A stretch of DNA of 64,000 nt, taken from the NCBI GenBank assembly GCA_013166775.1, contig JABLTJ010000003.1, positions 96,001 to 160,000 of the forward strand, read 5' to 3'. Positions within the stretch are counted from its first letter, which is position 1, and every line of letters starts with the position of its first letter. Below the pieces are notes generated by a model. That model made no database searches. It was not told the origin of the DNA and saw nothing but the letters and a program-made list of their open reading frames with translations. Made by a program: the position numbers and the translations under genes. Of the stretch, positions 1 to 64,000 are shown one piece after another. This DNA is from Promethearchaeati archaeon (GTDB lineage Archaea; Asgardarchaeota; Heimdallarchaeia; Heimdallarchaeales; Heimdallarchaeaceae).

Positions 1-3
1 TCC

Positions 4-255
4 ATGCTCAAAGAAGAGAGAAAGATGATCCTAATGATAAATAAAATAGAAGAGGAAGGAATAGAAGCTGATAAAGAGATTTTTGAGAAGAATCTTGCTT
101 CTTTAAAGAAAATAGGTAAGGAGTATTTTGATGAAATGATTGAGATTCCTTATTTCAAGATTTTGAGTGAAAGAATACATGCATTTGAGAAAGAACCTCA
201 CACAGAATTCTTAAATTCAATAGATGGAATTATCAAATTGTTAGTCTCTGATTAA
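4..255 (+). CDS. Hypothetical protein, probably the 3' part of a gene truncated by the window edge
   Basis: Open frame from the window start; stop is 1 nt before the next ATG; no recognisable motif. Confidence 0.6.
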   Translation: MLKEERKMILMINKIEEEGIEADKEIFEKNLASLKKIGKEYFDEMIEIPYFKILSERIHAFEKEPHTEFLNSIDGIIKLLVSD

Positions 256-256
256 A

Positions 257-1636
257 ATGAAACCTAGAAATAATAAAACACCAGATAAAGAGATTGAAAA
301 AGCTAAAGATTATTTGTTAGATTCAAAGAAAAATATAGAGAGATTAAAAAGTGGTAAAAAACCAAGGAGAAAACTTAGATTCATTATTGACGAGAACAGA
401 TTTATAGTTTTTCTAATCACTGCATTGATAGTTTTTTCTGCTTTTATTCCACTATTTATTCCTAAACCTCCTCCTATAATTGCAGATCCTATGCAAGATA
501 CTGTTAATGATACAATATATCTAATTAACTCGAACTTTACAAATGATAATAGTTTTCCTTTTAACAGTCATACTGAAACCACTCCAAGTTCTGAATTAAT
601 TTTACTTTTTTCTCTTGCTAACTCATTTTTGAAACAAACCAATTTTGTTCCAATATCAAATGATCTTTTCGTAAGAATCCAAAACATAGAATATATCTTA
701 GAAAATGATAGTTTTGTTGAATATTCAAATTCATCTGAAATTTTAACTATCGACAAACAGTTTCTAGGTATCTACACATTACTTCAAGCTAACCATGCAA
801 CAAAAGGTACAGAATATTCGATGGAATTACAGGATGTATATTCAGTTTTAACTTACACATTGAACGAGTATTATTCAGAAGACTTAGAAATGATGGTCAA
901 ACCTAGGAGCAATAAGAGTTATCTTATAGATCAAGCAGTGTCAATGTTTACTATCGCTACATTTTCGCTAGTTACAGAAGTTGATTTCATTAGCGGCTTT
1001 TCTTTGTTAAGTATTCTCCAAAATTTAATCTATTCTATCACAGAAAATTTCTATAACACATCTACCAATAGGTTTTATCATGAATTTGATTTAACGACAA
1101 ATACTTCTACTACTAGTGCAAATGTTGAATCTTTAATATTTCTTGATTTAGGCTTATCTAAGAGTGAGAGAAGATTTCCTTATGATATTGAATTCACATA
1201 CTTCACTCCCTATAGTTTACATCAAGATATAGTAAATGAAAGGGTGGATGATGATTGGATAGTTCATAATTATTTAAGTTTTGATAGCAATATTTCACTA
1301 AAGAATCAAGCGCTATTCACACTATGCTCGTACTTGTTGAGATTAAACAATGTAGGTGATGAGTTACTCAATGCTACTCTTGAACAGTTTATTTTTGATG
1401 AGGGTTTCATAGAAAACTTCTCCTTGCAAGAAGTCACTTGTGAATCTTGCTTATATGGTTTAATAGCGATAGCTAGCGAAAAATGGACAGCCATGCAAAA
1501 TGATAGAGAAGGAAGCTATATAAAAACAGAAGATTCATTGTATCCTCTTATAATTATTCCACTTCTCATAGTCACTGTGCTATTTAGAAAGAGACGGAAG
1601 AAGAGATTTAAGAGTGGTGGCCGAGGTGGGATTTGA
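257..1636 (+). CDS. Membrane-anchored hypothetical protein with an N-terminal TM helix and a C-terminal TM + basic tail
   Basis: Hydrophobic FIVFLITALIVFSAFIPLFI and C-terminal YPLIIIPLLIVTVLFRKRRKKR; many NxS/T sequons; last codons overlap the tRNA 3' end. Confidence 0.8.
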   Translation: MKPRNNKTPDKEIEKAKDYLLDSKKNIERLKSGKKPRRKLRFIIDENRFIVFLITALIVFSAFIPLFIPKPPPIIADPMQDTVNDTIYLINSNFTNDNSFPFNSHTETTPSSELILLFSLANSFLKQTNFVPISNDLFVRIQNIEYILENDSFVEYSNSSEILTIDKQFLGIYTLLQANHATKGTEYSMELQDVYSVLTYTLNEYYSEDLEMMVKPRSNKSYLIDQAVSMFTIATFSLVTEVDFISGFSLLSILQNLIYSITENFYNTSTNRFYHEFDLTTNTSTTSANVESLIFLDLGLSKSERRFPYDIEFTYFTPYSLHQDIVNERVDDDWIVHNYLSFDSNISLKNQALFTLCSYLLRLNNVGDELLNATLEQFIFDEGFIENFSLQEVTCESCLYGLIAIASEKWTAMQNDREGSYIKTEDSLYPLIIIPLLIVTVLFRKRRKKRFKSGGRGGI

Positions 1637-1722
1637 ACCCACGATCACATGCATACAAGCTTGAAAGAACGCTTCTTTTCATGTCCCCAAGCATGTATCA
1701 TACCAAGCTTGACTACCCGGTC
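1615..1722 (-). tRNA. tRNA-Pro(GGG) with a 31-nt intron at 37/38 (1654-1684) and encoded CCA
   Basis: Reverse complement folds as GACCGGG-TA-GTCA AGCTTGGTA TGAT-A-CATGC TTGGGG[intron]T GCATG-TGATC-GTGGG TTCAAAT CCCAC-CTCGGCC-A-CCA. Confidence 0.92.
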
Positions 1723-1829
1723 GTTTTCTATTCTTTTTCGTTTTAGTTTTATTTTAAGCTTTTCTATTCACTTAATTACCTCAATATTCTGTTAGTAATT
1801 GTTTTATATTGATTATCTAAACGTTTTAC

Positions 1830-2576
1830 ATGAATTCAAACAAATATTTGCTTCATGAATTATCTTGGGTTGATATCAAAGCTTTAGATAAACAATCTAC
1901 AGTCTTCTTGCTTCCAGTTGGTAGTACAGAACAGCATGGTCCACAGAATCCATTAGGAACTGATTTTCTCATTGCACAATATGTTGCAAGAATAGCAGCT
2001 AAAAACTCTGAAATTGTTTATTGTTTACCTACTCTTCCAATTGGAGTAGCATCTCACCATAGAAATTTCGCAGGAACACTCTGGTTAAAACCACATACCT
2101 TTGAGACTATGGTTAAAGAAGTGATTCACTCAGTTCATTATCATGGGTTTGATAAACTCATTGTAGTCAATGGACATGGAGGAAATACCGCTTCAATAAT
2201 GCAAGCTATTTCTGAATATAATGATGTTCATGATATGCTTTGTGTACTATTTGAATGGTGGAGCGATGAAGAACTGATTAAATCAATTTTTGGAGTTCCT
2301 GGAGCTGTTCACGCAGATGCTGTCGAAACCTCTACTGTATGGGCAGCATGTCCAGATCTCGTCATTCCTGAAAGATTCGAAGGATTAACCTCTGCTGAAA
2401 AATGGGGAAGAGAAATTGGAGGACTCTTTTTATCTTCAAGAACAGATCAGTTTACAGAAACTGGTATTGCTGGTTCTTTGGATGGAATATCTAAGGATAA
2501 AGGGCAACAAGCATTAGATGCAGCTGCAAAGAAACTTGTTTATGTTGCAGAAGAATTATCTAGATATAAGAAATAA
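1830..2576 (+). CDS. Creatininase/creatinine amidohydrolase family protein
   Basis: PVGSTEQHGP..LGTD, NGHGGN and HAD..ETS motifs. Confidence 0.9.
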   Translation: MNSNKYLLHELSWVDIKALDKQSTVFLLPVGSTEQHGPQNPLGTDFLIAQYVARIAAKNSEIVYCLPTLPIGVASHHRNFAGTLWLKPHTFETMVKEVIHSVHYHGFDKLIVVNGHGGNTASIMQAISEYNDVHDMLCVLFEWWSDEELIKSIFGVPGAVHADAVETSTVWAACPDLVIPERFEGLTSAEKWGREIGGLFLSSRTDQFTETGIAGSLDGISKDKGQQALDAAAKKLVYVAEELSRYKK

Positions 2577-2616
2577 TATAGCAAAACAGAAAAAATTGAA
2601 AAAACGGTAAGTTAAT

Positions 2617-3231
2617 ATGAGTGTCAATTTTAAATCACTTCCAGTTATAATTCTAGCAGCTGGTGATTCTCAAAGAATGGGAGAGATTAAAGGATTGCTT
2701 GATTATAAAGGAAAACCATTTCTAGCATTTCAACTTGAGAAGTTATTGGAAATAGGATTTTGGGAGATAATTGTTGTTCTAGGAAACGATTATCAGATTT
2801 ATCAAGATAAGATTCCTAAACTCAAAAATACAGTAATTACTATAAATCCAAGTCCTGAAAAAGGACAGTTTTCATCGATTCAATACGGACTTTTAGAAGT
2901 GTCAAAAGTAAATCAATCAGGTGTGTTTATCCTTCCTGTAGATGTACCTTGCCCAGAGAAGGAAGTTTGGGAGCACTTGGAAAAAAGCCTGAGCTCATCC
3001 AACGCGAATGTTTCAATCCCAGCATATCAGGGTAAGAAGGGTCATCCCGTAATAATATCAGAAAAATTCAAGGAATATCTTTTAACCTGTAAGACAGATT
3101 CAAGACTCGATTTTGAGATAAACAAACAGAAAGACATGGAAAAAGCAAAGATTATATCAGTAAAAGACAAAAACATTACACGAAATCTTAACACTCCTGA
3201 AAACTGGGAAGAATTTAAGGTGAATCCATGA
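2617..3231 (+). CDS. mocA: Molybdenum cofactor cytidylyltransferase (MocA/YgfJ-like NTP transferase)
   Basis: ILAAGDSQRMG..K, PVDVP, GHPVII and NLNTPE motifs; ATGA overlap with the downstream XDH gene. Confidence 0.8.
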   Translation: MSVNFKSLPVIILAAGDSQRMGEIKGLLDYKGKPFLAFQLEKLLEIGFWEIIVVLGNDYQIYQDKIPKLKNTVITINPSPEKGQFSSIQYGLLEVSKVNQSGVFILPVDVPCPEKEVWEHLEKSLSSSNANVSIPAYQGKKGHPVIISEKFKEYLLTCKTDSRLDFEINKQKDMEKAKIISVKDKNITRNLNTPENWEEFKVNP

Positions 3232-5861
3232 ATGTAAATTTCACTCTCAATGGAGAAGAAGTAACAGTTGATTTTGAAGAAGGCATGAGTGTTCTTGATT
3301 TATTAAGAGAAGTTTGTCTAATCAAAAGCTGTAAGGATGGTTGCTCTGGTCAAGGTTTCTGTGGTGCTTGTACAATTCTCCTTGAAGGTAGAACAAGAAT
3401 GTCTTGCAGATTGAAGCCTGATACTATTGAAGGTAAAGAGATTGTCACTATCGAAGGACTGAGTGAGGAAGAAAAGAAGATTATATCAAAATCTCTTGTG
3501 AAAGAAGGAGCAATACAATGTGGTTTTTGTACTCCCGGAATTACCTTGAAGATTAAAGGATTTCTTGATAGAAACCCAAAATCGACACGGGAGGAGAAGG
3601 CAAATGCAATATCAAGCAACCTCTGCAGATGCACAGGCTATCAAAGAATTCTTGATGCTATGGAAACTGCTGAAGAACACTGGGAAAAGAAAGATACAAA
3701 TATAGCAGGACCTCCAAGAAGAAATGAATTCTTTGGAGAAAAATATGGATTTGAAAGAGAATTTACTCCAAAAGATCAAGGAGTTGGATCAAGTGCTCAT
3801 CGTTACAGAGGAATTGATATGGCTCTTGGAAAGAAACCATTCATAGCTGATATGGAAGCTGAAGGGATGCTTCATGGAGCATTTTTATTAAGTGAATATC
3901 CCAGAGCTATAGTCAGTAAGATTGATACAACTCAAGCTGAATCAGCATGTGGTGTTGTTAAGATTATTACAGCTGAAGATGTTCCAGGTAAACGTATAAT
4001 TGGACATATTATTCCAGATTGGCCAACTTTTGTCGCAGAGGGAGAAACAACCAAGTATATTGGTGATGTTTTAGTGATGGTAATAGCTGACTCAATGATA
4101 CATGCTCGAGCAGCTTTAGAAAAAATCAAAGTTGATTATGAGGTACTTGAACCAATAGATAATCCTGAAACAGCTCTTTCTGCAGAAACTGAAAAATTGC
4201 ATGAGAAAGGGAACCTGCTTGGTCATACTTTCTTTGGTAGAGGGAATGTCAAAGAAGCATTAGATAATTCCAAATATGTGATTAAAAAACAATTCAGAAC
4301 ACAAAGAATAGAACACGCATTTATGGAAGTAGAAAGCTCTCTTGCTGTGCCTACAGAGAAAGGTGTTCATGTTTATAGTCAAGGGCAAGGAGTGCATGAA
4401 GACCAAAGGCAAATAGCGGAAGTTTTAGGGCTAAATGAAGAGGATGTTATCGTTGAGTTAGTTACAAATGGAGGAGCATTCGGAGGAAAAGAAGATCTTT
4501 CATGTCAAGCTCAAACAGCAATAGCTGCGTATCTATTGAAAAAACCTGTCAAAACAGTTTTAACAAGAGAGCAATCTCTCCAAATGCATCCAAAACGTCA
4601 TCCAATGACAATGGATTATGAAGTTGGAGCGGATGAAGAAGGCAAATTTACAGCGGTTAAATTAAGGCTTATAGCTGATTCAGGTGCATATGCTTCCGTA
4701 GGAGCAAAAGTTGTTGAACGTGCTGCTGGACATTGTTGTGGTCCATATTATGTTCCCAATGTAGATGTAGATGCAAAAGCTGTTTACACTAATAATCCAC
4801 CTTGTGGAGCAATGCGTGGATTTGGTGTCAACCAAACTTCATTTGCTATCGAATCATGCCTTAATTTCATTACCAAAAAGATGAGGGATGATGGTGTTGA
4901 TATTGATGATTATGACATAAGAGAAAGGAATATTCTCAGGGATGGACAAAGATTCGCAACTGGACAAATTATGACTAAAACTGTTGTTGGAATGCAAAAA
5001 TGTCTGGATGCAGTGAAAGACGTTTACAAAAGATCTAAAGTTCCTACTGGTATTGCATGTGGAATCAAGAATACTGGTATCGGTAATGGTCTTGAGGATA
5101 CAGGACGAGTTCTCATAAAAGTTCTTGAGAATAAAAAAATAGAGATTCTAACAGGCTTTACAGAGATGGGACAAGGATTATTCACAATATTAACTCAAGT
5201 AGTAAATGAACTAACAGATATACCTCTAACTGATATGTCAGTTAAATCTATCAGTTATCCGACAACAAAATGTGGAATGACAACAGCTTCAAGGGCTACT
5301 GCATTAGATTCAATGGCAGCTAAGATGTCTGCTGAGAAGCTTGCCTTTGCTTTGAAAACCAAGTCTCTGAAAGAACTTGAGGGTGAAGAATTCCATGGAG
5401 AATATATCACTAATTTCACTGTTAAACCTGGAACACAAATCGATAATCCAGTCACACATTTAGCTTTCAGTTATGCAGTTCAAGTTGCTTTTCTTGATGA
5501 AAATGGGAATCTTAAGAAAATGATAGCAGCTCATGATGTAGGAAAAGTTATGAATCCGATGGCTTGTGCAGGTCAAATAGAAGGAGGGATTCATATGGGA
5601 TTAGGTCATACTTTATCCGAAAGCTTCCCAACAACTAACGGAATACCTGATTCTCTGAAAATGAAGGATTTACAAATCGTCAAAGCAAAAGATACTCCTG
5701 AAGTTGAAGTTATTCTTGTTGAAGTACCTGAAGATGTGGGGGGTTTTGGTTCGAAAGGAGTAGGAGAAATTGGTCTAGTACCAACTGCAGGAGCTGTAGT
5801 AGGAGCATTTCATCAATTTGATGGAAAAATTAGAAGCGAGCTTCCACTTCAAAGAAAATAA
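3228..5861 (+). CDS. Selenium-dependent-type xanthine dehydrogenase family molybdoprotein, [2Fe-2S] + Mo domains fused (XdhAC / 2,8-dioxopurine dehydrogenase-like)
   Basis: CKDGCSGQGFCGAC, QCGFCTPG, NLCRCTGY, GGAFGGKED, GAMRGFG, GMTTASR, AAHDVG, GQIEGG, SKGVGEIG; no FAD domain. Confidence 0.85.
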   Translation: MNVNFTLNGEEVTVDFEEGMSVLDLLREVCLIKSCKDGCSGQGFCGACTILLEGRTRMSCRLKPDTIEGKEIVTIEGLSEEEKKIISKSLVKEGAIQCGFCTPGITLKIKGFLDRNPKSTREEKANAISSNLCRCTGYQRILDAMETAEEHWEKKDTNIAGPPRRNEFFGEKYGFEREFTPKDQGVGSSAHRYRGIDMALGKKPFIADMEAEGMLHGAFLLSEYPRAIVSKIDTTQAESACGVVKIITAEDVPGKRIIGHIIPDWPTFVAEGETTKYIGDVLVMVIADSMIHARAALEKIKVDYEVLEPIDNPETALSAETEKLHEKGNLLGHTFFGRGNVKEALDNSKYVIKKQFRTQRIEHAFMEVESSLAVPTEKGVHVYSQGQGVHEDQRQIAEVLGLNEEDVIVELVTNGGAFGGKEDLSCQAQTAIAAYLLKKPVKTVLTREQSLQMHPKRHPMTMDYEVGADEEGKFTAVKLRLIADSGAYASVGAKVVERAAGHCCGPYYVPNVDVDAKAVYTNNPPCGAMRGFGVNQTSFAIESCLNFITKKMRDDGVDIDDYDIRERNILRDGQRFATGQIMTKTVVGMQKCLDAVKDVYKRSKVPTGIACGIKNTGIGNGLEDTGRVLIKVLENKKIEILTGFTEMGQGLFTILTQVVNELTDIPLTDMSVKSISYPTTKCGMTTASRATALDSMAAKMSAEKLAFALKTKSLKELEGEEFHGEYITNFTVKPGTQIDNPVTHLAFSYAVQVAFLDENGNLKKMIAAHDVGKVMNPMACAGQIEGGIHMGLGHTLSESFPTTNGIPDSLKMKDLQIVKAKDTPEVEVILVEVPEDVGGFGSKGVGEIGLVPTAGAVVGAFHQFDGKIRSELPLQRK

Positions 5862-5880
5862 AAGAAAAATAAAGATTAAA

Positions 5881-6837
5881 TTATGGTACTATTCTGGTTC
5901 CTGTTTCACCCTTTAAAGCTCTACTGATATTTTCAGGATTGGTGACTAGAGCTTCTTTACCACCTTGTTCTAGAAATTGAACGATGGCTTTGATCTTAGG
6001 TTCCATTGATCCTTTTGCAAAATGTATTCCTTCTTCTAGATATTTTTTTGCTTCGGCAACAGTCATCTGATCCAGCTCTACTTGATCTGGTTTACCAAAA
6101 TTCAAGGAAACTTTTTCAACAGCCGTTGAAATCAAAAGCATATCTGCATTAATTTTACTGGCCAGAAAAGAAGATGCAAAATCTTTGTCAATTACCGCAG
6201 CAGTTCCCTCTAGTCCTTGATCGGTCTCAATAACAGGTATTCCTCCCCCACCCACAGTAATTGTGATTATTCCAGCATCGATCAATTTTTTGACGGCTTC
6301 CAATTCCATAATTTCTACAGGTAACGGGGAAGGCACAACTCTTCGCCAACCACGACCAGAATCTTCAGTTACATTCCAACCTAGTTCCTCTTTCCTTTGA
6401 TTTGCTTCTTCTGCTTCCATAAACGAACCAATAGGTTTAGCAGGAGCTTGGAAAGCTGGATCATTTGGGTCTACACGGACTTGAGTGACAACTGTCGCTA
6501 CTGATTTATCAATTCCTCTTTTTTTAAGCTCGTTTTGAATATTCTGTTGCAAAGAATAACCAATAGCACCTTGACTATCAGCTCCGCAAACATCTAAGGG
6601 AAGTTCATGCATACCCGATACCTTATGAGCAATTTCACTTCGTCTTAAAATGAATCCAACCTGAGGTCCATTTCCATGTCCTATTGCAATGTCCCAACCA
6701 GCCTCAATCATATCTACTAGGTGATATGAAGTTTCCTGGGCAGCTTTATATTGATCTTTCACAGTTTGATGTTGATTGGATTTAATAAGCGAGTTACCAC
6801 CAATAGCAACAACCGCTACTTTTCTCTGTTTTGACAT
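5881..6837 (-). CDS. arcC: Carbamate kinase
   Basis: AIGGNSL, HGNGPQVG, KPIG, RRVVPSP, GGGGIPV, VIDKD, GSMEPK; start taken as the ATG at 6837. Confidence 0.93.
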   Translation of the reverse strand: MSKQRKVAVVAIGGNSLIKSNQHQTVKDQYKAAQETSYHLVDMIEAGWDIAIGHGNGPQVGFILRRSEIAHKVSGMHELPLDVCGADSQGAIGYSLQQNIQNELKKRGIDKSVATVVTQVRVDPNDPAFQAPAKPIGSFMEAEEANQRKEELGWNVTEDSGRGWRRVVPSPLPVEIMELEAVKKLIDAGIITITVGGGGIPVIETDQGLEGTAAVIDKDFASSFLASKINADMLLISTAVEKVSLNFGKPDQVELDQMTVAEAKKYLEEGIHFAKGSMEPKIKAIVQFLEQGGKEALVTNPENISRALKGETGTRIVP

Positions 6838-7089
6838 TGGTATCACACTCCACATATTAAGGAGTTTAAATATTTCGTTTTCTGACTAAAAAATAAAAAA
6901 TAAAATCTTGAACACATTTAAAAACTGTTTCAGAAGTAAATTCTTCTTCTTCCTTATTGAAGTCAACTATACCTTTGAAATCTATAACATTCATCAATTA
7001 TAATTTAAATCGATTTATAATTCACACACACAAAAAAGCAAAAAAACTAGACAGCTTTTTATATTTTAAAATGCAAATTATATTTTGAT

Positions 7090-7479
7090 ATGACAGTAAT
7101 CCATTGTCCCAAATGTGGAAAAAAACACATAGCAGTTGATAGATATTGCCAATATTGTGGGAAAGATCTAGAAAATATTATATTAATGTTAAAAAGAAAA
7201 AGTCTACCATTAAGATTTCAATCAAAACCAAAACCTCAAAATAGAAGAAAAATATTTCAAAATGAAAAAAAAGTTTCAGAATACACTGAAACTGAAAAAA
7301 AACTAGAGAAATTTGATGTTCTTCCTGAAAATCTAAATAGTCAAAATTTATCAAATTTTCCATTGATTGAGAGTATGGTCAGTTCATTAGGTCCACCTTC
7401 GACTAAGAAGCAAAAAATGAAATTAAAAAGAAAGAAAGACCCTTGGTGGGAAGATTTGATGTTTTGTTGTCCTTTCTAG
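7090..7479 (+). CDS. Zinc-ribbon hypothetical protein with a polybasic, Cys-Cys C-terminus
   Basis: CPKC...CQYC at the N-terminus; ends KKQKMKLKRKKDPWWEDLMFCCPF. Confidence 0.65.
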   Translation: MTVIHCPKCGKKHIAVDRYCQYCGKDLENIILMLKRKSLPLRFQSKPKPQNRRKIFQNEKKVSEYTETEKKLEKFDVLPENLNSQNLSNFPLIESMVSSLGPPSTKKQKMKLKRKKDPWWEDLMFCCPF

Positions 7480-7618
7480 TATTAAGATACAGTAAGAAAT
7501 ACGCCAATTAACTCCAGGTTCAGAGCTTTTACAGGTTTTTGGAGAGAGAATACTGAGTAGTCCTAAAGATAGTTACCATTTCTGGATTAAAAAAAGATTT
7601 AGAGAGATTTTGTATCCC

Positions 7619-8590
7619 CTAACGCATTGTTAAAGCCATTACTGCTTTCTGTGCATGCATCCTATTTTCTGCTTGATCAAAGACAACTGACTGTGGACCA
7701 TCCATTACTTCACTGGTTACCTCTACATCGCGATCTGCTGGAAGTGGGTGCATGTAAATAGCATCCTTATGTGCTAAAGCCATTTTCTTTGAATCTGTGA
7801 TCCAATCCTTGTATTGATTCTGTATTTTCTTTCCTTCTTCTGGATCATTAGTTGTAAGCAAAAGACCCCAAGATTTGGCATAAACTATTTCTGCATCTTT
7901 GAAACCTTCTTTCATACTATCGACTACCTCAAATTTAGTGTCGAATGTAGTAGCTTGTTCTTGTGCTTGTTGCATAATCTCTGACATCAACTTAAATTCT
8001 GGTGGATGTGCTAAAGTAACATCTAATCCGAATCTGGGCATTTGTAGAATCAAAGACTGTGGTACTGAAATTGGTTTCAGGTACGAAGAAGCATATGCCC
8101 ATGAAACCACTATCTTCTTTCCTCTTAAATCGCGACTTTTTTTCTCAATGATTGTCATGATATCAGCAAGACATTGGTGAGGATGATAGACGTCACATTG
8201 CATATTCAAAACTGGTGAGCGAGAAGCTGATGCTACATGGTTAATGTACTTATTACCAATTCCCCAATCACAATGACGAATAACAATTCCATCAAAATAT
8301 CTTCCAAAGATTTCTCCTAGTTCTTTTTCGGTATCTCCATGAGAAACTTGAGTTGTTCGACTCTCCATGAATGCTGCATGTCCTCCTAGTTGTGCCATTC
8401 CAGCTTCATAAGAAGCTCTGGTGTGTGTACTGGAGAAGAAGAACAGCATAGCGAGAGTTTTATCTAGAAGTAAAGCATGTTACTCACCCAACGCTCTTCT
8501 TTTCTTAAGATCCCAAACAATTTCCAAGACAGGTTCTACTTCTTCTTTTGTAAAATCTAAGTCTCCTATTAAGTCATGACTGCAGATATT
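7619..8590 (-). pseudogene. YgeW-like (knotted) carbamoyltransferase pseudogene
   Basis: Frame continues upstream of 8449 as DLIGDLDFTKEEVEPVLEIVWDLKKRRALGE*HALL with an in-frame TAA at 8480-8482 and no ATG; the STRT motif reads STHT; WAYASSYLKPISVPQ and HPLPADR retained. Confidence 0.8.
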
Positions 8591-8685
8591 TTTTTGTGTT
8601 ATTATTAAGTATTCAATTCTAAACAATTTCAGAGTATAACTGATATTTTTTTATGAGAAAAAATTATATGAAACTAAATGCTGGG

Positions 8686-8928
8686 GGACATCCTGTTCTT
8701 TTGCCTAATGACTTCAAGAATTATTCTGAAACTAAAAATGCTGAATCTTGATTAGATTTTGAAATACGAAAACAGGTTGACCAACAAAAAGCAAAGATTA
8801 TATCTGTAAAGGATTTAAATATAACACTAAACCTCAATACAATTAAAGAATGGGACGCATTCAAGGTGAAAGAATGAAGGTTTTATTTACTCTTAATGAA
8901 GAAAAAAAGACATAGATTATGAAGAAGG
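8686..8928 (+). pseudogene. Diverged relic of the mocA 3' end / xdh 5' start junction
   Basis: Translates GHPVLLPNDFKNY...S*LDFEIRKQ...KAKIISVKD.NIT.NLNT..EW..FKV.E* then overlapping ATG KVLFTLNEE..DYEEG; colinear with 3040-3283. Confidence 0.85.
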
Positions 8929-8999
8929 TCCTTTCATCAATATGATGGAAAATGGAGTGTAGAACTTCCGATTGCAAAAAAAATAAAGAGTTTGTAAAA

Positions 9000-10208
9000 A
9001 TGAAAGATCAAATATTAGCTAAAGTTGAAGAATATAAACTTGATTTATTCAAGTTTTTACGAGATATGATTCGTATTCCAAGTACAAGTACTAAAGAGGA
9101 AAAACTCGTTAAGAGGATTAAAGAAGAAATGGAAAAGCTTGGATATGATGAAATTAGGATTGATAAGATGGGTAATATCTTAGGGAGAATAGGAGATGGT
9201 AAACATGTTATAGCTTTTGATGGCCATATAGATACAGTTGATGTTGGAAATCGAGAGCTTTGGACTCATGATCCTTTTGAAGGATATGAAGATGATGAAG
9301 TAATTTACGGTAGAGGGGGAAGCGATCAAGAGGGTGGTTTTGCTTCTATGGTTTATGCTGGTAAAATTATCAAAGATCTTGATATAGCAGGTGACACTAC
9401 TGTTTGGATTGTTGGAACAGTTCAGGAGGAGGATTGTGATGGACTCTGCTGGCAGTATATAATAGAAGATAAGGTAATCGAACCAGAATTTGTTATTCTA
9501 ACAGAACCAACTTCTCTGCGCGTATATAGAGGTCATAGAGGTAGGATGGAAATCAAAGTTACTGTAACAGGATTAAGCTGTCATGGTTCAGCTCCTGAAC
9601 GAGGTGATAATGCCATCTATAAAATGGCTTCTATCTTAAAAGAACTAAAGGAATTACATCCTAAACTTAAAGATGATCCATTCTTAGGCAAAGGATCTTT
9701 AACCGTTTCTGAGATTTTCTCTAAATCACCATCTAGATGTGCTGTTGCAGACGAATGTTCTATCTCAATTGATAGAAGATTAACTTTTGGAGAGAATAAA
9801 GACTCTGCTATTGGCGAGATTAGAGACTTACCTTCAGTTAGAGAGCACAATGCCAAAGTAGAGATGTATACTTACGATAAACCATCGTATACAGGATTTC
9901 AGAAGAAAGTTGATTGTTACTTTCCAACTTGGCTTATTCAAGAGGATAATCCATTATGTGGGATGTTAGTAGAAACAGCAACAGAAATAACAGGTGAAGA
10001 AGCACTTCTAGATAAATGGACTTTCTCAACTAATGGTGTTTCAATCATGGGTATGCACAACATCCCATGTATTGGGTATGGTCCTGGAAGAGAGAACCAA
10101 GCTCATGCTCCGAATGAAATCACTTTCAAAAGTGAATTGATGACAGCAGTTGCAGTGTATGCTGCTATACCTTTAAAATACACTGAACTTAAGAAAAAAC
10201 AGGTGTAA
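9000..10208 (+). CDS. ygeY: YgeY-family M20 hydrolase
   Basis: [69 protein letters not shown]; start taken as the ATG at 9000. Confidence 0.9.
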
Positions 10209-10210
10209 TT

Positions 10211-11176
10211 ATGAGATCTAAACTTAGAGGAAAAGACTTCATAACTTTACGTGATTGGTCAAAAGAAGAAATTGATATTCTTCTAGAAGTTTCAGCTGAA
10301 ATTAAAGAGAAATTCAAGAAAGGAGAAGTAACTCCTTATCTTCCCTATCAAACAATGTTTCTAATGTTCTTTGAGCAATCAACCAGAACGAGAAACTCAA
10401 TGGAAGCAGGATTTGCTCAACTGGGTGGTCATGCTAATTTTCTAGATACTTCTACCATGCAAATTTCTCATGGTGAAGAAGCACGAGATACAGCTGCTAT
10501 CTTGTCTAGTTATGGTCATGCAATCGCTTGCAGAAATTGTTTCTGGGGAATAGGAAACAAATATCTCAATGATATGGCAAAACATTCCAAGGTTCCCATC
10601 ATGAATCTGCAGTGTGATCTATTCCACCCTATGCAAGGAATTGCAGATTTATTGACAATTACCGAACACAAAGGGAAAACTAAAAATCTCAAGGTTTCAA
10701 TCATCTGGGCTTATGCTACAAGTCATAAGAAACCTATCTCTGTTCCACTCACTCAAGCATTACTTTTCCCACGCTATGGAATGGATGTAACCTTAGCTTA
10801 TCCAGAAGGTTTTGAACTACCAGACTGGGTAATTGTAGAAGCAAAAGAGAATGCTGAGAAAAATGGTGGTTCCTTTAGAATCACTCTCGATATGAAGGAA
10901 GCTTATACTAACGCAGATATTGTTATTCCTAAGAACTGGGGTAGTTGGAGTGGTAAGAAGGGAGATATGGACTTAGAGCAATTCAAAGACTGGAAATGTA
11001 CAGAAGAGATGATAAAACTTGCTTCACCAGATGTAAAATACATGCATGCACTTCCAGCTGATAGAGGAAATGAAGTGGAAGATTCAGTCATAGATGGTCC
11101 TCATTCTATCGTTCTTGATGAAGCAGAAAATAGGCTCCATACTGCAAAAGCTGTAATGATTTTAACAATGGGCTAG
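10211..11176 (+). CDS. ygeW: YgeW-like knotted carbamoyltransferase (intact)
   Basis: STRTR, HPMQ, WAYATSHKKPISVP (YgeW-type loop), HALPADRG; 2 nt downstream of ygeY. Confidence 0.75.
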   Translation: MRSKLRGKDFITLRDWSKEEIDILLEVSAEIKEKFKKGEVTPYLPYQTMFLMFFEQSTRTRNSMEAGFAQLGGHANFLDTSTMQISHGEEARDTAAILSSYGHAIACRNCFWGIGNKYLNDMAKHSKVPIMNLQCDLFHPMQGIADLLTITEHKGKTKNLKVSIIWAYATSHKKPISVPLTQALLFPRYGMDVTLAYPEGFELPDWVIVEAKENAEKNGGSFRITLDMKEAYTNADIVIPKNWGSWSGKKGDMDLEQFKDWKCTEEMIKLASPDVKYMHALPADRGNEVEDSVIDGPHSIVLDEAENRLHTAKAVMILTMG

Positions 11177-11186
11177 AATAAAAGCT

Positions 11187-11516
11187 TTAGTGAGGCGAGG
11201 CGCTTTGAAATGAATCGAGCATTTTGAAGGTATCCTTGATAGATTCCATGTAAAAATCGCCTGCTCGGGTCATTTTAGCATCAGCAAATCCTGTTACCTT
11301 ATCACCTAATCGGAGCATAGCTGTTTCATGTGCTAAACGAGTCCTAGTGGAAGGTTGGTAAAAAGCTGTTACCAAGGTTTTCTCTTTCAGCAAGTCAACA
11401 TTTTTCCTGTTACGAGCAATCGGTTCCAATTTTTCTGCAACCTCAAATATTCGCTCAAATTCATGGCGTTCAAAATCTTTTAATGAAAGAATGTCACGCC
11501 CTTTAAAACTTCTCAT
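11187..11516 (-). pseudogene. Truncated aspartate-carbamoyltransferase-like gene (N-terminal third only)
   Basis: FYQPSTRTRLAHETAMLRLG...ESIKDT, then unrelated residues and a stop after 109 aa, abutting ygeW convergently. Confidence 0.8.
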
Positions 11517-11667
11517 AATTATTCTCCTTTAACTGAAAGTAAAATTTCTTCTAATCTAATTTTATAAAAGTTTCTTTCTGCAATATAAGATATGATTTTT
11601 CACTACTCCTGTTCAAAAAATACCAAAATGGATAACTTTTATTTATACTGTAGTTTATGGTCAAATC

Positions 11668-12999
11668 ATGAAAGACAATTTCATGTATGATTTAGGTCTT
11701 ATAAATGGTAAAGTCTATCAAGATGGAAAATTTGCAGATTTAGACATATACATCAAAGATCACATTATAGCAGAAATTGTTTCTCCAGGCAAAAACCCTC
11801 CTTGTGAAAAAATAGTAAGTTGTACAAATATGTTGATCTTGCCTGGATTTATTGATCCACATGTTCACATCAATCTTGATTTAGGTGAATTCAAATCGGC
11901 TGATGATTATGAGAGTGCTTCTAAAGCTGCAGCTTTTGGTGGTATAACCACTTTTATCGATTTTCTTGAACCAATTAATTCAGTAAATGAATTTGAAGCA
12001 GTGTTAAAGAAGAAACAAAAAGAAGCAAAAGAATCCTATGTTGATTTTGCTTTCCATACAACAGTTGGTAACTATAATGATGATGTAGACAAACTAATCA
12101 AGATTTCACGAGAAAATGGCATCCCCTCAATAAAACTATTCACTACATATTCCGAATCTAATCGCAAAATTTCTTATAGCAAACTTAGGGAGTTCTTGGA
12201 GCATTCCAGTAAATCAGATACACTAATTTTGGTTCATGCTGAAAACGATGAAATGATTCTAAACGCAGCTGTTGAAGATACAGTAGCTGATTATGAAAGT
12301 TCTAGACCAGCAATTGCTGAAATAGAAGAAGTAAAGAAAATAGCAAAGATAGCAGAAGAGCTAAAAGGACAACTCTATATTGTTCATATTACTTGTGGCT
12401 CTTCTATTGAGCATCTGGAGGAGGAATACAAGGAATTACTAGGTAAGAATATCTTCATTGAAAGTTGTCCTCAGTATTTCCACCTAACAAAAGAACTCTA
12501 TGAAAATGAAAATGGGAACCTATACCTTATAGCTCCACCATTACGTTCAATTGAAGAACAGAAGAAGCTTAAGGTTAATATCTCATCTATACATACAATT
12601 GGAACTGATCATTGTCCCTTTACTAAAGAAGAAAAAACGCGCTATGAAGAAGCAAGTAAAATCCCTAAAGGTTTAGGAAGTTTGGAATTCAGTTTTTCAC
12701 TTATGTATCATCTTTTTGGTAATGAAATCATAGATAAATTCTCTCTAAATCCTGCAAAGATTCACAATCTCTATCCAAAGAAAGGTATAATCCAAGTTGG
12801 TTCTGATGCTGATTTTGTTATTTTTGACCCTGTGAAGGTATTATATATAGATTCAGGAAATTCTAGAACTGACTATTCACCTTACGAAAATATGGTAACT
12901 AAAGGTATTGTTGAATCAACTATTTTAAGAGGAGAATTTCTTGTAAAAAAAAGAAAATTGGTTGGAGAAAAGAGGGGGAAATTTATTAATAGAAAATAG
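11668..12999 (+). CDS. Dihydropyrimidinase/D-hydantoinase (HyuA-like cyclic amidohydrolase)
   Basis: LPGFIDPHVH, AAFGGITT, SIKLF, VHAEN, IVHIT, ESCPQY, PPLR, GTDHCPF, GSDADFV. Confidence 0.85.
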   Translation: MKDNFMYDLGLINGKVYQDGKFADLDIYIKDHIIAEIVSPGKNPPCEKIVSCTNMLILPGFIDPHVHINLDLGEFKSADDYESASKAAAFGGITTFIDFLEPINSVNEFEAVLKKKQKEAKESYVDFAFHTTVGNYNDDVDKLIKISRENGIPSIKLFTTYSESNRKISYSKLREFLEHSSKSDTLILVHAENDEMILNAAVEDTVADYESSRPAIAEIEEVKKIAKIAEELKGQLYIVHITCGSSIEHLEEEYKELLGKNIFIESCPQYFHLTKELYENENGNLYLIAPPLRSIEEQKKLKVNISSIHTIGTDHCPFTKEEKTRYEEASKIPKGLGSLEFSFSLMYHLFGNEIIDKFSLNPAKIHNLYPKKGIIQVGSDADFVIFDPVKVLYIDSGNSRTDYSPYENMVTKGIVESTILRGEFLVKKRKLVGEKRGKFINRK

Positions 13000-13091
13000 A
13001 TTAATTACGATTTTTCCGTTCCATCCTCTTCCTAAGATTTAGAAGAACCGTCATAAAGACAATTGAAGGAAATAGCATCATAAAATTATAA

Positions 13092-13862
13092 TCTATTTTT
13101 TTTGGTATTTTACTTAATGGAAAAGGATCTGTAGAAACATATCCCTACTACCCATACAGCAGGTATTATTTTGGATCTAATGAATTATGGAATACTAGCT
13201 TTATTCCCGAAGGTTCAGTAGTAAAGATGTTCGTAGAAAACAATAATTTAGTTATAGGAACAACAACAGATTTGTATATTCTAGATTCACAAACTGGACT
13301 TCAGAAGAATAGAAAAACCTTTGATAAAGAAGCTAATTATTTTGCATCTTTAGATGAAGGAATATTAGTAGCTTACTGGGAAAATCTCCCTAATAATTCT
13401 AGTTATGTGTTCGAATATTATGATTATAACTGTAAAAGATTGTGGAAAGAAGAAATAGAAACAGAATTTGCATCACAATATTTAGCACTTATACAAACCA
13501 AAGGACTACATTTTGTTTATCAGAGAGTAGAAAGAGGTGAAGATAAGGAGTTGATGGATTATGGAGCATATGTATACAATAGTAAAGGAGTGCTCCAGAC
13601 TCAAATAATCTACGATTATTCAACACATGATTTTTATACGAAGGGCTGGTTCTATTATCTAGATATTATGCCTTCTTTAGATAATTCCGTCTATTTTATT
13701 ATGAAGAATGATACTGCGGAAAATCCGTACACTTTGAATAAATATACATATACTGAAGTAAAGGGAATCGATGGTTTTTCATTTATTTCTAGTATATTTT
13801 CAGGCATAATAGTAGTGATTATGGTTAAAAAGATTAAAAGAAAAGGAATCAGAGGTGATTAA
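13092..13862 (+). CDS. Surface protein with a C-terminal TM + basic tail, N-terminus apparently damaged (possible pseudogene)
   Basis: Frame open from 13092 (SIFFGILLNGKGS..., signal-peptide-like) after a TAA at 13089; first ATG only at 13227; ends GFSFISSIFSGIIVVIMVKKIKRK. Confidence 0.55.
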   Translation, partial: SIFFGILLNGKGSVETYPYYPYSRYYFGSNELWNTSFIPEGSVVKMFVENNNLVIGTTTDLYILDSQTGLQKNRKTFDKEANYFASLDEGILVAYWENLPNNSSYVFEYYDYNCKRLWKEEIETEFASQYLALIQTKGLHFVYQRVERGEDKELMDYGAYVYNSKGVLQTQIIYDYSTHDFYTKGWFYYLDIMPSLDNSVYFIMKNDTAENPYTLNKYTYTEVKGIDGFSFISSIFSGIIVVIMVKKIKRKGIRGD

Positions 13863-14588
13863 ATGAAAAAATATTTCTCTATTTACCTAATTTTACTTTG
13901 TTTTTGTGCTAATAGCATCTATAATTCAGCTCAAGGTACAAATTTTTATTTCTCTTCATATTTAGGTGTTGGTGATACGATCTCATGGTATGTTGATAAA
14001 TTTGTATATGAAGGGGAGAATGTCACAGAGCTTCTCCAAACGAATTTTCTAACCTTTTTACATGAATCAGAGATTAAAATAGAAGTTCTAACCGATCTAA
14101 CAGATTATAATTTAGGAGAACATTTTTTAGATTTTCTTGGAAATACTTCACTTTTCTTCGAATACCGAATTAATGATGAGATTTGTTATGATAATTCTTC
14201 AGTAGGTATGACCATATTATTCACCTTAATTCTACCTGGTGAATATAGAACAGGTTCTGATATTAACTTTGATATTATAGAATATTTTGAAACAGTAATT
14301 TCTGGTTTTACAGATTGTTCATACAGCTATAAGTCAGTAGATAAATTAATAGAAGTAACTAATTATTCTGGTGATGAAGTATACTATTTCAATAAGGATA
14401 CAGGGATTCTGGATAACCTTGAAATTATTCAACAAGGAATGGGTTTTGAATTAAAAGTTTCTGTACAAGAAATGAATTTATCTGGTATAAAAGAAACTAT
14501 ATTCTCAATTCTCTTGATTCCATTTATTCTCATAGCAGTAATTGCCTATGTTAAGAAAAAAAGGGGAAAGAAATTAGAATTAGTTTAA
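13863..14588 (+). CDS. Secreted/surface protein with a C-terminal TM + basic tail
   Basis: Signal peptide MKKYFSIYLILLCFCA; ends IFSILLIPFILIAVIAYVKKKRGKK. Confidence 0.8.
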   Translation: MKKYFSIYLILLCFCANSIYNSAQGTNFYFSSYLGVGDTISWYVDKFVYEGENVTELLQTNFLTFLHESEIKIEVLTDLTDYNLGEHFLDFLGNTSLFFEYRINDEICYDNSSVGMTILFTLILPGEYRTGSDINFDIIEYFETVISGFTDCSYSYKSVDKLIEVTNYSGDEVYYFNKDTGILDNLEIIQQGMGFELKVSVQEMNLSGIKETIFSILLIPFILIAVIAYVKKKRGKKLELV

Positions 14589-14654
14589 GTGAGTGCTAGA
14601 TTAATTTTATGAACCAATATCCCCCTCATAATAATTTCACTTTATATAAATTCT

Positions 14655-14794
14655 GAACCTTATAATGAGATGGAATTTATAGGTGAATTAGTTCAAGAGC
14701 GTTAAGATTAGAGTTTACTGAACAAGGAAAACCTGTAAAACTAGTTGTACTGAATGCAGAAGATGAAGAACTTGAGTTTAAATATATTGAGTAA
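14655..14794 (+). pseudogene. Diverged, frameshifted relic of the 3' end of the SagB-family gene at 16021-17070
   Basis: EPYNEMEFIGE/SSRALRLEFTEQGKPVKLVVLNAEDEELEFKYIE* versus DPYNETEFIGEFSSRALRFEFTEKGKPEKVIVLTTEDEIVELEYLE*. Confidence 0.85.
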
Positions 14795-15100
14795 TGCAAA
14801 AAAACAGTTGAGAGAAACGAGAAAATAGATGATTTGTGTTCTAAAATAGGAAGAAATCCAAAGACACTCAAACGTTCACTCTTAATATATGGAGAAAAAG
14901 CCTTAAACTTATTTGAACAAGAAGATAATTTCTCTAAGTATGTTGAGAAATATTCTGGAATAGGAATAGAGGAATTCATATTCTATTATTCAGGGAAAGA
15001 AAATATGCAAAAACACTTGAAAAAATTGCTAAGGAGATACTTCCAACTTTTCGATGATATTTTCCTAAAAAAACAAAATCGTAATGTAACAAAATCGTAA
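14795..15100 (+). pseudogene. C-terminal fragment of an LLM-class flavin-dependent oxidoreductase
   Basis: ERNEKIDDLCSKIGRNPKTLKRS...F..YVEKY..IGIEEFIFY resembles LLM C-termini; no N-terminal domain. Confidence 0.55.
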
Positions 15101-15104
15101 TGTA
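15073..15104. repeat. Perfect 16-bp tandem duplication ACAAAATCGTAATGTA x2
   Basis: Read directly: 15073-15088 equals 15089-15104. Confidence 0.9.
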
Positions 15105-15173
15105 TTAGATAATCACCAAAAAATCATACAAAAATTATATAAATCTCTCAGAGTTAAGTGAAAATAGAGGATT

Positions 15174-15923
15174 ATGAGAAACAAAATTAAGTATCTATTA
15201 TTCTTAATTCTTGCCTTGTCATTAACTTATAATTTTCAAACAGAAGCTTATAGTCCTTCTGATGTGAATTTTCATGAAAGTATACAAATTGGAGAAACTT
15301 TTCATTGGGAATTCACAAAATACATCGCTTCTGATGTACATTATCCAGATTTAAGTACTGAATATAAAAAAGGAGATATCATAAGGGCAGAAATAGTTGC
15401 AGAACCAGTATTCTCAATTTCTGCTTCATTGATTCCTCAACCTATAAAAGAAGATGGGTGGATTGAATATTCACTCAATGAAACAATTATAGATATATCA
15501 ACAGGAGTATTTACTACGATGGGAGTTTATCCATTTAGTTTCTTCTATCCTTTGAGTTATTATGATTCAGCTGAAGATTTGCAAGATTATTTCACTGAAT
15601 ACTTTGATTATTTTAATCAGTATTTTGTTAGTCAGAGTACAAGAGATAATGATTACTGGCAAAAACTTAGTGATGATTTCTATGAAAATAGATATACTAG
15701 AAGAGATGAAGATGGAAGAGGATATGTATATCTAAAAATCCATCTAGCAACTGGATTTTTATCGCAAGTTGAAGTTGAAAGACACTCTTCTGATAACGAA
15801 TATGATGTTCATTATATGCTTGAATCAGTAGAATATAGAGCAGTAAAATTTAATTTTTTAGTTACAGGATTTTCACTCTTATTACTCACTACAGTCATGT
15901 TAGCATTACGAAAGAGAAAGTAA
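15174..15923 (+). CDS. Secreted/surface protein with a C-terminal TM + basic tail
   Basis: Signal peptide; ends FNFLVTGFSLLLLTTVMLALRKRK; GAGG RBS-like upstream. Confidence 0.8.
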   Translation: MRNKIKYLLFLILALSLTYNFQTEAYSPSDVNFHESIQIGETFHWEFTKYIASDVHYPDLSTEYKKGDIIRAEIVAEPVFSISASLIPQPIKEDGWIEYSLNETIIDISTGVFTTMGVYPFSFFYPLSYYDSAEDLQDYFTEYFDYFNQYFVSQSTRDNDYWQKLSDDFYENRYTRRDEDGRGYVYLKIHLATGFLSQVEVERHSSDNEYDVHYMLESVEYRAVKFNFLVTGFSLLLLTTVMLALRKRK

Positions 15924-15948
15924 ATCCAAATAATGAAATAACAGTAAT

Positions 15949-15969
15949 ATATCAAATAATATTTGATAT
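15949..15969. promoter_or_regulatory. Perfect inverted repeat ATATCAAATA-A-TATTTGATAT, candidate operator
   Basis: 10-bp arms with a 1-nt spacer, about 50 nt upstream of the SagB-family start. Confidence 0.45.
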
Positions 15970-16020
15970 CAGTCTAAATTTATTGCAAATATTAATTAAT
16001 GCTCTTTGTTAATTCCAGTT

Positions 16021-17070
16021 ATGAATTCAAACAGAAAATTTCTGCGTTTTTTTGATTCTGAAGAATACGAAAAAGTAGTTCCAGAATCAGATGAACAAAA
16101 GAAGGTTGCTCCTCCACTATTCCAACAACCTTATCCTGAAGATGCAAAACTCATTGATTTGATTCCTCCTGAGAAGTTTACTATTGGAAAAACTCCTTTT
16201 CTTGACCTTGTAAACAGTAGGATAAGCAGAAGAAAATATACAGAAGAACCTATATTTCTAGAGGAGCTGTCATTCTTACTCTGGTGTACTCAAGGGATAA
16301 AGAAAATCTTAAAATCAAGATTAGGCGTTAAAAGAACTGTTCCTTCAGCTGGAGCTAAAAGTCCATTAGAAACCTATCTGGTTGTAAATAGAGTAGATGG
16401 ATTAGAACCAGGATTATATAGATATATCTCTTTTACTCACCAATTAATGTATATCAAACAAACTGATGATGCTGAAGAGAAGATAGGTGAATTAGCTTTC
16501 AATCAGAAATTTGTAGGAAGAGCTCCATTGATTTTCTGCTGGACTGCTGTTCCATATCGGACAGAATGGCGTTATACAATTCTTTCACATAAATTCATTG
16601 CTATTGACCTAGGTATTGTTAGTCAAAGTCTCTATATGGCTTGTGAGGCAATCAATTTGGGAACAGTTGCAATTGGTTATTATGAACAGAATAAAATGGA
16701 TGAATTATTTGAATTAGATTCAGATGAAGAATTTGTTGTCCTTCTTGCTCCAGTTGGAAAATATAAAGAAGAAAAGAAGCTATCTGAATTTTTCAAATAT
16801 CCTAAGAGGGAAATCACCCCAGAAGACCTAGCAAAATTAATAGGAAAATACAAACGAAAGAATGAAGTTGAATTCATTGTAAAAGATGATAATCTAGTAG
16901 TCAAAGTAGGGGAGTTTGAAGAAATTCTAGATCCATATAATGAAACAGAATTCATTGGAGAATTTAGCTCAAGAGCATTAAGATTCGAGTTTACAGAAAA
17001 AGGAAAACCTGAAAAAGTAATTGTATTAACTACAGAGGATGAAATAGTAGAATTGGAATATTTAGAATAA
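16021..17070 (+). CDS. SagB/ThcOx-family nitroreductase-like dehydrogenase with an extra C-terminal domain
   Basis: RISRRKY, LSFLLWCTQG, RTVPSAGAKSPLETY, RTEWRY; about 100-aa C-terminal extension. Confidence 0.85.
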   Translation: MNSNRKFLRFFDSEEYEKVVPESDEQKKVAPPLFQQPYPEDAKLIDLIPPEKFTIGKTPFLDLVNSRISRRKYTEEPIFLEELSFLLWCTQGIKKILKSRLGVKRTVPSAGAKSPLETYLVVNRVDGLEPGLYRYISFTHQLMYIKQTDDAEEKIGELAFNQKFVGRAPLIFCWTAVPYRTEWRYTILSHKFIAIDLGIVSQSLYMACEAINLGTVAIGYYEQNKMDELFELDSDEEFVVLLAPVGKYKEEKKLSEFFKYPKREITPEDLAKLIGKYKRKNEVEFIVKDDNLVVKVGEFEEILDPYNETEFIGEFSSRALRFEFTEKGKPEKVIVLTTEDEIVELEYLE

Positions 17071-17117
17071 AATAATGATTATAGAGATAGTTATGGCCTT
17101 ATTAAAGTTCAAAATGT

Positions 17118-18266
17118 ATGGAGAGCGATCAAATGAAATATGATGAATATAACATCAGTCAGAAAGAAATCAGATTATTAGAAGAATTAGAAGATCTAAT
17201 TGGAGATCCTTTGCCAATTGTTAAGAACATCAATTGGGATACATATGGTATTAAAATAGAAAATGGAAGGATTACTGGTTTAGGTCTATATTCAAAGAAT
17301 TTAACATTTCTTCCTGATAATTTCGGAGATTTAGTAAACCTTAGAGAATTATATCTTACAAATAATCAGTTGACATATCTTCCGAACAGCATAGGGAAAC
17401 TATCAAAACTAGAAATATTATGGATTATAGATAACCGTCTAATTACTTTTAATGAAAACATCTGTGATCTTACAAATCTTAGAATTTTGTGGATTACTGA
17501 ATGTTGGATTGGAAATCTTCCAGAATGTTTAGGGAATTTAAGAAATCTTAGAATCTTTAATTTTAATAACAATAAACCATTATCATCTCTACCGAAGAGT
17601 TTTGGTAATTTAATTAATCTTGAAGAACTTCATTTAAGAGGAAATAAATTTAGTTCTCTCCCAGATTTTATAGGTAATTTGCATCTTTTACGAAAAATTA
17701 ATCTTCAATGCAATAGAATTACTTCAATTCCTGAAAACATTTGTAATTTGAAGAATTTACAAGCTTTACATCTAGATGTTAATGAACTAACATCTTTACC
17801 AAAAGAAATTGGAAACCTTCAGAATTTGAAATTCCTTGATGCATATGGAAATAAGATTACATTTATCCCAGAAAGTATAGGAAAATTGAAAAATCTGATA
17901 AGATTGGATTTAGATGAAAACCTCTTAAAAGATATCCCTGATACTCTCTGTAATTTAATAAACTTAAAAGACTTAGGTCTTTCAGCGAATAAATTATCTT
18001 TTCTTCCTGATGATATTGGTCAATTAGAACAACTAAGGAAATTATCTTTAGGTCTGAATAAATTATTCAATCTTCCAGAGAGTTTTTGGAATCTACATAA
18101 CTTAGAATGGCTATCTATAAGAAATAACAAGCTAGAATTGTTGCCAGAAGAAATTCAGAATCTCAAGAAACTTCATACTCTTCGAATAGCTCGTAACCCA
18201 TTGAAATCTCATCCTAAATCTTTAAAGAATCTTAGGAATCAAGGATGTGATATTGATATAAGTTGA
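17118..18266 (+). CDS. Leucine-rich repeat protein
   Basis: About 13 tandem 23-aa LxxLPxxIGxLxxLxxLxLxxNx repeats. Confidence 0.92.
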   Translation: MESDQMKYDEYNISQKEIRLLEELEDLIGDPLPIVKNINWDTYGIKIENGRITGLGLYSKNLTFLPDNFGDLVNLRELYLTNNQLTYLPNSIGKLSKLEILWIIDNRLITFNENICDLTNLRILWITECWIGNLPECLGNLRNLRIFNFNNNKPLSSLPKSFGNLINLEELHLRGNKFSSLPDFIGNLHLLRKINLQCNRITSIPENICNLKNLQALHLDVNELTSLPKEIGNLQNLKFLDAYGNKITFIPESIGKLKNLIRLDLDENLLKDIPDTLCNLINLKDLGLSANKLSFLPDDIGQLEQLRKLSLGLNKLFNLPESFWNLHNLEWLSIRNNKLELLPEEIQNLKKLHTLRIARNPLKSHPKSLKNLRNQGCDIDIS

Positions 18267-18329
18267 ATTTAATTTAGATTGATAATCTCAAGAATTGCAA
18301 ATTCAAGACATGAAGCGTTTTTAACATGC

Positions 18330-18419
18330 TTAAAGTTTTATTACTATTCTAAAATCAGCTTTAAACTCCTTCAATAGATGATGCATTTCATTAATAGCTT
18401 CAGCTTCTAATGAATCAAT
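18330..18419 (-). pseudogene. Diverged relic of the 3' end of the Zn-ADH gene at 21695-22720
   Basis: Minus strand reads IDSLEAEAINEMHHLLKEFKADFRIVIKL* versus TVPLDADAINEIHHQLKEFKADFRTVIKP*. Confidence 0.88.
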
Positions 18420-18494
18420 TTATTAATAATTCATCTAGCTAGATTGAAGACTATTTTGTTAATTTGTTTTGAGCTTATTGAGTAAATGGTTAGA

Positions 18495-18554
18495 TTTATA
18501 AATAGTTATTTTTGTGAATAGTTAGAAAACTAACTATTATAGCTTTTTAGCTAT
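18495..18554 (+). promoter_or_regulatory. TATA box followed by two palindromic candidate operators
   Basis: TTTATAAA 18495-18502; AATAGTTAG-AAAA-CTAACTATT 18517-18538; ATAGCT-TTTT-AGCTAT 18539-18554; then GAGGT RBS-like. Confidence 0.6.
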
Positions 18555-18566
18555 GAGGTCTTTTGT

Positions 18567-19886
18567 ATGAAAATAGGGAAAGTAACTATGTTTGCGTTTA
18601 AAAACGCATTTAGAAGGAAAATTGTTGCCATCTTAGCCATTGTAGGTATAAGTGTAGCAATTACTATGCAAGTGACAATCAACACTTTTACAGCAGGAAT
18701 GGATGAAACATTTAACGATATTTTTGGCGAATTAGTTGGAACATTTCAGATTCAGGAGAAAGATTCACCATTCTCATATGCTTCTCAGCTTCCAGCTAAT
18801 ATTACTGAGACAATTATGAGTTTTGAAAACAAATCAGAAATAGCTGTAATAGCAACGGAACAGAATTTACCATCTACTGTAAACAATTATACATCGGAAT
18901 TAGGTTTAAATGAATTTGGTATTCCCATGTCCATAAATATTCGAGGGATAGAGGATTTGGAATCATTCAGTGGAGTGTACTCTGAATTAGAAGAATTGAC
19001 TGAAGGTTCTAGAGTATTCGAGTTTAATCAAAACGAGTGTATCATTCCATACTCTCTCTATGAAAACAATTCGGAATTATTCGATATTGGAAAAGAATTC
19101 TCAATAATGATTAATACTAGCTATACGTATGATTTAGAAATTGTGGGAATAACCTCTGCTGAAGTGGGGGGAATACAACAATCTATAATGGTTATGGGAT
19201 ATGATGTATATGTACCAATTAATGTAACTAACAATGTTCTTTATGAGCTTCTGAGAAATGATACAACAAATCATCTCATGCACTATGAGAGTAGAGGATT
19301 GGATAGCACACAGTATGGAATAGATAATCCAAATCTAGTAGCAATACGAACCTTGATAGACAACTCAAAAGATGTCAATAATTACATAGATGATTTGATA
19401 GCTTATTTAGAATCTCAATATCCTGGAGAAAAATTTTCAGCATTATCCTTAGCTTCAGCTCTTGAGACTATGGATGATTTAATGCAAACACAAGATATTG
19501 TAATCAGCATAGTAACAATTGTTGTTGTTATTTCCGGTAGCATGGGAGTAGTTATTGCTCAATTAGTTGGTGTCGAAGGCAGATCGAAGGAATTTGCTAT
19601 CTTAAAAGCTACAGGTTGGAAAGAAAGTCACATAATCTATTCGGTAATAATAGAAAGTGTTACTCTTGGTGTTTCTGGATCAATTGTAGGTATTATACTC
19701 TCTGCGTTAGCAATCAAAGGGATAGAATCTTTGATGACGATTGGTATGCCATTTGCTGCAGTAATAACTCCTGCTATTATCTTTACTGCAGTAGGAATAG
19801 CAATGGGAATAGGGATTTTAGGAGGACTTTATCCTGGAATAAAAGCAAGTTCTGTAAGACCAATGGAGGTCTTGCAAGGTAGTTAG
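18567..19886 (+). CDS. MacB/FtsX-family ABC transporter permease
   Basis: N-terminal TM, large extracytoplasmic domain, EGRSKEFAILKATGW, GGLYPGIKAS..RPMEVL. Confidence 0.88.
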   Translation: MKIGKVTMFAFKNAFRRKIVAILAIVGISVAITMQVTINTFTAGMDETFNDIFGELVGTFQIQEKDSPFSYASQLPANITETIMSFENKSEIAVIATEQNLPSTVNNYTSELGLNEFGIPMSINIRGIEDLESFSGVYSELEELTEGSRVFEFNQNECIIPYSLYENNSELFDIGKEFSIMINTSYTYDLEIVGITSAEVGGIQQSIMVMGYDVYVPINVTNNVLYELLRNDTTNHLMHYESRGLDSTQYGIDNPNLVAIRTLIDNSKDVNNYIDDLIAYLESQYPGEKFSALSLASALETMDDLMQTQDIVISIVTIVVVISGSMGVVIAQLVGVEGRSKEFAILKATGWKESHIIYSVIIESVTLGVSGSIVGIILSALAIKGIESLMTIGMPFAAVITPAIIFTAVGIAMGIGILGGLYPGIKASSVRPMEVLQGS

Positions 19887-20669
19887 GTGATTATGATGGC
19901 AAAGACAGAGAAAACACACACACAACTTGCAGTAGCAAGCGAAGTTGTTGCTGATTCAGCTGAACTTATTATTGAGATTAAAGACCTTTGGAGAAAATTC
20001 TTTGAAGACACTCCTGCAGAAGTACAGGCACTACGAGGAGTAAATTTCAGAGTTGAAAGAGGTGAATTTATAACAATAATGGGGCCTAGTGGAAGTGGTA
20101 AAAGCACTCTTTTAACAATACTTGGTTGTATGGCTCCAGCAACAAGTGGTCAAGTATATATTGATGGAACTGAGATAACAGAAATGAGTCAACGAAAATT
20201 AAGTGAAATCAGAAAAGAGAAAATAGGGTTTGTTTTTCAAGACATATTCTTAATTGAAACAATTTCAGCACTTGATAATGTTCTCTTACCTCTTTTACCA
20301 TATGGTATAACTAAAGAAGATCGACAAAGAGCAATAGAGCTTATGAAGACTGCAGGTCTTGACGATCGTATGAAGCACAAACCAACAGAATTATCTGGTG
20401 GTCAAAAACAGCGTGTAGCGATATGCCGGGCATTGATTAATGATCCCCCAATCGTTCTAGCAGATGAGCCAACAGGTAATCTAGATTCTCAAACAGGTGG
20501 AGAAATTCTGGAACTCCTTAGAAAGCTTAATTATGAAAAAAGAATAACAATTCTAGCTGTTTCTCACGATCCTAAACTTGCTGAATTCTCTTCCAGAGAT
20601 GTTATGATTACAGATGGAGAAATAACCAGAGATAGGATTAATCCATTTAGAGATCACAATTTGAGCTAG
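19887..20669 (+). CDS. LolD/MacB-type ABC transporter ATP-binding protein
   Basis: GPSGSGKST, LSGGQKQRV, LADEPTGNLD, SHD. Confidence 0.93.
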   Translation: MIMMAKTEKTHTQLAVASEVVADSAELIIEIKDLWRKFFEDTPAEVQALRGVNFRVERGEFITIMGPSGSGKSTLLTILGCMAPATSGQVYIDGTEITEMSQRKLSEIRKEKIGFVFQDIFLIETISALDNVLLPLLPYGITKEDRQRAIELMKTAGLDDRMKHKPTELSGGQKQRVAICRALINDPPIVLADEPTGNLDSQTGGEILELLRKLNYEKRITILAVSHDPKLAEFSSRDVMITDGEITRDRINPFRDHNLS

Positions 20670-20676
20670 ATGAAAA

Positions 20677-21639
20677 ATGACCACAGATTATCAAACCACC
20701 ATCAGGAAATACGAAGAGCGATTTATCAGAAAGCTAGGAGAAGTTGCTATTCTTCTCCACCTCTCAAAAACTCCTGAAGGATCTCATGCTTATGAACTGA
20801 GATCACAAGCTTCTGAAATACTCTTCGAAAGAAGAAAGATAGGCTCAGAATTCCTCCAAGATGTTCTGGAAATTCTTGAGGAAATCGCGAAAATTCATTC
20901 TGAAAAGGAAAAGGCTTCTGAGGAGACAACCAAATCTGAAGAAATTTTGAAGAGATTAGATAACTACCCAATCATTAGATTCAATATCAGGATTCAAAAA
21001 CTAGTACTGGAACATGATTTAGTAACCTCAGAGGATATTGATTATCTTAATGAAATAATCGATTCTCTAAGGATTTTAGATAAAGAAATGCATGATTCTA
21101 CAGAAATTTGGACTAATATTACTAGTATCTATCCTGCTATTGAATCCTTAGAGAAAAATGAATTAATAGTGCTTGATAGAGAAGTACCTGAAGCAGGTCG
21201 TTTAAAGAAAATCTACAAAATCACTAAATTAGGAAGAGATTCAGTAGAGAGGGTGATGTTTCTATTAATGGACATATTATCTTATGTACTTGAGACAGAA
21301 GGAAGACATATTCTTTTTGGTGAGAGAAGTATTTTCTCATCCAAAATTGTCCCTTTCAGAAACTTACTAGAAAAACTAATAGATGGTTTAAATCCAGATT
21401 TCCGAAGAGAAATGTTTTCTTTTAAAGGAAAAACGCAAGATAGCTCATTTATTAATATGATGACAGCTCAAATGGCTGCAGTTCCAATGTTAAATATGCT
21501 TGTTCGTTTTCCTAAACGTATGAAAGAGCAATTGGAGTCAATGGAAACTGAAGAAGAGAAGAAGATGATAAGATCGTTTATGAAGAGAAAATTAACTGAA
21601 CAAAGAGATATGATAAACCAGATGTTGAAGGAGCTGTAA
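20677..21639 (+). CDS. PadR-like winged-helix regulator with a large internal insertion
   Basis: LGEVAILLHLSKTPEGSHAYEL and SIYPAIESLEKNELI...GRLKKIYKITKLGR separated by about 100 aa. Confidence 0.65.
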   Translation: MTTDYQTTIRKYEERFIRKLGEVAILLHLSKTPEGSHAYELRSQASEILFERRKIGSEFLQDVLEILEEIAKIHSEKEKASEETTKSEEILKRLDNYPIIRFNIRIQKLVLEHDLVTSEDIDYLNEIIDSLRILDKEMHDSTEIWTNITSIYPAIESLEKNELIVLDREVPEAGRLKKIYKITKLGRDSVERVMFLLMDILSYVLETEGRHILFGERSIFSSKIVPFRNLLEKLIDGLNPDFRREMFSFKGKTQDSSFINMMTAQMAAVPMLNMLVRFPKRMKEQLESMETEEEKKMIRSFMKRKLTEQRDMINQMLKEL

Positions 21640-21694
21640 ATTAACTCAAAAGGAATCTGAGCAAATGGTAATTCCATTCCAGAAAGAAACAAAA

Positions 21695-22720
21695 TTAGGG
21701 TTTAATTACTGTTCTAAAATCAGCTTTAAATTCTTTCAACTGATGATGAATCTCATTAATAGCATCAGCGTCTAAAGGAACAGTTTTTGTTACAACTTTA
21801 GTTAGATCTAATTTTCCTTGTTCAGCAAGATTTAACAAGAAAGGTATTTCGGATAGCAAATGATCAGAAACTCCAATTATCTCTTTTTCTCTACAAATCG
21901 CTTCATAAGAATTGACATCAAATGTTTTTGCAGTGATGCCAACTAATCCTAATCTACCGAATCTAGCCAATGATCTAACACCTTGATCCATAGTTAATGG
22001 AAGACCAATCAGCTCTAATGCAACATCAACACCCTCTTCATTAGTTAACTCCATTAATTTATGAATAGGATCATTATTCTTAGCATTTATTGGAATAGCT
22101 CCCATTTCTTCCGCTGTTTCTAGTTTTCCTGAATCGATGTCTATCGCATAAATCTCTCTTGCTCCAAAAGCTTTAGCTAATTGGAGTGCAGATATTCCCA
22201 ATCCTCCTAACCCATAAATAGCTAATGTTTCTCCTGGTTTGAAACGAGTTTTTCTAAGTGCATGAAGCGAAGTTGAAGAAGAGCACATCATAACAGATGC
22301 GTGTTCAAATGAAAGAGAATCAGGTAATTTGAAAATTCCTCGAGTAGGAACAGCAATATATTCAGCATATCCTCCATCAACATTCTTCCCGATCATTTCC
22401 CCTATAATACAGAATTGTTCAGTCCCTTGAACACAGTATTTGCATTTTCCACAGGTGATCATGTAATTGAGACAAACCCGATCTCCGACTTTGAAATCAG
22501 AAACATTAGATCCTAGTTTTTCAATCTCTCCTGCAACCTCATGTCCTAATGTTATTGGAAGAGAACCAACAAAGGAAATACCATCTCTATAATGAACATC
22601 AGAATGGCAAATACCAGCAGCTTTTATTCGAATTAAAACTTCATCAGGCTTAGGTTCTGGAGTTGGAATTTCTCGATTCTCTAAATCTTTGTCGATTTCA
22701 ATCAACTGAACAGCTTTCAT
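21695..22720 (-). CDS. Zinc-dependent alcohol dehydrogenase (MDR family)
   Basis: GICHSD, GHE, CGKCKYC..GTEQFC, GLGGLG; start taken as the ATG at 22720. Confidence 0.92.
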   Translation of the reverse strand: MKAVQLIEIDKDLENREIPTPEPKPDEVLIRIKAAGICHSDVHYRDGISFVGSLPITLGHEVAGEIEKLGSNVSDFKVGDRVCLNYMITCGKCKYCVQGTEQFCIIGEMIGKNVDGGYAEYIAVPTRGIFKLPDSLSFEHASVMMCSSSTSLHALRKTRFKPGETLAIYGLGGLGISALQLAKAFGAREIYAIDIDSGKLETAEEMGAIPINAKNNDPIHKLMELTNEEGVDVALELIGLPLTMDQGVRSLARFGRLGLVGITAKTFDVNSYEAICREKEIIGVSDHLLSEIPFLLNLAEQGKLDLTKVVTKTVPLDADAINEIHHQLKEFKADFRTVIKP

Positions 22721-22849
22721 AATTAGGTTTAACACCTATCGTATTTAAATTATTTTTCGACTTTAGATAAAAAGTATCCTAAATCATTGAAATCTTGATT
22801 ATCCTCTTAAAAAGGGAAAATTCTTATGAAAGTAAGATATTGTAAAATT

Positions 22850-24142
22850 ATGAAGGCTATAATCAATGTAAAAATATATGATTATGAGACTTATATTGAA
22901 GATGGTTATTGTATTTACGGTAAAGAAATCATTGAAGTTGGAGAAATGAAGAACTTTCCTGATTTTGATGATGAAATTATTAATGGGAAAAACAAAATCC
23001 TTCTCCCTGGTTTAATCAATTTCCACACTCATATTTATTCAACACTCATCCGTGGAGCTTCAATTCCGTTTAATCCTAAGACTTTTAGAGACATTCTAGA
23101 GCAGCTCTGGTGGAAATTTGATAGTAAGCTAGATAATAATGCTACATTCCACAGTGCAATGGTTTATGGTTTAGAATCTCTAAAGAATGGTGTCACATCG
23201 CTAATTGATCATCATGCAAGTGGTATAGATATTATCGGTAGTCTTGATGCGTTAAAGAGTGCAATTGTTGATAAATTAGGTATGCGTGGTATATTTTGTT
23301 TTGAAACAAGTGATCGTTTCAATATGGAAGAATGTATAAAGGAAAACTTAGCAGGACTGAAATTTAATTCTTCTGACGCTAGAGGAATGTTTGGTTTGCA
23401 TGCTTCTATGAGTCTTTCAGAAGAAACCCTGGATAAAGTTTCTAGGGTTCTAAAAGGAGCTCCCATCCATGTTCATGTAGCTGAAAGCATAGAAGATGAA
23501 GAAGATTCTATTGATAAATACAGAGTGAGAGTTATCAATCGTTATCTCAATTATGGACTTTTGAATAAAGATTCTATCCTCGCTCATTGCGTTCATATTA
23601 ATGAAGATGAAGCTAATTTTATTAGCCAAAATAAAGCTGTTATTGCTCTTAATCCGACATCTAATATGAATAATGCAGTTGGAGCTTTCAATATTGATCT
23701 CTTCAGAAATAATAAAATTCCGATACTTATAGGAAACGATGGACTTGGGACAAACATTGCAAAAGAATGGACATATTTCTTCTTTGCAGGTAAAGCTGGA
23801 ATAAAAGATGCTGCTGGTATTGGTTTTGATGAATTGTTAAAATACATTAATGATTCTTATGATTATTTTAGTCGCCAAATGGGTATAAAGATTGGAAAAA
23901 TCAAAAATGGGTACGTAGCTGATTTTGTTCTAGTTCCATATCTTAATCCTACAAAAATGGATGAAAGCAATGCTTTTGGTCATGTATTCTTTGGTTTGTT
24001 TGACAATTTCAAACCATCTTGTGTGATAGTAAAAGGTAAGACTCTGATAGAGAATTACAAGAGTATTTTCGATGAGGAAACATTATATAAGAACGCTCAT
24101 ATGGCTTCTAAAGCCTTATGGGAAAGGTTAGGAGCTGCCTAA
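22850..24142 (+). CDS. ssnA: SsnA-like amidohydrolase
   Basis: PGLINFHTHIYS, ILEQLWWKFD, GVTSLIDHHAS, CFETSDR, FGLHAS, HVHVAES, NPTSNMNNAVG. Confidence 0.82.
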   Translation: MKAIINVKIYDYETYIEDGYCIYGKEIIEVGEMKNFPDFDDEIINGKNKILLPGLINFHTHIYSTLIRGASIPFNPKTFRDILEQLWWKFDSKLDNNATFHSAMVYGLESLKNGVTSLIDHHASGIDIIGSLDALKSAIVDKLGMRGIFCFETSDRFNMEECIKENLAGLKFNSSDARGMFGLHASMSLSEETLDKVSRVLKGAPIHVHVAESIEDEEDSIDKYRVRVINRYLNYGLLNKDSILAHCVHINEDEANFISQNKAVIALNPTSNMNNAVGAFNIDLFRNNKIPILIGNDGLGTNIAKEWTYFFFAGKAGIKDAAGIGFDELLKYINDSYDYFSRQMGIKIGKIKNGYVADFVLVPYLNPTKMDESNAFGHVFFGLFDNFKPSCVIVKGKTLIENYKSIFDEETLYKNAHMASKALWERLGAA

Positions 24143-25222
24143 ATGGATCTTTCAGTAAAATTACTTGGTCTTGACTTTGAAAATCCCCTTGGACCCGCTG
24201 CTGGTCCTCTTGTTGAAGGACTAGAAAACATGCAGTTTTTTAACAATAATTCATGCGGTTATAATGTTGCCAAGACAATATCTGTTGAAGGAGCAATTGT
24301 TCCAAAACCTTGTATTGCTGGAACTACACAAGCAATTTATAATTGCGAACTTTGGTCTGAACATCATTCGGATGTTTGGATAAACGAAATTCTACCAACA
24401 CTTCAGAAAGAGAAGAAGAAACCAATAATTATCAGTGCTGGATATAAAGAAGAAGATTTTAGATATCTCATTCCGAAGCTTGATTCTTTTGCTGATATGT
24501 TTGAAATTTCTACTCATTATGTTTCAGAAGATTTACTTCCTGGTATAGTAAAAAGCATCAGAGAGAACACTGAAAAACCTGTTTTTATGAAACTTAGTCC
24601 GCATATAGATGATTTTATTGGTTTTGTGAAAACAGTTATCGATGCAGGTGCAACAGGCATTGTTGCTATTAATTCATTAGGTCCAGGAACAGCTATAGAT
24701 TTGAAAGCTCGTTCCGTACTTCTTGCTGAACAAATTTGGATGAGTGGTCCACCAATAAAACCAATCGCTCTTCATAGAATCTACAACATTAGAAAAGAAT
24801 TTCCTGACATTCCTATCATAGGTGTAGGTGGAATAGGGAAGGCTGAAGATGTTCTTGAGTTCATTCTTGCTGGTGCTGATCTTGTTCAGATGCTTTCATC
24901 AGCTCTGATTAAAGGAAGAGGATTATATGATAAGATAATCAAGGATTTACCAAAAGCTCTTGAAAAATATGGATTTAATTCGATTGAAGAAATCAGGCAA
25001 GTTAGGAAAGCAACCATTTTCAAAGATATCGATACAGCTGTTGATAATCATCCATCTTTCAATGAAAAATGTACTATGTGTATGATTTGTGTGAAAATCT
25101 GCCCTGCTGGAGCTTTGTCAGCTGCTGAAGAAAGAATTGTTGTCGATAAGGAAAAATGTATTCACTGTGGACTTTGTGAAAGTCGTTGTCCTGTAGACGC
25201 TATTTATGGAGTGCTTAGATGA
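24143..25222 (+). CDS. Dihydroorotate/dihydropyrimidine dehydrogenase-like FMN protein with a C-terminal 2x[4Fe-4S] domain (PreA-like)
   Basis: NP...AAGP, KT, NCELWSE, MKLSP, SGPPIKPIAL, GVGGI; CTMCMICVKICP and CIHCGLCESRCP. Confidence 0.8.
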   Translation: MDLSVKLLGLDFENPLGPAAGPLVEGLENMQFFNNNSCGYNVAKTISVEGAIVPKPCIAGTTQAIYNCELWSEHHSDVWINEILPTLQKEKKKPIIISAGYKEEDFRYLIPKLDSFADMFEISTHYVSEDLLPGIVKSIRENTEKPVFMKLSPHIDDFIGFVKTVIDAGATGIVAINSLGPGTAIDLKARSVLLAEQIWMSGPPIKPIALHRIYNIRKEFPDIPIIGVGGIGKAEDVLEFILAGADLVQMLSSALIKGRGLYDKIIKDLPKALEKYGFNSIEEIRQVRKATIFKDIDTAVDNHPSFNEKCTMCMICVKICPAGALSAAEERIVVDKEKCIHCGLCESRCPVDAIYGVLR

Positions 25223-26430
25223 CAACGTATATTCTAAGGTGTATAACCTGCAAAAAGGAATTTGATTCCCAACCAGGTCTCTATTATTGTGAAGATTGTG
25301 GGAAAATAATGGGGACTTTGGAGGTTGTTTATGACTATGAATCTATTAAAGAAGATCCGGTTGTAAGAGAGAAGAAATTTGATAAAAAAGCTTCAATGTA
25401 TCAATTCAGTTTTCTTTTACCCACTATATCAAAACTGCAACTCGATGAGTATGTTGGAGGTACTCCTCTGTATAAGTTTGATCTTCTTGGTATGAAAGAT
25501 GTACTCGTTAAGTATGATGGTTCTAATCCTTCTAGTTCTTACAAAGATCGAGCAAGCTCTATTGCAATTAACAAAGCTATAGATGAGGGTAATGATATTC
25601 TGTTTTGCGCATCTACTGGTAATGCAGCAGCATCATTAGCAATGCTTAATGCATATACTGATATGAAAACATACATTTTCGTTCCTGCAGCAATACCTGA
25701 TGGTAAAAGAGCTCAACTTGAAATATCAGGTGCAGAAGTATATGCAGTTGAAGGGACCTATGATGAGGTTTATGACTTATCCCTTGATTTAGGTCTCGAA
25801 AAAGGATGGTATTGTAGACACGCTGCAATTAATCCCTATCTTCTAGAAGGAAAGAAAACAGGAGCTTTCGAAATAGTAATTCAAAATGATTTTGAGGTTC
25901 CTGATTACGTTTTCATTGGTGTTGGTGATGGAACAGTTGTTAGTTCTCTTTACAAAGGATTTTGGGAGTTTAGAGAAATTGGCTTAACAGACAAAATTCC
26001 AAAAATAATTGGTGTTCAAGCTGAAGGAATTCCGGCGATAAAGGAAGCTTTTGAAAAAGGAAAACCATACAAACCTATTGCAATTGATGGGAGTACAGTA
26101 GCTGATAGTATATCAGTAGGAAAACCCAGAGATGTCATCAAAGCATGCACTTATGTTGAGGCTAGTAATGGATTTTTCATATCTCTCACAGATGATGAGA
26201 TTCTCGATGCAATTAAAGAGTTAGGAAAAACAGGAATATTTGCAGAACCAGCTGGAGCTGTACCATACGGAGGGCTGAAAAAACTTATTTACGAAGAAAA
26301 AATCACTGAATCAGACACTGTTTGTTTAGTTATTACTGGAAATGGACTAAAAGATGTCAATGCAGTTAAAGACGCGATTAGTAAAACAATATTCACTACT
26401 GAAGAAGTAATTAAAAGGTTTGAAGAATGA
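25219..26430 (+). CDS. Threonine-synthase-like fold-type II PLP enzyme
   Basis: N-terminal CxxC..CxxC, NPSSSYKDR, ASTGNAA, EGKKT, GVGDG, EPAGA, ITGNGLK; ATGA overlaps on both sides. Confidence 0.85.
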   Translation: MTTYILRCITCKKEFDSQPGLYYCEDCGKIMGTLEVVYDYESIKEDPVVREKKFDKKASMYQFSFLLPTISKLQLDEYVGGTPLYKFDLLGMKDVLVKYDGSNPSSSYKDRASSIAINKAIDEGNDILFCASTGNAAASLAMLNAYTDMKTYIFVPAAIPDGKRAQLEISGAEVYAVEGTYDEVYDLSLDLGLEKGWYCRHAAINPYLLEGKKTGAFEIVIQNDFEVPDYVFIGVGDGTVVSSLYKGFWEFREIGLTDKIPKIIGVQAEGIPAIKEAFEKGKPYKPIAIDGSTVADSISVGKPRDVIKACTYVEASNGFFISLTDDEILDAIKELGKTGIFAEPAGAVPYGGLKKLIYEEKITESDTVCLVITGNGLKDVNAVKDAISKTIFTTEEVIKRFEE

Positions 26431-27788
26431 AATTTATATTGAATCAAAAAGTCATGGAAACAGGTGAATCACCAAGTTTCCATACACTTGATTTCCTAAG
26501 AAAGATTGGAATAAAAGGAGTAAAGGAAGGGTGTCATGAGGGAGATTGTGGGGCATGCATGGTTTTGATCGGGGAGCTCAAAGATAGCCAAGTCAAATAC
26601 AAAGCTATGAATTCATGCATACTTCCATTAGGTAGGATTGAAGGTAAGCATGTAGTAACAATCGAGGGATTGAATCTAAAAGAAAAATTGAATCCTATCC
26701 AACAAGCACTTTTTGATGAAGGTGGAGTACAATGTGGTTACTGTACACCAGGTTTTGTCATTGCTTTAATGGCTTATTTCATGAACATAGATCTTGAGGA
26801 CACAGAAATCATTACAGCAGTTGAAGGAAATATTTGCAGATGCACCGGATATAATTCAATTTTACGTGCTGCAGAAAAAGCTTCCAATGTTATCTCATCT
26901 TTAGATGATTCAGAAGGAAGGATTGCTGCACTTATAAAAGCAGATTATCTACCTAGTTATTTTTCTGGAATAATCAATCAATTAAAAGACATACAAATCG
27001 AACCTCAGCCAGAAAAAGGAACTTACGTAGCTGGAGGAACTGATCTGTTTGTTAACAGACAAACTGCTGAAAATCCAATATTTTTAGCAGAATTAGGTTT
27101 TGATAAAATCTGGTCAAATGAATCTCATGTCTATGTTGGTGCAGCAGCTGATATAGAAACTATACGAACGTCTGAAGAGTTAAACTTTCTTTTTGATACT
27201 GCACATCATCTAGCGAGAGTATCATCACTTCCAATACGACAACAAGCAACTATTGGTGGAAATGTAGTAAATGCTTCTCCTATAGGTGATCTTACAATTT
27301 ATTTTCTTGCTCTTGATGCTGAAATTGGTCTTGTTTTGGGAGAAGATAAACGAATTATGAAACTCAAAGATTTCTTCAAAGGCTATAAAATTCTAGAGCT
27401 TCAAGATAGAGAAATAGTAGAATGGTTCCGAATTAAAAAAGAGAAAAAACTGCTTTCTTTTGAAAAAGTAGCAAAAAGAATGCATATGGATATTGCGAGT
27501 GTAAACAGCGCATTATCACTCAAAATTGAAGATAAGAAGATTAAGGAACCTCACCTATCTGGAGGAGGTATCGGACCAATTCCAATGTATCTTGAAAAAG
27601 CTTCACAATACCTTGAGAACAAAGAAATATCCTCTGAAGTAGTTAAAGAAGCTGCTAGAATAGCTGATACAGAAATAAATCCAATTGATGATGTCAGAGG
27701 AAGTGCAAAGTACAAGCGATTACTCCTCAGACAATTGATTTATGCTCATTTTGTGAAACTTTTTCCTGAATTGGAGGTGTCTTTATGA
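26427..27788 (+). CDS. xdhA: Xanthine dehydrogenase small subunit ([2Fe-2S] + FAD)
   Basis: KEGCHEGDCGAC, QCGYCTPG, GNICRCTGY, AGGTD, ATIGGNVVNASPIGD, PIDDVRGSAKY. Confidence 0.9.
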   Translation: MKFILNQKVMETGESPSFHTLDFLRKIGIKGVKEGCHEGDCGACMVLIGELKDSQVKYKAMNSCILPLGRIEGKHVVTIEGLNLKEKLNPIQQALFDEGGVQCGYCTPGFVIALMAYFMNIDLEDTEIITAVEGNICRCTGYNSILRAAEKASNVISSLDDSEGRIAALIKADYLPSYFSGIINQLKDIQIEPQPEKGTYVAGGTDLFVNRQTAENPIFLAELGFDKIWSNESHVYVGAAADIETIRTSEELNFLFDTAHHLARVSSLPIRQQATIGGNVVNASPIGDLTIYFLALDAEIGLVLGEDKRIMKLKDFFKGYKILELQDREIVEWFRIKKEKKLLSFEKVAKRMHMDIASVNSALSLKIEDKKIKEPHLSGGGIGPIPMYLEKASQYLENKEISSEVVKEAARIADTEINPIDDVRGSAKYKRLLLRQLIYAHFVKLFPELEVSL

Positions 27789-30025
27789 ACGAATTGATTC
27801 CCCCTCATACACGAGGTGAATCTGTCTTTGTTGATGATATCCCTGAACCAAAGAACATGCTACACACAGCTGTTTTTGTTTCAGATATTGTTCATGGAAA
27901 AATAAAAAATCTAGATATTAGAATAGCTGTGAAAAGTGAGGGGGTTGTGAAAATTATCACTGCAAAAGATATCCCAGGAGAAAACCAGCTTGGTCGAATC
28001 ATTCAGGATGAAGAGCTTTTAGCAGAGGAAAAAGTAGACTTCATAGGGCATCCTATTGTAGTTGTTTATGCAGAAACAAAGGAACAAGCAAATAGAGCTA
28101 AAGAGTTAATTACTATTGATTATGAGGAACTTCCTGCTATTTTTGATCCCAGAGTTGCTGCGAAAAAGGGTTCGTTAATAGCTCCATCTCGAACCTTTAC
28201 ATTAGGAGATGTTGATTCAATATGGGATAGTTGTGAAACTATCGTTGAAGGAAGAGCTGAGTCAGGAGGACAAGAGCATATCTATATGGAGCCTCAAGGG
28301 AGTTTAGCAATTCCAAGAGAAGATGGTCGAGTGCTACTCTATTCAAGTACTCAGAATCCATCAACTGTTCAAAGCACTGTCGCTAAAATCCTAGGTTTTG
28401 ATATGAACAAAATAGAGGTTGATGTAACAAGACTTGGAGGAGGATTTGGAGGAAAGGAGGATCAAGCAACTGCATGGGCTGCAATTTGTGCTTTAGGAGT
28501 TTATTATACCAGTAGGCCTGTAAAATTAATTCTTGATAGACAAGAGGATATCACAATCACAGGTAAACGTCATCCATATTCCACAGATTATAAAATAGGG
28601 ATTGATAAAGAAGGAAAAATTCTCGCATTTTCAGCGGATTACTATCAAAATTCTGGTGCAGCTGCTGATCTTTCAACAGCTGTACTGGGAAGAACTTTAT
28701 TCCATGTAACAAATGCTTATTTTATTCCTAATGTTCGAGTGACAGCTTATCCGTGTAGGACAAATCTTGTACCTTTTACAGCATTTAGAGGATTTGGAGC
28801 TCCACAAGGAATGTATGTAATAGAATGTGCTCTATCTCATATTGCAGATGAATCAGGAATCCCCATTTCCATTCTACAAGAAAAGAATCTACTAGAGGAT
28901 GGAGATCAATTCCCTTATGGGATGATTACTAAAAACACACATGCGAAAAGAAGTTTTGCAAAAGTTATTCAAGATTCTCAATATGAGCTTTTGAAGAAAG
29001 AAAAAGAGGAATTCAATGCAAAAAGCAAGTTTCTGAAAAAAGGAATCTCTATCATGCCCATCTGCTTTGGAATTTCATTTACATCAACCTTCATGAATCA
29101 AGCTGGAGCGCTTGTGAACGTCTATTATGATGGGAGTGTAAATGTTAGTACAGGAGCTGTTGAGATGGGACAAGGAGTAAATATGAAGATTAAGACAATC
29201 GCAACTCGCTTTCTGTCTATTGACTCAAAACGGATACGCGTTGAAAGTACAAACACTAGTCGAGTCATAAATACTTCACCGACCTCTGCTAGTAGCGGTG
29301 CAGATCTTAACGGCAAAGCAACAGAATTTGCATGTTTGAAAATAATTGAAAGATTAAAGAATCTTGCCAATGAGAAATTGGGTGAAGGAATTATCACAAT
29401 AGAAAACGAAGTAGTTTATCTCGATGGAGTTAAAACAGAATTAGTTTGGGAGGAACTTATTTGGTTAGCATATACAAATCGAGTTAATCTGGCTGCACAG
29501 GCTTTGTATGCAACACCTGGAATCTACTTCGATAATGAAAAAGAAAAAGGAAAACCATTTGCTTATCATGTCTTTGGGGCAGCAGTAATAGAAGTAACTG
29601 TAGATTGCTTGAGGGGAACCTATACTATAGATAAGGCTCATGTAGTCCATGATGCAGGACGAAGTCTGAATTATCTCATAGATTTAGGACAAGTAGAAGG
29701 TGGACTTGTTCAAGGGATAGGATGGATGACTCTAGAAGAATTACAATATGTTGATGGAAAGCTAATTACAGATGCTTTGGCTACCTACAAAGTACCTGAT
29801 GTTCACTTCGCACCAGAAATTAAAGCGACCTTCCTTGAAGATGCAGACAACCCTTATGCAGTTTTAGAATCAAAAGGAATAGGAGAACCACCGTTTATGT
29901 ATGGAATCGGAGCTTATTTTGCCTTGAAAGATGCTGCTCAAGCTTTCAGAAATGATAAAGAATGGGATTATACTGCTCCTTTGACACCAGAAAGAATCTT
30001 ACTCTATCTCCATAACCTGGAATAA
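27785..30025 (+). CDS. xdhB: Xanthine dehydrogenase molybdopterin-binding subunit
   Basis: GGQEHIYME, SSTQNP, RLGGGFGGKE, TAFRGFGAPQG, FGISFT, EMGQG, GQVEGG, SKGIGEPP. Confidence 0.92.
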   Translation: MNELIPPHTRGESVFVDDIPEPKNMLHTAVFVSDIVHGKIKNLDIRIAVKSEGVVKIITAKDIPGENQLGRIIQDEELLAEEKVDFIGHPIVVVYAETKEQANRAKELITIDYEELPAIFDPRVAAKKGSLIAPSRTFTLGDVDSIWDSCETIVEGRAESGGQEHIYMEPQGSLAIPREDGRVLLYSSTQNPSTVQSTVAKILGFDMNKIEVDVTRLGGGFGGKEDQATAWAAICALGVYYTSRPVKLILDRQEDITITGKRHPYSTDYKIGIDKEGKILAFSADYYQNSGAAADLSTAVLGRTLFHVTNAYFIPNVRVTAYPCRTNLVPFTAFRGFGAPQGMYVIECALSHIADESGIPISILQEKNLLEDGDQFPYGMITKNTHAKRSFAKVIQDSQYELLKKEKEEFNAKSKFLKKGISIMPICFGISFTSTFMNQAGALVNVYYDGSVNVSTGAVEMGQGVNMKIKTIATRFLSIDSKRIRVESTNTSRVINTSPTSASSGADLNGKATEFACLKIIERLKNLANEKLGEGIITIENEVVYLDGVKTELVWEELIWLAYTNRVNLAAQALYATPGIYFDNEKEKGKPFAYHVFGAAVIEVTVDCLRGTYTIDKAHVVHDAGRSLNYLIDLGQVEGGLVQGIGWMTLEELQYVDGKLITDALATYKVPDVHFAPEIKATFLEDADNPYAVLESKGIGEPPFMYGIGAYFALKDAAQAFRNDKEWDYTAPLTPERILLYLHNLE

Positions 30026-30051
30026 AATGCAAGAAATATGGTGTATTAATT

Positions 30052-31005
30052 GTGAATGAAGAAGATCTCTGGGAAAAGATAATAACAGAACTTGAAGAAG
30101 GTAAGAATATTGTACTTGTTATTATAATCCATAGAACAGGTTCAGCTCCAAATGTACCAGGAGCAAAGATGCTAGTTATGTCAGATAACGTAATGGGGAC
30201 TGTGGGAGGTGGTATTTCAGAGCATAGATTGCAGGACTGTGCTCGAGTTATACTTTCTAAAGGAAATTTAACTGTTGAAACTCTTCATTTAGATCACAAT
30301 GAAAATGCAACAGAGAATCGTTCTGGAATGATATGCTCTGGATTACAAAAATTTGCTCTGATTCTGTTTAGTAAGGAGCACTTACCAATGGTAAAAGAGA
30401 TCAAGGAGTCTCATACTAGGGCAGTTGCTGGTGTTTTTACAATAAATGAGGAAAGTATCTATTTTGAATCAGGAATCTCGCTCAAAGTAGATAGGATTTA
30501 TTCTGAAGAAGGCACTTCTTGGACTTATAAGGAGAACACAGGTGTTCAAGATAGATTCTTTATAATAGGTGGAGGGCATGTTTCTCTTGCGCTATCACGT
30601 ATTCTAAAAACTCTAAACTTCCATGTTACAATAATTGATGATAGAAATAAATTACCAACAATGATTTCAAATACTTATGCAAATGAGAAGATAGTTGCAT
30701 CATATGATAGCATTACTGAAATTATACCTGAAGGAAAGAATATTTTTGTTGCGATAATGACTTTTGGTCACATATCAGACCAACAAGTACTTGAGAAGAT
30801 TATCACGAAAAAGTGCAAATATATGGGTATGATGGCGAGTTCAAGAAAGAAACAACAGATTTTCAATAACCTTGAGAAAAAAGGTATATCAAAAATCCTT
30901 CTTGATAAAATACATACACCTATTGGAATTAAAATCAAAAGCCACACTCCTGAAGAGATTGCTATTAGTATCGCTGCTGAAATTATTCAAGTAAAGAATT
31001 CATAG
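30052..31005 (+). CDS. xdhC: XdhC/CoxI family Moco insertion chaperone
   Basis: GSAP..PGAKM, GTVGGG, GMICSG, GGGHV, MTFGH..D, PIGI.I.SHTPEEIAISIAAE. Confidence 0.88.
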   Translation: MNEEDLWEKIITELEEGKNIVLVIIIHRTGSAPNVPGAKMLVMSDNVMGTVGGGISEHRLQDCARVILSKGNLTVETLHLDHNENATENRSGMICSGLQKFALILFSKEHLPMVKEIKESHTRAVAGVFTINEESIYFESGISLKVDRIYSEEGTSWTYKENTGVQDRFFIIGGGHVSLALSRILKTLNFHVTIIDDRNKLPTMISNTYANEKIVASYDSITEIIPEGKNIFVAIMTFGHISDQQVLEKIITKKCKYMGMMASSRKKQQIFNNLEKKGISKILLDKIHTPIGIKIKSHTPEEIAISIAAEIIQVKNS

Positions 31006-31148
31006 AAAAATACATTTCTCATTGAACCTGAATAGATACAAATCATAAAACAATGCAGTGTTCTTTAAAGAATTTTATTCATCGCAGTAAACTCTTTAGT
31101 GAATATCCACATAGCATTACTATAATACAAAAGAGTGAGTGACTACAA

Positions 31149-31364
31149 ATGAGTCGAATTGATGCTTTTCAAGACTATATTGATGACACTGAGGAGGATA
31201 AATTAGCAAAAGAGGTACAAGACAGAAGACGATTTGGGATTTCAAAATTCAAAGAGAGTAAGTTTTATGGTTTCTTTATATTTTTATACATAATCTTTTT
31301 ACCAATTATCCTTTTAATCCAAGCTATGTTTTTAATATCATATAGTTTCAGAAGAAGATATTGA
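31149..31364 (+). CDS. Small membrane protein
   Basis: One TM helix plus RRRY tail; weak support. Confidence 0.5.
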   Translation: MSRIDAFQDYIDDTEEDKLAKEVQDRRRFGISKFKESKFYGFFIFLYIIFLPIILLIQAMFLISYSFRRRY

Positions 31365-31484
31365 AGCATGAAAATCAAAAAACTCTAATTAGAAGAGTGT
31401 TTAATTATCAAGATGCTATTGATAGTATAAGAAGTTCATAGACCATTCTAGTAAAAGTTTATAAACACTTAAGGTTACAAAAGA

Positions 31485-33209
31485 TTGTTCAATATGACAT
31501 CTGCTGAAGGCTCATCATCTACAATCATTAGAGAAAGAAAAAGATATGAGAAATTAGGATTTGCTCTAAATAAAGCAGGAAGCATTAGTACTTGGTTGAA
31601 GGTTTTATTTGCTACAACGCTTATTTTAGGATTACCAACACTTCCTTTGTTGTCAGATCCCTTAAAAGATGGGACTACAACACTTTATCAAATTGTTATT
31701 TTCGGCTTTAGAGTTCTATTGATTGCAATGATTATCTTTCTTGCACTGAAGATAACTTCTCAAGTATACACAGCTAAGAATGATTTTGATATAAAATTAG
31801 CGGAAATTGGTTTCAAAGATCCAAATGCAAATACTAAGGAAGAAAATAGGCTCGTTAATAGAAATGTAGTATTTACAGTGATGAAAATACTTATCTTAGT
31901 AGCCTCAGGACTAGGTGTGTTCCTAGCAGGATCAAGAGATAATTATGGATATATCATCGGGCAAGAGGTAGTATATATTGTCCTTATCTCCGGATTAGTT
32001 TTCACAATTAAATTCTGGAGTTCTAAAGATCCTAAATACTCTCCAAGGATGGGTGGGAGAAATTTAATACTGGTTTTTCTCCCTTTGATATATCTTTTTG
32101 GATTTGAGATTATTATCGATTTCTTCTCTGTGCTAAGCGAACCTAGATTTCATTTTAATACACTTCAAATCACTTGGGGTCTAATGTACCCCTTCATGTT
32201 CATTTTCATCCTTATAGCTGTTTTAATAAGCTCAAAGAAAACAATTAGAGAAAAAATCACAATGCAGGATGCAAGACTTGCTGAATTTAAGAGAAGAGAA
32301 TCACTGCTAGAAGACAAAGGCTTTTTTGCCCAGTTTAAATATAGTACAAAGACTAATTGGAATGAATTCTCGCAGATCTTTTTCAGGAGAGAATCAGCTG
32401 AAAAGAGAGATATTGATAAAAAACCTAACGAAATTCTAGTTAAGAGTATCTGGATCTCTTTATTTGCTATATTCATCCCATTTGGACTTATCCTACCATG
32501 GAATCTCTTCCCACATGATGGGCTTTTGGTTATTGCAGCCTTGATAGTTGGCTATCAATATTCAATGATAAAATATGATCGCGAAGAAATCGATGTATTA
32601 TCTGAACCTGAAAAGAATGAGGAAATAGATCCTCCTGAGATTAGAACTAACAGTATGGCAATAAATACTACAAGGTTGATTCTTTTACCAACAATTGTTT
32701 TCGTAGTAACTCAATATCTAATAAGTGGAATAATATCAAATCCTTTAGCTGTAGTAGGTTTCACATGGATTTCTTTGCTTCTTGTAATACCGATTTCAAT
32801 TCAATTAATCACTTATATCAATGCAAATACAAAGAATAACAGAACACTTGAGAATATAAGAATGCATAGAAATTTAATGGTTATACTAGCTCTAGTTCAG
32901 CTTGTCTTTCTGGTAGGTTCTGTAATAGGAAGATATATGGGTAAAGAAATGGGATTGGAATTCTTTCTCCCTACTATTGCTATCATTATGCAAGCAGTGC
33001 TGCTTCTTGTTCTACTAATTGTACCAATAGTCTATCAATATATTCTACCTAAACTAGATGACAAGCAATTTAAGATTGTCAGAATTGTTTTTTATCTTCT
33101 AATTGCAATACTAAATGTATTAATTATTGCATGGTTTATCGTTGATATCCTAAGTACTTTTGGAATATTAACTTCCGATTTCTACAATAATTTCTTCAAA
33201 CCACTATAG
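31485..33209 (+). CDS. Multi-pass membrane protein of unknown function
   Basis: More than 10 hydrophobic segments; no motif recognised. Confidence 0.75.
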   Translation: MFNMTSAEGSSSTIIRERKRYEKLGFALNKAGSISTWLKVLFATTLILGLPTLPLLSDPLKDGTTTLYQIVIFGFRVLLIAMIIFLALKITSQVYTAKNDFDIKLAEIGFKDPNANTKEENRLVNRNVVFTVMKILILVASGLGVFLAGSRDNYGYIIGQEVVYIVLISGLVFTIKFWSSKDPKYSPRMGGRNLILVFLPLIYLFGFEIIIDFFSVLSEPRFHFNTLQITWGLMYPFMFIFILIAVLISSKKTIREKITMQDARLAEFKRRESLLEDKGFFAQFKYSTKTNWNEFSQIFFRRESAEKRDIDKKPNEILVKSIWISLFAIFIPFGLILPWNLFPHDGLLVIAALIVGYQYSMIKYDREEIDVLSEPEKNEEIDPPEIRTNSMAINTTRLILLPTIVFVVTQYLISGIISNPLAVVGFTWISLLLVIPISIQLITYINANTKNNRTLENIRMHRNLMVILALVQLVFLVGSVIGRYMGKEMGLEFFLPTIAIIMQAVLLLVLLIVPIVYQYILPKLDDKQFKIVRIVFYLLIAILNVLIIAWFIVDILSTFGILTSDFYNNFFKPL

Positions 33210-33262
33210 GATGAAACCATCCTTCTTTTTTATATATTTTCTCTTCGGATTAGCTGCACATA

Positions 33263-34231
33263 TTAAAGACCAATATATGTACTAGCCTTCTTAACTGGTC
33301 CTTCAGAGGTAGAATCAGCGTAATAATGGAATAAACCAGATTTGTTTGTTACACCAACACATTTACCTGATTTATCCATTGATAGAATGTGAAGCACTCC
33401 TTCCTCATTCAAATCCTTTAGCTCTAAAATACCCATTTCTGCAGCTTTTTCTATTGCTATTTTTTGATGAACTCTTTCCACAACCATTCTTGAAGTGCAT
33501 AATCTGATTGCAAGTTCACCTGTGCCTGTGCAAGCACTTCCTACTTTACTAGAACAATAAATACCCGCACCAAAAATAGGTGAGTCACCGACTCTTCCAG
33601 GAAATTTCATTGCTAAACCTGAAGTCGAAACTCCTGTAGCTAATTCTCCATCTTGATCTAATGCAATTACATTGGTGGTCCCATGCTTATCAAAACTTAG
33701 CTTTCTGTACCATTCCTTCACAGGATATTCTTCCATTACTTCTTTAAGATGAACATCAAAGTGCATGAAGAGCTCTCTAACTAGTTTTTGTGCTTCAGGT
33801 GGTATATCCAAGCTTTTACCTTCCATTATATTATGATAGTTTCTTATACCCAATTCGTCTAATATTTCTTCTTCCTGAAATCCCAAAGCTTTTGCAAATC
33901 TTTCAGCTCCATCTCCAACTAACATAGCGTGAGGTGTTAGTTCCATGACTTTTCTTGCAATGGAAATTGGATTACGATAATTTTTTACTGCTGCTACTGC
34001 ACCAGCTTTACGTGTTTTTCCTTCCATAATAGACGCATCTAATTCTACTATCCCCATTAAATTTGGAAAACCATTGAATCCCACTGTAATATCAAAAGGA
34101 TTGTTTTCAATAAGTTTGATACTTTCTTCGACAGCATCTAGAGCTGATCCTCCTTTTGCTAAGATTTCAAGTCCTTTAGGGAGACCTATAATAGAATTTC
34201 TTGTCCCGCAGATTGCATAATCTACATTCAT
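33263..34231 (-). CDS. Ntn-hydrolase, isoaspartyl peptidase / glycosylasparaginase family
   Basis: GGSALDAVE, ELDASIMEG, HG|TT nucleophile site, STSG, GRVGDSP, TGTGE. Confidence 0.9.
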   Translation of the reverse strand: MNVDYAICGTRNSIIGLPKGLEILAKGGSALDAVEESIKLIENNPFDITVGFNGFPNLMGIVELDASIMEGKTRKAGAVAAVKNYRNPISIARKVMELTPHAMLVGDGAERFAKALGFQEEEILDELGIRNYHNIMEGKSLDIPPEAQKLVRELFMHFDVHLKEVMEEYPVKEWYRKLSFDKHGTTNVIALDQDGELATGVSTSGLAMKFPGRVGDSPIFGAGIYCSSKVGSACTGTGELAIRLCTSRMVVERVHQKIAIEKAAEMGILELKDLNEEGVLHILSMDKSGKCVGVTNKSGLFHYYADSTSEGPVKKASTYIGL

Positions 34232-34291
34232 TGAGTTTTTAAATAAAGAATAAATAAAAGCATATCCTATACAACATATTAATCAAATCTC

Positions 34292-35311
34292 TTGAAAATC
34301 CAAAAGCTTCAGGAATTAACAAAGATGAAGAAGTCTGATATACTAGGTTATTCTGCTGCTATTCTAGGAGGATTTTCTTTTGGTATAATTCCTGTTATTT
34401 CTGGAGTATTAAGAAATTTAGATGCATCTAGTGTTGAACAATCCGTTTTACGTTTGTTTTTTGGTGCTATGATAGCTTTCGGTATTATCTTATTTTTCCT
34501 TTTCAGAAAGAAGGAAGAAATTAGAGTGTGTCTTTCTTGGAAACCTCAGCTTTCTTTCATTCTCCAAGGAGGAATTCTTGCTATAATGATAGTATTATAT
34601 CTTTCCTCAATTTCTCTTTATACACCTGCGGGTGAAGCAGCAATTTTGATTCAAATCCATCCTGTATTTACTTTACTTCTTGGATGGATTTTCCTTAAAG
34701 AAACAATCACAAAATCAAAGTTAGTTTCAATTGCTTTAGCATTGTCCGGAATTGTCGTATTAACTCAACCATGGCAGTGGTCTTCTTTCATGTCTTCAGT
34801 TGTAGGAGATTCTCTTGCTATGTTTCTAGGTGTTTTATATGCAGTATACCTTCTCATCAATAGGTGGGCTTCTGAACATACAAAGAATGCATCCTTTTTA
34901 TTGTTAATTGCATGGGTTTTATTATGGGCAGTAATCATTGGTTTACCGATGTTATTATTGCTCTCTGTCTTTCCTTTACCTACTGAAATAATAGGTTTCT
35001 CATTTACTGGAATTTTGACTCCAAAGATTCTTGGATATGGGTTTCTACTTGCATTTTTTGGGAGTCTTATCCCGTATAGCTTAATTATGATTGCAACTAG
35101 ATACATTGAATCATCAAAGGCATCACTTTTACTTTTAACAGAGCCAATAGGTGCAGTTGCTCTAGCTGCTATAATCCTAAAGGAAACTATAACAATTTGG
35201 TATATAGTTGGGGGACTAGCAATAATAGCAGCTGCTTGTATAACAATTCTAACTTCAATAAAAGAGTCAAAAATAAATTCCGTAGAAGAACTACCAAATA
35301 ACTCTAAATGA
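34292..35311 (+). CDS. EamA/DMT family transporter
   Basis: About 10 TM in two repeats; HPVFT..LGWIFLKE and EPIGA..LAAIILKE. Confidence 0.88.
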   Translation: MKIQKLQELTKMKKSDILGYSAAILGGFSFGIIPVISGVLRNLDASSVEQSVLRLFFGAMIAFGIILFFLFRKKEEIRVCLSWKPQLSFILQGGILAIMIVLYLSSISLYTPAGEAAILIQIHPVFTLLLGWIFLKETITKSKLVSIALALSGIVVLTQPWQWSSFMSSVVGDSLAMFLGVLYAVYLLINRWASEHTKNASFLLLIAWVLLWAVIIGLPMLLLLSVFPLPTEIIGFSFTGILTPKILGYGFLLAFFGSLIPYSLIMIATRYIESSKASLLLLTEPIGAVALAAIILKETITIWYIVGGLAIIAAACITILTSIKESKINSVEELPNNSK

Positions 35312-35349
35312 AAGTTATGAAAAAGGTTTTAGGAAGTTAATTCTGAAAG

Positions 35350-36387
35350 TTACTTCCTTTTTCTAAGATTAAGTGTTAAACAAATGATTGCAGGTATTGC
35401 AGATAAAATGAAAACAATATGAGATTTGGAGTATTCCTCAATGTAAGGTATTCCAGTTGAGTTAGATAAGAAGTAGTTTACTAAATTATCAATAAACATT
35501 TGTCCGTAATGAATACCTCCATTATATATACCACTTATAGTATACTGGTCATACATATTCATGTATTCAGCAAAAATAACTTCACCTGCTAGTATAATAT
35601 AGCTAGTATTTTTACCAATATTGAGTATTTCGCAAACCACAGCTGGATAATTCCCGTTCTCTAGAGCAGTAAGATTATCTTTAGAATACAGATCATATTC
35701 AGTCATACTAAAATCAGTATCAACTGCCGTAGCATTCACACTGTAAGAAAGCAGGATCTCTACTCCTTCTAGAGTATTATTTCGTAAATCTACAACAGTA
35801 GAATCATTATATCCAACAATTGCACAAGGAGCATGCATTGAAATTCCAGCATCACAATTTTGTTTAAGAATATCTCCGATAGTTCCATTTCCATAATTCA
35901 CTGCAAATATTCTCCAATTTTCGCCATCATTGATAACATCATCATATATAGAAGTAGAATCCATACGTATTTTCAATCCTAAAAAAACAAGTAAATCATT
36001 AACAAAATCTGGTTGATAGTAACCTCCATAATCCGAGTCTCCTCCAATAAAGAGAGTTTTGTTACCTTTTGATAAGAATTCTAAAATAGAAGACATTTCT
36101 TGAACTGTATAACCACTATCGGGTTGGGAAATAAAAAGAGCATCCATCCTTTCAGGAAGCTCAAAACTTTCATTAGCAATTATGACTTCATTATATGCAT
36201 CAGTTAGATTTCCTATAAAATCATCAAACTCAGTATGATATGCAGTTCTGCTTATATCCATTACTACTGTAGTTCCAACAACTGTTATCTCAGTAAAATA
36301 AGCTTCAGATAGAGTTCCTTTGCAAGATATCAGAATTAAACTTATGCACAGCAATGTGATTAGCTCAATTTTACAATTAGAAAACAT
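35350..36387 (-). CDS. Secreted/surface protein (DUF4350/GATase-like fold suspected) with a C-terminal TM + basic tail
   Basis: Signal peptide, LFISQP, LFIGGDSDY; ends IVFILSAIPAIICLTLNLRKRK. Confidence 0.7.
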   Translation of the reverse strand: MFSNCKIELITLLCISLILISCKGTLSEAYFTEITVVGTTVVMDISRTAYHTEFDDFIGNLTDAYNEVIIANESFELPERMDALFISQPDSGYTVQEMSSILEFLSKGNKTLFIGGDSDYGGYYQPDFVNDLLVFLGLKIRMDSTSIYDDVINDGENWRIFAVNYGNGTIGDILKQNCDAGISMHAPCAIVGYNDSTVVDLRNNTLEGVEILLSYSVNATAVDTDFSMTEYDLYSKDNLTALENGNYPAVVCEILNIGKNTSYIILAGEVIFAEYMNMYDQYTISGIYNGGIHYGQMFIDNLVNYFLSNSTGIPYIEEYSKSHIVFILSAIPAIICLTLNLRKRK

Positions 36388-36506
36388 TGATATTTCTTTA
36401 ATTGTAAATATTTAAGTCTTCTTCAGAACAATGAATCCGAAGCTAGAAGTTCGAAAATAAAATGAAAACATAATTTTAAGAATGCATCTGTTACAATTAA
36501 ATCAGA

Positions 36507-37283
36507 ATGTCTGAACTAATGGTTCAAACTACACAATTATCAAAGTATTTCAAAACTGTACTAGCAGTAAACAAGATTGATTTGGAAATCCCAAAAGGAT
36601 CAATTTATGCTCTTTTGGGACCGAATGGAGCGGGAAAAACAACAACCATCAGGATGCTCTTAGGATTACTTAAACCAACTGAAGGACAGATTCTTGTTAA
36701 CGGAATTGATGTTTCTTCGAATCCCAAAGAAATACGTGGGAAGATAGGATTACTTCCTCAATTCTCAGCAGCTTATTATGATCTCACTTCAATGCAGAAC
36801 ATCAAATTTAATCTTGAACTAAACGATATTAAAATGGAAACAGTTCAACCTGCTTTATCTGATTTCTTCAATAGATTGGAGATAACTCAAGAATTGCTCA
36901 ACAAACCTTTCTCCAAACTTTCTGGTGGAGAACAAAGAGCCATTTGTTTCATTATGTCAGCAATCACAGATAAAGATTTTCTGATTTTGGATGAACCAAC
37001 AAGTGGACTGGACATTGCAAGAGCTAAATATATCAGATCAATAATCAAAGATCTTTCAGAAGTACAAGGGAAAACTATTCTTCTATCATCACACATAGTT
37101 TCTGATTTAGAAGAATTAGCAGAATATTGTGGAATTCTTGTAAAAGGTAAGTTAGTCTTTCAAGGTAAGAGAGATGAAATAATTGAAAAATATGCTCCCG
37201 AAACCAAGGATTTTGAAGATGCCATAGTTCGCGTATTTAATTCAAAGAAGAATGATGTGAAAACGCCTTTAGGAGGGATTTGA
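36507..37283 (+). CDS. ABC-2 type transporter ATP-binding protein
   Basis: GPNGAGKTT, LSGGE, LDEPTSGLD, SSH. Confidence 0.92.
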   Translation: MSELMVQTTQLSKYFKTVLAVNKIDLEIPKGSIYALLGPNGAGKTTTIRMLLGLLKPTEGQILVNGIDVSSNPKEIRGKIGLLPQFSAAYYDLTSMQNIKFNLELNDIKMETVQPALSDFFNRLEITQELLNKPFSKLSGGEQRAICFIMSAITDKDFLILDEPTSGLDIARAKYIRSIIKDLSEVQGKTILLSSHIVSDLEELAEYCGILVKGKLVFQGKRDEIIEKYAPETKDFEDAIVRVFNSKKNDVKTPLGGI

Positions 37284-38486
37284 ATGGCAAAGTCTAATAT
37301 ATCAACTAAGCAATTTCGAGCGATTCTAAAAAAAGACCTTTCCATGTTATTTAGAAAAAGGGTTGCTATCTTTGTCTTTGGAGGACCTTTCATTATGATG
37401 TTTATTCTCTTAGGGTTGCCTTCACTTTTTACTTCACAACAAGCGATAACTCTACTTGTATTCAGTGATGATCTAGGATATACAGGAGTGAACATAGGTG
37501 ATGCCATAATTGGTAACATTAGTTTATATTATGAAAATGATGACACAATAACAGTTGAGGAAGCAGATAATTTTACAGAAGTTCAGCAAACTAGAGCACT
37601 TGGTACATATATACCTTCTAACTTCTCAGAATTATCGTTTACTGGTTCCCCTTCTATTTATACAATAGATGCTACTCAGTCGCTCTTTACCTCATCTCTT
37701 TTTACAGAGATATATACGATTGCTTCAAAAGTAATGAGTAATTTTGTAGCAAATAGATCAATCCCGAATATTCAGAGCATTCAACTCCCTCCAACAGCTT
37801 TAGCTGAAGAAGAAATACTAGGACCAAAAGCTGCAGCAGTTGCAATGCCTCTGAGTTATATGATTTTTCTCTTAATAGCACTTAATTCAGGTTCATATTC
37901 AATAATTGGTTTTGCACGAGAAAAAAGAATGAGAACAATGGAAATACTGTTAGCTTATACTCATAAACATAGTTTATTGGTTATCTCGAAAGTTATCACT
38001 GGTCTTGTAGCCTCTCTGGGATCAACGCTTTCATATGTTTTAGGAATTCTAGTTGGTACTAGTCTTTCAGGAGACGCAACAGGAGATCTCTTTGATATAT
38101 TCGGTTTAAATTTCAAAACTTTGGGAGGAGGTGCAATTGTATTAAGCTTCATATTTGTTGTTTTAGCACTTCTTATTTCTACTTTAATTACTATGGCAGT
38201 GGACACAAACATGGCTAGAGAAGCAGCTGAAAGAATCAGTCCGTTAGTTTCAATTGGACTTGCGATGTTCTTCTATTTCATAGTATTAACTAGTCCTCTT
38301 ACAGTTTCAACGATACTCCTTATCAATCCCTTTTACTGGTGCTATAGGCTGTGTTTACTTTTGGTAGCTGGTAAATTCACTACTGAGGTGTTAATCTACT
38401 TCTTACTGATTGCAGGCTTAATTTTCATTCTTATACAACTAGCAACAAGAGGAATACAAAAAGAAAAGAGTTTGTATCTAGAGTAA
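37284..38486 (+). CDS. ABC-2 type transporter permease (NatB-like)
   Basis: N-terminal TM, extracellular domain, AREKRMRTMEILL, SKVI; adjacent to the ATPase. Confidence 0.85.
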   Translation: MAKSNISTKQFRAILKKDLSMLFRKRVAIFVFGGPFIMMFILLGLPSLFTSQQAITLLVFSDDLGYTGVNIGDAIIGNISLYYENDDTITVEEADNFTEVQQTRALGTYIPSNFSELSFTGSPSIYTIDATQSLFTSSLFTEIYTIASKVMSNFVANRSIPNIQSIQLPPTALAEEEILGPKAAAVAMPLSYMIFLLIALNSGSYSIIGFAREKRMRTMEILLAYTHKHSLLVISKVITGLVASLGSTLSYVLGILVGTSLSGDATGDLFDIFGLNFKTLGGGAIVLSFIFVVLALLISTLITMAVDTNMAREAAERISPLVSIGLAMFFYFIVLTSPLTVSTILLINPFYWCYRLCLLLVAGKFTTEVLIYFLLIAGLIFILIQLATRGIQKEKSLYLE

Positions 38487-38491
38487 GATTC

Positions 38492-39388
38492 TCAGTTTTT
38501 CTTCTCTTCCTTTCCTTCTATACCTAGTATGAAATCTCTGATTTTGTTAGATGTCACTCTATCATGAGTCTTATGATAATGAACTAGATTCTCGAAGGTT
38601 GAATCAGGAATCTTCTCTGCAATATCAACACTATCTTGATAAGAATGCATTTTATCAGTAGAAGCTGCAAAAATGTAAGTAGGACATTTGATTTTGGAAT
38701 AATCTATTTCTGATTTGTAGTTAAACATATGCAATGCACATTTCTTCATCCTTCTGGGTTTGCTAGTTGTCATATTTCTCTTATTGAGATAATATGTTCC
38801 TGCATCATTTTTCATATCAGTTCTGAAATGCTTTAGAACCATTAAAAGAAAAGGCAGAAGAGGATAATAAAGCCAATGAGGAGCTACACTAAACAATTTT
38901 TTCATCCATCCTGAAAATGCAAAACTCTTTACTGGACTTATTAATACTAATCCCTTAGGTGTTGGATAACCCTTATCTAAATAAGTCACAGCCATCTCAC
39001 TTCCAAAACTGTCTCCAAAAAGATAATACTCATCTAAATTATAATATTGAGTAATCTTGTAAATATCATCTGCATAGGTTTCCATTGAGAAATCTACATT
39101 TCTCTTTGAGTGTATTGCTGAACTTTTCTCTCTTGACTCAATATGATATACTGTACCTACCTCTGATAACTGCTTATCTAAATCGATCCATCCAATGAAA
39201 TGAGAAACAAGACCAGCTACAACTAGGATTTTTATTTTCGAATCCTTATTCTTACAGGATATTTTGAAAACTCTGAGTTTAACTCTCTCCTCAACTTCTA
39301 CATAATCAAGCTTAAGCCATGGAAATTCTCTATAATCTATTTTCCTCTTTGAGGATGTTGGAAGTTTTTCCAGAGGCATATCTCGCAT
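38492..39388 (-). CDS. Alpha/beta hydrolase
   Basis: GDSFG nucleophile elbow, downstream D and H candidates. Confidence 0.8.
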   Translation of the reverse strand: MRDMPLEKLPTSSKRKIDYREFPWLKLDYVEVEERVKLRVFKISCKNKDSKIKILVVAGLVSHFIGWIDLDKQLSEVGTVYHIESREKSSAIHSKRNVDFSMETYADDIYKITQYYNLDEYYLFGDSFGSEMAVTYLDKGYPTPKGLVLISPVKSFAFSGWMKKLFSVAPHWLYYPLLPFLLMVLKHFRTDMKNDAGTYYLNKRNMTTSKPRRMKKCALHMFNYKSEIDYSKIKCPTYIFAASTDKMHSYQDSVDIAEKIPDSTFENLVHYHKTHDRVTSNKIRDFILGIEGKEEKKN

Positions 39389-39456
39389 ATGAATTTAAAT
39401 GGAGCTGTACTCTTTTTTTAAGTTTTTTATAAATGAGTTGAATTGTTTAATCTAGA

Positions 39457-40701
39457 TCAATTTTTTCCTGATCTTAGCTCTTTTGTAGATAGAATTAGGA
39501 GAGGGATTATAGCTAAAAATCTTGCAGCTGCGATTATTAACATGTAAATTTTCATTATATACAAAAAATCATAAGTTTCTAGTAGATTCCCAAATATTGC
39601 TCCACTAATAAAAGAACCTGCAAAAGTGATGATTCCTGTGAACAAATTATAGATTCCCGTATATGTTCCTCTCATTTCTGATCCTGATATATGAAGTAAC
39701 TCTGAATTTAAAGCAACCATAAAAAATCCGTTCCCAATTCCACCAAATATATTTGCGATAAGAATAATATACCATGAGTAAGTGAAAGCTAATATCACTG
39801 GAACAAAGCACAAAATAATGAAACCCAACGCTGTAGTAAATTTCCTGCCTATTTTGTCAGCGAATTTTCCGCAAATCAATTGACCAACTGCGATAAATCC
39901 AGAAAAAACTGCTGAATATACAGCAACCTGCCATGTAGTTGGAGAAACACTGTCCATTATAAAAGGGGAAATAGGCCATAGGAAACTCATTACAAACCAC
40001 CAAAGCGCAGTTGATCCCAGAAACACTAGAAATGATTTTTCTTTCAAAGGGAAGAATTGAGAAATTTTCTTTTTCTCTTTTCCTTCTTTAAAATTAGTTT
40101 CTTTTATTAATAAAACAAGGATAGATGCAATAGCAAAGAAAAAAGAACCAATTAATATCATAGTTCTATATTTACTGAGCAATTCTCCCTGTAATCTATC
40201 TGTTAGAAATCCGAGTATCAACAGAATGGTTGAGGAACCTAAAGTTGCGATTATACCTAGTTGACTTATAAAACGTGTTCTAGTTTCCTCTGTACTCATA
40301 TCTCCCAGTAAAGCATTCCACGTTGGAATAATCATACTTAGACCGATCGAATACAGAGCAATAATAATCATGAAGATTAATGGATTAACTAATCGTGAAA
40401 GCACTATCGTGGTGATTGTAGCTATTACAAATCCCATAATCAACACTATTCTTCTGCCTATTTTATCAGACAAACGACCAAAGAATCCTTGAAGTAAAGC
40501 TGACCCCAGATTTTGGATAGCTGTTATGAAAGACATCTGGATTGTAGATGCTCCTATACCAACTGCAAGCAAAATCCCATAATTATAATAAAGTTGCTGA
40601 CCTCCACTGCTTCCTATGGCTATTGCTTTAGCAAAAAGTGTCTGCTTTTTAGAGGCCTGTGCTTCTAATACATTTTCTTTGTTTGATTTCACGATTTCCA
40701 T
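39457..40701 (-). CDS. MFS transporter
   Basis: GRLSDKIGRR and GKFADKIGRK motif A in both halves; about 12 TM. Confidence 0.92.
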   Translation of the reverse strand: MEIVKSNKENVLEAQASKKQTLFAKAIAIGSSGGQQLYYNYGILLAVGIGASTIQMSFITAIQNLGSALLQGFFGRLSDKIGRRIVLIMGFVIATITTIVLSRLVNPLIFMIIIALYSIGLSMIIPTWNALLGDMSTEETRTRFISQLGIIATLGSSTILLILGFLTDRLQGELLSKYRTMILIGSFFFAIASILVLLIKETNFKEGKEKKKISQFFPLKEKSFLVFLGSTALWWFVMSFLWPISPFIMDSVSPTTWQVAVYSAVFSGFIAVGQLICGKFADKIGRKFTTALGFIILCFVPVILAFTYSWYIILIANIFGGIGNGFFMVALNSELLHISGSEMRGTYTGIYNLFTGIITFAGSFISGAIFGNLLETYDFLYIMKIYMLIIAAARFLAIIPLLILSTKELRSGKN

Positions 40702-40895
40702 TTCTGGAGTTTATAACAAATAATAAAGTCTTTGCATACATGATGAAGAGGGAGTGTATATTGAATGAAGTATTAATAATTGTTGAAATCTTAAAAAACC
40801 TTTAATATTTCCGTAAAATACAGTGCATACAGAAACTTTAAAAATGTAAATTCATCTCGAATGAACAAATAATAAGGTTACTTGAGGTTATATAG

Positions 40896-43544
40896 ATGAA
40901 GGCAGCGAAAAAAGGACAAAATCTTTTCATTGTGACTTTTATCATAATATTATTTTCAGTTGGATTTTTCAGGGGAACCGCTCATAATTTTATAAAAATG
41001 CAACCCCCTATTGATGGTCTATGGGATATTACAGGTCAAGAGCTAATTGATTATGACGTTATTTTAAATGGTTCAGTTAATATTCAAGCAAGCGGAGAAC
41101 TAACAATAATTAATGCTAACGTTTTATTTGATTCAAATAGTACTCATTCTCTTACAATTGACGTCTATGGATCACTAATTATCGAAAATAGTAATATTTC
41201 AGTTACAAATCTGAATTATAATTTTACAATTTCTGGCAAAGCAAGTTCAATAATCTCTATTACAGGTAGTATGTTGGATAACGTACGTTTTTCTTTGCTT
41301 ATCTGTGATTTTACATTAGAAGGCAGTACTGTAAACAATTTAATGTCATTTAATGCATTTTATCTGGATGCATTTATTTTAACAGATTCAATATTTCAGA
41401 ATTCTCCAACAGGTATTAATTTAGTTGATTGTGGTTATGCAACTTTAACTAGTAATGATTTTCTAAGCATTGAATTTGGAATTAATATTGTTACTGCTGA
41501 TAATGCCACATTCACTGATAACCTATTTCAAGATATACCTACAGTAGGTATTTACGTAGAATCTGTGGGAGTAATCTATGCAATAAATAATGATTTTGTA
41601 AATGTGACAACAGGCATTCATGTTAGTGAAAGTGAAGCACAAATTATATCCAACAGGTTTGAACAAAATGATATAGCTGTTCTTCTTGATAATGCTGATT
41701 TTAGCACAATTAGTTTAAACAACTTTACAAATATCCATGATATAGGATTAGAAGCATCGTTTGTAAGAGAACCAACTATTGCTGGTAATCGATTTGTTGA
41801 TTCTCCAACTGGTATAGACCTAATGGGTTCTATTGATCCTTATGTATACGGTAATATTTTTGACAACATTGAAAACGCTTTCGTAGCAATTGATTGTGAT
41901 AGAACTACATTAGAAAATAATGATTTTATGAATATTATAAGCATAGGTGTTGAAATAACAGACAGCTGGGATGTAGTTATTTTAGAAAATGAGTTTGTTA
42001 ATGCAACTGTAGCTATTAATATTATTACAGGAAGAAGAAATCTAATACAAGGAAATAATTTCTTGCAAGTTGCAGAAGGTATAGGCGTTATCTCCTCAAG
42101 GGAAATTGAAATCCTCGGAAATATTATTGAGGAAACAGTAACAGGAATATATCTTGAGCAGACACAAGAAGCTATCGTTACAGCAAATGGAGCAATAAAA
42201 GCTACTTATGGAATATCACTTTGGTCTGTTAGTGATGTTACTCTTGCAAGCAATGGTGTATTCGATTCTATATATGGATTCTCTATCTGGTTTTCTGAAG
42301 GAGTAAGATTACTTGGAAATGAAGTCAATACTTCTGATATTGGTATAATAGCAAGAAGCTGTAATAGGCTCCAAATAAGAGATGGGAGCTTGAAAGCTTT
42401 GGATATAGGTATTCAACTAATCGAAACTACCAATCCTCGTATTTCTGGAAATACTTTTGATGAAATACTTGGTGAAGCTATTGTATTAAAATACAGCAAT
42501 GATTTTTCAGTCTACCAAAATAATTTCAAAGATGTTGGATCTTATGCTGATATAATTGACTGTTTAGGCACTTTCTATAAAGTGGTTGATAATGAAACAG
42601 CTTATGGCAATTACTATAATGAAGTCGTAACGGGTCCTGTCTATATTGATACTGTAGGTATCATCGAAATATACGATGAATATCCATTAGATTTAGCATA
42701 TGTAGTCAAACCAACAATTGAGTTTGTTTCTAGAGATAATGCTATTCCAACTGATATTGATGATGTTACAGTTGAAACACAAATTTTCGTTCCAACAGGA
42801 GTAGCTATTACTGTTTATCTTGAGTATATAGCTAATTATGAAGATGATTGGACAGCCATAGATATCACACCTTCTGAAGATCCAGTTGGTCAGATTGGAG
42901 CAATAAATAGATATTCAGGAATTATCCCTGCTTATCCTTACGATTACACAATCATCTATAGAGTAAAAGTTCAATATTCAGAGCAAAGTGTAACTGCAGA
43001 TATTATAACAGAAAACAGCACTTATACAATAATTGAATCACTTGAAACACCAATAATCATTGGAGATCCAGACGTTTTAATTGAAGTTGAAGATGAAGAG
43101 GGGCTTGTAAATACTATCGCAACTAGTAGTTTCTATCAAGATGAGATATATATTATTTCTGTTTTCATCATAAATAGAACTGACATAGGAAGACTAGCAG
43201 GATTTAGACATGTCAATTTAACATGGACAGAAATTAACACATTAACTAATGAAACAGAAAGCGCAACAGCAATTATGTATTACAATGAAACTGCTAATGA
43301 TAATATCTATTCTTTTGCATTTGAACAAGGTTATGATGCTGGAATTCTGATAGATTTCTACATCTCCGTAGTTGATTCCAATGGAACATTGTACAGATCT
43401 GTTGGTAATATTACAATGACAATTAATGTCCCTCCTGGTGAAACAGGTTTTGATACGATAACACTTCTGAGTATCGGAGCTACACTGTTGATTGTTCAAG
43501 CTTTAGTTATTATTAGAAGAAGACGAAAAAGAAAAGAGGAATAA
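40896..43544 (+). CDS. Right-handed beta-helix (NosD/PbH1 repeat) surface glycoprotein with a C-terminal TM + basic tail
   Basis: Repeated GI.l......i..N.F units; many NxS/T; ends TLLSIGATLLIVQALVIIRRRRKRK. Confidence 0.85.
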   Translation: MKAAKKGQNLFIVTFIIILFSVGFFRGTAHNFIKMQPPIDGLWDITGQELIDYDVILNGSVNIQASGELTIINANVLFDSNSTHSLTIDVYGSLIIENSNISVTNLNYNFTISGKASSIISITGSMLDNVRFSLLICDFTLEGSTVNNLMSFNAFYLDAFILTDSIFQNSPTGINLVDCGYATLTSNDFLSIEFGINIVTADNATFTDNLFQDIPTVGIYVESVGVIYAINNDFVNVTTGIHVSESEAQIISNRFEQNDIAVLLDNADFSTISLNNFTNIHDIGLEASFVREPTIAGNRFVDSPTGIDLMGSIDPYVYGNIFDNIENAFVAIDCDRTTLENNDFMNIISIGVEITDSWDVVILENEFVNATVAINIITGRRNLIQGNNFLQVAEGIGVISSREIEILGNIIEETVTGIYLEQTQEAIVTANGAIKATYGISLWSVSDVTLASNGVFDSIYGFSIWFSEGVRLLGNEVNTSDIGIIARSCNRLQIRDGSLKALDIGIQLIETTNPRISGNTFDEILGEAIVLKYSNDFSVYQNNFKDVGSYADIIDCLGTFYKVVDNETAYGNYYNEVVTGPVYIDTVGIIEIYDEYPLDLAYVVKPTIEFVSRDNAIPTDIDDVTVETQIFVPTGVAITVYLEYIANYEDDWTAIDITPSEDPVGQIGAINRYSGIIPAYPYDYTIIYRVKVQYSEQSVTADIITENSTYTIIESLETPIIIGDPDVLIEVEDEEGLVNTIATSSFYQDEIYIISVFIINRTDIGRLAGFRHVNLTWTEINTLTNETESATAIMYYNETANDNIYSFAFEQGYDAGILIDFYISVVDSNGTLYRSVGNITMTINVPPGETGFDTITLLSIGATLLIVQALVIIRRRRKRKEE

Positions 43545-43657
43545 AAAACTCCTCTACTTTATTTCTTTAGTTTTTGTTTAAAGCTTATAAATATCTAATT
43601 TCACTTGATTCCTTGCTGGCATAACAAACTAAATAAATACTTATTTTTCACTAGAGA

Positions 43658-44404
43658 TTGAAGAAAATGCATGGGATACCCAAAGGAAAAAGGAAAGTAC
43701 TTAACAGAGAAAATTTGGTACAGCAAGTAGTTTTTGGCGTAATAATTTTTGGATGCTTTATTTATGCATTCTTCTTCTCTGAAAGTAAAGTATTGAAATT
43801 TCTTACTGCAATAGCTGTTGGTGGTGTGGGAGTAATGCTAGTTATATATTATGTTCTGGAATTCATGTCAGGAAAAGGTTCTGGAATTGCAGCAGCTATG
43901 AATGAGTTAATTTATTTAGTATTAGGTATTCCTCTTATGGTAATCGCAGCTGGTTATTTACCAGTTAGTATCTATTTATCATTCTTTAGCAGAGGAAGTT
44001 CTCAAGCTATCAAAATAGGATTATATATTGGTGTAGGAGTATTAGAAATTCTTTCAATATCTTATCTAATAATTAGACACCTTAGAGATAAAAACATGAA
44101 TCTATTCCAATATCTCAAATATCTCTTTGATTTTGAAAGACGAACTGATGAAGTTAAAAAAATCAAAGAACGTAGAGATCAAATTGATACTTTCTATGAT
44201 GATTTACACAAGGTAGAACAAAAAATAGCAACTAAATTAGAAGAAAAATCTTCTGGCTTTGATCAATTTGATTGGAAAGAAAGAGTGGGTCAAATAGGAG
44301 CTAAAACAATTCAAAGCAAGAAATGTTGGAACTGCCAAGCTACAAATGATGATGATGCTTTATTCTGTGAAAATTGCCAAGCTCCTCTTGAAGGTAAAAA
44401 TTAG
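43658..44404 (+). CDS. Membrane protein with a C-terminal zinc ribbon
   Basis: About 4 TM, then CWNC...CENC. Confidence 0.75.
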   Translation: MKKMHGIPKGKRKVLNRENLVQQVVFGVIIFGCFIYAFFFSESKVLKFLTAIAVGGVGVMLVIYYVLEFMSGKGSGIAAAMNELIYLVLGIPLMVIAAGYLPVSIYLSFFSRGSSQAIKIGLYIGVGVLEILSISYLIIRHLRDKNMNLFQYLKYLFDFERRTDEVKKIKERRDQIDTFYDDLHKVEQKIATKLEEKSSGFDQFDWKERVGQIGAKTIQSKKCWNCQATNDDDALFCENCQAPLEGKN

Positions 44405-44465
44405 GGATTTTTTCTACCTAATTATCCTACTAGACTGAAGATATCAATACTCTTATGGCGATGAA

Positions 44466-45119
44466 ATGAAAAAAAACTCTGCTAATCCCCTGCTAATTAT
44501 TTTCGATTTTGATGGCGTTCTTGCAGATTCAAAAAGTGCCTATACAATCCAAATGCAAAGAACTTTAGAAATGTTTGCTAACAAAGAAATCTCAGCAAAA
44601 GAAATAAGATCTCGAGTAGGAAATACGGACCAAAGAGACGATTTTATTGAATTTTTAGGGACTAGTGATTCTAAGATAATAGAATCAGCTATCGAAATTT
44701 ATGTCGAGTTCACAGAAGAGTACGCGTATATGAGAAATTTATATCCAGGAGTGAGAGAAGTTTTAGAAAAACTCCATAAAGACCATTTTACTGGGATTGT
44801 TTCTAGAAAATCCCAAAAACGAATGGAATATTGGTTAAAGCATTTCAAAATCACTCACTTGTTCGATATAACGATTGGAACATTAGAGAGAACCAAAACA
44901 CCTGCGATTCTAAAGATAATGAATCAGCTAGAGATGGAAAAGAACAGGACAATAATGGTCGGGGACACTGAGTTTGATATTCAAAGCGCTAAAGATGCAG
45001 AAGTTCATTCAATATTAGCTTTATATGGGGCTTCTGAACCTGAAAAGGTTCTAAAACTTAATCCAGACTATACAATATCACATATCACTGAAGTCCTCAA
45101 CGTCACAAACGAATTCTAA
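44466..45119 (+). CDS. HAD-family phosphatase (Gph/PpaX-like)
   Basis: FDFDGVLAD motif I, K motif III, VGDTEFDI motif IV. Confidence 0.9.
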   Translation: MKKNSANPLLIIFDFDGVLADSKSAYTIQMQRTLEMFANKEISAKEIRSRVGNTDQRDDFIEFLGTSDSKIIESAIEIYVEFTEEYAYMRNLYPGVREVLEKLHKDHFTGIVSRKSQKRMEYWLKHFKITHLFDITIGTLERTKTPAILKIMNQLEMEKNRTIMVGDTEFDIQSAKDAEVHSILALYGASEPEKVLKLNPDYTISHITEVLNVTNEF

Positions 45120-45179
45120 TCTCAGTCTTAATCTTTTATTCTTCCACAAATTTATATAGAATCAATATTCAAAATAGAT

Positions 45180-45992
45180 ATGAAAGTAGGATTTCTTCAA
45201 TTTCAACCTATTTTAGGGGATGTAGAAGAGAATATTGATAAAATTTCTAGAATAATTAGAACCACTGATTCTTTTGATTTGATAGTTATTCCGGAATTAG
45301 CTAATTCTGGTTATATTTTCGCTGATAGAAAGGAGTTGGAGAATATCTCTGAAGAAATCCCTTCTGGTTTCTTTGTAAACAAGTTAATCGAGTTAGCTAA
45401 AGAAAAAGATGGTTACATTGTGAGTGGAATTTGTGAGAAAAAGGGAGATCTTTTCTTCAATTCATCTGTTTTACTTGGACCAGAAGGCTATGTCTCTAAA
45501 TATAGAAAAATCCATCTTTTCGATAGAGAGAAACTCTTCTTCGAGCCAGGAGATGGTCCTTTCAAAGTATATGATGTAAGAGGAATGAAAGTGGGATTGC
45601 TAATATGTTGGGATTGGATTTTTCCAGAAGCTACAAGAAGTTTAGCAATTCAGGGAATGGATGTTTTAGCTCATTCAGTGAATCTTGTTCTTTCTTTCTG
45701 TCAAAATGCAATGAGTACACGTTCAATCGAAAATCAAATCTATGCAATTACATCAAATAGAATAGGTAAGGAAACCAATCAAGAGTTCAAACTACATTTT
45801 AAGGGAAACAGTCAGGTTACATCTCCTGATGGGAAAAGGTTGGTTCAAGCAAGTACTGATAAAGAAGAATCACATATAGTTAGCATTGATCTTGAGAAAT
45901 CTAGAAATAAATGGTTAAGTGATAGAAATCATATTTTCAAAGATAGACGTCCAAATATGTATAAACTTCTAATTGAAGAAGAAGAGTTTTAA
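45180..45992 (+). CDS. Nitrilase / carbon-nitrogen hydrolase
   Basis: PELANSGY, YRKIHLF, ICWDWIFPE (E-K-C triad). Confidence 0.92.
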   Translation: MKVGFLQFQPILGDVEENIDKISRIIRTTDSFDLIVIPELANSGYIFADRKELENISEEIPSGFFVNKLIELAKEKDGYIVSGICEKKGDLFFNSSVLLGPEGYVSKYRKIHLFDREKLFFEPGDGPFKVYDVRGMKVGLLICWDWIFPEATRSLAIQGMDVLAHSVNLVLSFCQNAMSTRSIENQIYAITSNRIGKETNQEFKLHFKGNSQVTSPDGKRLVQASTDKEESHIVSIDLEKSRNKWLSDRNHIFKDRRPNMYKLLIEEEEF

Positions 45993-46018
45993 AATTGCAA
46001 ATTCTAAGGAGCATAGAA

Positions 46019-46924
46019 ATGAAAAATACTCAAACCAGAAGAAAATCAAAAGGATATGTTCCTCACAAAGCTGCTGCTGAATTTCAACCAACGATGGATT
46101 GGTCAGTTGAAGAAGCAAAGGATCTATTCTCAGGCAAGATTTTTACTTTTGAGGTTGATAAGATATTCTATTCAGATTGTATTGAGGGTATGCAAGATCT
46201 TCCATCTGAAAGCATCAATATGGTTATAGCAGATCCACCCTTTGGTTTGAATTTTGGAGAAATGGAGACACTCTATAACAGAGATAGTGATTTGGTAGCT
46301 GAAGGATATCATGATGTAAAACTGGATAATTACACTGAATTCACAGAGAAGTGGATTTCAGAACTCCCAAGATTATTAAAACTAGATGCAGGAGTATGGA
46401 TTTTTAGTGGCTGGACAAATCTAGTAGATATTTTGAATTCTTTAAAGAGAAATAAGTTGAAACTCATTAATCACATTATTTGGAAATATCAATTTGGTGT
46501 GTTTACTAAAAGGAAATTCGTTACTAGTCATTATCACTTATTATTTGCAGTTAAAAATGAAAAAGAATACTTCTTTAATAAGATTGAACATTACCCTCAA
46601 GATGTTTGGGAAGTGAATAGGGAATATGATAGAGGTGTCGAAAAAAACGCAACTAAGCTACCCCCTGAAGTAGTTCACAAATGTTTTGATTTTGGTAGTC
46701 GGCCAGGGGATTTAGTTCTAGATCCATTTATGGGGAACGGAACAACAGCTACTGTTGCTAAAAGCTCCTTCAGACACTTCTTAGGATTCGAAGTAAACCT
46801 GAAACTACAAGATATAATTGAAAAAAATATTGCCAATGCAGAATTAGGAAGTAATTATATCCCTTATTCAGACAAACCAGACGAACTTGTAAGAAAAGCA
46901 AGAGAAAGATTCGGAAAAAAATAA
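46019..46924 (+). CDS. Orphan beta-class N6-adenine/N4-cytosine DNA methyltransferase
   Basis: IADPPF catalytic motif N-terminal to VLDPFMGNGTT SAM motif; no nuclease neighbour. Confidence 0.85.
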   Translation: MKNTQTRRKSKGYVPHKAAAEFQPTMDWSVEEAKDLFSGKIFTFEVDKIFYSDCIEGMQDLPSESINMVIADPPFGLNFGEMETLYNRDSDLVAEGYHDVKLDNYTEFTEKWISELPRLLKLDAGVWIFSGWTNLVDILNSLKRNKLKLINHIIWKYQFGVFTKRKFVTSHYHLLFAVKNEKEYFFNKIEHYPQDVWEVNREYDRGVEKNATKLPPEVVHKCFDFGSRPGDLVLDPFMGNGTTATVAKSSFRHFLGFEVNLKLQDIIEKNIANAELGSNYIPYSDKPDELVRKARERFGKK

Positions 46925-46926
46925 TT

Positions 46927-47142
46927 TTAGTCTTCTTCCAATTTAAAGCTTAGATTAACTTTGGCTCTAAAAGCCTTAACCTTATCATCTTCCAATCTTA
47001 CATCAAGCTTAACAACTTCAACTACTCGAAGATCTCGAATAGACTTTGATGCTTTGGCTACAATAGAATGAATTGCATCTTCCCAGGATGTGGGGGAAGA
47101 ACCAACTAGTTCTACAACTTTGTATACTTTTCCATCTTCCAT
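46927..47142 (-). CDS. Dodecin family flavin-binding protein
   Basis: VYKVVELVGSSPTSWEDAI...A..SIRDLR...FRAKVNLSFKLE. Confidence 0.9.
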   Translation of the reverse strand: MEDGKVYKVVELVGSSPTSWEDAIHSIVAKASKSIRDLRVVEVVKLDVRLEDDKVKAFRAKVNLSFKLEED

Positions 47143-47297
47143 TTTTATACCTCTGATAGATTTTTTTACGAATTTTGTAATTATTGATAAAATCAGTATC
47201 AGATTTATTTAAAGCTTCTTTCAAAATAATGAAAATGACTGTCTTTAGGAATTAATTTAAGTATGAAATTATATTATGTATTTCGAGGATTATAAAA

Positions 47298-47999
47298 ATG
47301 AAATCTAAAACATTGATTTACATAGTTCTTATAAACATTGGATTATTAATAGTATTTGCCGATGCTCAAGTAACTACTAGTATGCTTTTCAATGATAATG
47401 ACTCATTAGCAGGAAGTTACTGGGTAAGATACCAGTATGAGATTTCTCATTCAGATACAACAATCAGCGTTGACATAAATTCATCTGAACCCATTGACTT
47501 TGGAATCTGTGATAAAGACGAAATGGAAGATTGGCAAAACGGGGAATCTGAGCCCTCATGGTACGTTTATAGAACAAATGTTACATTAAACACAATTACT
47601 GTAACAGTAAATAGAGGTACTTATGATTTTGTACTCATCAATTGGGGAGTTTCAATCAGTTATTATGAAATAACAACTTATGAATCTTATGATCCTTCAT
47701 TTAGTTTTGGAAATAAATTGTATTCAATTATAGGAATTGGGATTACTATATTTGTTGTAATAGGAATAATTGCATTTGTTAGATCAAAAAGGAGAAGAAG
47801 AACACCTGTTCAATATCAAACTCAAGTTGGGTCTTATCAACCATTCACACAACAGCCTTCAGAATATCAACCCCCTTCAAGCGAGCAAACAGTATTTGAA
47901 GCTAAACCCAAAGGCCTTCAAATTTGCCCGAATTGTGGTGCTGATGAAGAAATATCAGCAGCATTCTGTACAAATTGTGGTGGTAAACTAGATAACTAA
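47298..47999 (+). CDS. Single-pass membrane protein with a cytoplasmic Q/P linker and zinc ribbon
   Basis: Signal peptide, TM + RSKRRRR, CPNC...CTNC. Confidence 0.78.
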   Translation: MKSKTLIYIVLINIGLLIVFADAQVTTSMLFNDNDSLAGSYWVRYQYEISHSDTTISVDINSSEPIDFGICDKDEMEDWQNGESEPSWYVYRTNVTLNTITVTVNRGTYDFVLINWGVSISYYEITTYESYDPSFSFGNKLYSIIGIGITIFVVIGIIAFVRSKRRRRTPVQYQTQVGSYQPFTQQPSEYQPPSSEQTVFEAKPKGLQICPNCGADEEISAAFCTNCGGKLDN

Positions 48000-48118
48000 G
48001 TTTCCTCTTTTCTATTTTCTTTTCTTTATCTTAAGAATTTCCTAAATGATTTTGGTCTTTAGAACTATTTTTAAAAGATACAATTTATCGAATTTTAAAG
48101 TTATACTATTATTACAAG

Positions 48119-48883
48119 GTGATAAAAATCACTTCAGAAAAAAATGAAGTCTCTTTAGTTGCAGAAATGATTAAAGAATCAGAGTATCTTGTAGTTTTTA
48201 CAGGAGCAGGTATAAGTACTGAATCAGGTTTAGCAGATTTCAGAGGAAAAAATGGTCTCTGGACAAGGAGGGATAAAGGCTTACCTCCTCCAAAATCGAA
48301 ACATTTCGATGAAGTGGAACCAAATCCTGCTCATCTAGCATTAGTTGAGCTGCAAAATCAAGGAAGAATGAAGTTTCTAATTTCGCAGAATGTTGACAAT
48401 CTTCACTTACAATCAGGAATCAAGTTAAATCAAATCTCAGAACTACACGGTAATTATAAATTAGTTAAATGCCTGAAATGTGATTCAAGATTTAGCAGAG
48501 ATGAAGTTGGTTGGATACGAGATATTCATGGAAGAGGTTCAAGAAAAGAACCTCCACAGTCAAACCAACCCATCTGTAAGAAATGCCAAGGACGTCTGAT
48601 ATCTTCCGTGGTGGATTTCAATGATCCCATGCCGGAAAAAGAAGTAGAGCTAGCAAAATACCACTCACTTGAATGTGATTTAATGATTGTAGTAGGTTCC
48701 AGTCTTTCTGTTTTTCCTGCAGCTAATTATCCAAAACTAGCTAAAGACAATGGCGCAAAACTAATTATAATCAACACAGATCCTACAAGATTAGACCACT
48801 TAGCAGATTTGCATATCAGAGAAAAAGCGGGGGAATTTCTCCTAAAGCTCATTAAAGAACTAGAAAAACGTCTTAAATCTTAA
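48119..48883 (+). CDS. NAD-dependent deacylase, sirtuin family (SIRT6/7 class IV-like)
   Basis: TGAGISTESG..DFRG..GLWT, SQNVDNLH..SG, ELHGN, CxxC..CxxC, VGSSL. Confidence 0.92.
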   Translation: MIKITSEKNEVSLVAEMIKESEYLVVFTGAGISTESGLADFRGKNGLWTRRDKGLPPPKSKHFDEVEPNPAHLALVELQNQGRMKFLISQNVDNLHLQSGIKLNQISELHGNYKLVKCLKCDSRFSRDEVGWIRDIHGRGSRKEPPQSNQPICKKCQGRLISSVVDFNDPMPEKEVELAKYHSLECDLMIVVGSSLSVFPAANYPKLAKDNGAKLIIINTDPTRLDHLADLHIREKAGEFLLKLIKELEKRLKS

Positions 48884-48998
48884 TTTCAGAAAAAAAAACT
48901 CACTTATGTAAATTTCAATGATTTTTTAATCTAGAGGAGATTCTTCATACATAGAATACCTATAATTGAATAAGATATAGAAAAAAGAGGTCTAGTAT

Positions 48999-51176
48999 TT
49001 GTCAAATATCTCAGCTAAGGAAATGGAAGTAGTAGAGAGATTCATCAGAATTGGTGAATATTTCGAAGCTTTAGAGTTGATAGATATTATGATAAAATGG
49101 GAGAATCTTGATAATTTGGATCTTCTGAAAGTTAAATTGTATCAGGTAGATATTTTTTTAGATTTGGGAAGGTATAAAGAAGGTCTTCAAACAATAGAAA
49201 AAATCATAACTGACAGTCAAAAATCAGGTTTCAGGGAAATAGAACTATCAGCTTTACTAATACAATCAAAACTCCTAATCTATACTGGAAGATTCAAAGA
49301 ATCTCTAGATATTCTCCTTAAAATAGAGCTCAAATTTGATACTAATCTTAAAAGCAAAACAACTTTTTCTAAAACTCTCAAAGTGAGATTCTTAAGACTA
49401 AAAGGAATATGTTGCAGAGCAACAGGAGATAATGAATCAGCTGAATCCTCCATGATTGAAAGTCTAAGAATTGCTGAAGAATTAAAGAACGAATTAGAAG
49501 TTTCAAAAACGCTTGACAGACTAGCAATGCTGCTTCACCCAAAGGATACTAAAGAAGCGCTAAAATTATTAAAAAGAAGTTTACTCATTAGAAAGGAAAT
49601 CGGAAATAAATATTTCCTAGGTCAAACTATGAACAGATTAGGTATAGTTTATCTTAGAAAAGGAATGCTAGATGAATCATTAGCATATTATATTCGGGGT
49701 TTGGAGTATACGAAATCGTATGAAAATAAAGATTTTCAAGCGATTATCAATATGAATATAGGAACTATCTATAAGAATCAAGGAAAATTAAACAAATCAT
49801 TAGAAAATTATATCAAGAGTCTTAATCTTTCAAGAGAAGTAGATAACAAAAATATGATATCAGCTTCACTCTACAATATCTCAGCAATATATCGTCAAAG
49901 AGGGGAATTAAACAGAGCTTTAAAGTATCAAGAAGAATGTTTAGTTGAATTTAAGCACCTAAATTATCCCAATGGAATATCTGCTTCATTACACAATATA
50001 GGGATTATCAATTATCACAAAGGAAATCTTGAGAAAGCAGATAGTTTTTTCAAAAGGAGCTTAAGTATTAGAGAAGAAGCAAAGAATCATGTGGGTACAG
50101 CTGCTTCAGCTTTTTATTTGATTCAAATATCCTTAGATAAAGGATTACTAGATGACACAAAACATTATCTAAGAAAATTAGAGTTTATTAAAAATAAAAT
50201 CGAGCATAAGCTTGTGAGTCAACAGTATTCTATAGCTGAAGCATTATTACTGAAGGATAGTGCTAGAATTCCAAAGAAAGCGAAAGCAGAAGAACTTCTA
50301 AGGAATGTAATTAAGGACGATATCATAGATCATGAGATAACAACACTAGCATATCTCCTTTTAAGTGATCTCCTTCTTGAAGAACTAAAGTTAACTGGAG
50401 AAAATGAAGTTTTAGAAGAAATAAAAACTTTAACAGACCAGCTTTTCGAGGTGTCGAAAAATCAACAATCATCATCTTTAATGGCGGAAACTTTGTGGCT
50501 TAAATCTCAACTCTTCCTTATCAGTATGGAAATGAATGAAGCAAAACATCTTTTGACTCAAGCACAACTAATAGCTGAAGAAAAGGATTTGAAAAGATTA
50601 GCTTTGAAGATTTCAACTGAATATGATAAACTTATCAATCAAATGAATAAATGGCAAACATTAATGAAACAAGATGTTCCATTAACAGAAAGAATAGCAA
50701 TAGCTGATATCGATAACCTTCTAATTAGAATGATAAAAAGAGAAGAGATCACTCTTCTTGAACATGAAATTGAAGATCCAGTCTTTTTAGTGATTCTCAA
50801 TAAAGATGGGCAAACATTATTTACTCATAGATTCTCAACTCTTTCAAAACTAGATGGAGCTCTTATTGGAGGTTTTATTGCAGCAATCAATTCTTTTGCT
50901 TCAGAGATACTTAAAGCTCCTGGAAACATAGAAAGGATAAAATATCAAGAGTACAATCTAATAATCAAAGCTCATGAAAAAATGCTTTTCACCTATGTTT
51001 ACAAAGGACAATCTTATTCTTCTTTGAATAAACTAAATAATTTTGTAGAAATCATTAAAACTACTAAATTAGTTTGGGAAGCATTAAATGAAGCAGTTGA
51101 GAGACCATCTACTCTAAATGAAATTATAGAAACCACTTTAATTAAAAAAGCTGATCAGATATTCGTGACAAATTAG
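48999..51176 (+). CDS. Tetratricopeptide repeat protein with a C-terminal longin-like domain
   Basis: Repeated NxG.iY...G....AL.Y....L units; C-terminal FLVILNKDGQTLFTHRF...LIGGFIAAINSFASE...IERIKYQEY. Confidence 0.85.
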   Translation: MSNISAKEMEVVERFIRIGEYFEALELIDIMIKWENLDNLDLLKVKLYQVDIFLDLGRYKEGLQTIEKIITDSQKSGFREIELSALLIQSKLLIYTGRFKESLDILLKIELKFDTNLKSKTTFSKTLKVRFLRLKGICCRATGDNESAESSMIESLRIAEELKNELEVSKTLDRLAMLLHPKDTKEALKLLKRSLLIRKEIGNKYFLGQTMNRLGIVYLRKGMLDESLAYYIRGLEYTKSYENKDFQAIINMNIGTIYKNQGKLNKSLENYIKSLNLSREVDNKNMISASLYNISAIYRQRGELNRALKYQEECLVEFKHLNYPNGISASLHNIGIINYHKGNLEKADSFFKRSLSIREEAKNHVGTAASAFYLIQISLDKGLLDDTKHYLRKLEFIKNKIEHKLVSQQYSIAEALLLKDSARIPKKAKAEELLRNVIKDDIIDHEITTLAYLLLSDLLLEELKLTGENEVLEEIKTLTDQLFEVSKNQQSSSLMAETLWLKSQLFLISMEMNEAKHLLTQAQLIAEEKDLKRLALKISTEYDKLINQMNKWQTLMKQDVPLTERIAIADIDNLLIRMIKREEITLLEHEIEDPVFLVILNKDGQTLFTHRFSTLSKLDGALIGGFIAAINSFASEILKAPGNIERIKYQEYNLIIKAHEKMLFTYVYKGQSYSSLNKLNNFVEIIKTTKLVWEALNEAVERPSTLNEIIETTLIKKADQIFVTN

Positions 51177-51189
51177 TAGTTAACTAATT

Positions 51190-52284
51190 CTATCTCCATT
51201 CTACATAAACAGATTCTATCTTTTCTGGTAGATCAATGTTTTTCAGATTGAATATATCTAAGGATAATCTTTTTGGGAAAAAGATGAATTTAGCTTTCTT
51301 GAGAGGTTTAGAATCGAAATAAGGAATGTAAGGCGTTTGAATACCTGCCCAACCGATTTTTTTAGCTTCGAAGCACAATCCTTTTGCTAAGTCAGATGCT
51401 TCTTTTGAAGACAATCTGTGTATATGTACAGCATCTAACCAACCAAATGGAGTTTGGTTACCAAAACCTGCTAGGACGAATTCCCAAGCAAAAATAAAAC
51501 CATTTATTTTACCAATATCATTTTCATGTACAACACAAACTACATTCGGATTATTTAGCATCCACTTGAGATCCTCATAATTAGGAACAATCGAAATTTG
51601 GTTTCTTTCAGCGAAATCTCCAATGAGCTCGAATATTTGGTCAATATCGTTTTTCTGATATCTTCTGACAGATGAACTTTTCGATTCTCTTACTTCTTGT
51701 AATAATTTGAAAACTAGCTTTTCGTACCACTTTAATTTTACAACGGAAGCTGCTATTTTTGCATCAAAAATTCTAATAACATACTTAGTAAGATAAAAAG
51801 CTCTTCTCATTGGAATATTGGTCTCTCTTGCAACAGCTTCTGCTGTATCAATCCCTCTTTGTTCTGGTTCAAAAAGAGCGAAACCACAATCATAACCTGC
51901 TGCTAGTCCCATTTCCAGCATTTTCTTTCCCATTGATTTTGCTAGACCTTGTCTCTGATGATCAGAACGAACAGAAATCCAGGAAGGAATTGCTGATTTA
52001 TACACTTTTTCGTTTACAGCTAGTTTTCGAGGAATCAAACCAAAAAAACCAACTAATTCATTTGTTGGTTTATGTATTACTCTAATAAAGAAGTCTTTAT
52101 CGATAGAAGGACCTCCAAAAATTGTTTTAAAAGTCTGTTCTGTGAAAATAATACTAGCTCCAACTAGCTGTGCATCTGCATCAGCAAGAAAAGCTGTAGT
52201 AATCAGTTTTGAATATTCTTCAATATTGCTCTCGTCTAGGGTAAATTGCTCAATACTGTATTCCGATTCTTCTTTCTTATTCAT
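51190..52284 (-). CDS. Tandem-GNAT acyltransferase resembling glycylpeptide N-myristoyltransferase
   Basis: ELVGFFGLIP, SVRSDHQRQGLA (acyl-CoA binding), second GNAT half VRRYQKNDID...HENDIGKINGF...EAKKIGW...KKAKF. Confidence 0.75.
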   Translation of the reverse strand: MNKKEESEYSIEQFTLDESNIEEYSKLITTAFLADADAQLVGASIIFTEQTFKTIFGGPSIDKDFFIRVIHKPTNELVGFFGLIPRKLAVNEKVYKSAIPSWISVRSDHQRQGLAKSMGKKMLEMGLAAGYDCGFALFEPEQRGIDTAEAVARETNIPMRRAFYLTKYVIRIFDAKIAASVVKLKWYEKLVFKLLQEVRESKSSSVRRYQKNDIDQIFELIGDFAERNQISIVPNYEDLKWMLNNPNVVCVVHENDIGKINGFIFAWEFVLAGFGNQTPFGWLDAVHIHRLSSKEASDLAKGLCFEAKKIGWAGIQTPYIPYFDSKPLKKAKFIFFPKRLSLDIFNLKNIDLPEKIESVYVEWR

Positions 52285-52431
52285 ATAATCACTTGAAATT
52301 ACTATTTATGATGATTTGCAGATTCGTTTCTTTAATTGCTGTTTTATATAAATCTTACTTGAATTTATGAGAGTAGGGAAACATGAAATTTTGAAATTAG
52401 TTTTTTAAACAAGTTATTCAGTTTATTTTAT

Positions 52432-54426
52432 ATGATTGATTTCAAAGATTTAGTAAGAAAGAATTATTCCATTGTAATTCTATTCACAATACTCTTCCTT
52501 TTCTTCCTACAAGCTCTCTCTGACATAGTCGAGAGAATTTATGCTTTTGCTTTACTTAACCTGGAACCAGATGAGAATATTCTAGGACTTTTATTCTTCT
52601 TATCACCAGTAGTTTTGCTTTTTTTTAGAAAGAAATTCCCTGAAATAGCAATGTTAATAGTAGGAGAAATAATGATTATATCTAGACTAATTGAACCTCT
52701 TGTGACTAAGCAAGGAATCTACATCACAGCAGGATTAACAGTAGCAAGTTTTCTAATATTCCTCCCTACTTTTTATGGGAGAACAAAAGATAAGAACAAG
52801 AATATTGGCTTAGATTTGGGTATAAGTCTCGCAATTGCTGTTTCTCTCTCAATTCTTTTCAGAACAATCAACGCTTCAATAGATATCTCTCAATACAAAC
52901 TAGGGCAAATTATAGGATGGATATTAGGTTTAATTGCTTCATTCATTCTATTTGGTTACTTCCTAACAGAAAAAGAGTCAGTAATTAAAGACGAAGAGAT
53001 TGAAATAAAAGCTAGTTTCTGGAAAGTTCTAGGATTAACAATAGGAATTTTTAGTATCTTTGTGATTTTATGGTTCGTTTTCATGAGTCCGACTGTGATA
53101 ACAAGATGGACTGAAGGAGATTATATAGGAATTATAGTTGGAATTCTATCTATGATAGCAATTTCTGTAACAGTAAAACTGTGGAGACCTGATGTAATAA
53201 ATAAAATTAAAACCTGGATGTTATGGGTTTGGAACGGTTTATTCTGTTTGTCACTCACACTAACAGTATTAGTTCATCAGTTGAGATTTCCAGATGATCA
53301 TACTCTTTATCCCATAGTTGCTCCTCAAACTGCATGGTTCCATCAGATTCCCCTAGCACTGATGATTATCAGTTCACCAATAATATACCTTGATTTCCTT
53401 TATTTAACAAGAGAAATCATTACACTAAAACCATCGACTAGAAAACTAGGTGGAGCATTTTTAATAGGTGGATTGTACTTGGTAATTATGCTCTTTTTCC
53501 AGATTCTTCCCAACATATGGGGTTACTTAGAACCTATAAGTCCAGGATTTAGGGACAAATACTGGCTAGCTTTTCTTATTCCAAGTCTTCTAGCAGGTTT
53601 GGCAATAATTCTAGTTAAAAAGGAATCTTTGAATCTTGGAAAATTAAAAAGATCATATAATTCCAAAATTATAACTGTTGTAGTAGTAGGAATGATTTTT
53701 GTGGGAACCTTGGTTGGTGCATTTATAACTGCTCCAAAACCAGACTATTCTGCTGCAGGTAAAACTTCCCTCATAATTATGACATATAATATTCAACAAG
53801 GAGTGAATGTTTCCGGAGATAGAAATTACGATGGACAATTAGAGTTAATCCAAAGCATTGATCCAGATATTATTGGTTTACAGGAATGTGATCCTACAAG
53901 AATATCAGGTGGAAATTTAGATGTTGTAAGATATTTTGCTACTAAATTAAACATGTATTCATATTACGGTCCGAAAACAGTCACCAACACGTATGGATGC
54001 GCAATTCTTTCAAAATTTCCTATATCAAATGCGGAATCATTTTTCATGTTCAGTGATGAAGAACAAATAGGTTCATCACAAGTTCAGATTACTGTAGGTA
54101 GTTCTATCTTCAATGTATTTGTAAATCATCCTTCAGGGGACGAAGACATAACCACTGTTTATCAACAGCAAGAGATTTTGAGCAGGACAATAGGTCTTTC
54201 AAACATCATTTTTATGGGTGATTTCAATTTTAGACCTTATTCACAGGAATACAATCTGACTTTAGATGCAGGATTAGAAGATTCTTGGTCTCTAAAATGG
54301 GGAATACCTGCGGATGATAGAATAGATCACATCTTTCTTAGTACAGGAAGAATAGTTCTTGGTGCACAGTATATTGAAGAAGGACAATCTGATCATCCCG
54401 CATATTGGATAGAAATGCAACTGTAG
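52432..54426 (+). CDS. Multi-TM protein with a C-terminal EEP domain, Cwh43/PGAP2IP-like
   Basis: About 13 TM, then MTYNIQQG, DIIGLQE, LNMYSYYGP...TYGCAILSKFPI, MGDFN, IDHIF, SDHPA. Confidence 0.82.
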   Translation: MIDFKDLVRKNYSIVILFTILFLFFLQALSDIVERIYAFALLNLEPDENILGLLFFLSPVVLLFFRKKFPEIAMLIVGEIMIISRLIEPLVTKQGIYITAGLTVASFLIFLPTFYGRTKDKNKNIGLDLGISLAIAVSLSILFRTINASIDISQYKLGQIIGWILGLIASFILFGYFLTEKESVIKDEEIEIKASFWKVLGLTIGIFSIFVILWFVFMSPTVITRWTEGDYIGIIVGILSMIAISVTVKLWRPDVINKIKTWMLWVWNGLFCLSLTLTVLVHQLRFPDDHTLYPIVAPQTAWFHQIPLALMIISSPIIYLDFLYLTREIITLKPSTRKLGGAFLIGGLYLVIMLFFQILPNIWGYLEPISPGFRDKYWLAFLIPSLLAGLAIILVKKESLNLGKLKRSYNSKIITVVVVGMIFVGTLVGAFITAPKPDYSAAGKTSLIIMTYNIQQGVNVSGDRNYDGQLELIQSIDPDIIGLQECDPTRISGGNLDVVRYFATKLNMYSYYGPKTVTNTYGCAILSKFPISNAESFFMFSDEEQIGSSQVQITVGSSIFNVFVNHPSGDEDITTVYQQQEILSRTIGLSNIIFMGDFNFRPYSQEYNLTLDAGLEDSWSLKWGIPADDRIDHIFLSTGRIVLGAQYIEEGQSDHPAYWIEMQL

Positions 54427-54530
54427 GTCTAATCACCTACTTTCTTCTTATTTTTTGTTAGCAAAATTTGTGCTTAATCCTTTTAAGTGTCTAAGGATTA
54501 TTTCTGCTGTAAATTTGAGGAAGAGATAAT

Positions 54531-55031
54531 GTGGATTTTATAATTCGAACTATGAAGAAGAACGACTCTTCAGATAAGGAGTTTTTTGACTATACGAATT
54601 TCGAATCTTATAAAACAACGTTAAAGGATTCAGAAAAATACTCAGAAGAAGAGTTACATAAGAAATTTCAGCAATTTGAAGAAGATGATCCATTAGATAT
54701 CAATGAATCAAAACACTCTGTTTTCATTTTGGAAACATATAATGGAATAAAAGTAGGTTTAATTTGGATAACTAATCGAGAACCATTTTGGAGATTCAAC
54801 GATCAACTTGCATGGATTTACAATTTACATACTATTCCTGAGTTCAGAAAACAAGGATTAGCGAGGTTATTAATGATTAGAGCAGAAGAATGGGCAGTTG
54901 ATCAAAATTTGAATTCAATTGCATTGCATGTGTTGAATGATAATACATTTGCAAGAAATTTGTATGAATCTTTGGGATATGAGTTAGTGGTAACTCACAA
55001 TACAAGTTGTTTTTATGAGAAAAAAGTGTAA
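54531..55031 (+). CDS. GNAT family N-acetyltransferase
   Basis: PEFRKQGLAR, LHV..DN..ARNLYESLGY. Confidence 0.9.
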   Translation: MDFIIRTMKKNDSSDKEFFDYTNFESYKTTLKDSEKYSEEELHKKFQQFEEDDPLDINESKHSVFILETYNGIKVGLIWITNREPFWRFNDQLAWIYNLHTIPEFRKQGLARLLMIRAEEWAVDQNLNSIALHVLNDNTFARNLYESLGYELVVTHNTSCFYEKKV

Positions 55032-55102
55032 ATACATTGAAATGATTTAGTTTAATCAAAGCAATCAATAATTCTTTTAAATTCTATTTAACAATGTAAC
55101 AT

Positions 55103-55882
55103 ATGTCGTTTGATCGTGATATAATTTTGAAACATAGAAGAGTCCTAAGAGCTTTTGATGAGGATATTGAGAAATTTCCAAAAGGATTCCAAACAGATCA
55201 AGAGAAAAAAATCCCCAATCCACCTCTGCAGAAACCTTACCCAAAAGATGCGAAAATCTTAGATTTAGTAGAAATCGATGATATTAAATGTGGTAAAGAA
55301 ATTCCATTATTCTTTACTTTGGAAATGAGAAGAAGTCATAGAACCTTTACTGATACTCCTTTAACATTTGAAGAGTTTTCATTTCTTCTGTGGTCAACTC
55401 AAGGAGTACATGAAGTTACCAAACATCATGGTGCAGGAACAAAGAGGGTTGTACCAAGTGGTGGTGCTAGACATCCATATGAAACATATTTAATCGTCAA
55501 ACATGTAAAAGGACTAAATCCGGGCTTATATAGATATCTTGCAACTGAGCACAAATTACTCCATCTAAAGAATATAGGTGAGAATGAGCAAGAATTAATT
55601 GAAGAAATAGCAAATCAAAAATTTATCCCAAAAGGAGCTGTGATTTTCGTGTGGGCTACAATTCCTTATAGAATGGAGTGGAGATACTCTATCATGTCTA
55701 ATAAGGTGATTGCAATTGAAGCAGGACACATATGTCAGAATTTGTATTTAGCTTGTGAAGCATTGGGATTAGGAACATGTGCAATTGGAGCTTACAATCA
55801 AGAAATAGTTGATACTCTGTTTGATTTAGATGGAGAAGATGAATTTACAGTCTACTTAGCACCAGTAGGAAAACTGAACTAA
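55103..55882 (+). CDS. SagB/ThcOx-family nitroreductase-like dehydrogenase (paralog of 16021-17070)
   Basis: RRSHR, FLLWSTQG, RVVPSGGARHPYETY, EAGHICQNLYL. Confidence 0.88.
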   Translation: MSFDRDIILKHRRVLRAFDEDIEKFPKGFQTDQEKKIPNPPLQKPYPKDAKILDLVEIDDIKCGKEIPLFFTLEMRRSHRTFTDTPLTFEEFSFLLWSTQGVHEVTKHHGAGTKRVVPSGGARHPYETYLIVKHVKGLNPGLYRYLATEHKLLHLKNIGENEQELIEEIANQKFIPKGAVIFVWATIPYRMEWRYSIMSNKVIAIEAGHICQNLYLACEALGLGTCAIGAYNQEIVDTLFDLDGEDEFTVYLAPVGKLN

Positions 55883-55896
55883 ACCTGAAATTTATT

Positions 55897-56481
55897 CTAG
55901 TTGTATGCTTCCTTGTTTTCTTCCCACCATTCTATCCAATCTTTTCTAAGTTTATCTCTATTGTTTTTTGAAACTCCACCAACAAAACTCCAGAAAGGAT
56001 CATCAAAGATTCGACGCAAAAGAACAATTTGTCCAGTATGCCCCATAAAATGCAAAGTGATTCGTTGCATCATGTGCTTCAAATTTTCATTATTGTCTGG
56101 GATTTTAATTCTGTGAAAATCTTCATCAGTTAGAATTTTGAGTTTTCCAAAGAATTCTTCAGAGATAGATAAATAAATATCGATCAAATCATTAAAAGAA
56201 AATGGAAATTGTTCTATTTCGTCTTTTGAAACTCCATAAGCGTGATACTTCCGTTGTTTATCTGTTAGCTTTCTTTCTTTACTAAACACTGAAAGATATA
56301 AATCCATATGAGATATACAATGACCAATTATCCAAGCAATATGATTAACATCATCATGAAATTGTTGAGTAACTATCTCGGATTTGATTCCTTTGAAAGA
56401 TTGAAGAAAATTGATTTCAGCAATCTCAAATGTTTCAATTAACACTTCTTTTGAGCTCAATATTTTATTTGCTGCTACCAT
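55897..56481 (-). CDS. DinB/YfiT family protein
   Basis: NHIAWIIGH and H...H.GQI metal-ligand pattern. Confidence 0.82.
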   Translation of the reverse strand: MVAANKILSSKEVLIETFEIAEINFLQSFKGIKSEIVTQQFHDDVNHIAWIIGHCISHMDLYLSVFSKERKLTDKQRKYHAYGVSKDEIEQFPFSFNDLIDIYLSISEEFFGKLKILTDEDFHRIKIPDNNENLKHMMQRITLHFMGHTGQIVLLRRIFDDPFWSFVGGVSKNNRDKLRKDWIEWWEENKEAYN

Positions 56482-56605
56482 AGTAAATCGACCTTAAGAT
56501 TAAGCTGTTCAGGGAATTAAAAACATTATGCGATTCTGAAACAGTCTATTACTACGTAACACTTATTTAATCTGATACTTTATCAATTAGTTAGAATAAT
56601 GATAA

Positions 56606-57571
56606 GTGGTTTCAATGAATAAGAGAAATATTTGTATTATAAGCACCAGTATTCTATTTCTGCTAGTACTGGTTAACATTCCTGCATTAAATGCTGTAAC
56701 CTATGAAAGAGGTTGGAAAGTTGGTACTGCAATGGAGTACTCTTGGGAAGGTATAGAACGGGATTCTGTTGAAGCAACTAATGACACGACTTATGTGATT
56801 TATGAATTCAAGATGCAAGCCCTGGTGAGAATAAATATTACAGAGATAGATGAATTAAACAAAGAGGTTACAGAAGTCCAAACTGTAGTTGGAGGTTATT
56901 CAGGTGAATCTGTTAAGGATTTCGACGCAGATTATATAAGCAATGAGTTAGCTAGCAGTCTATTTGATTTCTACTATTACTGGGATTATAACTTCAATCG
57001 AGCAATATTAACATCTTTTAGTATTGGTTTGTATGGCTTTTTACCCAACTTTCTGGAACCGGATTGGACAACATTCAATGAAAATTTCGTTACAATTATA
57101 GATGAAAATCAAACAATCGCAGCAATTGATACAGGTTATGAGATTCAATATATCTATCTAAGTGACTTTCTAGAAAAAGTCTCATTTCTCATAAATGGAA
57201 AAGAAAATCTTATTGAAGCTAAGAATTCTTTTACTTCAGATACTTCAAAATGGATTTTTGTGTTCGAAGTATCAGAATATATCTTAGACCGTGATTACAA
57301 TTATGATGAAGATATTTATGAGTATTTTGAATATGATAAGTATGAAGTGAAATTTGAACTGGAATATACTAAAGGTGGTATACTAACTGAAATGAGAATT
57401 AGTAGTTATTCTTCAATCACAAAGGATAATGTAAAACATATTTATGAAGAATATTATTCGTTTGTAGAAGGGGACAAAGGAACATCTTCGATAAGTTACA
57501 ATTTGCTTTCAGCACTTGTTGTGTTAGTCTTACTACCTGTACTATTACATTTCAAACGAAAAAAGAACTGA
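56606..57571 (+). CDS. Secreted/surface protein with a C-terminal TM + basic tail
   Basis: Signal peptide; acidic/aromatic body; ends SYNLLSALVVLVLLPVLLHFKRKKN. Confidence 0.8.
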   Translation: MVSMNKRNICIISTSILFLLVLVNIPALNAVTYERGWKVGTAMEYSWEGIERDSVEATNDTTYVIYEFKMQALVRINITEIDELNKEVTEVQTVVGGYSGESVKDFDADYISNELASSLFDFYYYWDYNFNRAILTSFSIGLYGFLPNFLEPDWTTFNENFVTIIDENQTIAAIDTGYEIQYIYLSDFLEKVSFLINGKENLIEAKNSFTSDTSKWIFVFEVSEYILDRDYNYDEDIYEYFEYDKYEVKFELEYTKGGILTEMRISSYSSITKDNVKHIYEEYYSFVEGDKGTSSISYNLLSALVVLVLLPVLLHFKRKKN

Positions 57572-57590
57572 GATGATAGAATTTCCTCTT

Positions 57591-58760
57591 CTACTTCTCT
57601 TTTTCGAATTCTTCTTTTGCTTTTGCTAGAAGCTCTGGTTTTGTAAAAACATCCAATGCAGTCATTGCAAGAGCTTTCGCAGCTACTACCATCCTATTCT
57701 GACCAAATTCAGATATTGATGCGGCTGTAAAATCCTTTGAATGACCATTGATTTCAGTTTCACTTATACCAATGTAAGGGTGAATTGTTGGAACTTCATG
57801 ACTTACATTACCAATATCACTTGATCCTAAACCGCTTCCTGGAGGAATTGGTCGTATTGGAATCTCTAGCGTTTTTAGATTTTCAAGAAAAGCTTCACCA
57901 AGGGTTCGATTGACATTTCTTGATCTATATGAGTGCCCCATTCTTTCAAATTTAAGTTTCGCACCTGTACTCAGAGCTGCACCTTTAGCACATTTTTCCA
58001 CCTTGTTTACGAGTTCTTGACAATAATTATCATCCAAAGCTCTCACATAGAATGAAGCTGATGCATAATCTGGGACTATGTTTGGTTTAACTCCTCCATG
58101 ACTTATAATCCCATGAATTCTTGCATCACTAGGGATATGTTGTCTAAGAGCACTTATAGAGTTGAAGGTTTGAATAACTGCATCCAATGCATTGATGCCT
58201 TTTTCTGGTTGAGAAGAAGCATGAGCTGATTTACCAAAAAATTCCATTTTAACCTCTACTATCGCAAGTCCACCTCTCCCAACCATATTGTAAATTGAAG
58301 AAGGATGAAACATCATCGCAGCGTCTACATTCTTAAAGAGACCTGCATTAATCATATAGATTTTTCCTCCTCCTCCTTCTTCAGCAGGTGTTCCCATAAA
58401 GATAAGTTTACCAGGAATCTCAGATTTTAGTGATCCGATAGCTAAACTCGCTCCAAGTGCAGCGGTAGCAATCAAATTATGACCACAAGCATGGCCTATT
58501 TCAGGGAGAGCGTCATATTCTGCTAGAATAGCTACAACAGGACCTTCACTCTCTTTAGGATGTACAGCAAGAATAGCAGTATCCAAATCCGCAACACCTA
58601 ATTCGACCTTAAATTCAGCTTTTTTGAGCTCATCAGCTAACAGTTTGGATGCTTTAAACTCTTCGAAACCTAATTCAGGATTTTCATGTATCTCTTTACT
58701 GATTCTAAAAAGGTAATCTTTATTCTCATCTATAAAAGAACAAACTTTATCTTTTGACAT
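57591..58760 (-). CDS. M20D amidohydrolase (AbgB/PM20D2-like)
   Basis: HENPELGFEE, AEYDALP..GHACGHN, GTPAEEGGGGK, GSSDIGNVS. Confidence 0.92.
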   Translation of the reverse strand: MSKDKVCSFIDENKDYLFRISKEIHENPELGFEEFKASKLLADELKKAEFKVELGVADLDTAILAVHPKESEGPVVAILAEYDALPEIGHACGHNLIATAALGASLAIGSLKSEIPGKLIFMGTPAEEGGGGKIYMINAGLFKNVDAAMMFHPSSIYNMVGRGGLAIVEVKMEFFGKSAHASSQPEKGINALDAVIQTFNSISALRQHIPSDARIHGIISHGGVKPNIVPDYASASFYVRALDDNYCQELVNKVEKCAKGAALSTGAKLKFERMGHSYRSRNVNRTLGEAFLENLKTLEIPIRPIPPGSGLGSSDIGNVSHEVPTIHPYIGISETEINGHSKDFTAASISEFGQNRMVVAAKALAMTALDVFTKPELLAKAKEEFEKEK

Positions 58761-58886
58761 AAAATTTCACATCTACTGAAAAGAATAACATCCTATCTCT
58801 ATAAAACAATTTCTAAGTCTATTAAGACGAAGTGCATGTTTTTTTCTTGGAAACATTAATAACTATTCAGCTTTTCTGAATCAATA

Positions 58887-59954
58887 ATGGGAAAACTCAG
58901 CTTAATCTCTAATGAAATTTATACAATTTTGATATTAGCTCTGGTTTTAGGTTTGGATTTTCCTTTAACATCTGCGAATTTATTTACTCTTGATTTTAAT
59001 GAGACAAATGCCTACAATCATATTTCAACTCAATTAGATTTTGGTTTTAGGGTTCCAGGAACAGCTTCACATAATAATTGTGCTGATTGGATAGGTGGCC
59101 AAATAGGAATCTACACAGATGAGGTAATGATTCATGATTATTCGATTCAGATTGGAGAACAACCGAGTTATTTCTGCCAAGATATTTTGGGAAAACTAAA
59201 TACTGAAAAAAACAAAATTGTTATACTTGGAGCACACTGGGATTCAAGAAATGTTGCTGAGAAAGACACTTACAATCAAAGTCAACCGATACCTGGTGCA
59301 AATGATGGTGGATCAGGAGTAGCAGTTCTAATCGAATTAGCTAGAGTTCTGTCTCTTTACAAAGATAATCTGGATTGTCAAATCTGGTTCCTCTTCATAG
59401 ATGCAGAAGATCAAGGTTATTCCCGGGGGATGTATGGGTTAGAATACTGGGATTGGAGTGAAGGCTCAAGAGTATTTGTAGATGATATAGATGAATTCTA
59501 TGATTCAAGCGCAGAAAACTTCGATAGTTTCATATTGCTTGATATGGTAGGTGGCTCAAATTTACAGTTTATTAGAGAAGCAAATTCGGATTCAAACTTG
59601 CATAATAGAATATTTAGGGAGGGTCAAAAGCTGGGATATAGTAGTGCATTTCCTGAAAATCCAACTGTTATGTCAATTATAGACGACCATATTGCTTTCA
59701 AGGATTTCGGGATGCCTGTTATTGATTTGATAATCGATTTTGTAAATGGAGAGTGGGAATACCACCATACTCATTCCGATAATTTGGAAAACATAGATCC
59801 TGAGAGTTTGAAGATAACAGGTCAGACAGTAGAATCATATATGAAGAATTTCTACACTGTAGGTTTTCCCGTCTGGGCGTATTTTGTTATCATCTTAGGT
59901 TCAATAATCCTTGTAATCATTCCTATAGTACTTCTTTTCAGAAAAAGACGATAA
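58887..59954 (+). CDS. M28 family metallo-enzyme, glutaminyl-cyclase-like, with a C-terminal membrane anchor
   Basis: AHWDSR, GANDGGSG, DAEDQG, LLDMVG, IDDH..F, HHTHSD; C-terminal TM + RKRR. Confidence 0.82.
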   Translation: MGKLSLISNEIYTILILALVLGLDFPLTSANLFTLDFNETNAYNHISTQLDFGFRVPGTASHNNCADWIGGQIGIYTDEVMIHDYSIQIGEQPSYFCQDILGKLNTEKNKIVILGAHWDSRNVAEKDTYNQSQPIPGANDGGSGVAVLIELARVLSLYKDNLDCQIWFLFIDAEDQGYSRGMYGLEYWDWSEGSRVFVDDIDEFYDSSAENFDSFILLDMVGGSNLQFIREANSDSNLHNRIFREGQKLGYSSAFPENPTVMSIIDDHIAFKDFGMPVIDLIIDFVNGEWEYHHTHSDNLENIDPESLKITGQTVESYMKNFYTVGFPVWAYFVIILGSIILVIIPIVLLFRKRR

Positions 59955-60012
59955 AAACCTCTTAATTTTTCGTCCATTCAAAATAACTTTTAAACTCAAT
60001 ACAAATCTTTGA

Positions 60013-61839
60013 TTGATTAATTTGACAAAGGAAATTACAATAGAAAAATTAGCTTCTATTCCAACCATTATGTTTGTAAAACCAAATAAAGATAAAGATG
60101 AATTTGGTTTCTACTGGAATAAAACAAAAAGACAAGAATTCTATACTCTTAAACCGGAAACATTGGAATACAAGCAGATAACTGACGGTCACCTTCCTAA
60201 AGCTATTAGAGCAGGTTATGTGTGGCTAAATGATAAAAAACACATTACCTATACAAAAGATAAAGATGGTGATGAACAACATAATTTGTATCTTTTTAAC
60301 CTAGAAACTAAGGAAAGTGTTCAATTAACAGATACTCCAAAAGCTCAGGAAATTCCTATTACTGTAAGCCCTGAAGGAAATAACTTGCTCTTTCTTTCTA
60401 CTCGACATGGTCAGTTGAATCATTTCATTTTGAACATTGATACAAAGGAAGTCAAGCAATTAACTGCTCATGAAAAACCTACTTGGGGAGATGCAGTATG
60501 GAGCAAAGATGATTGGATATATTATAATTACAACGATTCCTACAGCATTAAGAATTCAGATGTCTGGGCAATACGAAGTGATGGAAGTGACATTAAGAAA
60601 CTCTTCAGCGTATCAAATCAATCAAATGATGAAGTTTTCTCTGTAAATAAAGATGGAACATTGTTAGCTGTATCTAGCGATTCTATTGGTATTGATCAAG
60701 CTGGTGTATTTAATACTAAAACTTTGGAAACAAAATGGTTTGGTAAAGGAAAGTATGAAGAAAGGGCAGTACAATTTTCACAAGATGGTAAGAAATTGCT
60801 TGTTAGCCGCAATCTTGAGGCAGAAGTTAAAACTATTATTTATGATATTGAGACAGGAATTGCCAAGGAAATTGATGCTGAAGGCTATACAAGTAATATA
60901 GGATTCTGTTTAAAGGACAAATACTTGCTTTACACAAGAACAAGTCCAAAAACTCCAATGATTTTCGTTAGATATGATTTAGAAAAGGACATAGAAGAAA
61001 TAATTATTCCTCCTCAGACAGAATTCACTGAAGAAGATTTCTATGATGTAGAATATGTCAAATATCCAACTTTCGATGGACTAGAAATAGCTGCTTGTTT
61101 AGGGAAACCAAAACTTGAACCAGGTAAAAAATATCCAGCTCTAGTAAACGTACATGGAGGTCCAACCAGTCAATATTACAGAAACTTCAACATCTTTACT
61201 CAGGTCTTTGCTCATAATGGTTTTGTAATTCTCCAACCAAATATCAGAGGTAGTACCGGTTATGGTAAGGAATTTATGGAGTTAAACCTAAAGGATTGGG
61301 GTGGAGGTGATGCTAAAGATATAATCTGGGGTAAAAAATATCTAGAGTCACTTGATTATGTTGATCCTGAAAGAATTGGTGTTTTTGGCGGATCATATGG
61401 TGGATTCTCTACTTTTATACAATTGACAAAATATGCTGATGCAGGATGGAAAGCAGGTTCAGCTTGGATTGGTATTTCTCATCTCAAGAAGATGTTTGAT
61501 AAATCACTACCCCATTTCAAATATCTCTTAATTCAACATCTGGGTACTTATGATGAGAATAAAGAACTTTGGGAAGATCGTTCTGCATTGAATCATATTG
61601 AAAACATAAGTGCCCCTATCCAAATCATTCATGGAGTTCATGATCCAAGATGCCCAATAGAAGAAAGCAGGCAATTCAGAGATAAACTCGTTGAAATGGA
61701 TTGGAAAGAAGGAAAAGAAGGGGACAAAACTTACGAATACTTAGAATTCGAAGATGAAGGTCATGGTGCATTTTCTGACATCCCAATGAGAATCAGAACT
61801 ACCAAACTCTTCATTGACTTCTTTCAGAGAAGGCTTTAA
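60013..61839 (+). CDS. S9 family peptidase (acylaminoacyl-peptidase-like)
   Basis: Beta-propeller repeats, VHGGP, RGSTGYG, GGSYGG, HG..DPRC, DEGHG. Confidence 0.93.
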   Translation: MINLTKEITIEKLASIPTIMFVKPNKDKDEFGFYWNKTKRQEFYTLKPETLEYKQITDGHLPKAIRAGYVWLNDKKHITYTKDKDGDEQHNLYLFNLETKESVQLTDTPKAQEIPITVSPEGNNLLFLSTRHGQLNHFILNIDTKEVKQLTAHEKPTWGDAVWSKDDWIYYNYNDSYSIKNSDVWAIRSDGSDIKKLFSVSNQSNDEVFSVNKDGTLLAVSSDSIGIDQAGVFNTKTLETKWFGKGKYEERAVQFSQDGKKLLVSRNLEAEVKTIIYDIETGIAKEIDAEGYTSNIGFCLKDKYLLYTRTSPKTPMIFVRYDLEKDIEEIIIPPQTEFTEEDFYDVEYVKYPTFDGLEIAACLGKPKLEPGKKYPALVNVHGGPTSQYYRNFNIFTQVFAHNGFVILQPNIRGSTGYGKEFMELNLKDWGGGDAKDIIWGKKYLESLDYVDPERIGVFGGSYGGFSTFIQLTKYADAGWKAGSAWIGISHLKKMFDKSLPHFKYLLIQHLGTYDENKELWEDRSALNHIENISAPIQIIHGVHDPRCPIEESRQFRDKLVEMDWKEGKEGDKTYEYLEFEDEGHGAFSDIPMRIRTTKLFIDFFQRRL

Positions 61840-61857
61840 AGCCTGCTCCTTTTTATT

Positions 61858-63333
61858 CTATTTTTTCAAATATCTGTAAGCTATTAGTAGGTAAAGTTTA
61901 GTTATATCTCTAAAGGTTTTAATTTCAGCATATTCATTTGCAGTATGTGCATTTCTTCCACCTGGACCAAGAATGAATATATCTTTCATTCCTGCTTCTC
62001 TCATGTTCCCACCATCACTAAAACCTGTCATAAAACCAAATATTGGACTAGTCTCATAAAGTGCTGTAAAAGCATTCTGCATTAGTTTTCCAAATTCAGA
62101 GTTAGGATCTGAAGCTGAACCTTCACCAACAGTTAGAATTGATATTGTTATATCGACTGGTTCATCTTTAAATTTCTGAATAGAATGTTGAAGGTTTGTG
62201 TATCCCTCTGGAATCTCAATACGATAGTTAAGTTTGGTACAATACTTTACTATTGCATCAAAAACTTGTTGAGTAGACAAACCAGGCATTGCTCGAAAAT
62301 CTACTTCTAATTCACAAGTATCAGGAATAACGTTAGTCTTTACTCCAGCTTTTATCTGATTGAAGCTGAAAGTTGTATTGTAGAGTATTTTTCCTCTCTT
62401 TGTCTTGTCCTTGTCAAGTGGGCTTTTCTCTCCTGTATATGCCACAATCTTTCTGTAATCAGCGAAACTTACCCTTGATAAAAGCATCTTGATTTGTTGC
62501 CATTTAGTAACTGGAGCTTTTCGTTTGGGAAATTTCAAATTGCGTTTTGCTTTGCTCATGAATCTTACTGCTTTGTTTAGAGCACTGCTTTTAATTTTAG
62601 GCCATGACCCGTGTCCAGCTACTCCGTGAAAGATAAATTTCATCCAATGAGGACCTTTTTCTCCCAAACTTATACCTGGACTAGTTAAAGGAACTCTTAC
62701 TGTAGGTTCGGAAACAATAGTTGCATCTGCATTCACTACATCGAGATGATTTTTTACCATAAAAGCTGAGCCATAAGCACCATGCGTCTCCTCATCTGGA
62801 GTAAACCACATTTGTAATTTACCTTTGATTTTTACTTCAGAATCTTTAAGCAGCTTCATTGCAATCATCTGACAAGCTATTCCTGCTTTCATATCTACAG
62901 ATCCACGACCATACAGCTTACCTTCTTTAATTACTCCTCCTAAGGGGGGAGTATCTTCATCCCATTTGTCAGGATTGAAAGGGACAATATCTAGATGACC
63001 ATTAAACTGGAGAGTTTTACCTGGATCTTCTCCTTCGTATGATGCAATTAAATTGTAATAGAACTCATTTTTCTTATTACTGAAGAAAGGAGCTTTAAAG
63101 AGTTCAGTTTTGAATCCCGCATTATCCATGTAATTTTTTGTAAAATCAAAAATCTTGTTTATGTTATGATACTGGAATTCAGAATAGTTGAGTGAATTTA
63201 TTTTTACTAACTCTTGCAAGAGCTCAGCAATTTCTTCTTCTTTATCATCTACTAAAGCTAGTAATTTCTTCTCCTCTGCTGTTAGAGGTATCTTTGGAGT
63301 AATTTTCTTCTCGATTATGTTTATTGCTGTCAC
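61858..63333 (-). CDS. M20 metallopeptidase (ArgE/DapE-like)
   Basis: NGHLDIVP, GRGSVDMKAG, PDEE, SEP, G..GHGS, AHTANE. Confidence 0.9.
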   Translation of the reverse strand: MTAINIIEKKITPKIPLTAEEKKLLALVDDKEEEIAELLQELVKINSLNYSEFQYHNINKIFDFTKNYMDNAGFKTELFKAPFFSNKKNEFYYNLIASYEGEDPGKTLQFNGHLDIVPFNPDKWDEDTPPLGGVIKEGKLYGRGSVDMKAGIACQMIAMKLLKDSEVKIKGKLQMWFTPDEETHGAYGSAFMVKNHLDVVNADATIVSEPTVRVPLTSPGISLGEKGPHWMKFIFHGVAGHGSWPKIKSSALNKAVRFMSKAKRNLKFPKRKAPVTKWQQIKMLLSRVSFADYRKIVAYTGEKSPLDKDKTKRGKILYNTTFSFNQIKAGVKTNVIPDTCELEVDFRAMPGLSTQQVFDAIVKYCTKLNYRIEIPEGYTNLQHSIQKFKDEPVDITISILTVGEGSASDPNSEFGKLMQNAFTALYETSPIFGFMTGFSDGGNMREAGMKDIFILGPGGRNAHTANEYAEIKTFRDITKLYLLIAYRYLKK

Positions 63334-63399
63334 ATTGTGAAGCTAAAAATGTTACTTATTTACTTTTCTCAATATCAGTGAGTTTTAAGCTCATTGTGT

Positions 63400-64000
63400 C
63401 TAAATAGAGCAATCACACTCTTTTGTAATTGAAAAAAGTAATTGAATATGCAATAATTCAGCTTGTATTCCATTAGAAATCAATATTGCACCCTTACCAG
63501 TTGTTGGACTACTAATCATCATACATACTGCACCCAGTACATTTGTCCTAGGAAGGACAAAAAATATGCCGTTTTTATTTTCAAATAGAATCAAACCTAA
63601 GCCCTGCACAGTAAAACCAAACATTTTGATTGGATCTAAGCAAATTCTAATGATATCATATGTTTGATTATTTTTTTTGATAAAATTTTCTCGTATTTCC
63701 CTTGATATGTTTTAATTAATTCCACAACAAACCTTGCTATACCAGAAGGAGTTGAAACTAATCCTCCATGACCAAAGACTCCTGAAATAAACCCTAAATC
63801 TGTTGCATTACCTTCGTTATCGTGATGAATATCATTCTCTTCCTTAATTCTTCAGATGGATGTTGGAAAAAACTATTTTACATCTCCAATGGAAGGAAAA
63901 TCTCTTCTCTGATATAATCGGATAAGCTGTTTCCTGTAATATCTTGTATTAATTTTTCAATTATTATATATGTTAAATTTGAGTACTGATGATTAGTTCC
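63400..64000 (-). pseudogene. Decayed beta-lactamase-family serine hydrolase, running off the window edge
   Basis: Minus strand YSNLTYIIIEKLIQDITG.SLSDYIREEIFLPLEM* (TAA 63878-63880), then fragments GHGGLVSTPSGIARF and GLGL...G.N..G...GKGAILISNG. Confidence 0.75.

Follow-up and report, generated by a model that had tools for sequence, protein, structure and literature searches.

We identified, in a 64,000-nucleotide stretch of DNA (the window) from a Heimdall-group Asgard archaeon, a gene cluster that probably encodes a working, horizontally acquired system for fermenting purines and urate by the reductive (2,8-dioxopurine) route. This assignment is based on gene content, homology, synteny, donor lineages, distribution, and purifying selection; from the sequences we infer which substrates are used at every step, where electrons come from, and what a threonine-synthase-like (ThrC-like) enzyme does in the pathway. 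We found no description of such a cluster in archaea in the literature searched.

Gene content and organization

All genes named in the initial annotation were recovered as intact ORFs at the positions given there, by profile matches and identities to Escherichia coli proteins (Table 1), and the pathway ORFs of the window, 12 in number, are all intact. Two carbamoyltransferase remnants had been missing from its gene list. SsnA, HyuA, OTC-b, XdhA, and XdhB scored below the NCBIfam equivalog cut-offs.

Table 1. Features of the cluster, with positions in the window and profile or homology evidence (scores in bits, against the model cut-off)
Feature	Position	Strand	Evidence
MocA-like molybdenum cofactor cytidylyltransferase	2617..3231	+	PF12804; best NCBIfam match TIGR03310, 123 < 186
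Fused 2Fe-2S + Moco hydroxylase, no FAD subunit	3228..5861	+	TIGR03311 'Se_dep_XDH', 899.6 > 830
Carbamate kinase (ATP from carbamoyl phosphate)	5881..6855	-	TIGR00746, 383.8 > 358
Pseudogene of carbamoyltransferase OTC-a	7622..8608	-	Aligns over all 329 codons with intact gene of relative G032, 87.5% identity
YgeY-type M20 hydrolase (predicted to cleave one ureido group)	8952..10208	+	TIGR03526, 630.8 > 321.5
Short carbamoyltransferase OTC-b, YgeW slot	10211..11176	+	PF02729 + PF00185; YgeW model, 198 < 453
N-terminal 103-codon stub of ATCase-like carbamoyltransferase OTC-c	11208..11516	-	88% identity to residues 1-103 of G032 gene
Hydantoinase/dihydropyrimidinase-family amidohydrolase, HyuA slot	11668..12999	+	Best match TIGR02033, 309 < 393
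Intervening genes, probably outside the pathway	13227..22735	.	Pfam + NCBIfam
SsnA-like amidohydrolase (predicted ring opening after dearomatisation)	22826..24142	+	Best NCBIfam match SsnA, 349 < 444
UacX-type reductase, DHODH-like FMN barrel + two 4Fe-4S motifs, YgfK slot	24143..25222	+	PF01180 + Fer4
Threonine-synthase-like PLP enzyme (ThrC-like), YgeX/DpaL slot	25219..26430	+	PF00291; DpaL model NF006058, 40 < 276
XdhA, 2Fe-2S + FAD subunit of xanthine dehydrogenase	26427..27788	+	PF01799, PF00941, PF03450; TIGR02963, 323 < 467
XdhB, Moco subunit of xanthine dehydrogenase	27785..30025	+	TIGR02965, 781 < 849
XdhC-type Moco insertion/sulfuration chaperone	30052..31005	+	PF02625 + PF13478

Genes are tightly packed, with 4-nt overlaps between mocA and the fused hydroxylase gene and along uacX, thrC-like, xdhA, and xdhB; the ssnA stop codon abuts the uacX start. 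The mocA gene lies directly upstream of the hydroxylase gene in every Heimdall locus examined, and the position of xdhC after xdhB is conserved in genomes G015 and G018. The cluster is split by approximately 9.5 kb of unrelated genes, comprising three ORFs without a family, a SagB-like dehydrogenase, an LRR protein, a MacB/FtsX ABC pair, PadR, and a Zn-ADH. These are missing from the compact cluster of the single-contig relative G015, in which the whole set is contiguous and ordered as in two Clostridia loci, L067 and L081. The ABC-PadR-ADH part is retained between hyuA and ssnA in G023 (genus g1), and ABC-PadR also comes after hyuA in G011 (genus g2).

Comparison with known purine-degrading systems

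The initial annotation had proposed an anaerobic urate/2,8-dioxopurine pathway, and the gene set matches those of C. sporogenes, in which XdhAC is the 2,8-dioxopurine dehydrogenase (DOPDH) of the reductive pathway (Liu et al., 2025, bioRxiv 10.1101/2025.04.24.650524), and of C. difficile, which carries the XdhD-UacX-SsnA-HyuA-UacY-YgeY-YgeX set with the UacX variant (Li et al., 2025, PMC12507026). As in the clostridial urate clusters, the Asgard cluster comprises a fused Fe-S/Moco hydroxylase that lacks an FAD subunit, a hydantoinase, YgeY, a PF01180 reductase that takes the place of YgfK beside SsnA, and a separate xanthine dehydrogenase that would feed in hypoxanthine and xanthine; a carbamoyltransferase and carbamate kinase for ATP are shared with C. 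sporogenes and E. coli. Unlike the clostridial clusters, it resides in an archaeon, has the ThrC-like PLP enzyme instead of YgeX and a short OTC-like transferase instead of YgeW or UacY, and is accompanied by a feeding enzyme of the Rhodobacter/eukaryote XdhAB type with an XdhC chaperone.

The E. coli K-12 locus (ygeW-ygeX-ygeY-hyuA-yqeA ... mocA-ygfK-ssnA-ygfM-xdhD) follows the same pathway logic, sharing YgeY (62% identity), carbamate kinase (YqeA, 51%), SsnA (30%), HyuA (30%), and MocA. In contrast to this locus, the Asgard cluster is devoid of YgfK, YgfM, YgeX, the yqeB/yqeC pair, the XanQ/UacT/GhxQ permeases, and GuaD, and its hydroxylase shows only 24% identity to XdhD.

A close counterpart was an uncharacterised bacterial variant, ygeY-otcB-hyuA-ssnA-uacX-thrC-like, which shares these six genes with the Asgard cluster, identically ordered, at 39–77% identity. 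Examples come from Fusibacter tunisiensis (L081), a Clostridia MAG (L067), Erysipelotrichaceae, Izemoplasmatales, and Halanaerobium; in Heimdall and Clostridia loci alike, the hydantoinase gene comes after the carbamoyltransferase gene. Downstream of the six genes, L067 and L081 encode a hydroxylase resembling E. coli XdhD, whereas the Asgard cluster has the TIGR03311-type hydroxylase upstream and XdhAB downstream.

Enzymes in the YgfK, YgeX/DpaL, and YgeW slots

The initial annotation completed the pathway by placing two non-standard enzymes in the YgfK and DpaL slots, and a survey of 79 bacterial ygeY loci bore this out, as both pairs were near-exclusive: UacX occurred in 18 loci, YgfK in 21, and both in 1; the ThrC-like enzyme in 37, YgeX in 16, and both in 1. 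Every cluster-linked homolog of the reductase, bacterial or Asgard, has the active-site loop E-[IV]-S-[TC]-H, versus N-x-S-C-P in PyrD. By family and gene context, we assign this protein to the UacX type, a published variant of the YgfK slot; the only variant that Li et al. (2025, PMC12507026) name for Chloroflexota has an F420-type reductase.

The ThrC-like enzyme keeps the PLP lysine, and the positions through which threonine synthase binds the phosphate of its substrate are altered across the whole ThrC-like subfamily. It stands in place of ygeX in 37 of the 79 loci, and we found no mention of this substitution in the literature searched. The substitution suggests that it may act in the diaminopropionate step.

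The label YgeW did not hold for the carbamoyltransferase. We rejected OTC-b as a YgeW equivalog on account of its score, its length (321 versus 396 aa), and 38% identity; it is of a shorter type that forms one clade with OTC-a, apart from YgeW. Its homologs (63–77% identity) adjoin ygeY in 40 of the 79 loci, never alongside YgeW. Across these loci, the three atypical enzymes replace YgeW, YgeX, and YgfK one-for-one, in all combinations.

Some of these family affinities would also suit an ATP-yielding reductive pathway that breaks down pyrimidines or other ureides instead of purines, made up of a PydA-like reductase, a dihydropyrimidinase, an M20 carbamoyl-amino-acid hydrolase, and a carbamoyltransferase with carbamate kinase. 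The hydantoinase best matches the dihydropyrimidinase model TIGR02033, the reductase is a member of the DHODH/PydA family, and the OTC-c of relatives scores as an aspartate carbamoyltransferase, which would fit N-carbamoyl-aspartate. We consider this reading unlikely, because the same operons encode two xanthine-dehydrogenase-family enzymes with purine-binding residues, the reductase subfamily does not have the Cys loop of PydA and PyrD, and in bacteria each of the six downstream genes is found together with the experimentally defined urate genes YgfK, SsnA, and XdhD. Moreover, pyrimidine degradation has no place for an end step of the diaminopropionate type.

Hydroxylases, cofactor genes, and selection

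The fused hydroxylase retains the equivalents of bovine XOR Gln767, Glu802, Arg880, Phe914, and Glu1261, and its bacterial homologs (39–56% identity) are located in ssnA/ygfK/hyuA clusters. It is a candidate urate 6-dehydroxylase of the 2,8-dioxopurine dehydrogenase type. XdhB aligned with human XOR at 566 bits and keeps all purine-binding and catalytic residues (Gln768, Glu803, Arg881, Phe915, Phe1010, and Glu1262 in human numbering).

The "Se-type" designation of the fused enzyme was not supported, since SelD, YqeB, and YqeC were not found in this genome (the best SelD match was HypE); SelD and YqeB were also not found in five relatives, two of them single-contig genomes. In bacteria, these three proteins were present in all strains that carried the cluster. 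None of 29 genomes of genera g1–g4 (this genome and 28 others) yielded MoaA, MoaC, or MoeA, and MoaB had no match in this genome; MoaC is present in the sister genus g5 and in the neighbouring families f3, f4, and f6. The absence of Moco/Se maturation genes was unexpected, given that bacteria need these cofactors for the pathway. A search for a purine permease, suggested earlier, found none of the NCS2 or AzgA type in this genome with E. coli queries.

In family f1, the fused hydroxylase was found in 26 of 30 genomes, and SsnA, the ThrC-like enzyme, and XdhB in 25 each. The pathway genes are under strong purifying selection, with dN/dS values of 0.04–0.15 (fused hydroxylase, 0.07–0.11; SsnA-like protein, 0.06–0.08) and saturated dS. 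The initial annotation had held that a genome devoid of Moco/Se maturation genes would speak against the pathway; such genes are indeed missing, but we do not take this as a refutation, because the pathway genes are kept in about 25 of the 30 family genomes at these dN/dS values, which indicate that they were maintained through a long divergence after the loss of the Moco genes. The same observations, together with the intact ORFs and the 6–7 AOR-family pterin enzymes that the genome retains, make it improbable that the cluster is a non-functional remnant decaying after transfer, in which both hydroxylases would be apo-enzymes for want of Moco and selenium maturation. Such decay would agree with the missing maturation genes and with the pseudogene and gene stub inside the cluster; the latter two are, however, accounted for by a swap to a functionally equivalent cassette.

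XdhAB might instead make urate as an antioxidant for aerotolerance, the neighbouring genes being unrelated. The cultured Hodarchaeales strain HC1 is reported to express Xdh, interpreted there as a urate source against reactive oxygen species (Imachi et al., 2025, preprint 10.1101/2025.02.26.640444), and family f4 has XdhB orthologs (51–54% identity) without SsnA, the fused hydroxylase, or the ThrC-like gene. For family f1 this is very unlikely, as xdhAB shares an operon with ssnA-uacX-thrC-like, to which it is translationally coupled, and co-occurs with a second, urate-reducing-type hydroxylase and the whole downstream set.

Bacterial donors and archaeal host

Gene trees and sequence identities agreed with the horizontal acquisition proposed at the outset, pointing to Clostridia and Anaerolineales. 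Asgard sequences were closest to members of the bacterial six-gene variant group in four gene trees. The YgeY, ThrC-like, and UacX trees joined the Asgard clade with L067 and L081 (SH-aLRT 100), the Asgard YgeY clade (99) being sister to three Clostridia (100), and the nearest neighbours of Asgard SsnA were from L067 and L031. By these comparisons, the ygeY-otcB-hyuA-ssnA-uacX-thrC-like block derives from Clostridia-like bacteria.

The carbamate kinase shows 82–87% identity to the kinase of the Anaerolineales (Chloroflexota) otcC-otcA-arcC operon, and its gene has a GC content of 0.40, versus 0.33 for the genome. Over the kinase, the OTC-a pseudogene, and the OTC-c stub, identities to this operon are 82–93% in amino acids and ~78% in nucleotides; near the operon in Anaerolineales there is often a ThrC-like gene, along with an SsnA-like amidohydrolase that is distant. 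Anaerolineales and most genomes of this archaeal genus carry the module intact, whereas here the kinase alone survives, without its former upstream partners. The OTC-a pseudogene has lost both start Met codons and carries an in-frame TAA at ~8488–8490 and STHTR in place of the carbamoyl-phosphate motif STRTR; intact OTC-c of G032 has 317 aa and scores 257 bits (cut-off 237) on TIGR00670. The alignments indicate that the kinase, the pseudogene, and the stub derive from the otcC-otcA-arcC module, that a ygeY-otcB cassette displaced otcC and otcA in this genome, and that the cluster is a mosaic of at least two bacterial donors.

The host is an Asgard archaeon, as the initial annotation had suspected, and belongs to the Heimdall group: an archaeal SSU rRNA was found on contig C52 of the genome, and RpoA1 shows 88–90% identity to 'Ca. 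Heimdallarchaeota' MAGs. Although outside the family the nearest homologs come from bacteria, some with 87–93% identity, a mis-binned bacterial contig is hardly conceivable, since the 214-kb contig has Asgard-typical genes in the same window and a GC content of 0.31–0.38 throughout (0.47–0.62 in Anaerolineales loci), and over 20 independent Heimdall MAGs, AB_125 among them, as well as two single-contig genomes show the same layout.

Proposed pathway

In the proposed fermentation, XdhAB would oxidise hypoxanthine and xanthine to urate, from which the fused Fe-S/Moco enzyme encoded beside mocA would remove the 6-oxo group to yield 2,8-dioxopurine; as this enzyme has no FAD subunit, its electrons probably come from ferredoxin. 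Dearomatisation of the purine and opening of the first ring would then fall to the UacX-type FMN/4Fe-4S reductase and SsnA, and the hydantoinase would form 2,3-diureidopropionate. Phosphorolysis of one ureido group by OTC-b would provide carbamoyl phosphate for ATP formation by carbamate kinase, the other ureido group would be hydrolysed by YgeY, and the ThrC-like PLP enzyme, replacing YgeX, would break 2,3-diaminopropionate down into pyruvate and ammonia. With hypoxanthine as the starting purine, XdhAB would release four electrons, as many as the dehydroxylation and the dearomatisation and ring-opening steps use. The end products of this purine/uric acid fermentation would be pyruvate, ammonia, and ATP.

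Gene content of the predicted purine cluster

Assignment with Pfam and NCBIfam models identified 12 intact genes between positions 2617 and 31005, in agreement with the gene list of the initial annotation. The genes from ssnA-like through xdhC form a tightly coupled operon, in which the reductase gene begins at the base directly after the ssnA stop codon, and 9.5 kb of unrelated genes separates this operon from the hyuA side. Identities of the window proteins to those of the E. coli K-12 locus were 62% for YgeY, 51% for YqeA, 38% for YgeW, 30% each for HyuA and SsnA, and 24% for XdhD; position and co-occurrence of the hydantoinase and the SsnA-like protein were consistent with the pathway. XdhA, XdhB, and the XdhC chaperone showed the Pfam architecture of the Rhodobacter/eukaryote type, with NCBIfam scores slightly under the cut-offs. 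The carbamate kinase was the only one detected in the genome, and in relatives the fused hydroxylase adjoins mocA and ygeY.

Features of the purine cluster and its surroundings (window positions)
Feature	Position	Strand	Assignment or remark
Creatininase-family cyclic amidohydrolase	1830-2576	+	Directly 5' of mocA
mocA	2617-3231		Pfam/NCBIfam
Fused 2Fe-2S/Moco hydroxylase	3228-5861		TIGR03311 'Se_dep_XDH', 899.6 (cut-off 830.45)
Carbamate kinase	5881-6855	-	TIGR00746, above cut-off
Zinc-ribbon ORF	7090-7479	+	129 aa
ORF overlapping OtcA pseudogene	7619-8449		276 aa
OtcA (OTC-a) pseudogene	7622-8608	-	Full length
Putative XDH 3'-end relic	8929-8970		14 residues, E = 0.026
ygeY	8952-10208		630.8 bits (cut-off 321.5)
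Carbamoyltransferase OTC-b	10211-11176		321 aa
OtcC (OTC-c) stub	11208-11516	-	103 codons
Hydantoinase (HyuA slot)	11668-12999		Best match D-hydantoinase, 309 (cut-off 393)
Three ORFs without family, then SagB-family peptide dehydrogenase	13227-17070		TIGR03605, 120 (cut-off 78)
ssnA-like	22826-24142		Best match SsnA, 349 (cut-off 444)
Reductase (DHODH-like FMN protein)	24143-25222		PF01180; two 4Fe-4S motifs
Threonine-synthase-like (ThrC-like) PLP enzyme	25219-26430		
xdhA	26427-27788		2Fe-2S + FAD subunit (Pfam)
xdhB	27785-30025		Moco subunit; NCBIfam 781 (cut-off 849)
xdhC	30052-31005		XdhC chaperone (Pfam)
EamA/DMT-family transporter	34292-35311	+	3.3 kb 3' of xdhC

Several canonical components were not detected. 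YgeW models scored OTC-b at only 182-199 bits (cut-offs 453-500), and the DpaL model scored the ThrC-like enzyme at 40 bits (cut-off 276). The initial annotation had proposed searching the rest of the genome for selD, yqeB, yqeC, ygfK, dpaL, and a purine permease, and none of these, the last sought as an NCS2- or AzgA-type permease, was found. In tblastn searches of the whole genome, E. coli YgeX, YqeC, XanQ, UacT, and GhxQ gave no match, the sole match to YgfK was a GltD-like protein on contig C54, and the sole match to YqeB was the XdhC of the cluster. Because no NCS2/AzgA permease was found, the EamA/DMT-family transporter is a candidate for carrying the substrate; the relative G014 encodes a homolog with 44% identity immediately 5' of mocA (locus L185, 3606-4487).

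Other neighbors were set apart from the pathway. The SagB-family gene is followed by genes for an LRR protein, a MacB/FtsX ABC pair, and PadR, which together may be a small cluster for peptide modification and export that was inserted in the purine locus. The creatininase-family gene was rejected as a pathway member because it is not conserved beside the cluster in the relatives examined; one further archaeal MAG (L218) encodes a distant homolog (25% identity) in the space between hyuA and otcC. The zinc-ribbon ORF occupies a stretch of approximately 760 bp between the carbamate kinase and OtcA pseudogene, two genes that are adjacent in the relative G032. In the compact cluster of the single-contig relative G015, the carbamoyltransferase gene and hyuA flank genes for a 487-aa cysteine-synthase-like PLP protein (L179, 15589-17052) and a beta-propeller protein.

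Predicted activity on purines

XdhB aligned with human xanthine oxidoreductase (XOR; PDB ID: 2ckj) at 566 bits and retained Gln768, Glu803, Arg881, Phe915, Phe1010, and Glu1262, which we take to correspond to the purine-specific active-site residues Gln767, Glu802, Arg880, Phe914, Phe1009, and Glu1261 of the bovine enzyme. Equivalents of the Gln, Glu, Arg, Phe, and catalytic Glu were also conserved in the fused hydroxylase and in its bacterial cluster-linked homologs, and bacterial relatives with 39-56% identity to the hydroxylase are encoded beside ygfK, ssnA, and hyuA. The pathway from urate via 2,8-dioxopurine to pyruvate, as proposed in the initial annotation, is largely right as a prediction from the gene set, apart from the selenium label. 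The xanthine dehydrogenase of Heimdallarchaeia has been interpreted as a source of antioxidant urate (Imachi et al., 2025 preprint, 10.1101/2025.02.26.640444); the operon context points to catabolism instead of, or besides, this role.

Alternative enzymes in bacterial clusters

To place the enzymes occupying the YgeW, YgeX/DpaL, and YgfK positions, we retrieved the 80 genome loci nearest to YgeY, of which 79 are bacterial, and classified these 79 by means of the window and E. coli proteins. The carbamoyltransferase was OTC-b only in 40 loci and YgeW only in 31, with no locus encoding both, such that the OTC-b clade and YgeW were mutually exclusive in 71/71 informative bacterial loci. The PLP enzyme was ThrC-like only in 37 loci and YgeX only in 16 (both in 1), and the reductase was of the PF01180 type only in 18 and YgfK only in 21 (both in 1). 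Every mixed combination was seen, including YgeW with the ThrC-like enzyme and YgfK, and OTC-b with YgeX and YgfK, and this is the pattern expected of isofunctional replacements. The suggestion that non-standard enzymes fill the YgfK and DpaL positions was borne out by bacterial counterparts that are near-exclusive with YgfK and YgeX; judged from these loci, all three enzymes appear to be standard alternatives in bacteria.

Sequence motifs distinguished these enzymes from their better-known relatives. OTC-b and OTC-a fell into one clade apart from YgeW. In the reductase subfamily, a short E-[IV]-S-[TC]-H loop takes the place of the N-x-S-C-P of PyrD, and because bacterial and archaeal members both conserve it, the absence of the Cys is a family trait rather than damage. 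The ThrC-like subfamily shows A-I-N-P-[YHF]-[LMV]-x-E-G-K-K rather than the canonical ThrC motif S-x-N-P-x-R-x-E-G-Q-K, and Ala replaces the Thr after STGN, with the PLP lysine retained. The altered positions, which we take from the literature on the T. thermophilus enzyme to be those binding the phosphate of O-phosphohomoserine in threonine synthase, do not retain the phosphate-binding residues of a threonine synthase.

UacX (PF01180) has been described in place of YgfK in C. difficile (Li et al., PMC12507026); the window reductase shares a subfamily with bacterial cluster-linked proteins and is a candidate counterpart of C. difficile UacX (Q181U4). The threonine-synthase-like enzyme is mentioned neither in that study nor in Liu et al. 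(10.1101/2025.04.24.650524), and we found no description of this replacement in the literature on ygeY with threonine synthase.

Host and origin of the six-gene block

The genome (3.85 Mb, 115 contigs, 88.7% complete, GC 0.33) contains an archaeal SSU rRNA. RpoA1 was 88-90% identical to sequences from MAGs that bear the name Ca. Heimdallarchaeota, compared with 55-64% for other archaea, the hydroxylase was 83% identical to its counterpart in Heimdallarchaeota AB_125, and GC was 0.31-0.38 along the entire 214-kb contig. These data confirmed the Asgard host and excluded a mis-binned bacterial contig as the source of the bacterial-type genes.

Gene trees placed the Asgard sequences with Clostridia, in line with the horizontal acquisition proposed earlier. 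In the YgeY tree, which like the others was unrooted and comprised only loci picked by YgeY similarity, eight Asgard sequences formed one clade (SH-aLRT 99) that was sister (100) to three Clostridia, namely Fusibacter tunisiensis and two MAGs. In the ThrC-like and UacX trees, the Asgard sequences fell together with two of the same three Clostridia (100), and the nearest SsnA sequences likewise came from this trio. These Clostridia share the gene order ygeY-otcB-hyuA-ssnA-uacX-thrC-like with G015, in which the entire set is contiguous, and this common order supports a single transfer of a six-gene block. The direction from bacteria to archaea is favored by the wide bacterial spread as against a single archaeal family.

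Exchange of carbamoyltransferase cassettes

Within the host genus, ygeY was found in 2/24 genomes, as against 21/24 for the hydroxylase, 20/24 each for the ThrC-like enzyme and XdhB, and 19/24 for SsnA. Genomes lacking ygeY carry a minus-strand otcC-otcA-arcC operon between the hydroxylase and hyuA, encoding an ATCase-like OtcC and an OTC-like OtcA. The same operon occurs in dozens of Anaerolineales MAGs (GC 0.47-0.62), whose proteins share up to 93% (OtcC), 93% (OtcA), and 87% (ArcC) amino-acid identity with the archaeal copies, and its GC content is high for the archaeon (0.40-0.42 vs 0.33-0.35). The operon is native to Anaerolineales. The window remnants of otcC and otcA and the carbamate kinase were 82-93% identical to Anaerolineales counterparts at the protein level (approximately 78% at the nucleotide level), and the protein identity indicates a recent transfer from a bacterium to the Asgard lineage.

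In the window, the ygeY-otcB cassette is located within this operon, of which the kinase alone survives. OtcC is reduced to a stub, and OtcA is a recent pseudogene that has lost its start codon and carries an in-frame TAA and STHTR instead of STRTR. The ORF overlapping OtcA was ruled out as a second functional carbamoyltransferase by an upstream stop, the lack of a start codon, and the damaged motif. The short match to the 3' end of XDH located 5' of ygeY is suggestive at most. On contig C27 of the relative G011 (L183/L184), by contrast, the approximately 400 bases directly 5' of ygeY hold a clear relic of 134 residues from the C-terminus of the hydroxylase (79% identity), which follows an inserted carbamate kinase; this relic is a further footprint of cassette exchange, through an event similar to that in the window.

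The presence of both versions in the family suggests two interchangeable ways to remove both ureido groups. One route would use a hydrolase and a transferase, and the other would use two transferases, which could yield two carbamoyl phosphates.

Cofactor supply

The bacterial pathway depends on SelD, and YqeB and YqeC occur in every cluster-bearing strain (Liu et al., 10.1101/2025.04.24.650524). The initial annotation had labeled the hydroxylase as a selenium-type enzyme, and despite its above-cut-off match to the corresponding model, this label was not sustained by the genome: SelD, YqeB, and YqeC gave no match above the cut-offs in the window genome (88.7% complete), and SelD and YqeB were also not found in five relatives, including the single-contig genomes G015 and G016. 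The SelD-like match in the window genome was HypE (370 bits).

Genes for molybdenum cofactor synthesis showed a family-wide pattern. With Pfam models, MoaC, MoeA (MoeA_N), and the MoaA C-domain were found in 0/29 genomes of genera g1-g4 of the host family (f1) and in 2/2 of the sister genus g5, which carries a moaC-moaA-MOSC-moeA-moaB locus (L359, 10024-13650). In the neighboring families, MoaC was present in 3/3 genomes of f3, 11/12 of f4, and 2/2 of f6; by comparison, it occurred in only 2/22 genomes of family f5 and 0/12 of f7. MoaE (PF02391) was found in 0/31 genomes, also where a Moco locus exists, and hence was not counted as an absence. When the window genome was searched by tblastn with the Moco proteins of G015, the flanking genes were recovered at 45-56% identity, and MoaC, MOSC, MoeA, and MoaB were not found; E. 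coli MoaA-E and MoeA queries returned only MoeB/ThiF-like matches and one weak radical-SAM match. The genome nevertheless keeps one PF00384 protein along with two enzymes of the XDH family and six to seven of the AOR family.

Decay of the pathway is unlikely given the purifying selection on its genes (dN/dS 0.04-0.15 between Moco-less genomes, with dS saturated). Cofactor scavenging, an as yet unrecognized biosynthetic route, or a systematic assembly gap may explain the pattern, and we found no paper on Heimdallarchaeia and molybdopterin supply. We put forward one joint reading tentatively, regarding it as doubtful in its entirety. The host genus and three sister genera would run the purine pathway and the six to seven AOR-type enzymes on a pterin (Mo/W) cofactor made elsewhere, with Moco or a precursor obtained from syntrophic partners and finished by the retained MocA and XdhC, and with sulfur, not selenium, at the active site. 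These genera would then be cofactor-auxotrophic prokaryotes maintaining a large set of molybdo- and tungsto-enzymes, and most of the genus would phosphorolyze both ureido groups with two carbamoyltransferases and without YgeY, gaining two ATP per purine, not one.

Implications for Heimdallarchaeia

Elucidation of the reductive urate pathway dates only from 2025, and both defining papers concern bacteria only and do not mention archaea (PMC12507026; 10.1101/2025.04.24.650524). We found no account of this cluster in archaea in the literature on Heimdallarchaeia xanthine dehydrogenase or on ssnA with archaea. New in this analysis are the replacement statistics, the Anaerolineales module, the cassette swap explaining the window relics, and the lack of selenium genes and, across the family, of Moco genes. 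The main interest lies in the cofactor paradox and in three uncharacterized enzyme replacements, all of them common among bacteria: the ThrC-like enzyme for YgeX, the short carbamoyltransferase for YgeW, and the ATCase-like/OTC-like pair for YgeY and YgeW. These replacements are relevant to predicting urate-consuming gut and environmental microbes, and the lack of Moco and selenium genes raises a concrete, testable question on cofactor sharing in Asgard consortia. The predicted cluster would extend a known bacterial pathway to a new domain of life, in hosts that are some of the nearest known relatives of eukaryotes, offer an alternative to the antioxidant interpretation of their xanthine dehydrogenase, and provide peptide- and nucleic-acid-scavenging Heimdall syntrophs with a redox-neutral, ATP-yielding use of purines.

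Follow-up and report, generated by a model that had tools for sequence, protein, structure and literature searches.

A probable N-acyltransferase of the N-myristoyltransferase structural type, encoded in a Heimdallarchaeaceae genome, belongs to a wider prokaryotic double-GNAT family

Eukaryotic N-myristoyltransferase (NMT; EC 2.3.1.97), represented by yeast Nmt1p (2p6e) and human NMT1 (5o9s), is a tandem GNAT enzyme described by two Pfam domains, PF01233 and PF02799 (NMT_C), in which the C-terminal carboxylate of the chain itself serves as the catalytic base. Residues 115 to 152 of the human enzyme wrap acyl-CoA, and eukaryotic NMT also carries a ribosome-binding N-terminal extension. Arf-like and ESCRT-III proteins are the classical ancient substrates, the eukaryotic signal being Gly-x-x-x-S/T, and N-myristoylation is treated as a marker of eukaryogenesis. 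HisAT/NAT16 (9emd) and Ta0821 (3c26) are likewise double GNATs with one CoA site, and a tandem GNAT core is also common to the mycobacterial proteins Eis (3sxn, 3r1k) and MAB_4324 (7q3a); Eis, of about 400 aa, adds a C-terminal SCP2-like third domain to its two GNAT domains. HisAT/NAT16, MshD, glucosamine N-acetyltransferases and, in part, Eis act on metabolites. NMT has been regarded in the literature as restricted to eukaryotes (PMC12219266, citing Meinnel et al. 2020). The same study of HisAT/NAT16 defines the NMT type as a double GNAT whose C terminus ends in the active site, calls predicted structures of this type "surprisingly" present in archaea and bacteria, and includes a Thorarchaeota protein (A0A3L6J856) and a Euryarchaeota protein (A0A2E6C328) in its supplementary table (PMC12219266, 2025). 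It also places HisAT-type homologues in Asgard archaea and a Trp of the HisAT beta7–beta8 hairpin at the site where NMT has its C terminus. The Asgard family considered here, with its Trp-Arg terminus and its distribution, is not described in that paper (PMC12219266).

The window, by which we mean the whole 64,000-nucleotide stretch of contig that was analysed, comes from a genome assembly of 3.85 Mb in 115 contigs, estimated to be 88.7% complete. The open reading frame under study starts with ATG, and its direct translation closes with YVEWR followed by the stop codon. Upstream of the start, the pentanucleotide GTGAT may act as a ribosome-binding site and the TATA-like TTTATATA may belong to the promoter. 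Coordinates of the gene and its parts are collected in Table 1.

Table 1 Gene, predicted lobes and active-site elements of the NMT-type protein (positions in the 64,000-nucleotide window)
Feature	Position	Strand	Basis
Whole gene, NMT-type double-GNAT protein, 364 aa	51190..52284, stop codon included	minus	ORF list and translation; Pfam NMT 31.2 bits; model pLDDT 94.3, pTM 0.90
N-terminal GNAT lobe, residues 6-172, predicted acyl-CoA binder	51769..52269	minus	Pfam NMT and Acetyltransf_9 at 17-125; profile against yeast NMT 89-197; model secondary structure
W102-I103, equivalent to yeast NMT F170-L171, putative oxyanion-hole role	51976..51981	minus	HMMER profile alignment, counted by hand; translation check
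Q110-R-Q-G-L-A115, GNAT Q/R-x-x-G-x-G/A pyrophosphate-binding loop, equivalent to NMT R-S-K-R-L-(T/A) loop	51940..51957	minus	HMMER profile alignment and translation
C-terminal GNAT lobe, residues 206-346, predicted acceptor binder	51247..51669	minus	Weak NMT_C match at 199-264, 15.9 bits; profile 200-271 against yeast 255-334; structural alignment to the end
C-terminal tail Y360-V-E-W-R364, R364 alpha-carboxylate the predicted catalytic base	51193..51207	minus	Superposition on NMT chain ends; WR end in 117/120 homologues
Upstream region: GTGAT 5 nt 5' of ATG; TATA-like box about 60 nt upstream	52285..52360	minus	Read from sequence

The original prediction was that this protein is NMT-like and runs colinear with the NMT catalytic core, and its similarity to NMT proved to be far above chance by single sequence, by family profile and by structure. 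In a single-sequence Pfam search, the NMT N-terminal domain (PF01233) scored 31.2 bits, above its cut-off of 25, and it was also detected in 35 of the 40 family members at E ≤ 0.01, while NMT_C stayed below its gathering score (15.9 bits against 27.9) and was matched by only 4 of the 40. The Pfam check proposed with the prediction thus came out in favor of NMT in the first lobe and short of the cut-off in the second. No NCBIfam match to the protein was obtained. All of the 10 best matches in a single-sequence search of the PDB were NMT (E about 5e-5), and when a profile of 40 diverse homologues was searched against PDB sequences, 35 NMT sequences ranked ahead of all other proteins, with yeast NMT at E 4.9e-14 and the next families, AAC(3)-I and Eis, at E 0.02 and 0.69. 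These profile matches span both lobes (residues 18–129 and 200–271). The protein is only 13–19% identical to NMT. HMMER reproduced the originally proposed pairings of ELVGFFGLIP, VRRYQKNDIDQIFELI and VHENDIGKINGF with NMT segments. With a profile built from the C-terminal 105 residues, the PDB yielded no match at E ≤ 10, so the C-terminal motif pairings stand without confirmation by sequence, and those of the last 100 residues were recovered by structural superposition only.

A template-free AlphaFold2 model of the protein was obtained with high confidence, the last four residues being lower than the rest (pLDDT 79), and the two lobes take up the entire chain. The 50 best Foldseek matches of this model in the PDB were all NMT (E about 1e-22, TM 0.73–0.80). 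Alignment to NMT structures with VIA-align gave Z 32–34 and rmsd 2.5–2.7 Å over about 332 residues, covering model residues 6 to 364, the colinearity that had been proposed. The alignment begins at model residue 6, which corresponds to human residue 153 and yeast residue 76, and therefore a counterpart of human segment 115–152 and an N-terminal extension are both absent. When 48,161 representative chains were searched exhaustively, yeast NMT scored Z 32.2 (rmsd 2.7 Å, 334 residues) and the Cryptosporidium enzyme Z 30.6, followed by a wide gap to MAB_4324 (22.6), Eis (20.3), HisAT (14.4) and FemX (13.2). The structural matches that come next after NMT are tandem GNATs (7q3a, 3sxn, 2wpw, 5kf1, 1ozp and 9emd).

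These comparisons bear on whether the protein could be a generic tandem GNAT of the Eis or FemABX type, with a superficial or convergent likeness to NMT. The fold is common to all tandem GNATs, and Eis and its relatives do align with the model at Z 16–20. Against this reading, the family profile separates NMT from Eis by many orders of magnitude in E value, Eis superposes with an rmsd of 6.0 Å, and Eis and MAB_4324 together lie at Z 20–23 where NMT lies at 32–34. FemX (4ii9) is more distant again, and no FemABX match was returned by the Pfam or PDB sequence searches. The protein also has no Eis-like third domain, and its C terminus equals that of NMT residue for residue, as detailed below. HisAT, likewise a double GNAT, superposes with an rmsd of 4.7 Å, and no HisAT-type match appeared in the PDB sequence searches. 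Best matches of the Eis or FemABX type, or a grouping within a GNAT clade unrelated to NMT, were thus not what the analysis returned, and a generic tandem GNAT appears extremely unlikely.

The position of the chain end is the most specific point of agreement with NMT. In every orthologue compared, R364 falls on the final residue of the NMT chain: human (496), yeast (455), Candida albicans (451), Aspergillus fumigatus (492), Leishmania major (421) and Plasmodium vivax (410). Truncated forms of human NMT1 served as controls: with the deltaC3 form the alignment ended at 361 paired with 493, and with deltaC2 at 362 paired with 494. Since the alignment shortened by exactly three and two residues, R364 is equivalent to human Q496, and the claim that the protein ends at the NMT position was confirmed to the residue. 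The identity of the terminal residues differs, being an invariant [DE]-W-R here and a hydrophobic residue or Gln in NMT. A C-terminal Arg was present in 118 of 120 homologues and Trp-Arg in 117, most of them 360–365 aa long, and the two homologues without the Arg appear truncated or frameshifted; this pattern suggests that the chain end is under selection across homologues. Judged from the superposition ranges, the C terminus of the model is predicted to be buried and the R364 carboxylate to sit in the active site as in NMT, where it would probably act as the catalytic base. In this respect the protein follows the NMT pattern and not the HisAT pattern.

Active-site elements of the first lobe could be placed by the HMMER alignment to yeast NMT, counted by hand, in which S101 corresponds to N169, W102-I103 to F170-L171 and Q110–A115 to R178–T183. 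The backbone amides of yeast F170-L171 form the oxyanion hole. The surrounding NMT signature EINFLCxHK aligns to AIPSWISVRS of this protein and to a family consensus of xIPxWLxVHxxH, so that the aromatic-Leu/Ile pair and V(H) are retained and E and N are lost; H109 and A115 are conserved in at least 90% of the family. The statement that the NMT signatures are not conserved needs a caveat for EINFLCxHK, which is partly kept in the family consensus, and is accurate for KFGxGDG, of which no counterpart was found in the protein sequence, the structurally equivalent stretch being KKAKFIFFPKR. Peptide recognition in NMT involves KFGxGDG together with acidic residues that serve positions 5 and 6 of the substrate. 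In the alignment from the single-sequence PDB search, Y131-D132 pairs with Y-T of the YTAG motif of P. vivax NMT. Where NMT has this Thr (T205 in yeast), the family thus carries Asp or Gln, a residue with an acidic or amide side chain. The Thr of YTAG helps to hold the glycine amine. As these peptide-recognition parts are not conserved, the earlier suggestion that substrate and acyl donor may differ from those of NMT held. In the second lobe no GNAT CoA-loop motif was found, the only intact loop being in the first lobe, an arrangement that appears to match the single-site design of NMT. Residues invariant in the family within the C-terminal lobe are R207, D213, G311-W312, P318 and K338 (40-sequence alignment).

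Taken by analogy with NMT, a catalytic cycle can be proposed. One acyl-CoA would be held in the N-terminal GNAT lobe with its pyrophosphate at the Q110–A115 loop, and the W102-I103 bulge would polarize the thioester through its backbone amides. The acceptor amine would enter a cleft built mainly by the C-terminal lobe, and the R364 carboxylate, folded back into the active site, would deprotonate it. We consider, with a probability of roughly 0.75, that the product is an active N-acyltransferase that uses acyl-CoA, is of the NMT structural type and belongs to an Asgard subfamily of a wider, uncharacterized prokaryotic NMT-like family. The analysis establishes homology and fold, the register of the C terminus and the pattern of conservation; by analogy with NMT it predicts catalysis, one CoA site and the part played by the carboxylate.

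A word-index search recovered 128 homologues, most of the taxon-labelled ones from Asgard archaea (Heimdall, Loki, Thor and Gerd lineages), with two non-Asgard labels (Zixibacteria and Bathyarchaeia); their database annotation goes no further than "GNAT family N-acetyltransferase". The best database relative, from a Heimdallarchaeota metagenome-assembled genome (MAG), is 90% identical, and the closest relatives (76–90% identity) are full length. Loki and Heimdall members are 45–50% identical over the whole length, with a mean column identity of 53%, and a member is present in the cultivated species Ca. Lokiarchaeum ossiferum. Any match was found in 77 of 399 Asgard genomes, with strong matches clustered in a few Asgard families (26/30, 12/12, 11/14 and 2/4); the subfamily is near-universal in three of them. 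In the tree, the Asgard sequences form one clade (SH-aLRT 99), with Loki copies basal and about three Heimdall subclades.

The genome under study carries a second copy, on contig C16, that is 57% identical and also ends in WR. Two copies in one genome would be compatible with the window copy having lost catalysis and serving a structural or regulatory function, and this copy has Arg at position 106, where His occupies the column in 82% of the remaining sequences of the 40-sequence alignment. H106R and F168Y are, however, the only two sites at which it departs from positions conserved in at least 80% of the family; all other conserved positions are kept, among them those of the CoA loop and the WR end. 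The window copy falls in a small clade of four members (support 100), and its 33 fixed differences from the sister clade are conservative and evenly spread, in which we see no sign of a new function. With close relatives that are also full length, loss of catalysis appears scarcely credible.

To describe the gene neighborhood, ORFs of 23 loci were clustered, comprising 21 distinct homologue loci, the window region and its duplicate. No neighbor gene was conserved beyond a single genus (g1) among these 23 loci. A module of Sir2, TPR, NMT-like and Cwh43-like genes was considered as a property of the family and rejected, the neighbors recurring only in close relatives; with no partner common beyond that genus, the Sir2, TPR and Cwh43-like genes adjacent to the window copy are not read as a functional module. 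A gene that stands alone is as expected for a general modifying enzyme, not for a pathway enzyme.

NMT is the closest characterized relative of the protein by sequence and by structure, the C-terminal register is identical, and part of the oxyanion-hole strand is retained (xIPxWLxVH, compared with EINFLCVHK in NMT). These features would fit a genuine glycylpeptide N-myristoyltransferase that transfers C14 onto the N-terminal glycine of Asgard proteins, co- or post-translationally, as in eukaryotes. The missing features described above (NMT_C below cut-off, no KFGxGDG, no sequence match in the last 105 residues and no segment equivalent to human 115–152) speak against this, as do the candidate substrates. 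Gly2 was absent from the three best Arf-like GTPases of the genome, which have Arf1-like amphipathic N termini yet start Met-Ser, and from its two ESCRT-III proteins, which start with Met-Phe and Met-Val. Published Asgard Arfs also lack myristoylation signals (PMC11914678; bioRxiv 10.1101/2024.02.28.582541). Fatty-acyl-CoA metabolism in the genome is sparse, a further point against this reading: one acyl-CoA dehydrogenase and two strong AMP-binding (acyl-CoA-synthetase-like) matches were detected, ACBP was not found in the 88.7% complete genome, and a long-chain acyl-CoA pool is therefore not evident. On the question of acyl-CoA supply in itself, this gene content was taken as uninformative either way. 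A glycylpeptide N-myristoyltransferase is accordingly a very unlikely assignment; the protein is an intact, distant relative of NMT and not the canonical enzyme.

The nature of the acceptor is where two readings compete. Our best guess, offered tentatively, is that the acylated amino group belongs to a peptide or protein and that the specificity differs from the eukaryotic Gly-x-x-x-S/T signal. Nearly as likely is an N-acyl, probably acetyl, transferase that uses a small molecule or amino acid and has the NMT-type architecture. Most characterized prokaryotic tandem GNATs use small molecules, and such proteins appear as the next structural matches after NMT. The top Pfam match of the protein, by a small margin over NMT and within the first lobe, is Acetyltransf_9 (34.4 bits). 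A carboxylate or phosphate group on a small acceptor could be bound by the C-terminal Arg and K338, both invariant, and by the conserved KKAK, and the acidic residue at the T205-equivalent position is consistent with a small-molecule acceptor as well. On the other side, no conserved linkage to biosynthetic genes was seen in the 21 loci, conservation between Loki and Heimdall members is strong from end to end, and the model aligns to NMT at Z 32–34 but to small-molecule tandem GNATs at no more than 22.6.

When 1.84 billion representative sequences were scanned exhaustively with HMMER, only 80 matches were returned. The distant ones among them, members of a wider prokaryotic NMT-like family, are 19–26% identical and 328–411 aa long, and they end at the same aligned column, with C termini of the form [YF]-x-[DE]-x-R or NMT-like ..E-Q-x-[IL]. 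Profiles of the Asgard and distant sequences aligned in hhalign with a probability of 100% (E 1.3e-60) over 348 columns, both ending on the final Arg. NMT_C was matched by 10 of 34 distant members as against the 4 of 40 in the Asgard family, so that some distant members appear more NMT-like by Pfam. The ESM Atlas clusters nearest to the model are bacterial by label (Aminicenantota, TM 0.88; Pseudomonadota, 0.86; Acidobacteriota, 0.82), followed by eukaryotic NMT at 0.81 and giant-virus NMT at 0.74. These clusters, at TM 0.82–0.88 to the model slightly above the eukaryotic enzyme, and a protein from an Anaerolineae MAG are uncharacterized double GNATs of the wider family. The Anaerolineae protein is the sole match (E ≤ 1e-10) among 301 sampled genomes of its phylum; the family is sporadic in that phylum and stable in parts of Asgard. 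Because the wider family has bacterial members, it is not exclusive to Asgard archaea and eukaryotes, and it does not follow that NMT arose in Asgard archaea.

A more far-reaching possibility is that the Asgard NMT-like proteins function in the cell by transferring fatty acyl chains to N-terminal or lysine amines of proteins, and that eukaryotic NMT descends from the prokaryotic family. We regard this as unlikely. If true, membrane-targeting protein lipidation would be older than eukaryotes, and the Gly specificity and the ribosome-binding extension of NMT would be later gains. The value of the present finding is tempered by the existence of bacterial members and by the prokaryotic NMT-type folds already in print (PMC12219266). 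The Asgard family nonetheless shares, by our prediction, the odd C-terminal-carboxylate device of NMT, at a chain end that is nearly invariant. As a conserved family that is near-universal in several Heimdall and Loki lineages, it makes the origin of NMT directly testable.

The source genome encodes a second full-length family member on another contig (C16), which shares 57% identity with the window copy. An Arf-family GTPase ORF (C16:92789-93304) lies two genes from this second copy; because the genome contains 29 Arf-family matches, this proximity is probably due to chance. The N termini of the best three Arf-like GTPases of the source genome are all amphipathic and Arf1-like. In contrast to eukaryotic Arf1, which carries a myristoylated Gly2, each of these three GTPases has Ser at that position. 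The wider NMT-like family has a bacterial member in an Anaerolineae MAG; this protein is 73% identical to P0157 (C-terminal end ..VFEQVI), a distant relative of the window protein. Across 301 genomes sampled from the phylum of this MAG, no other match reached E <= 1e-10.

Features of the window and of other contigs and genomes considered here
Feature	Location	Strand	Details
Sir2-family deacylase	window 48119-48883	+	116 bits
TPR protein	window 48999-51176	+	725 aa
Multi-pass membrane protein	window 52432-54426	+	664 aa; C-terminal endonuclease/exonuclease/phosphatase (EEP) domain; Pfam PF23226
Single-domain GNAT	window 54531-55031	+	60 bits
Second family copy	G000:C16:89747-90832 (L001:754-1848)	-	full-length, 364 aa; C-terminal end YFDWR
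Arf-like GTPase	G000:C76:86315-86836		N terminus MSMFGSFSSWL
Arf-like GTPase	G000:C47:16147-16656		N terminus MSLMSNFSRWL
Arf-like GTPase	G000:C105:825-1340		N terminus MSLFANLFSRTK
Anaerolineae family member	G399:C93:5623-6672 (L024)		C-terminal end ..VFEQVI

In the window, the NMT-like gene and the membrane-EEP gene are divergently transcribed. The membrane protein matches the PGAP2IP C-terminal nuclease-like profile (78 bits), and thus resembles the eukaryotic lipid-remodelling protein Cwh43/PGAP2IP. The final ∼130 residues of the TPR protein match no Pfam profile; they might form a small roadblock- or longin-like domain. The Sir2-family deacylase and single-domain GNAT genes each lie <4 kb from the NMT-like gene.

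A similar neighbourhood is kept within one genus, g1, in the window (48119-54426), at L014 and L022 (genomes G035 and G022) and at L018-L020 (G018, G033, and G024). Sir2 lies ∼10 kb or less from the family member in the window, L014, L022, L018, and L019, all of genus g1; L020 has the same gene order, but its sequence stops short of the Sir2 position. Among the loci compared, the TPR gene adjoins the NMT-like gene in g1 genomes only, and Sir2 is not near the Loki copies or those of f7, an Asgard family in which the NMT-like protein is near-universal. The family copies at these same-genus loci are spread over three different subclades with weak separation between them (53-57% identity), and the neighbours Sir2, TPR, membrane-EEP, and ORF clusters c1 and c5 (from clustering the ORFs of 23 loci) are 43-62% identical among the same genomes. 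The subclade spread may reflect ordinary divergence rather than paralogue replacement.
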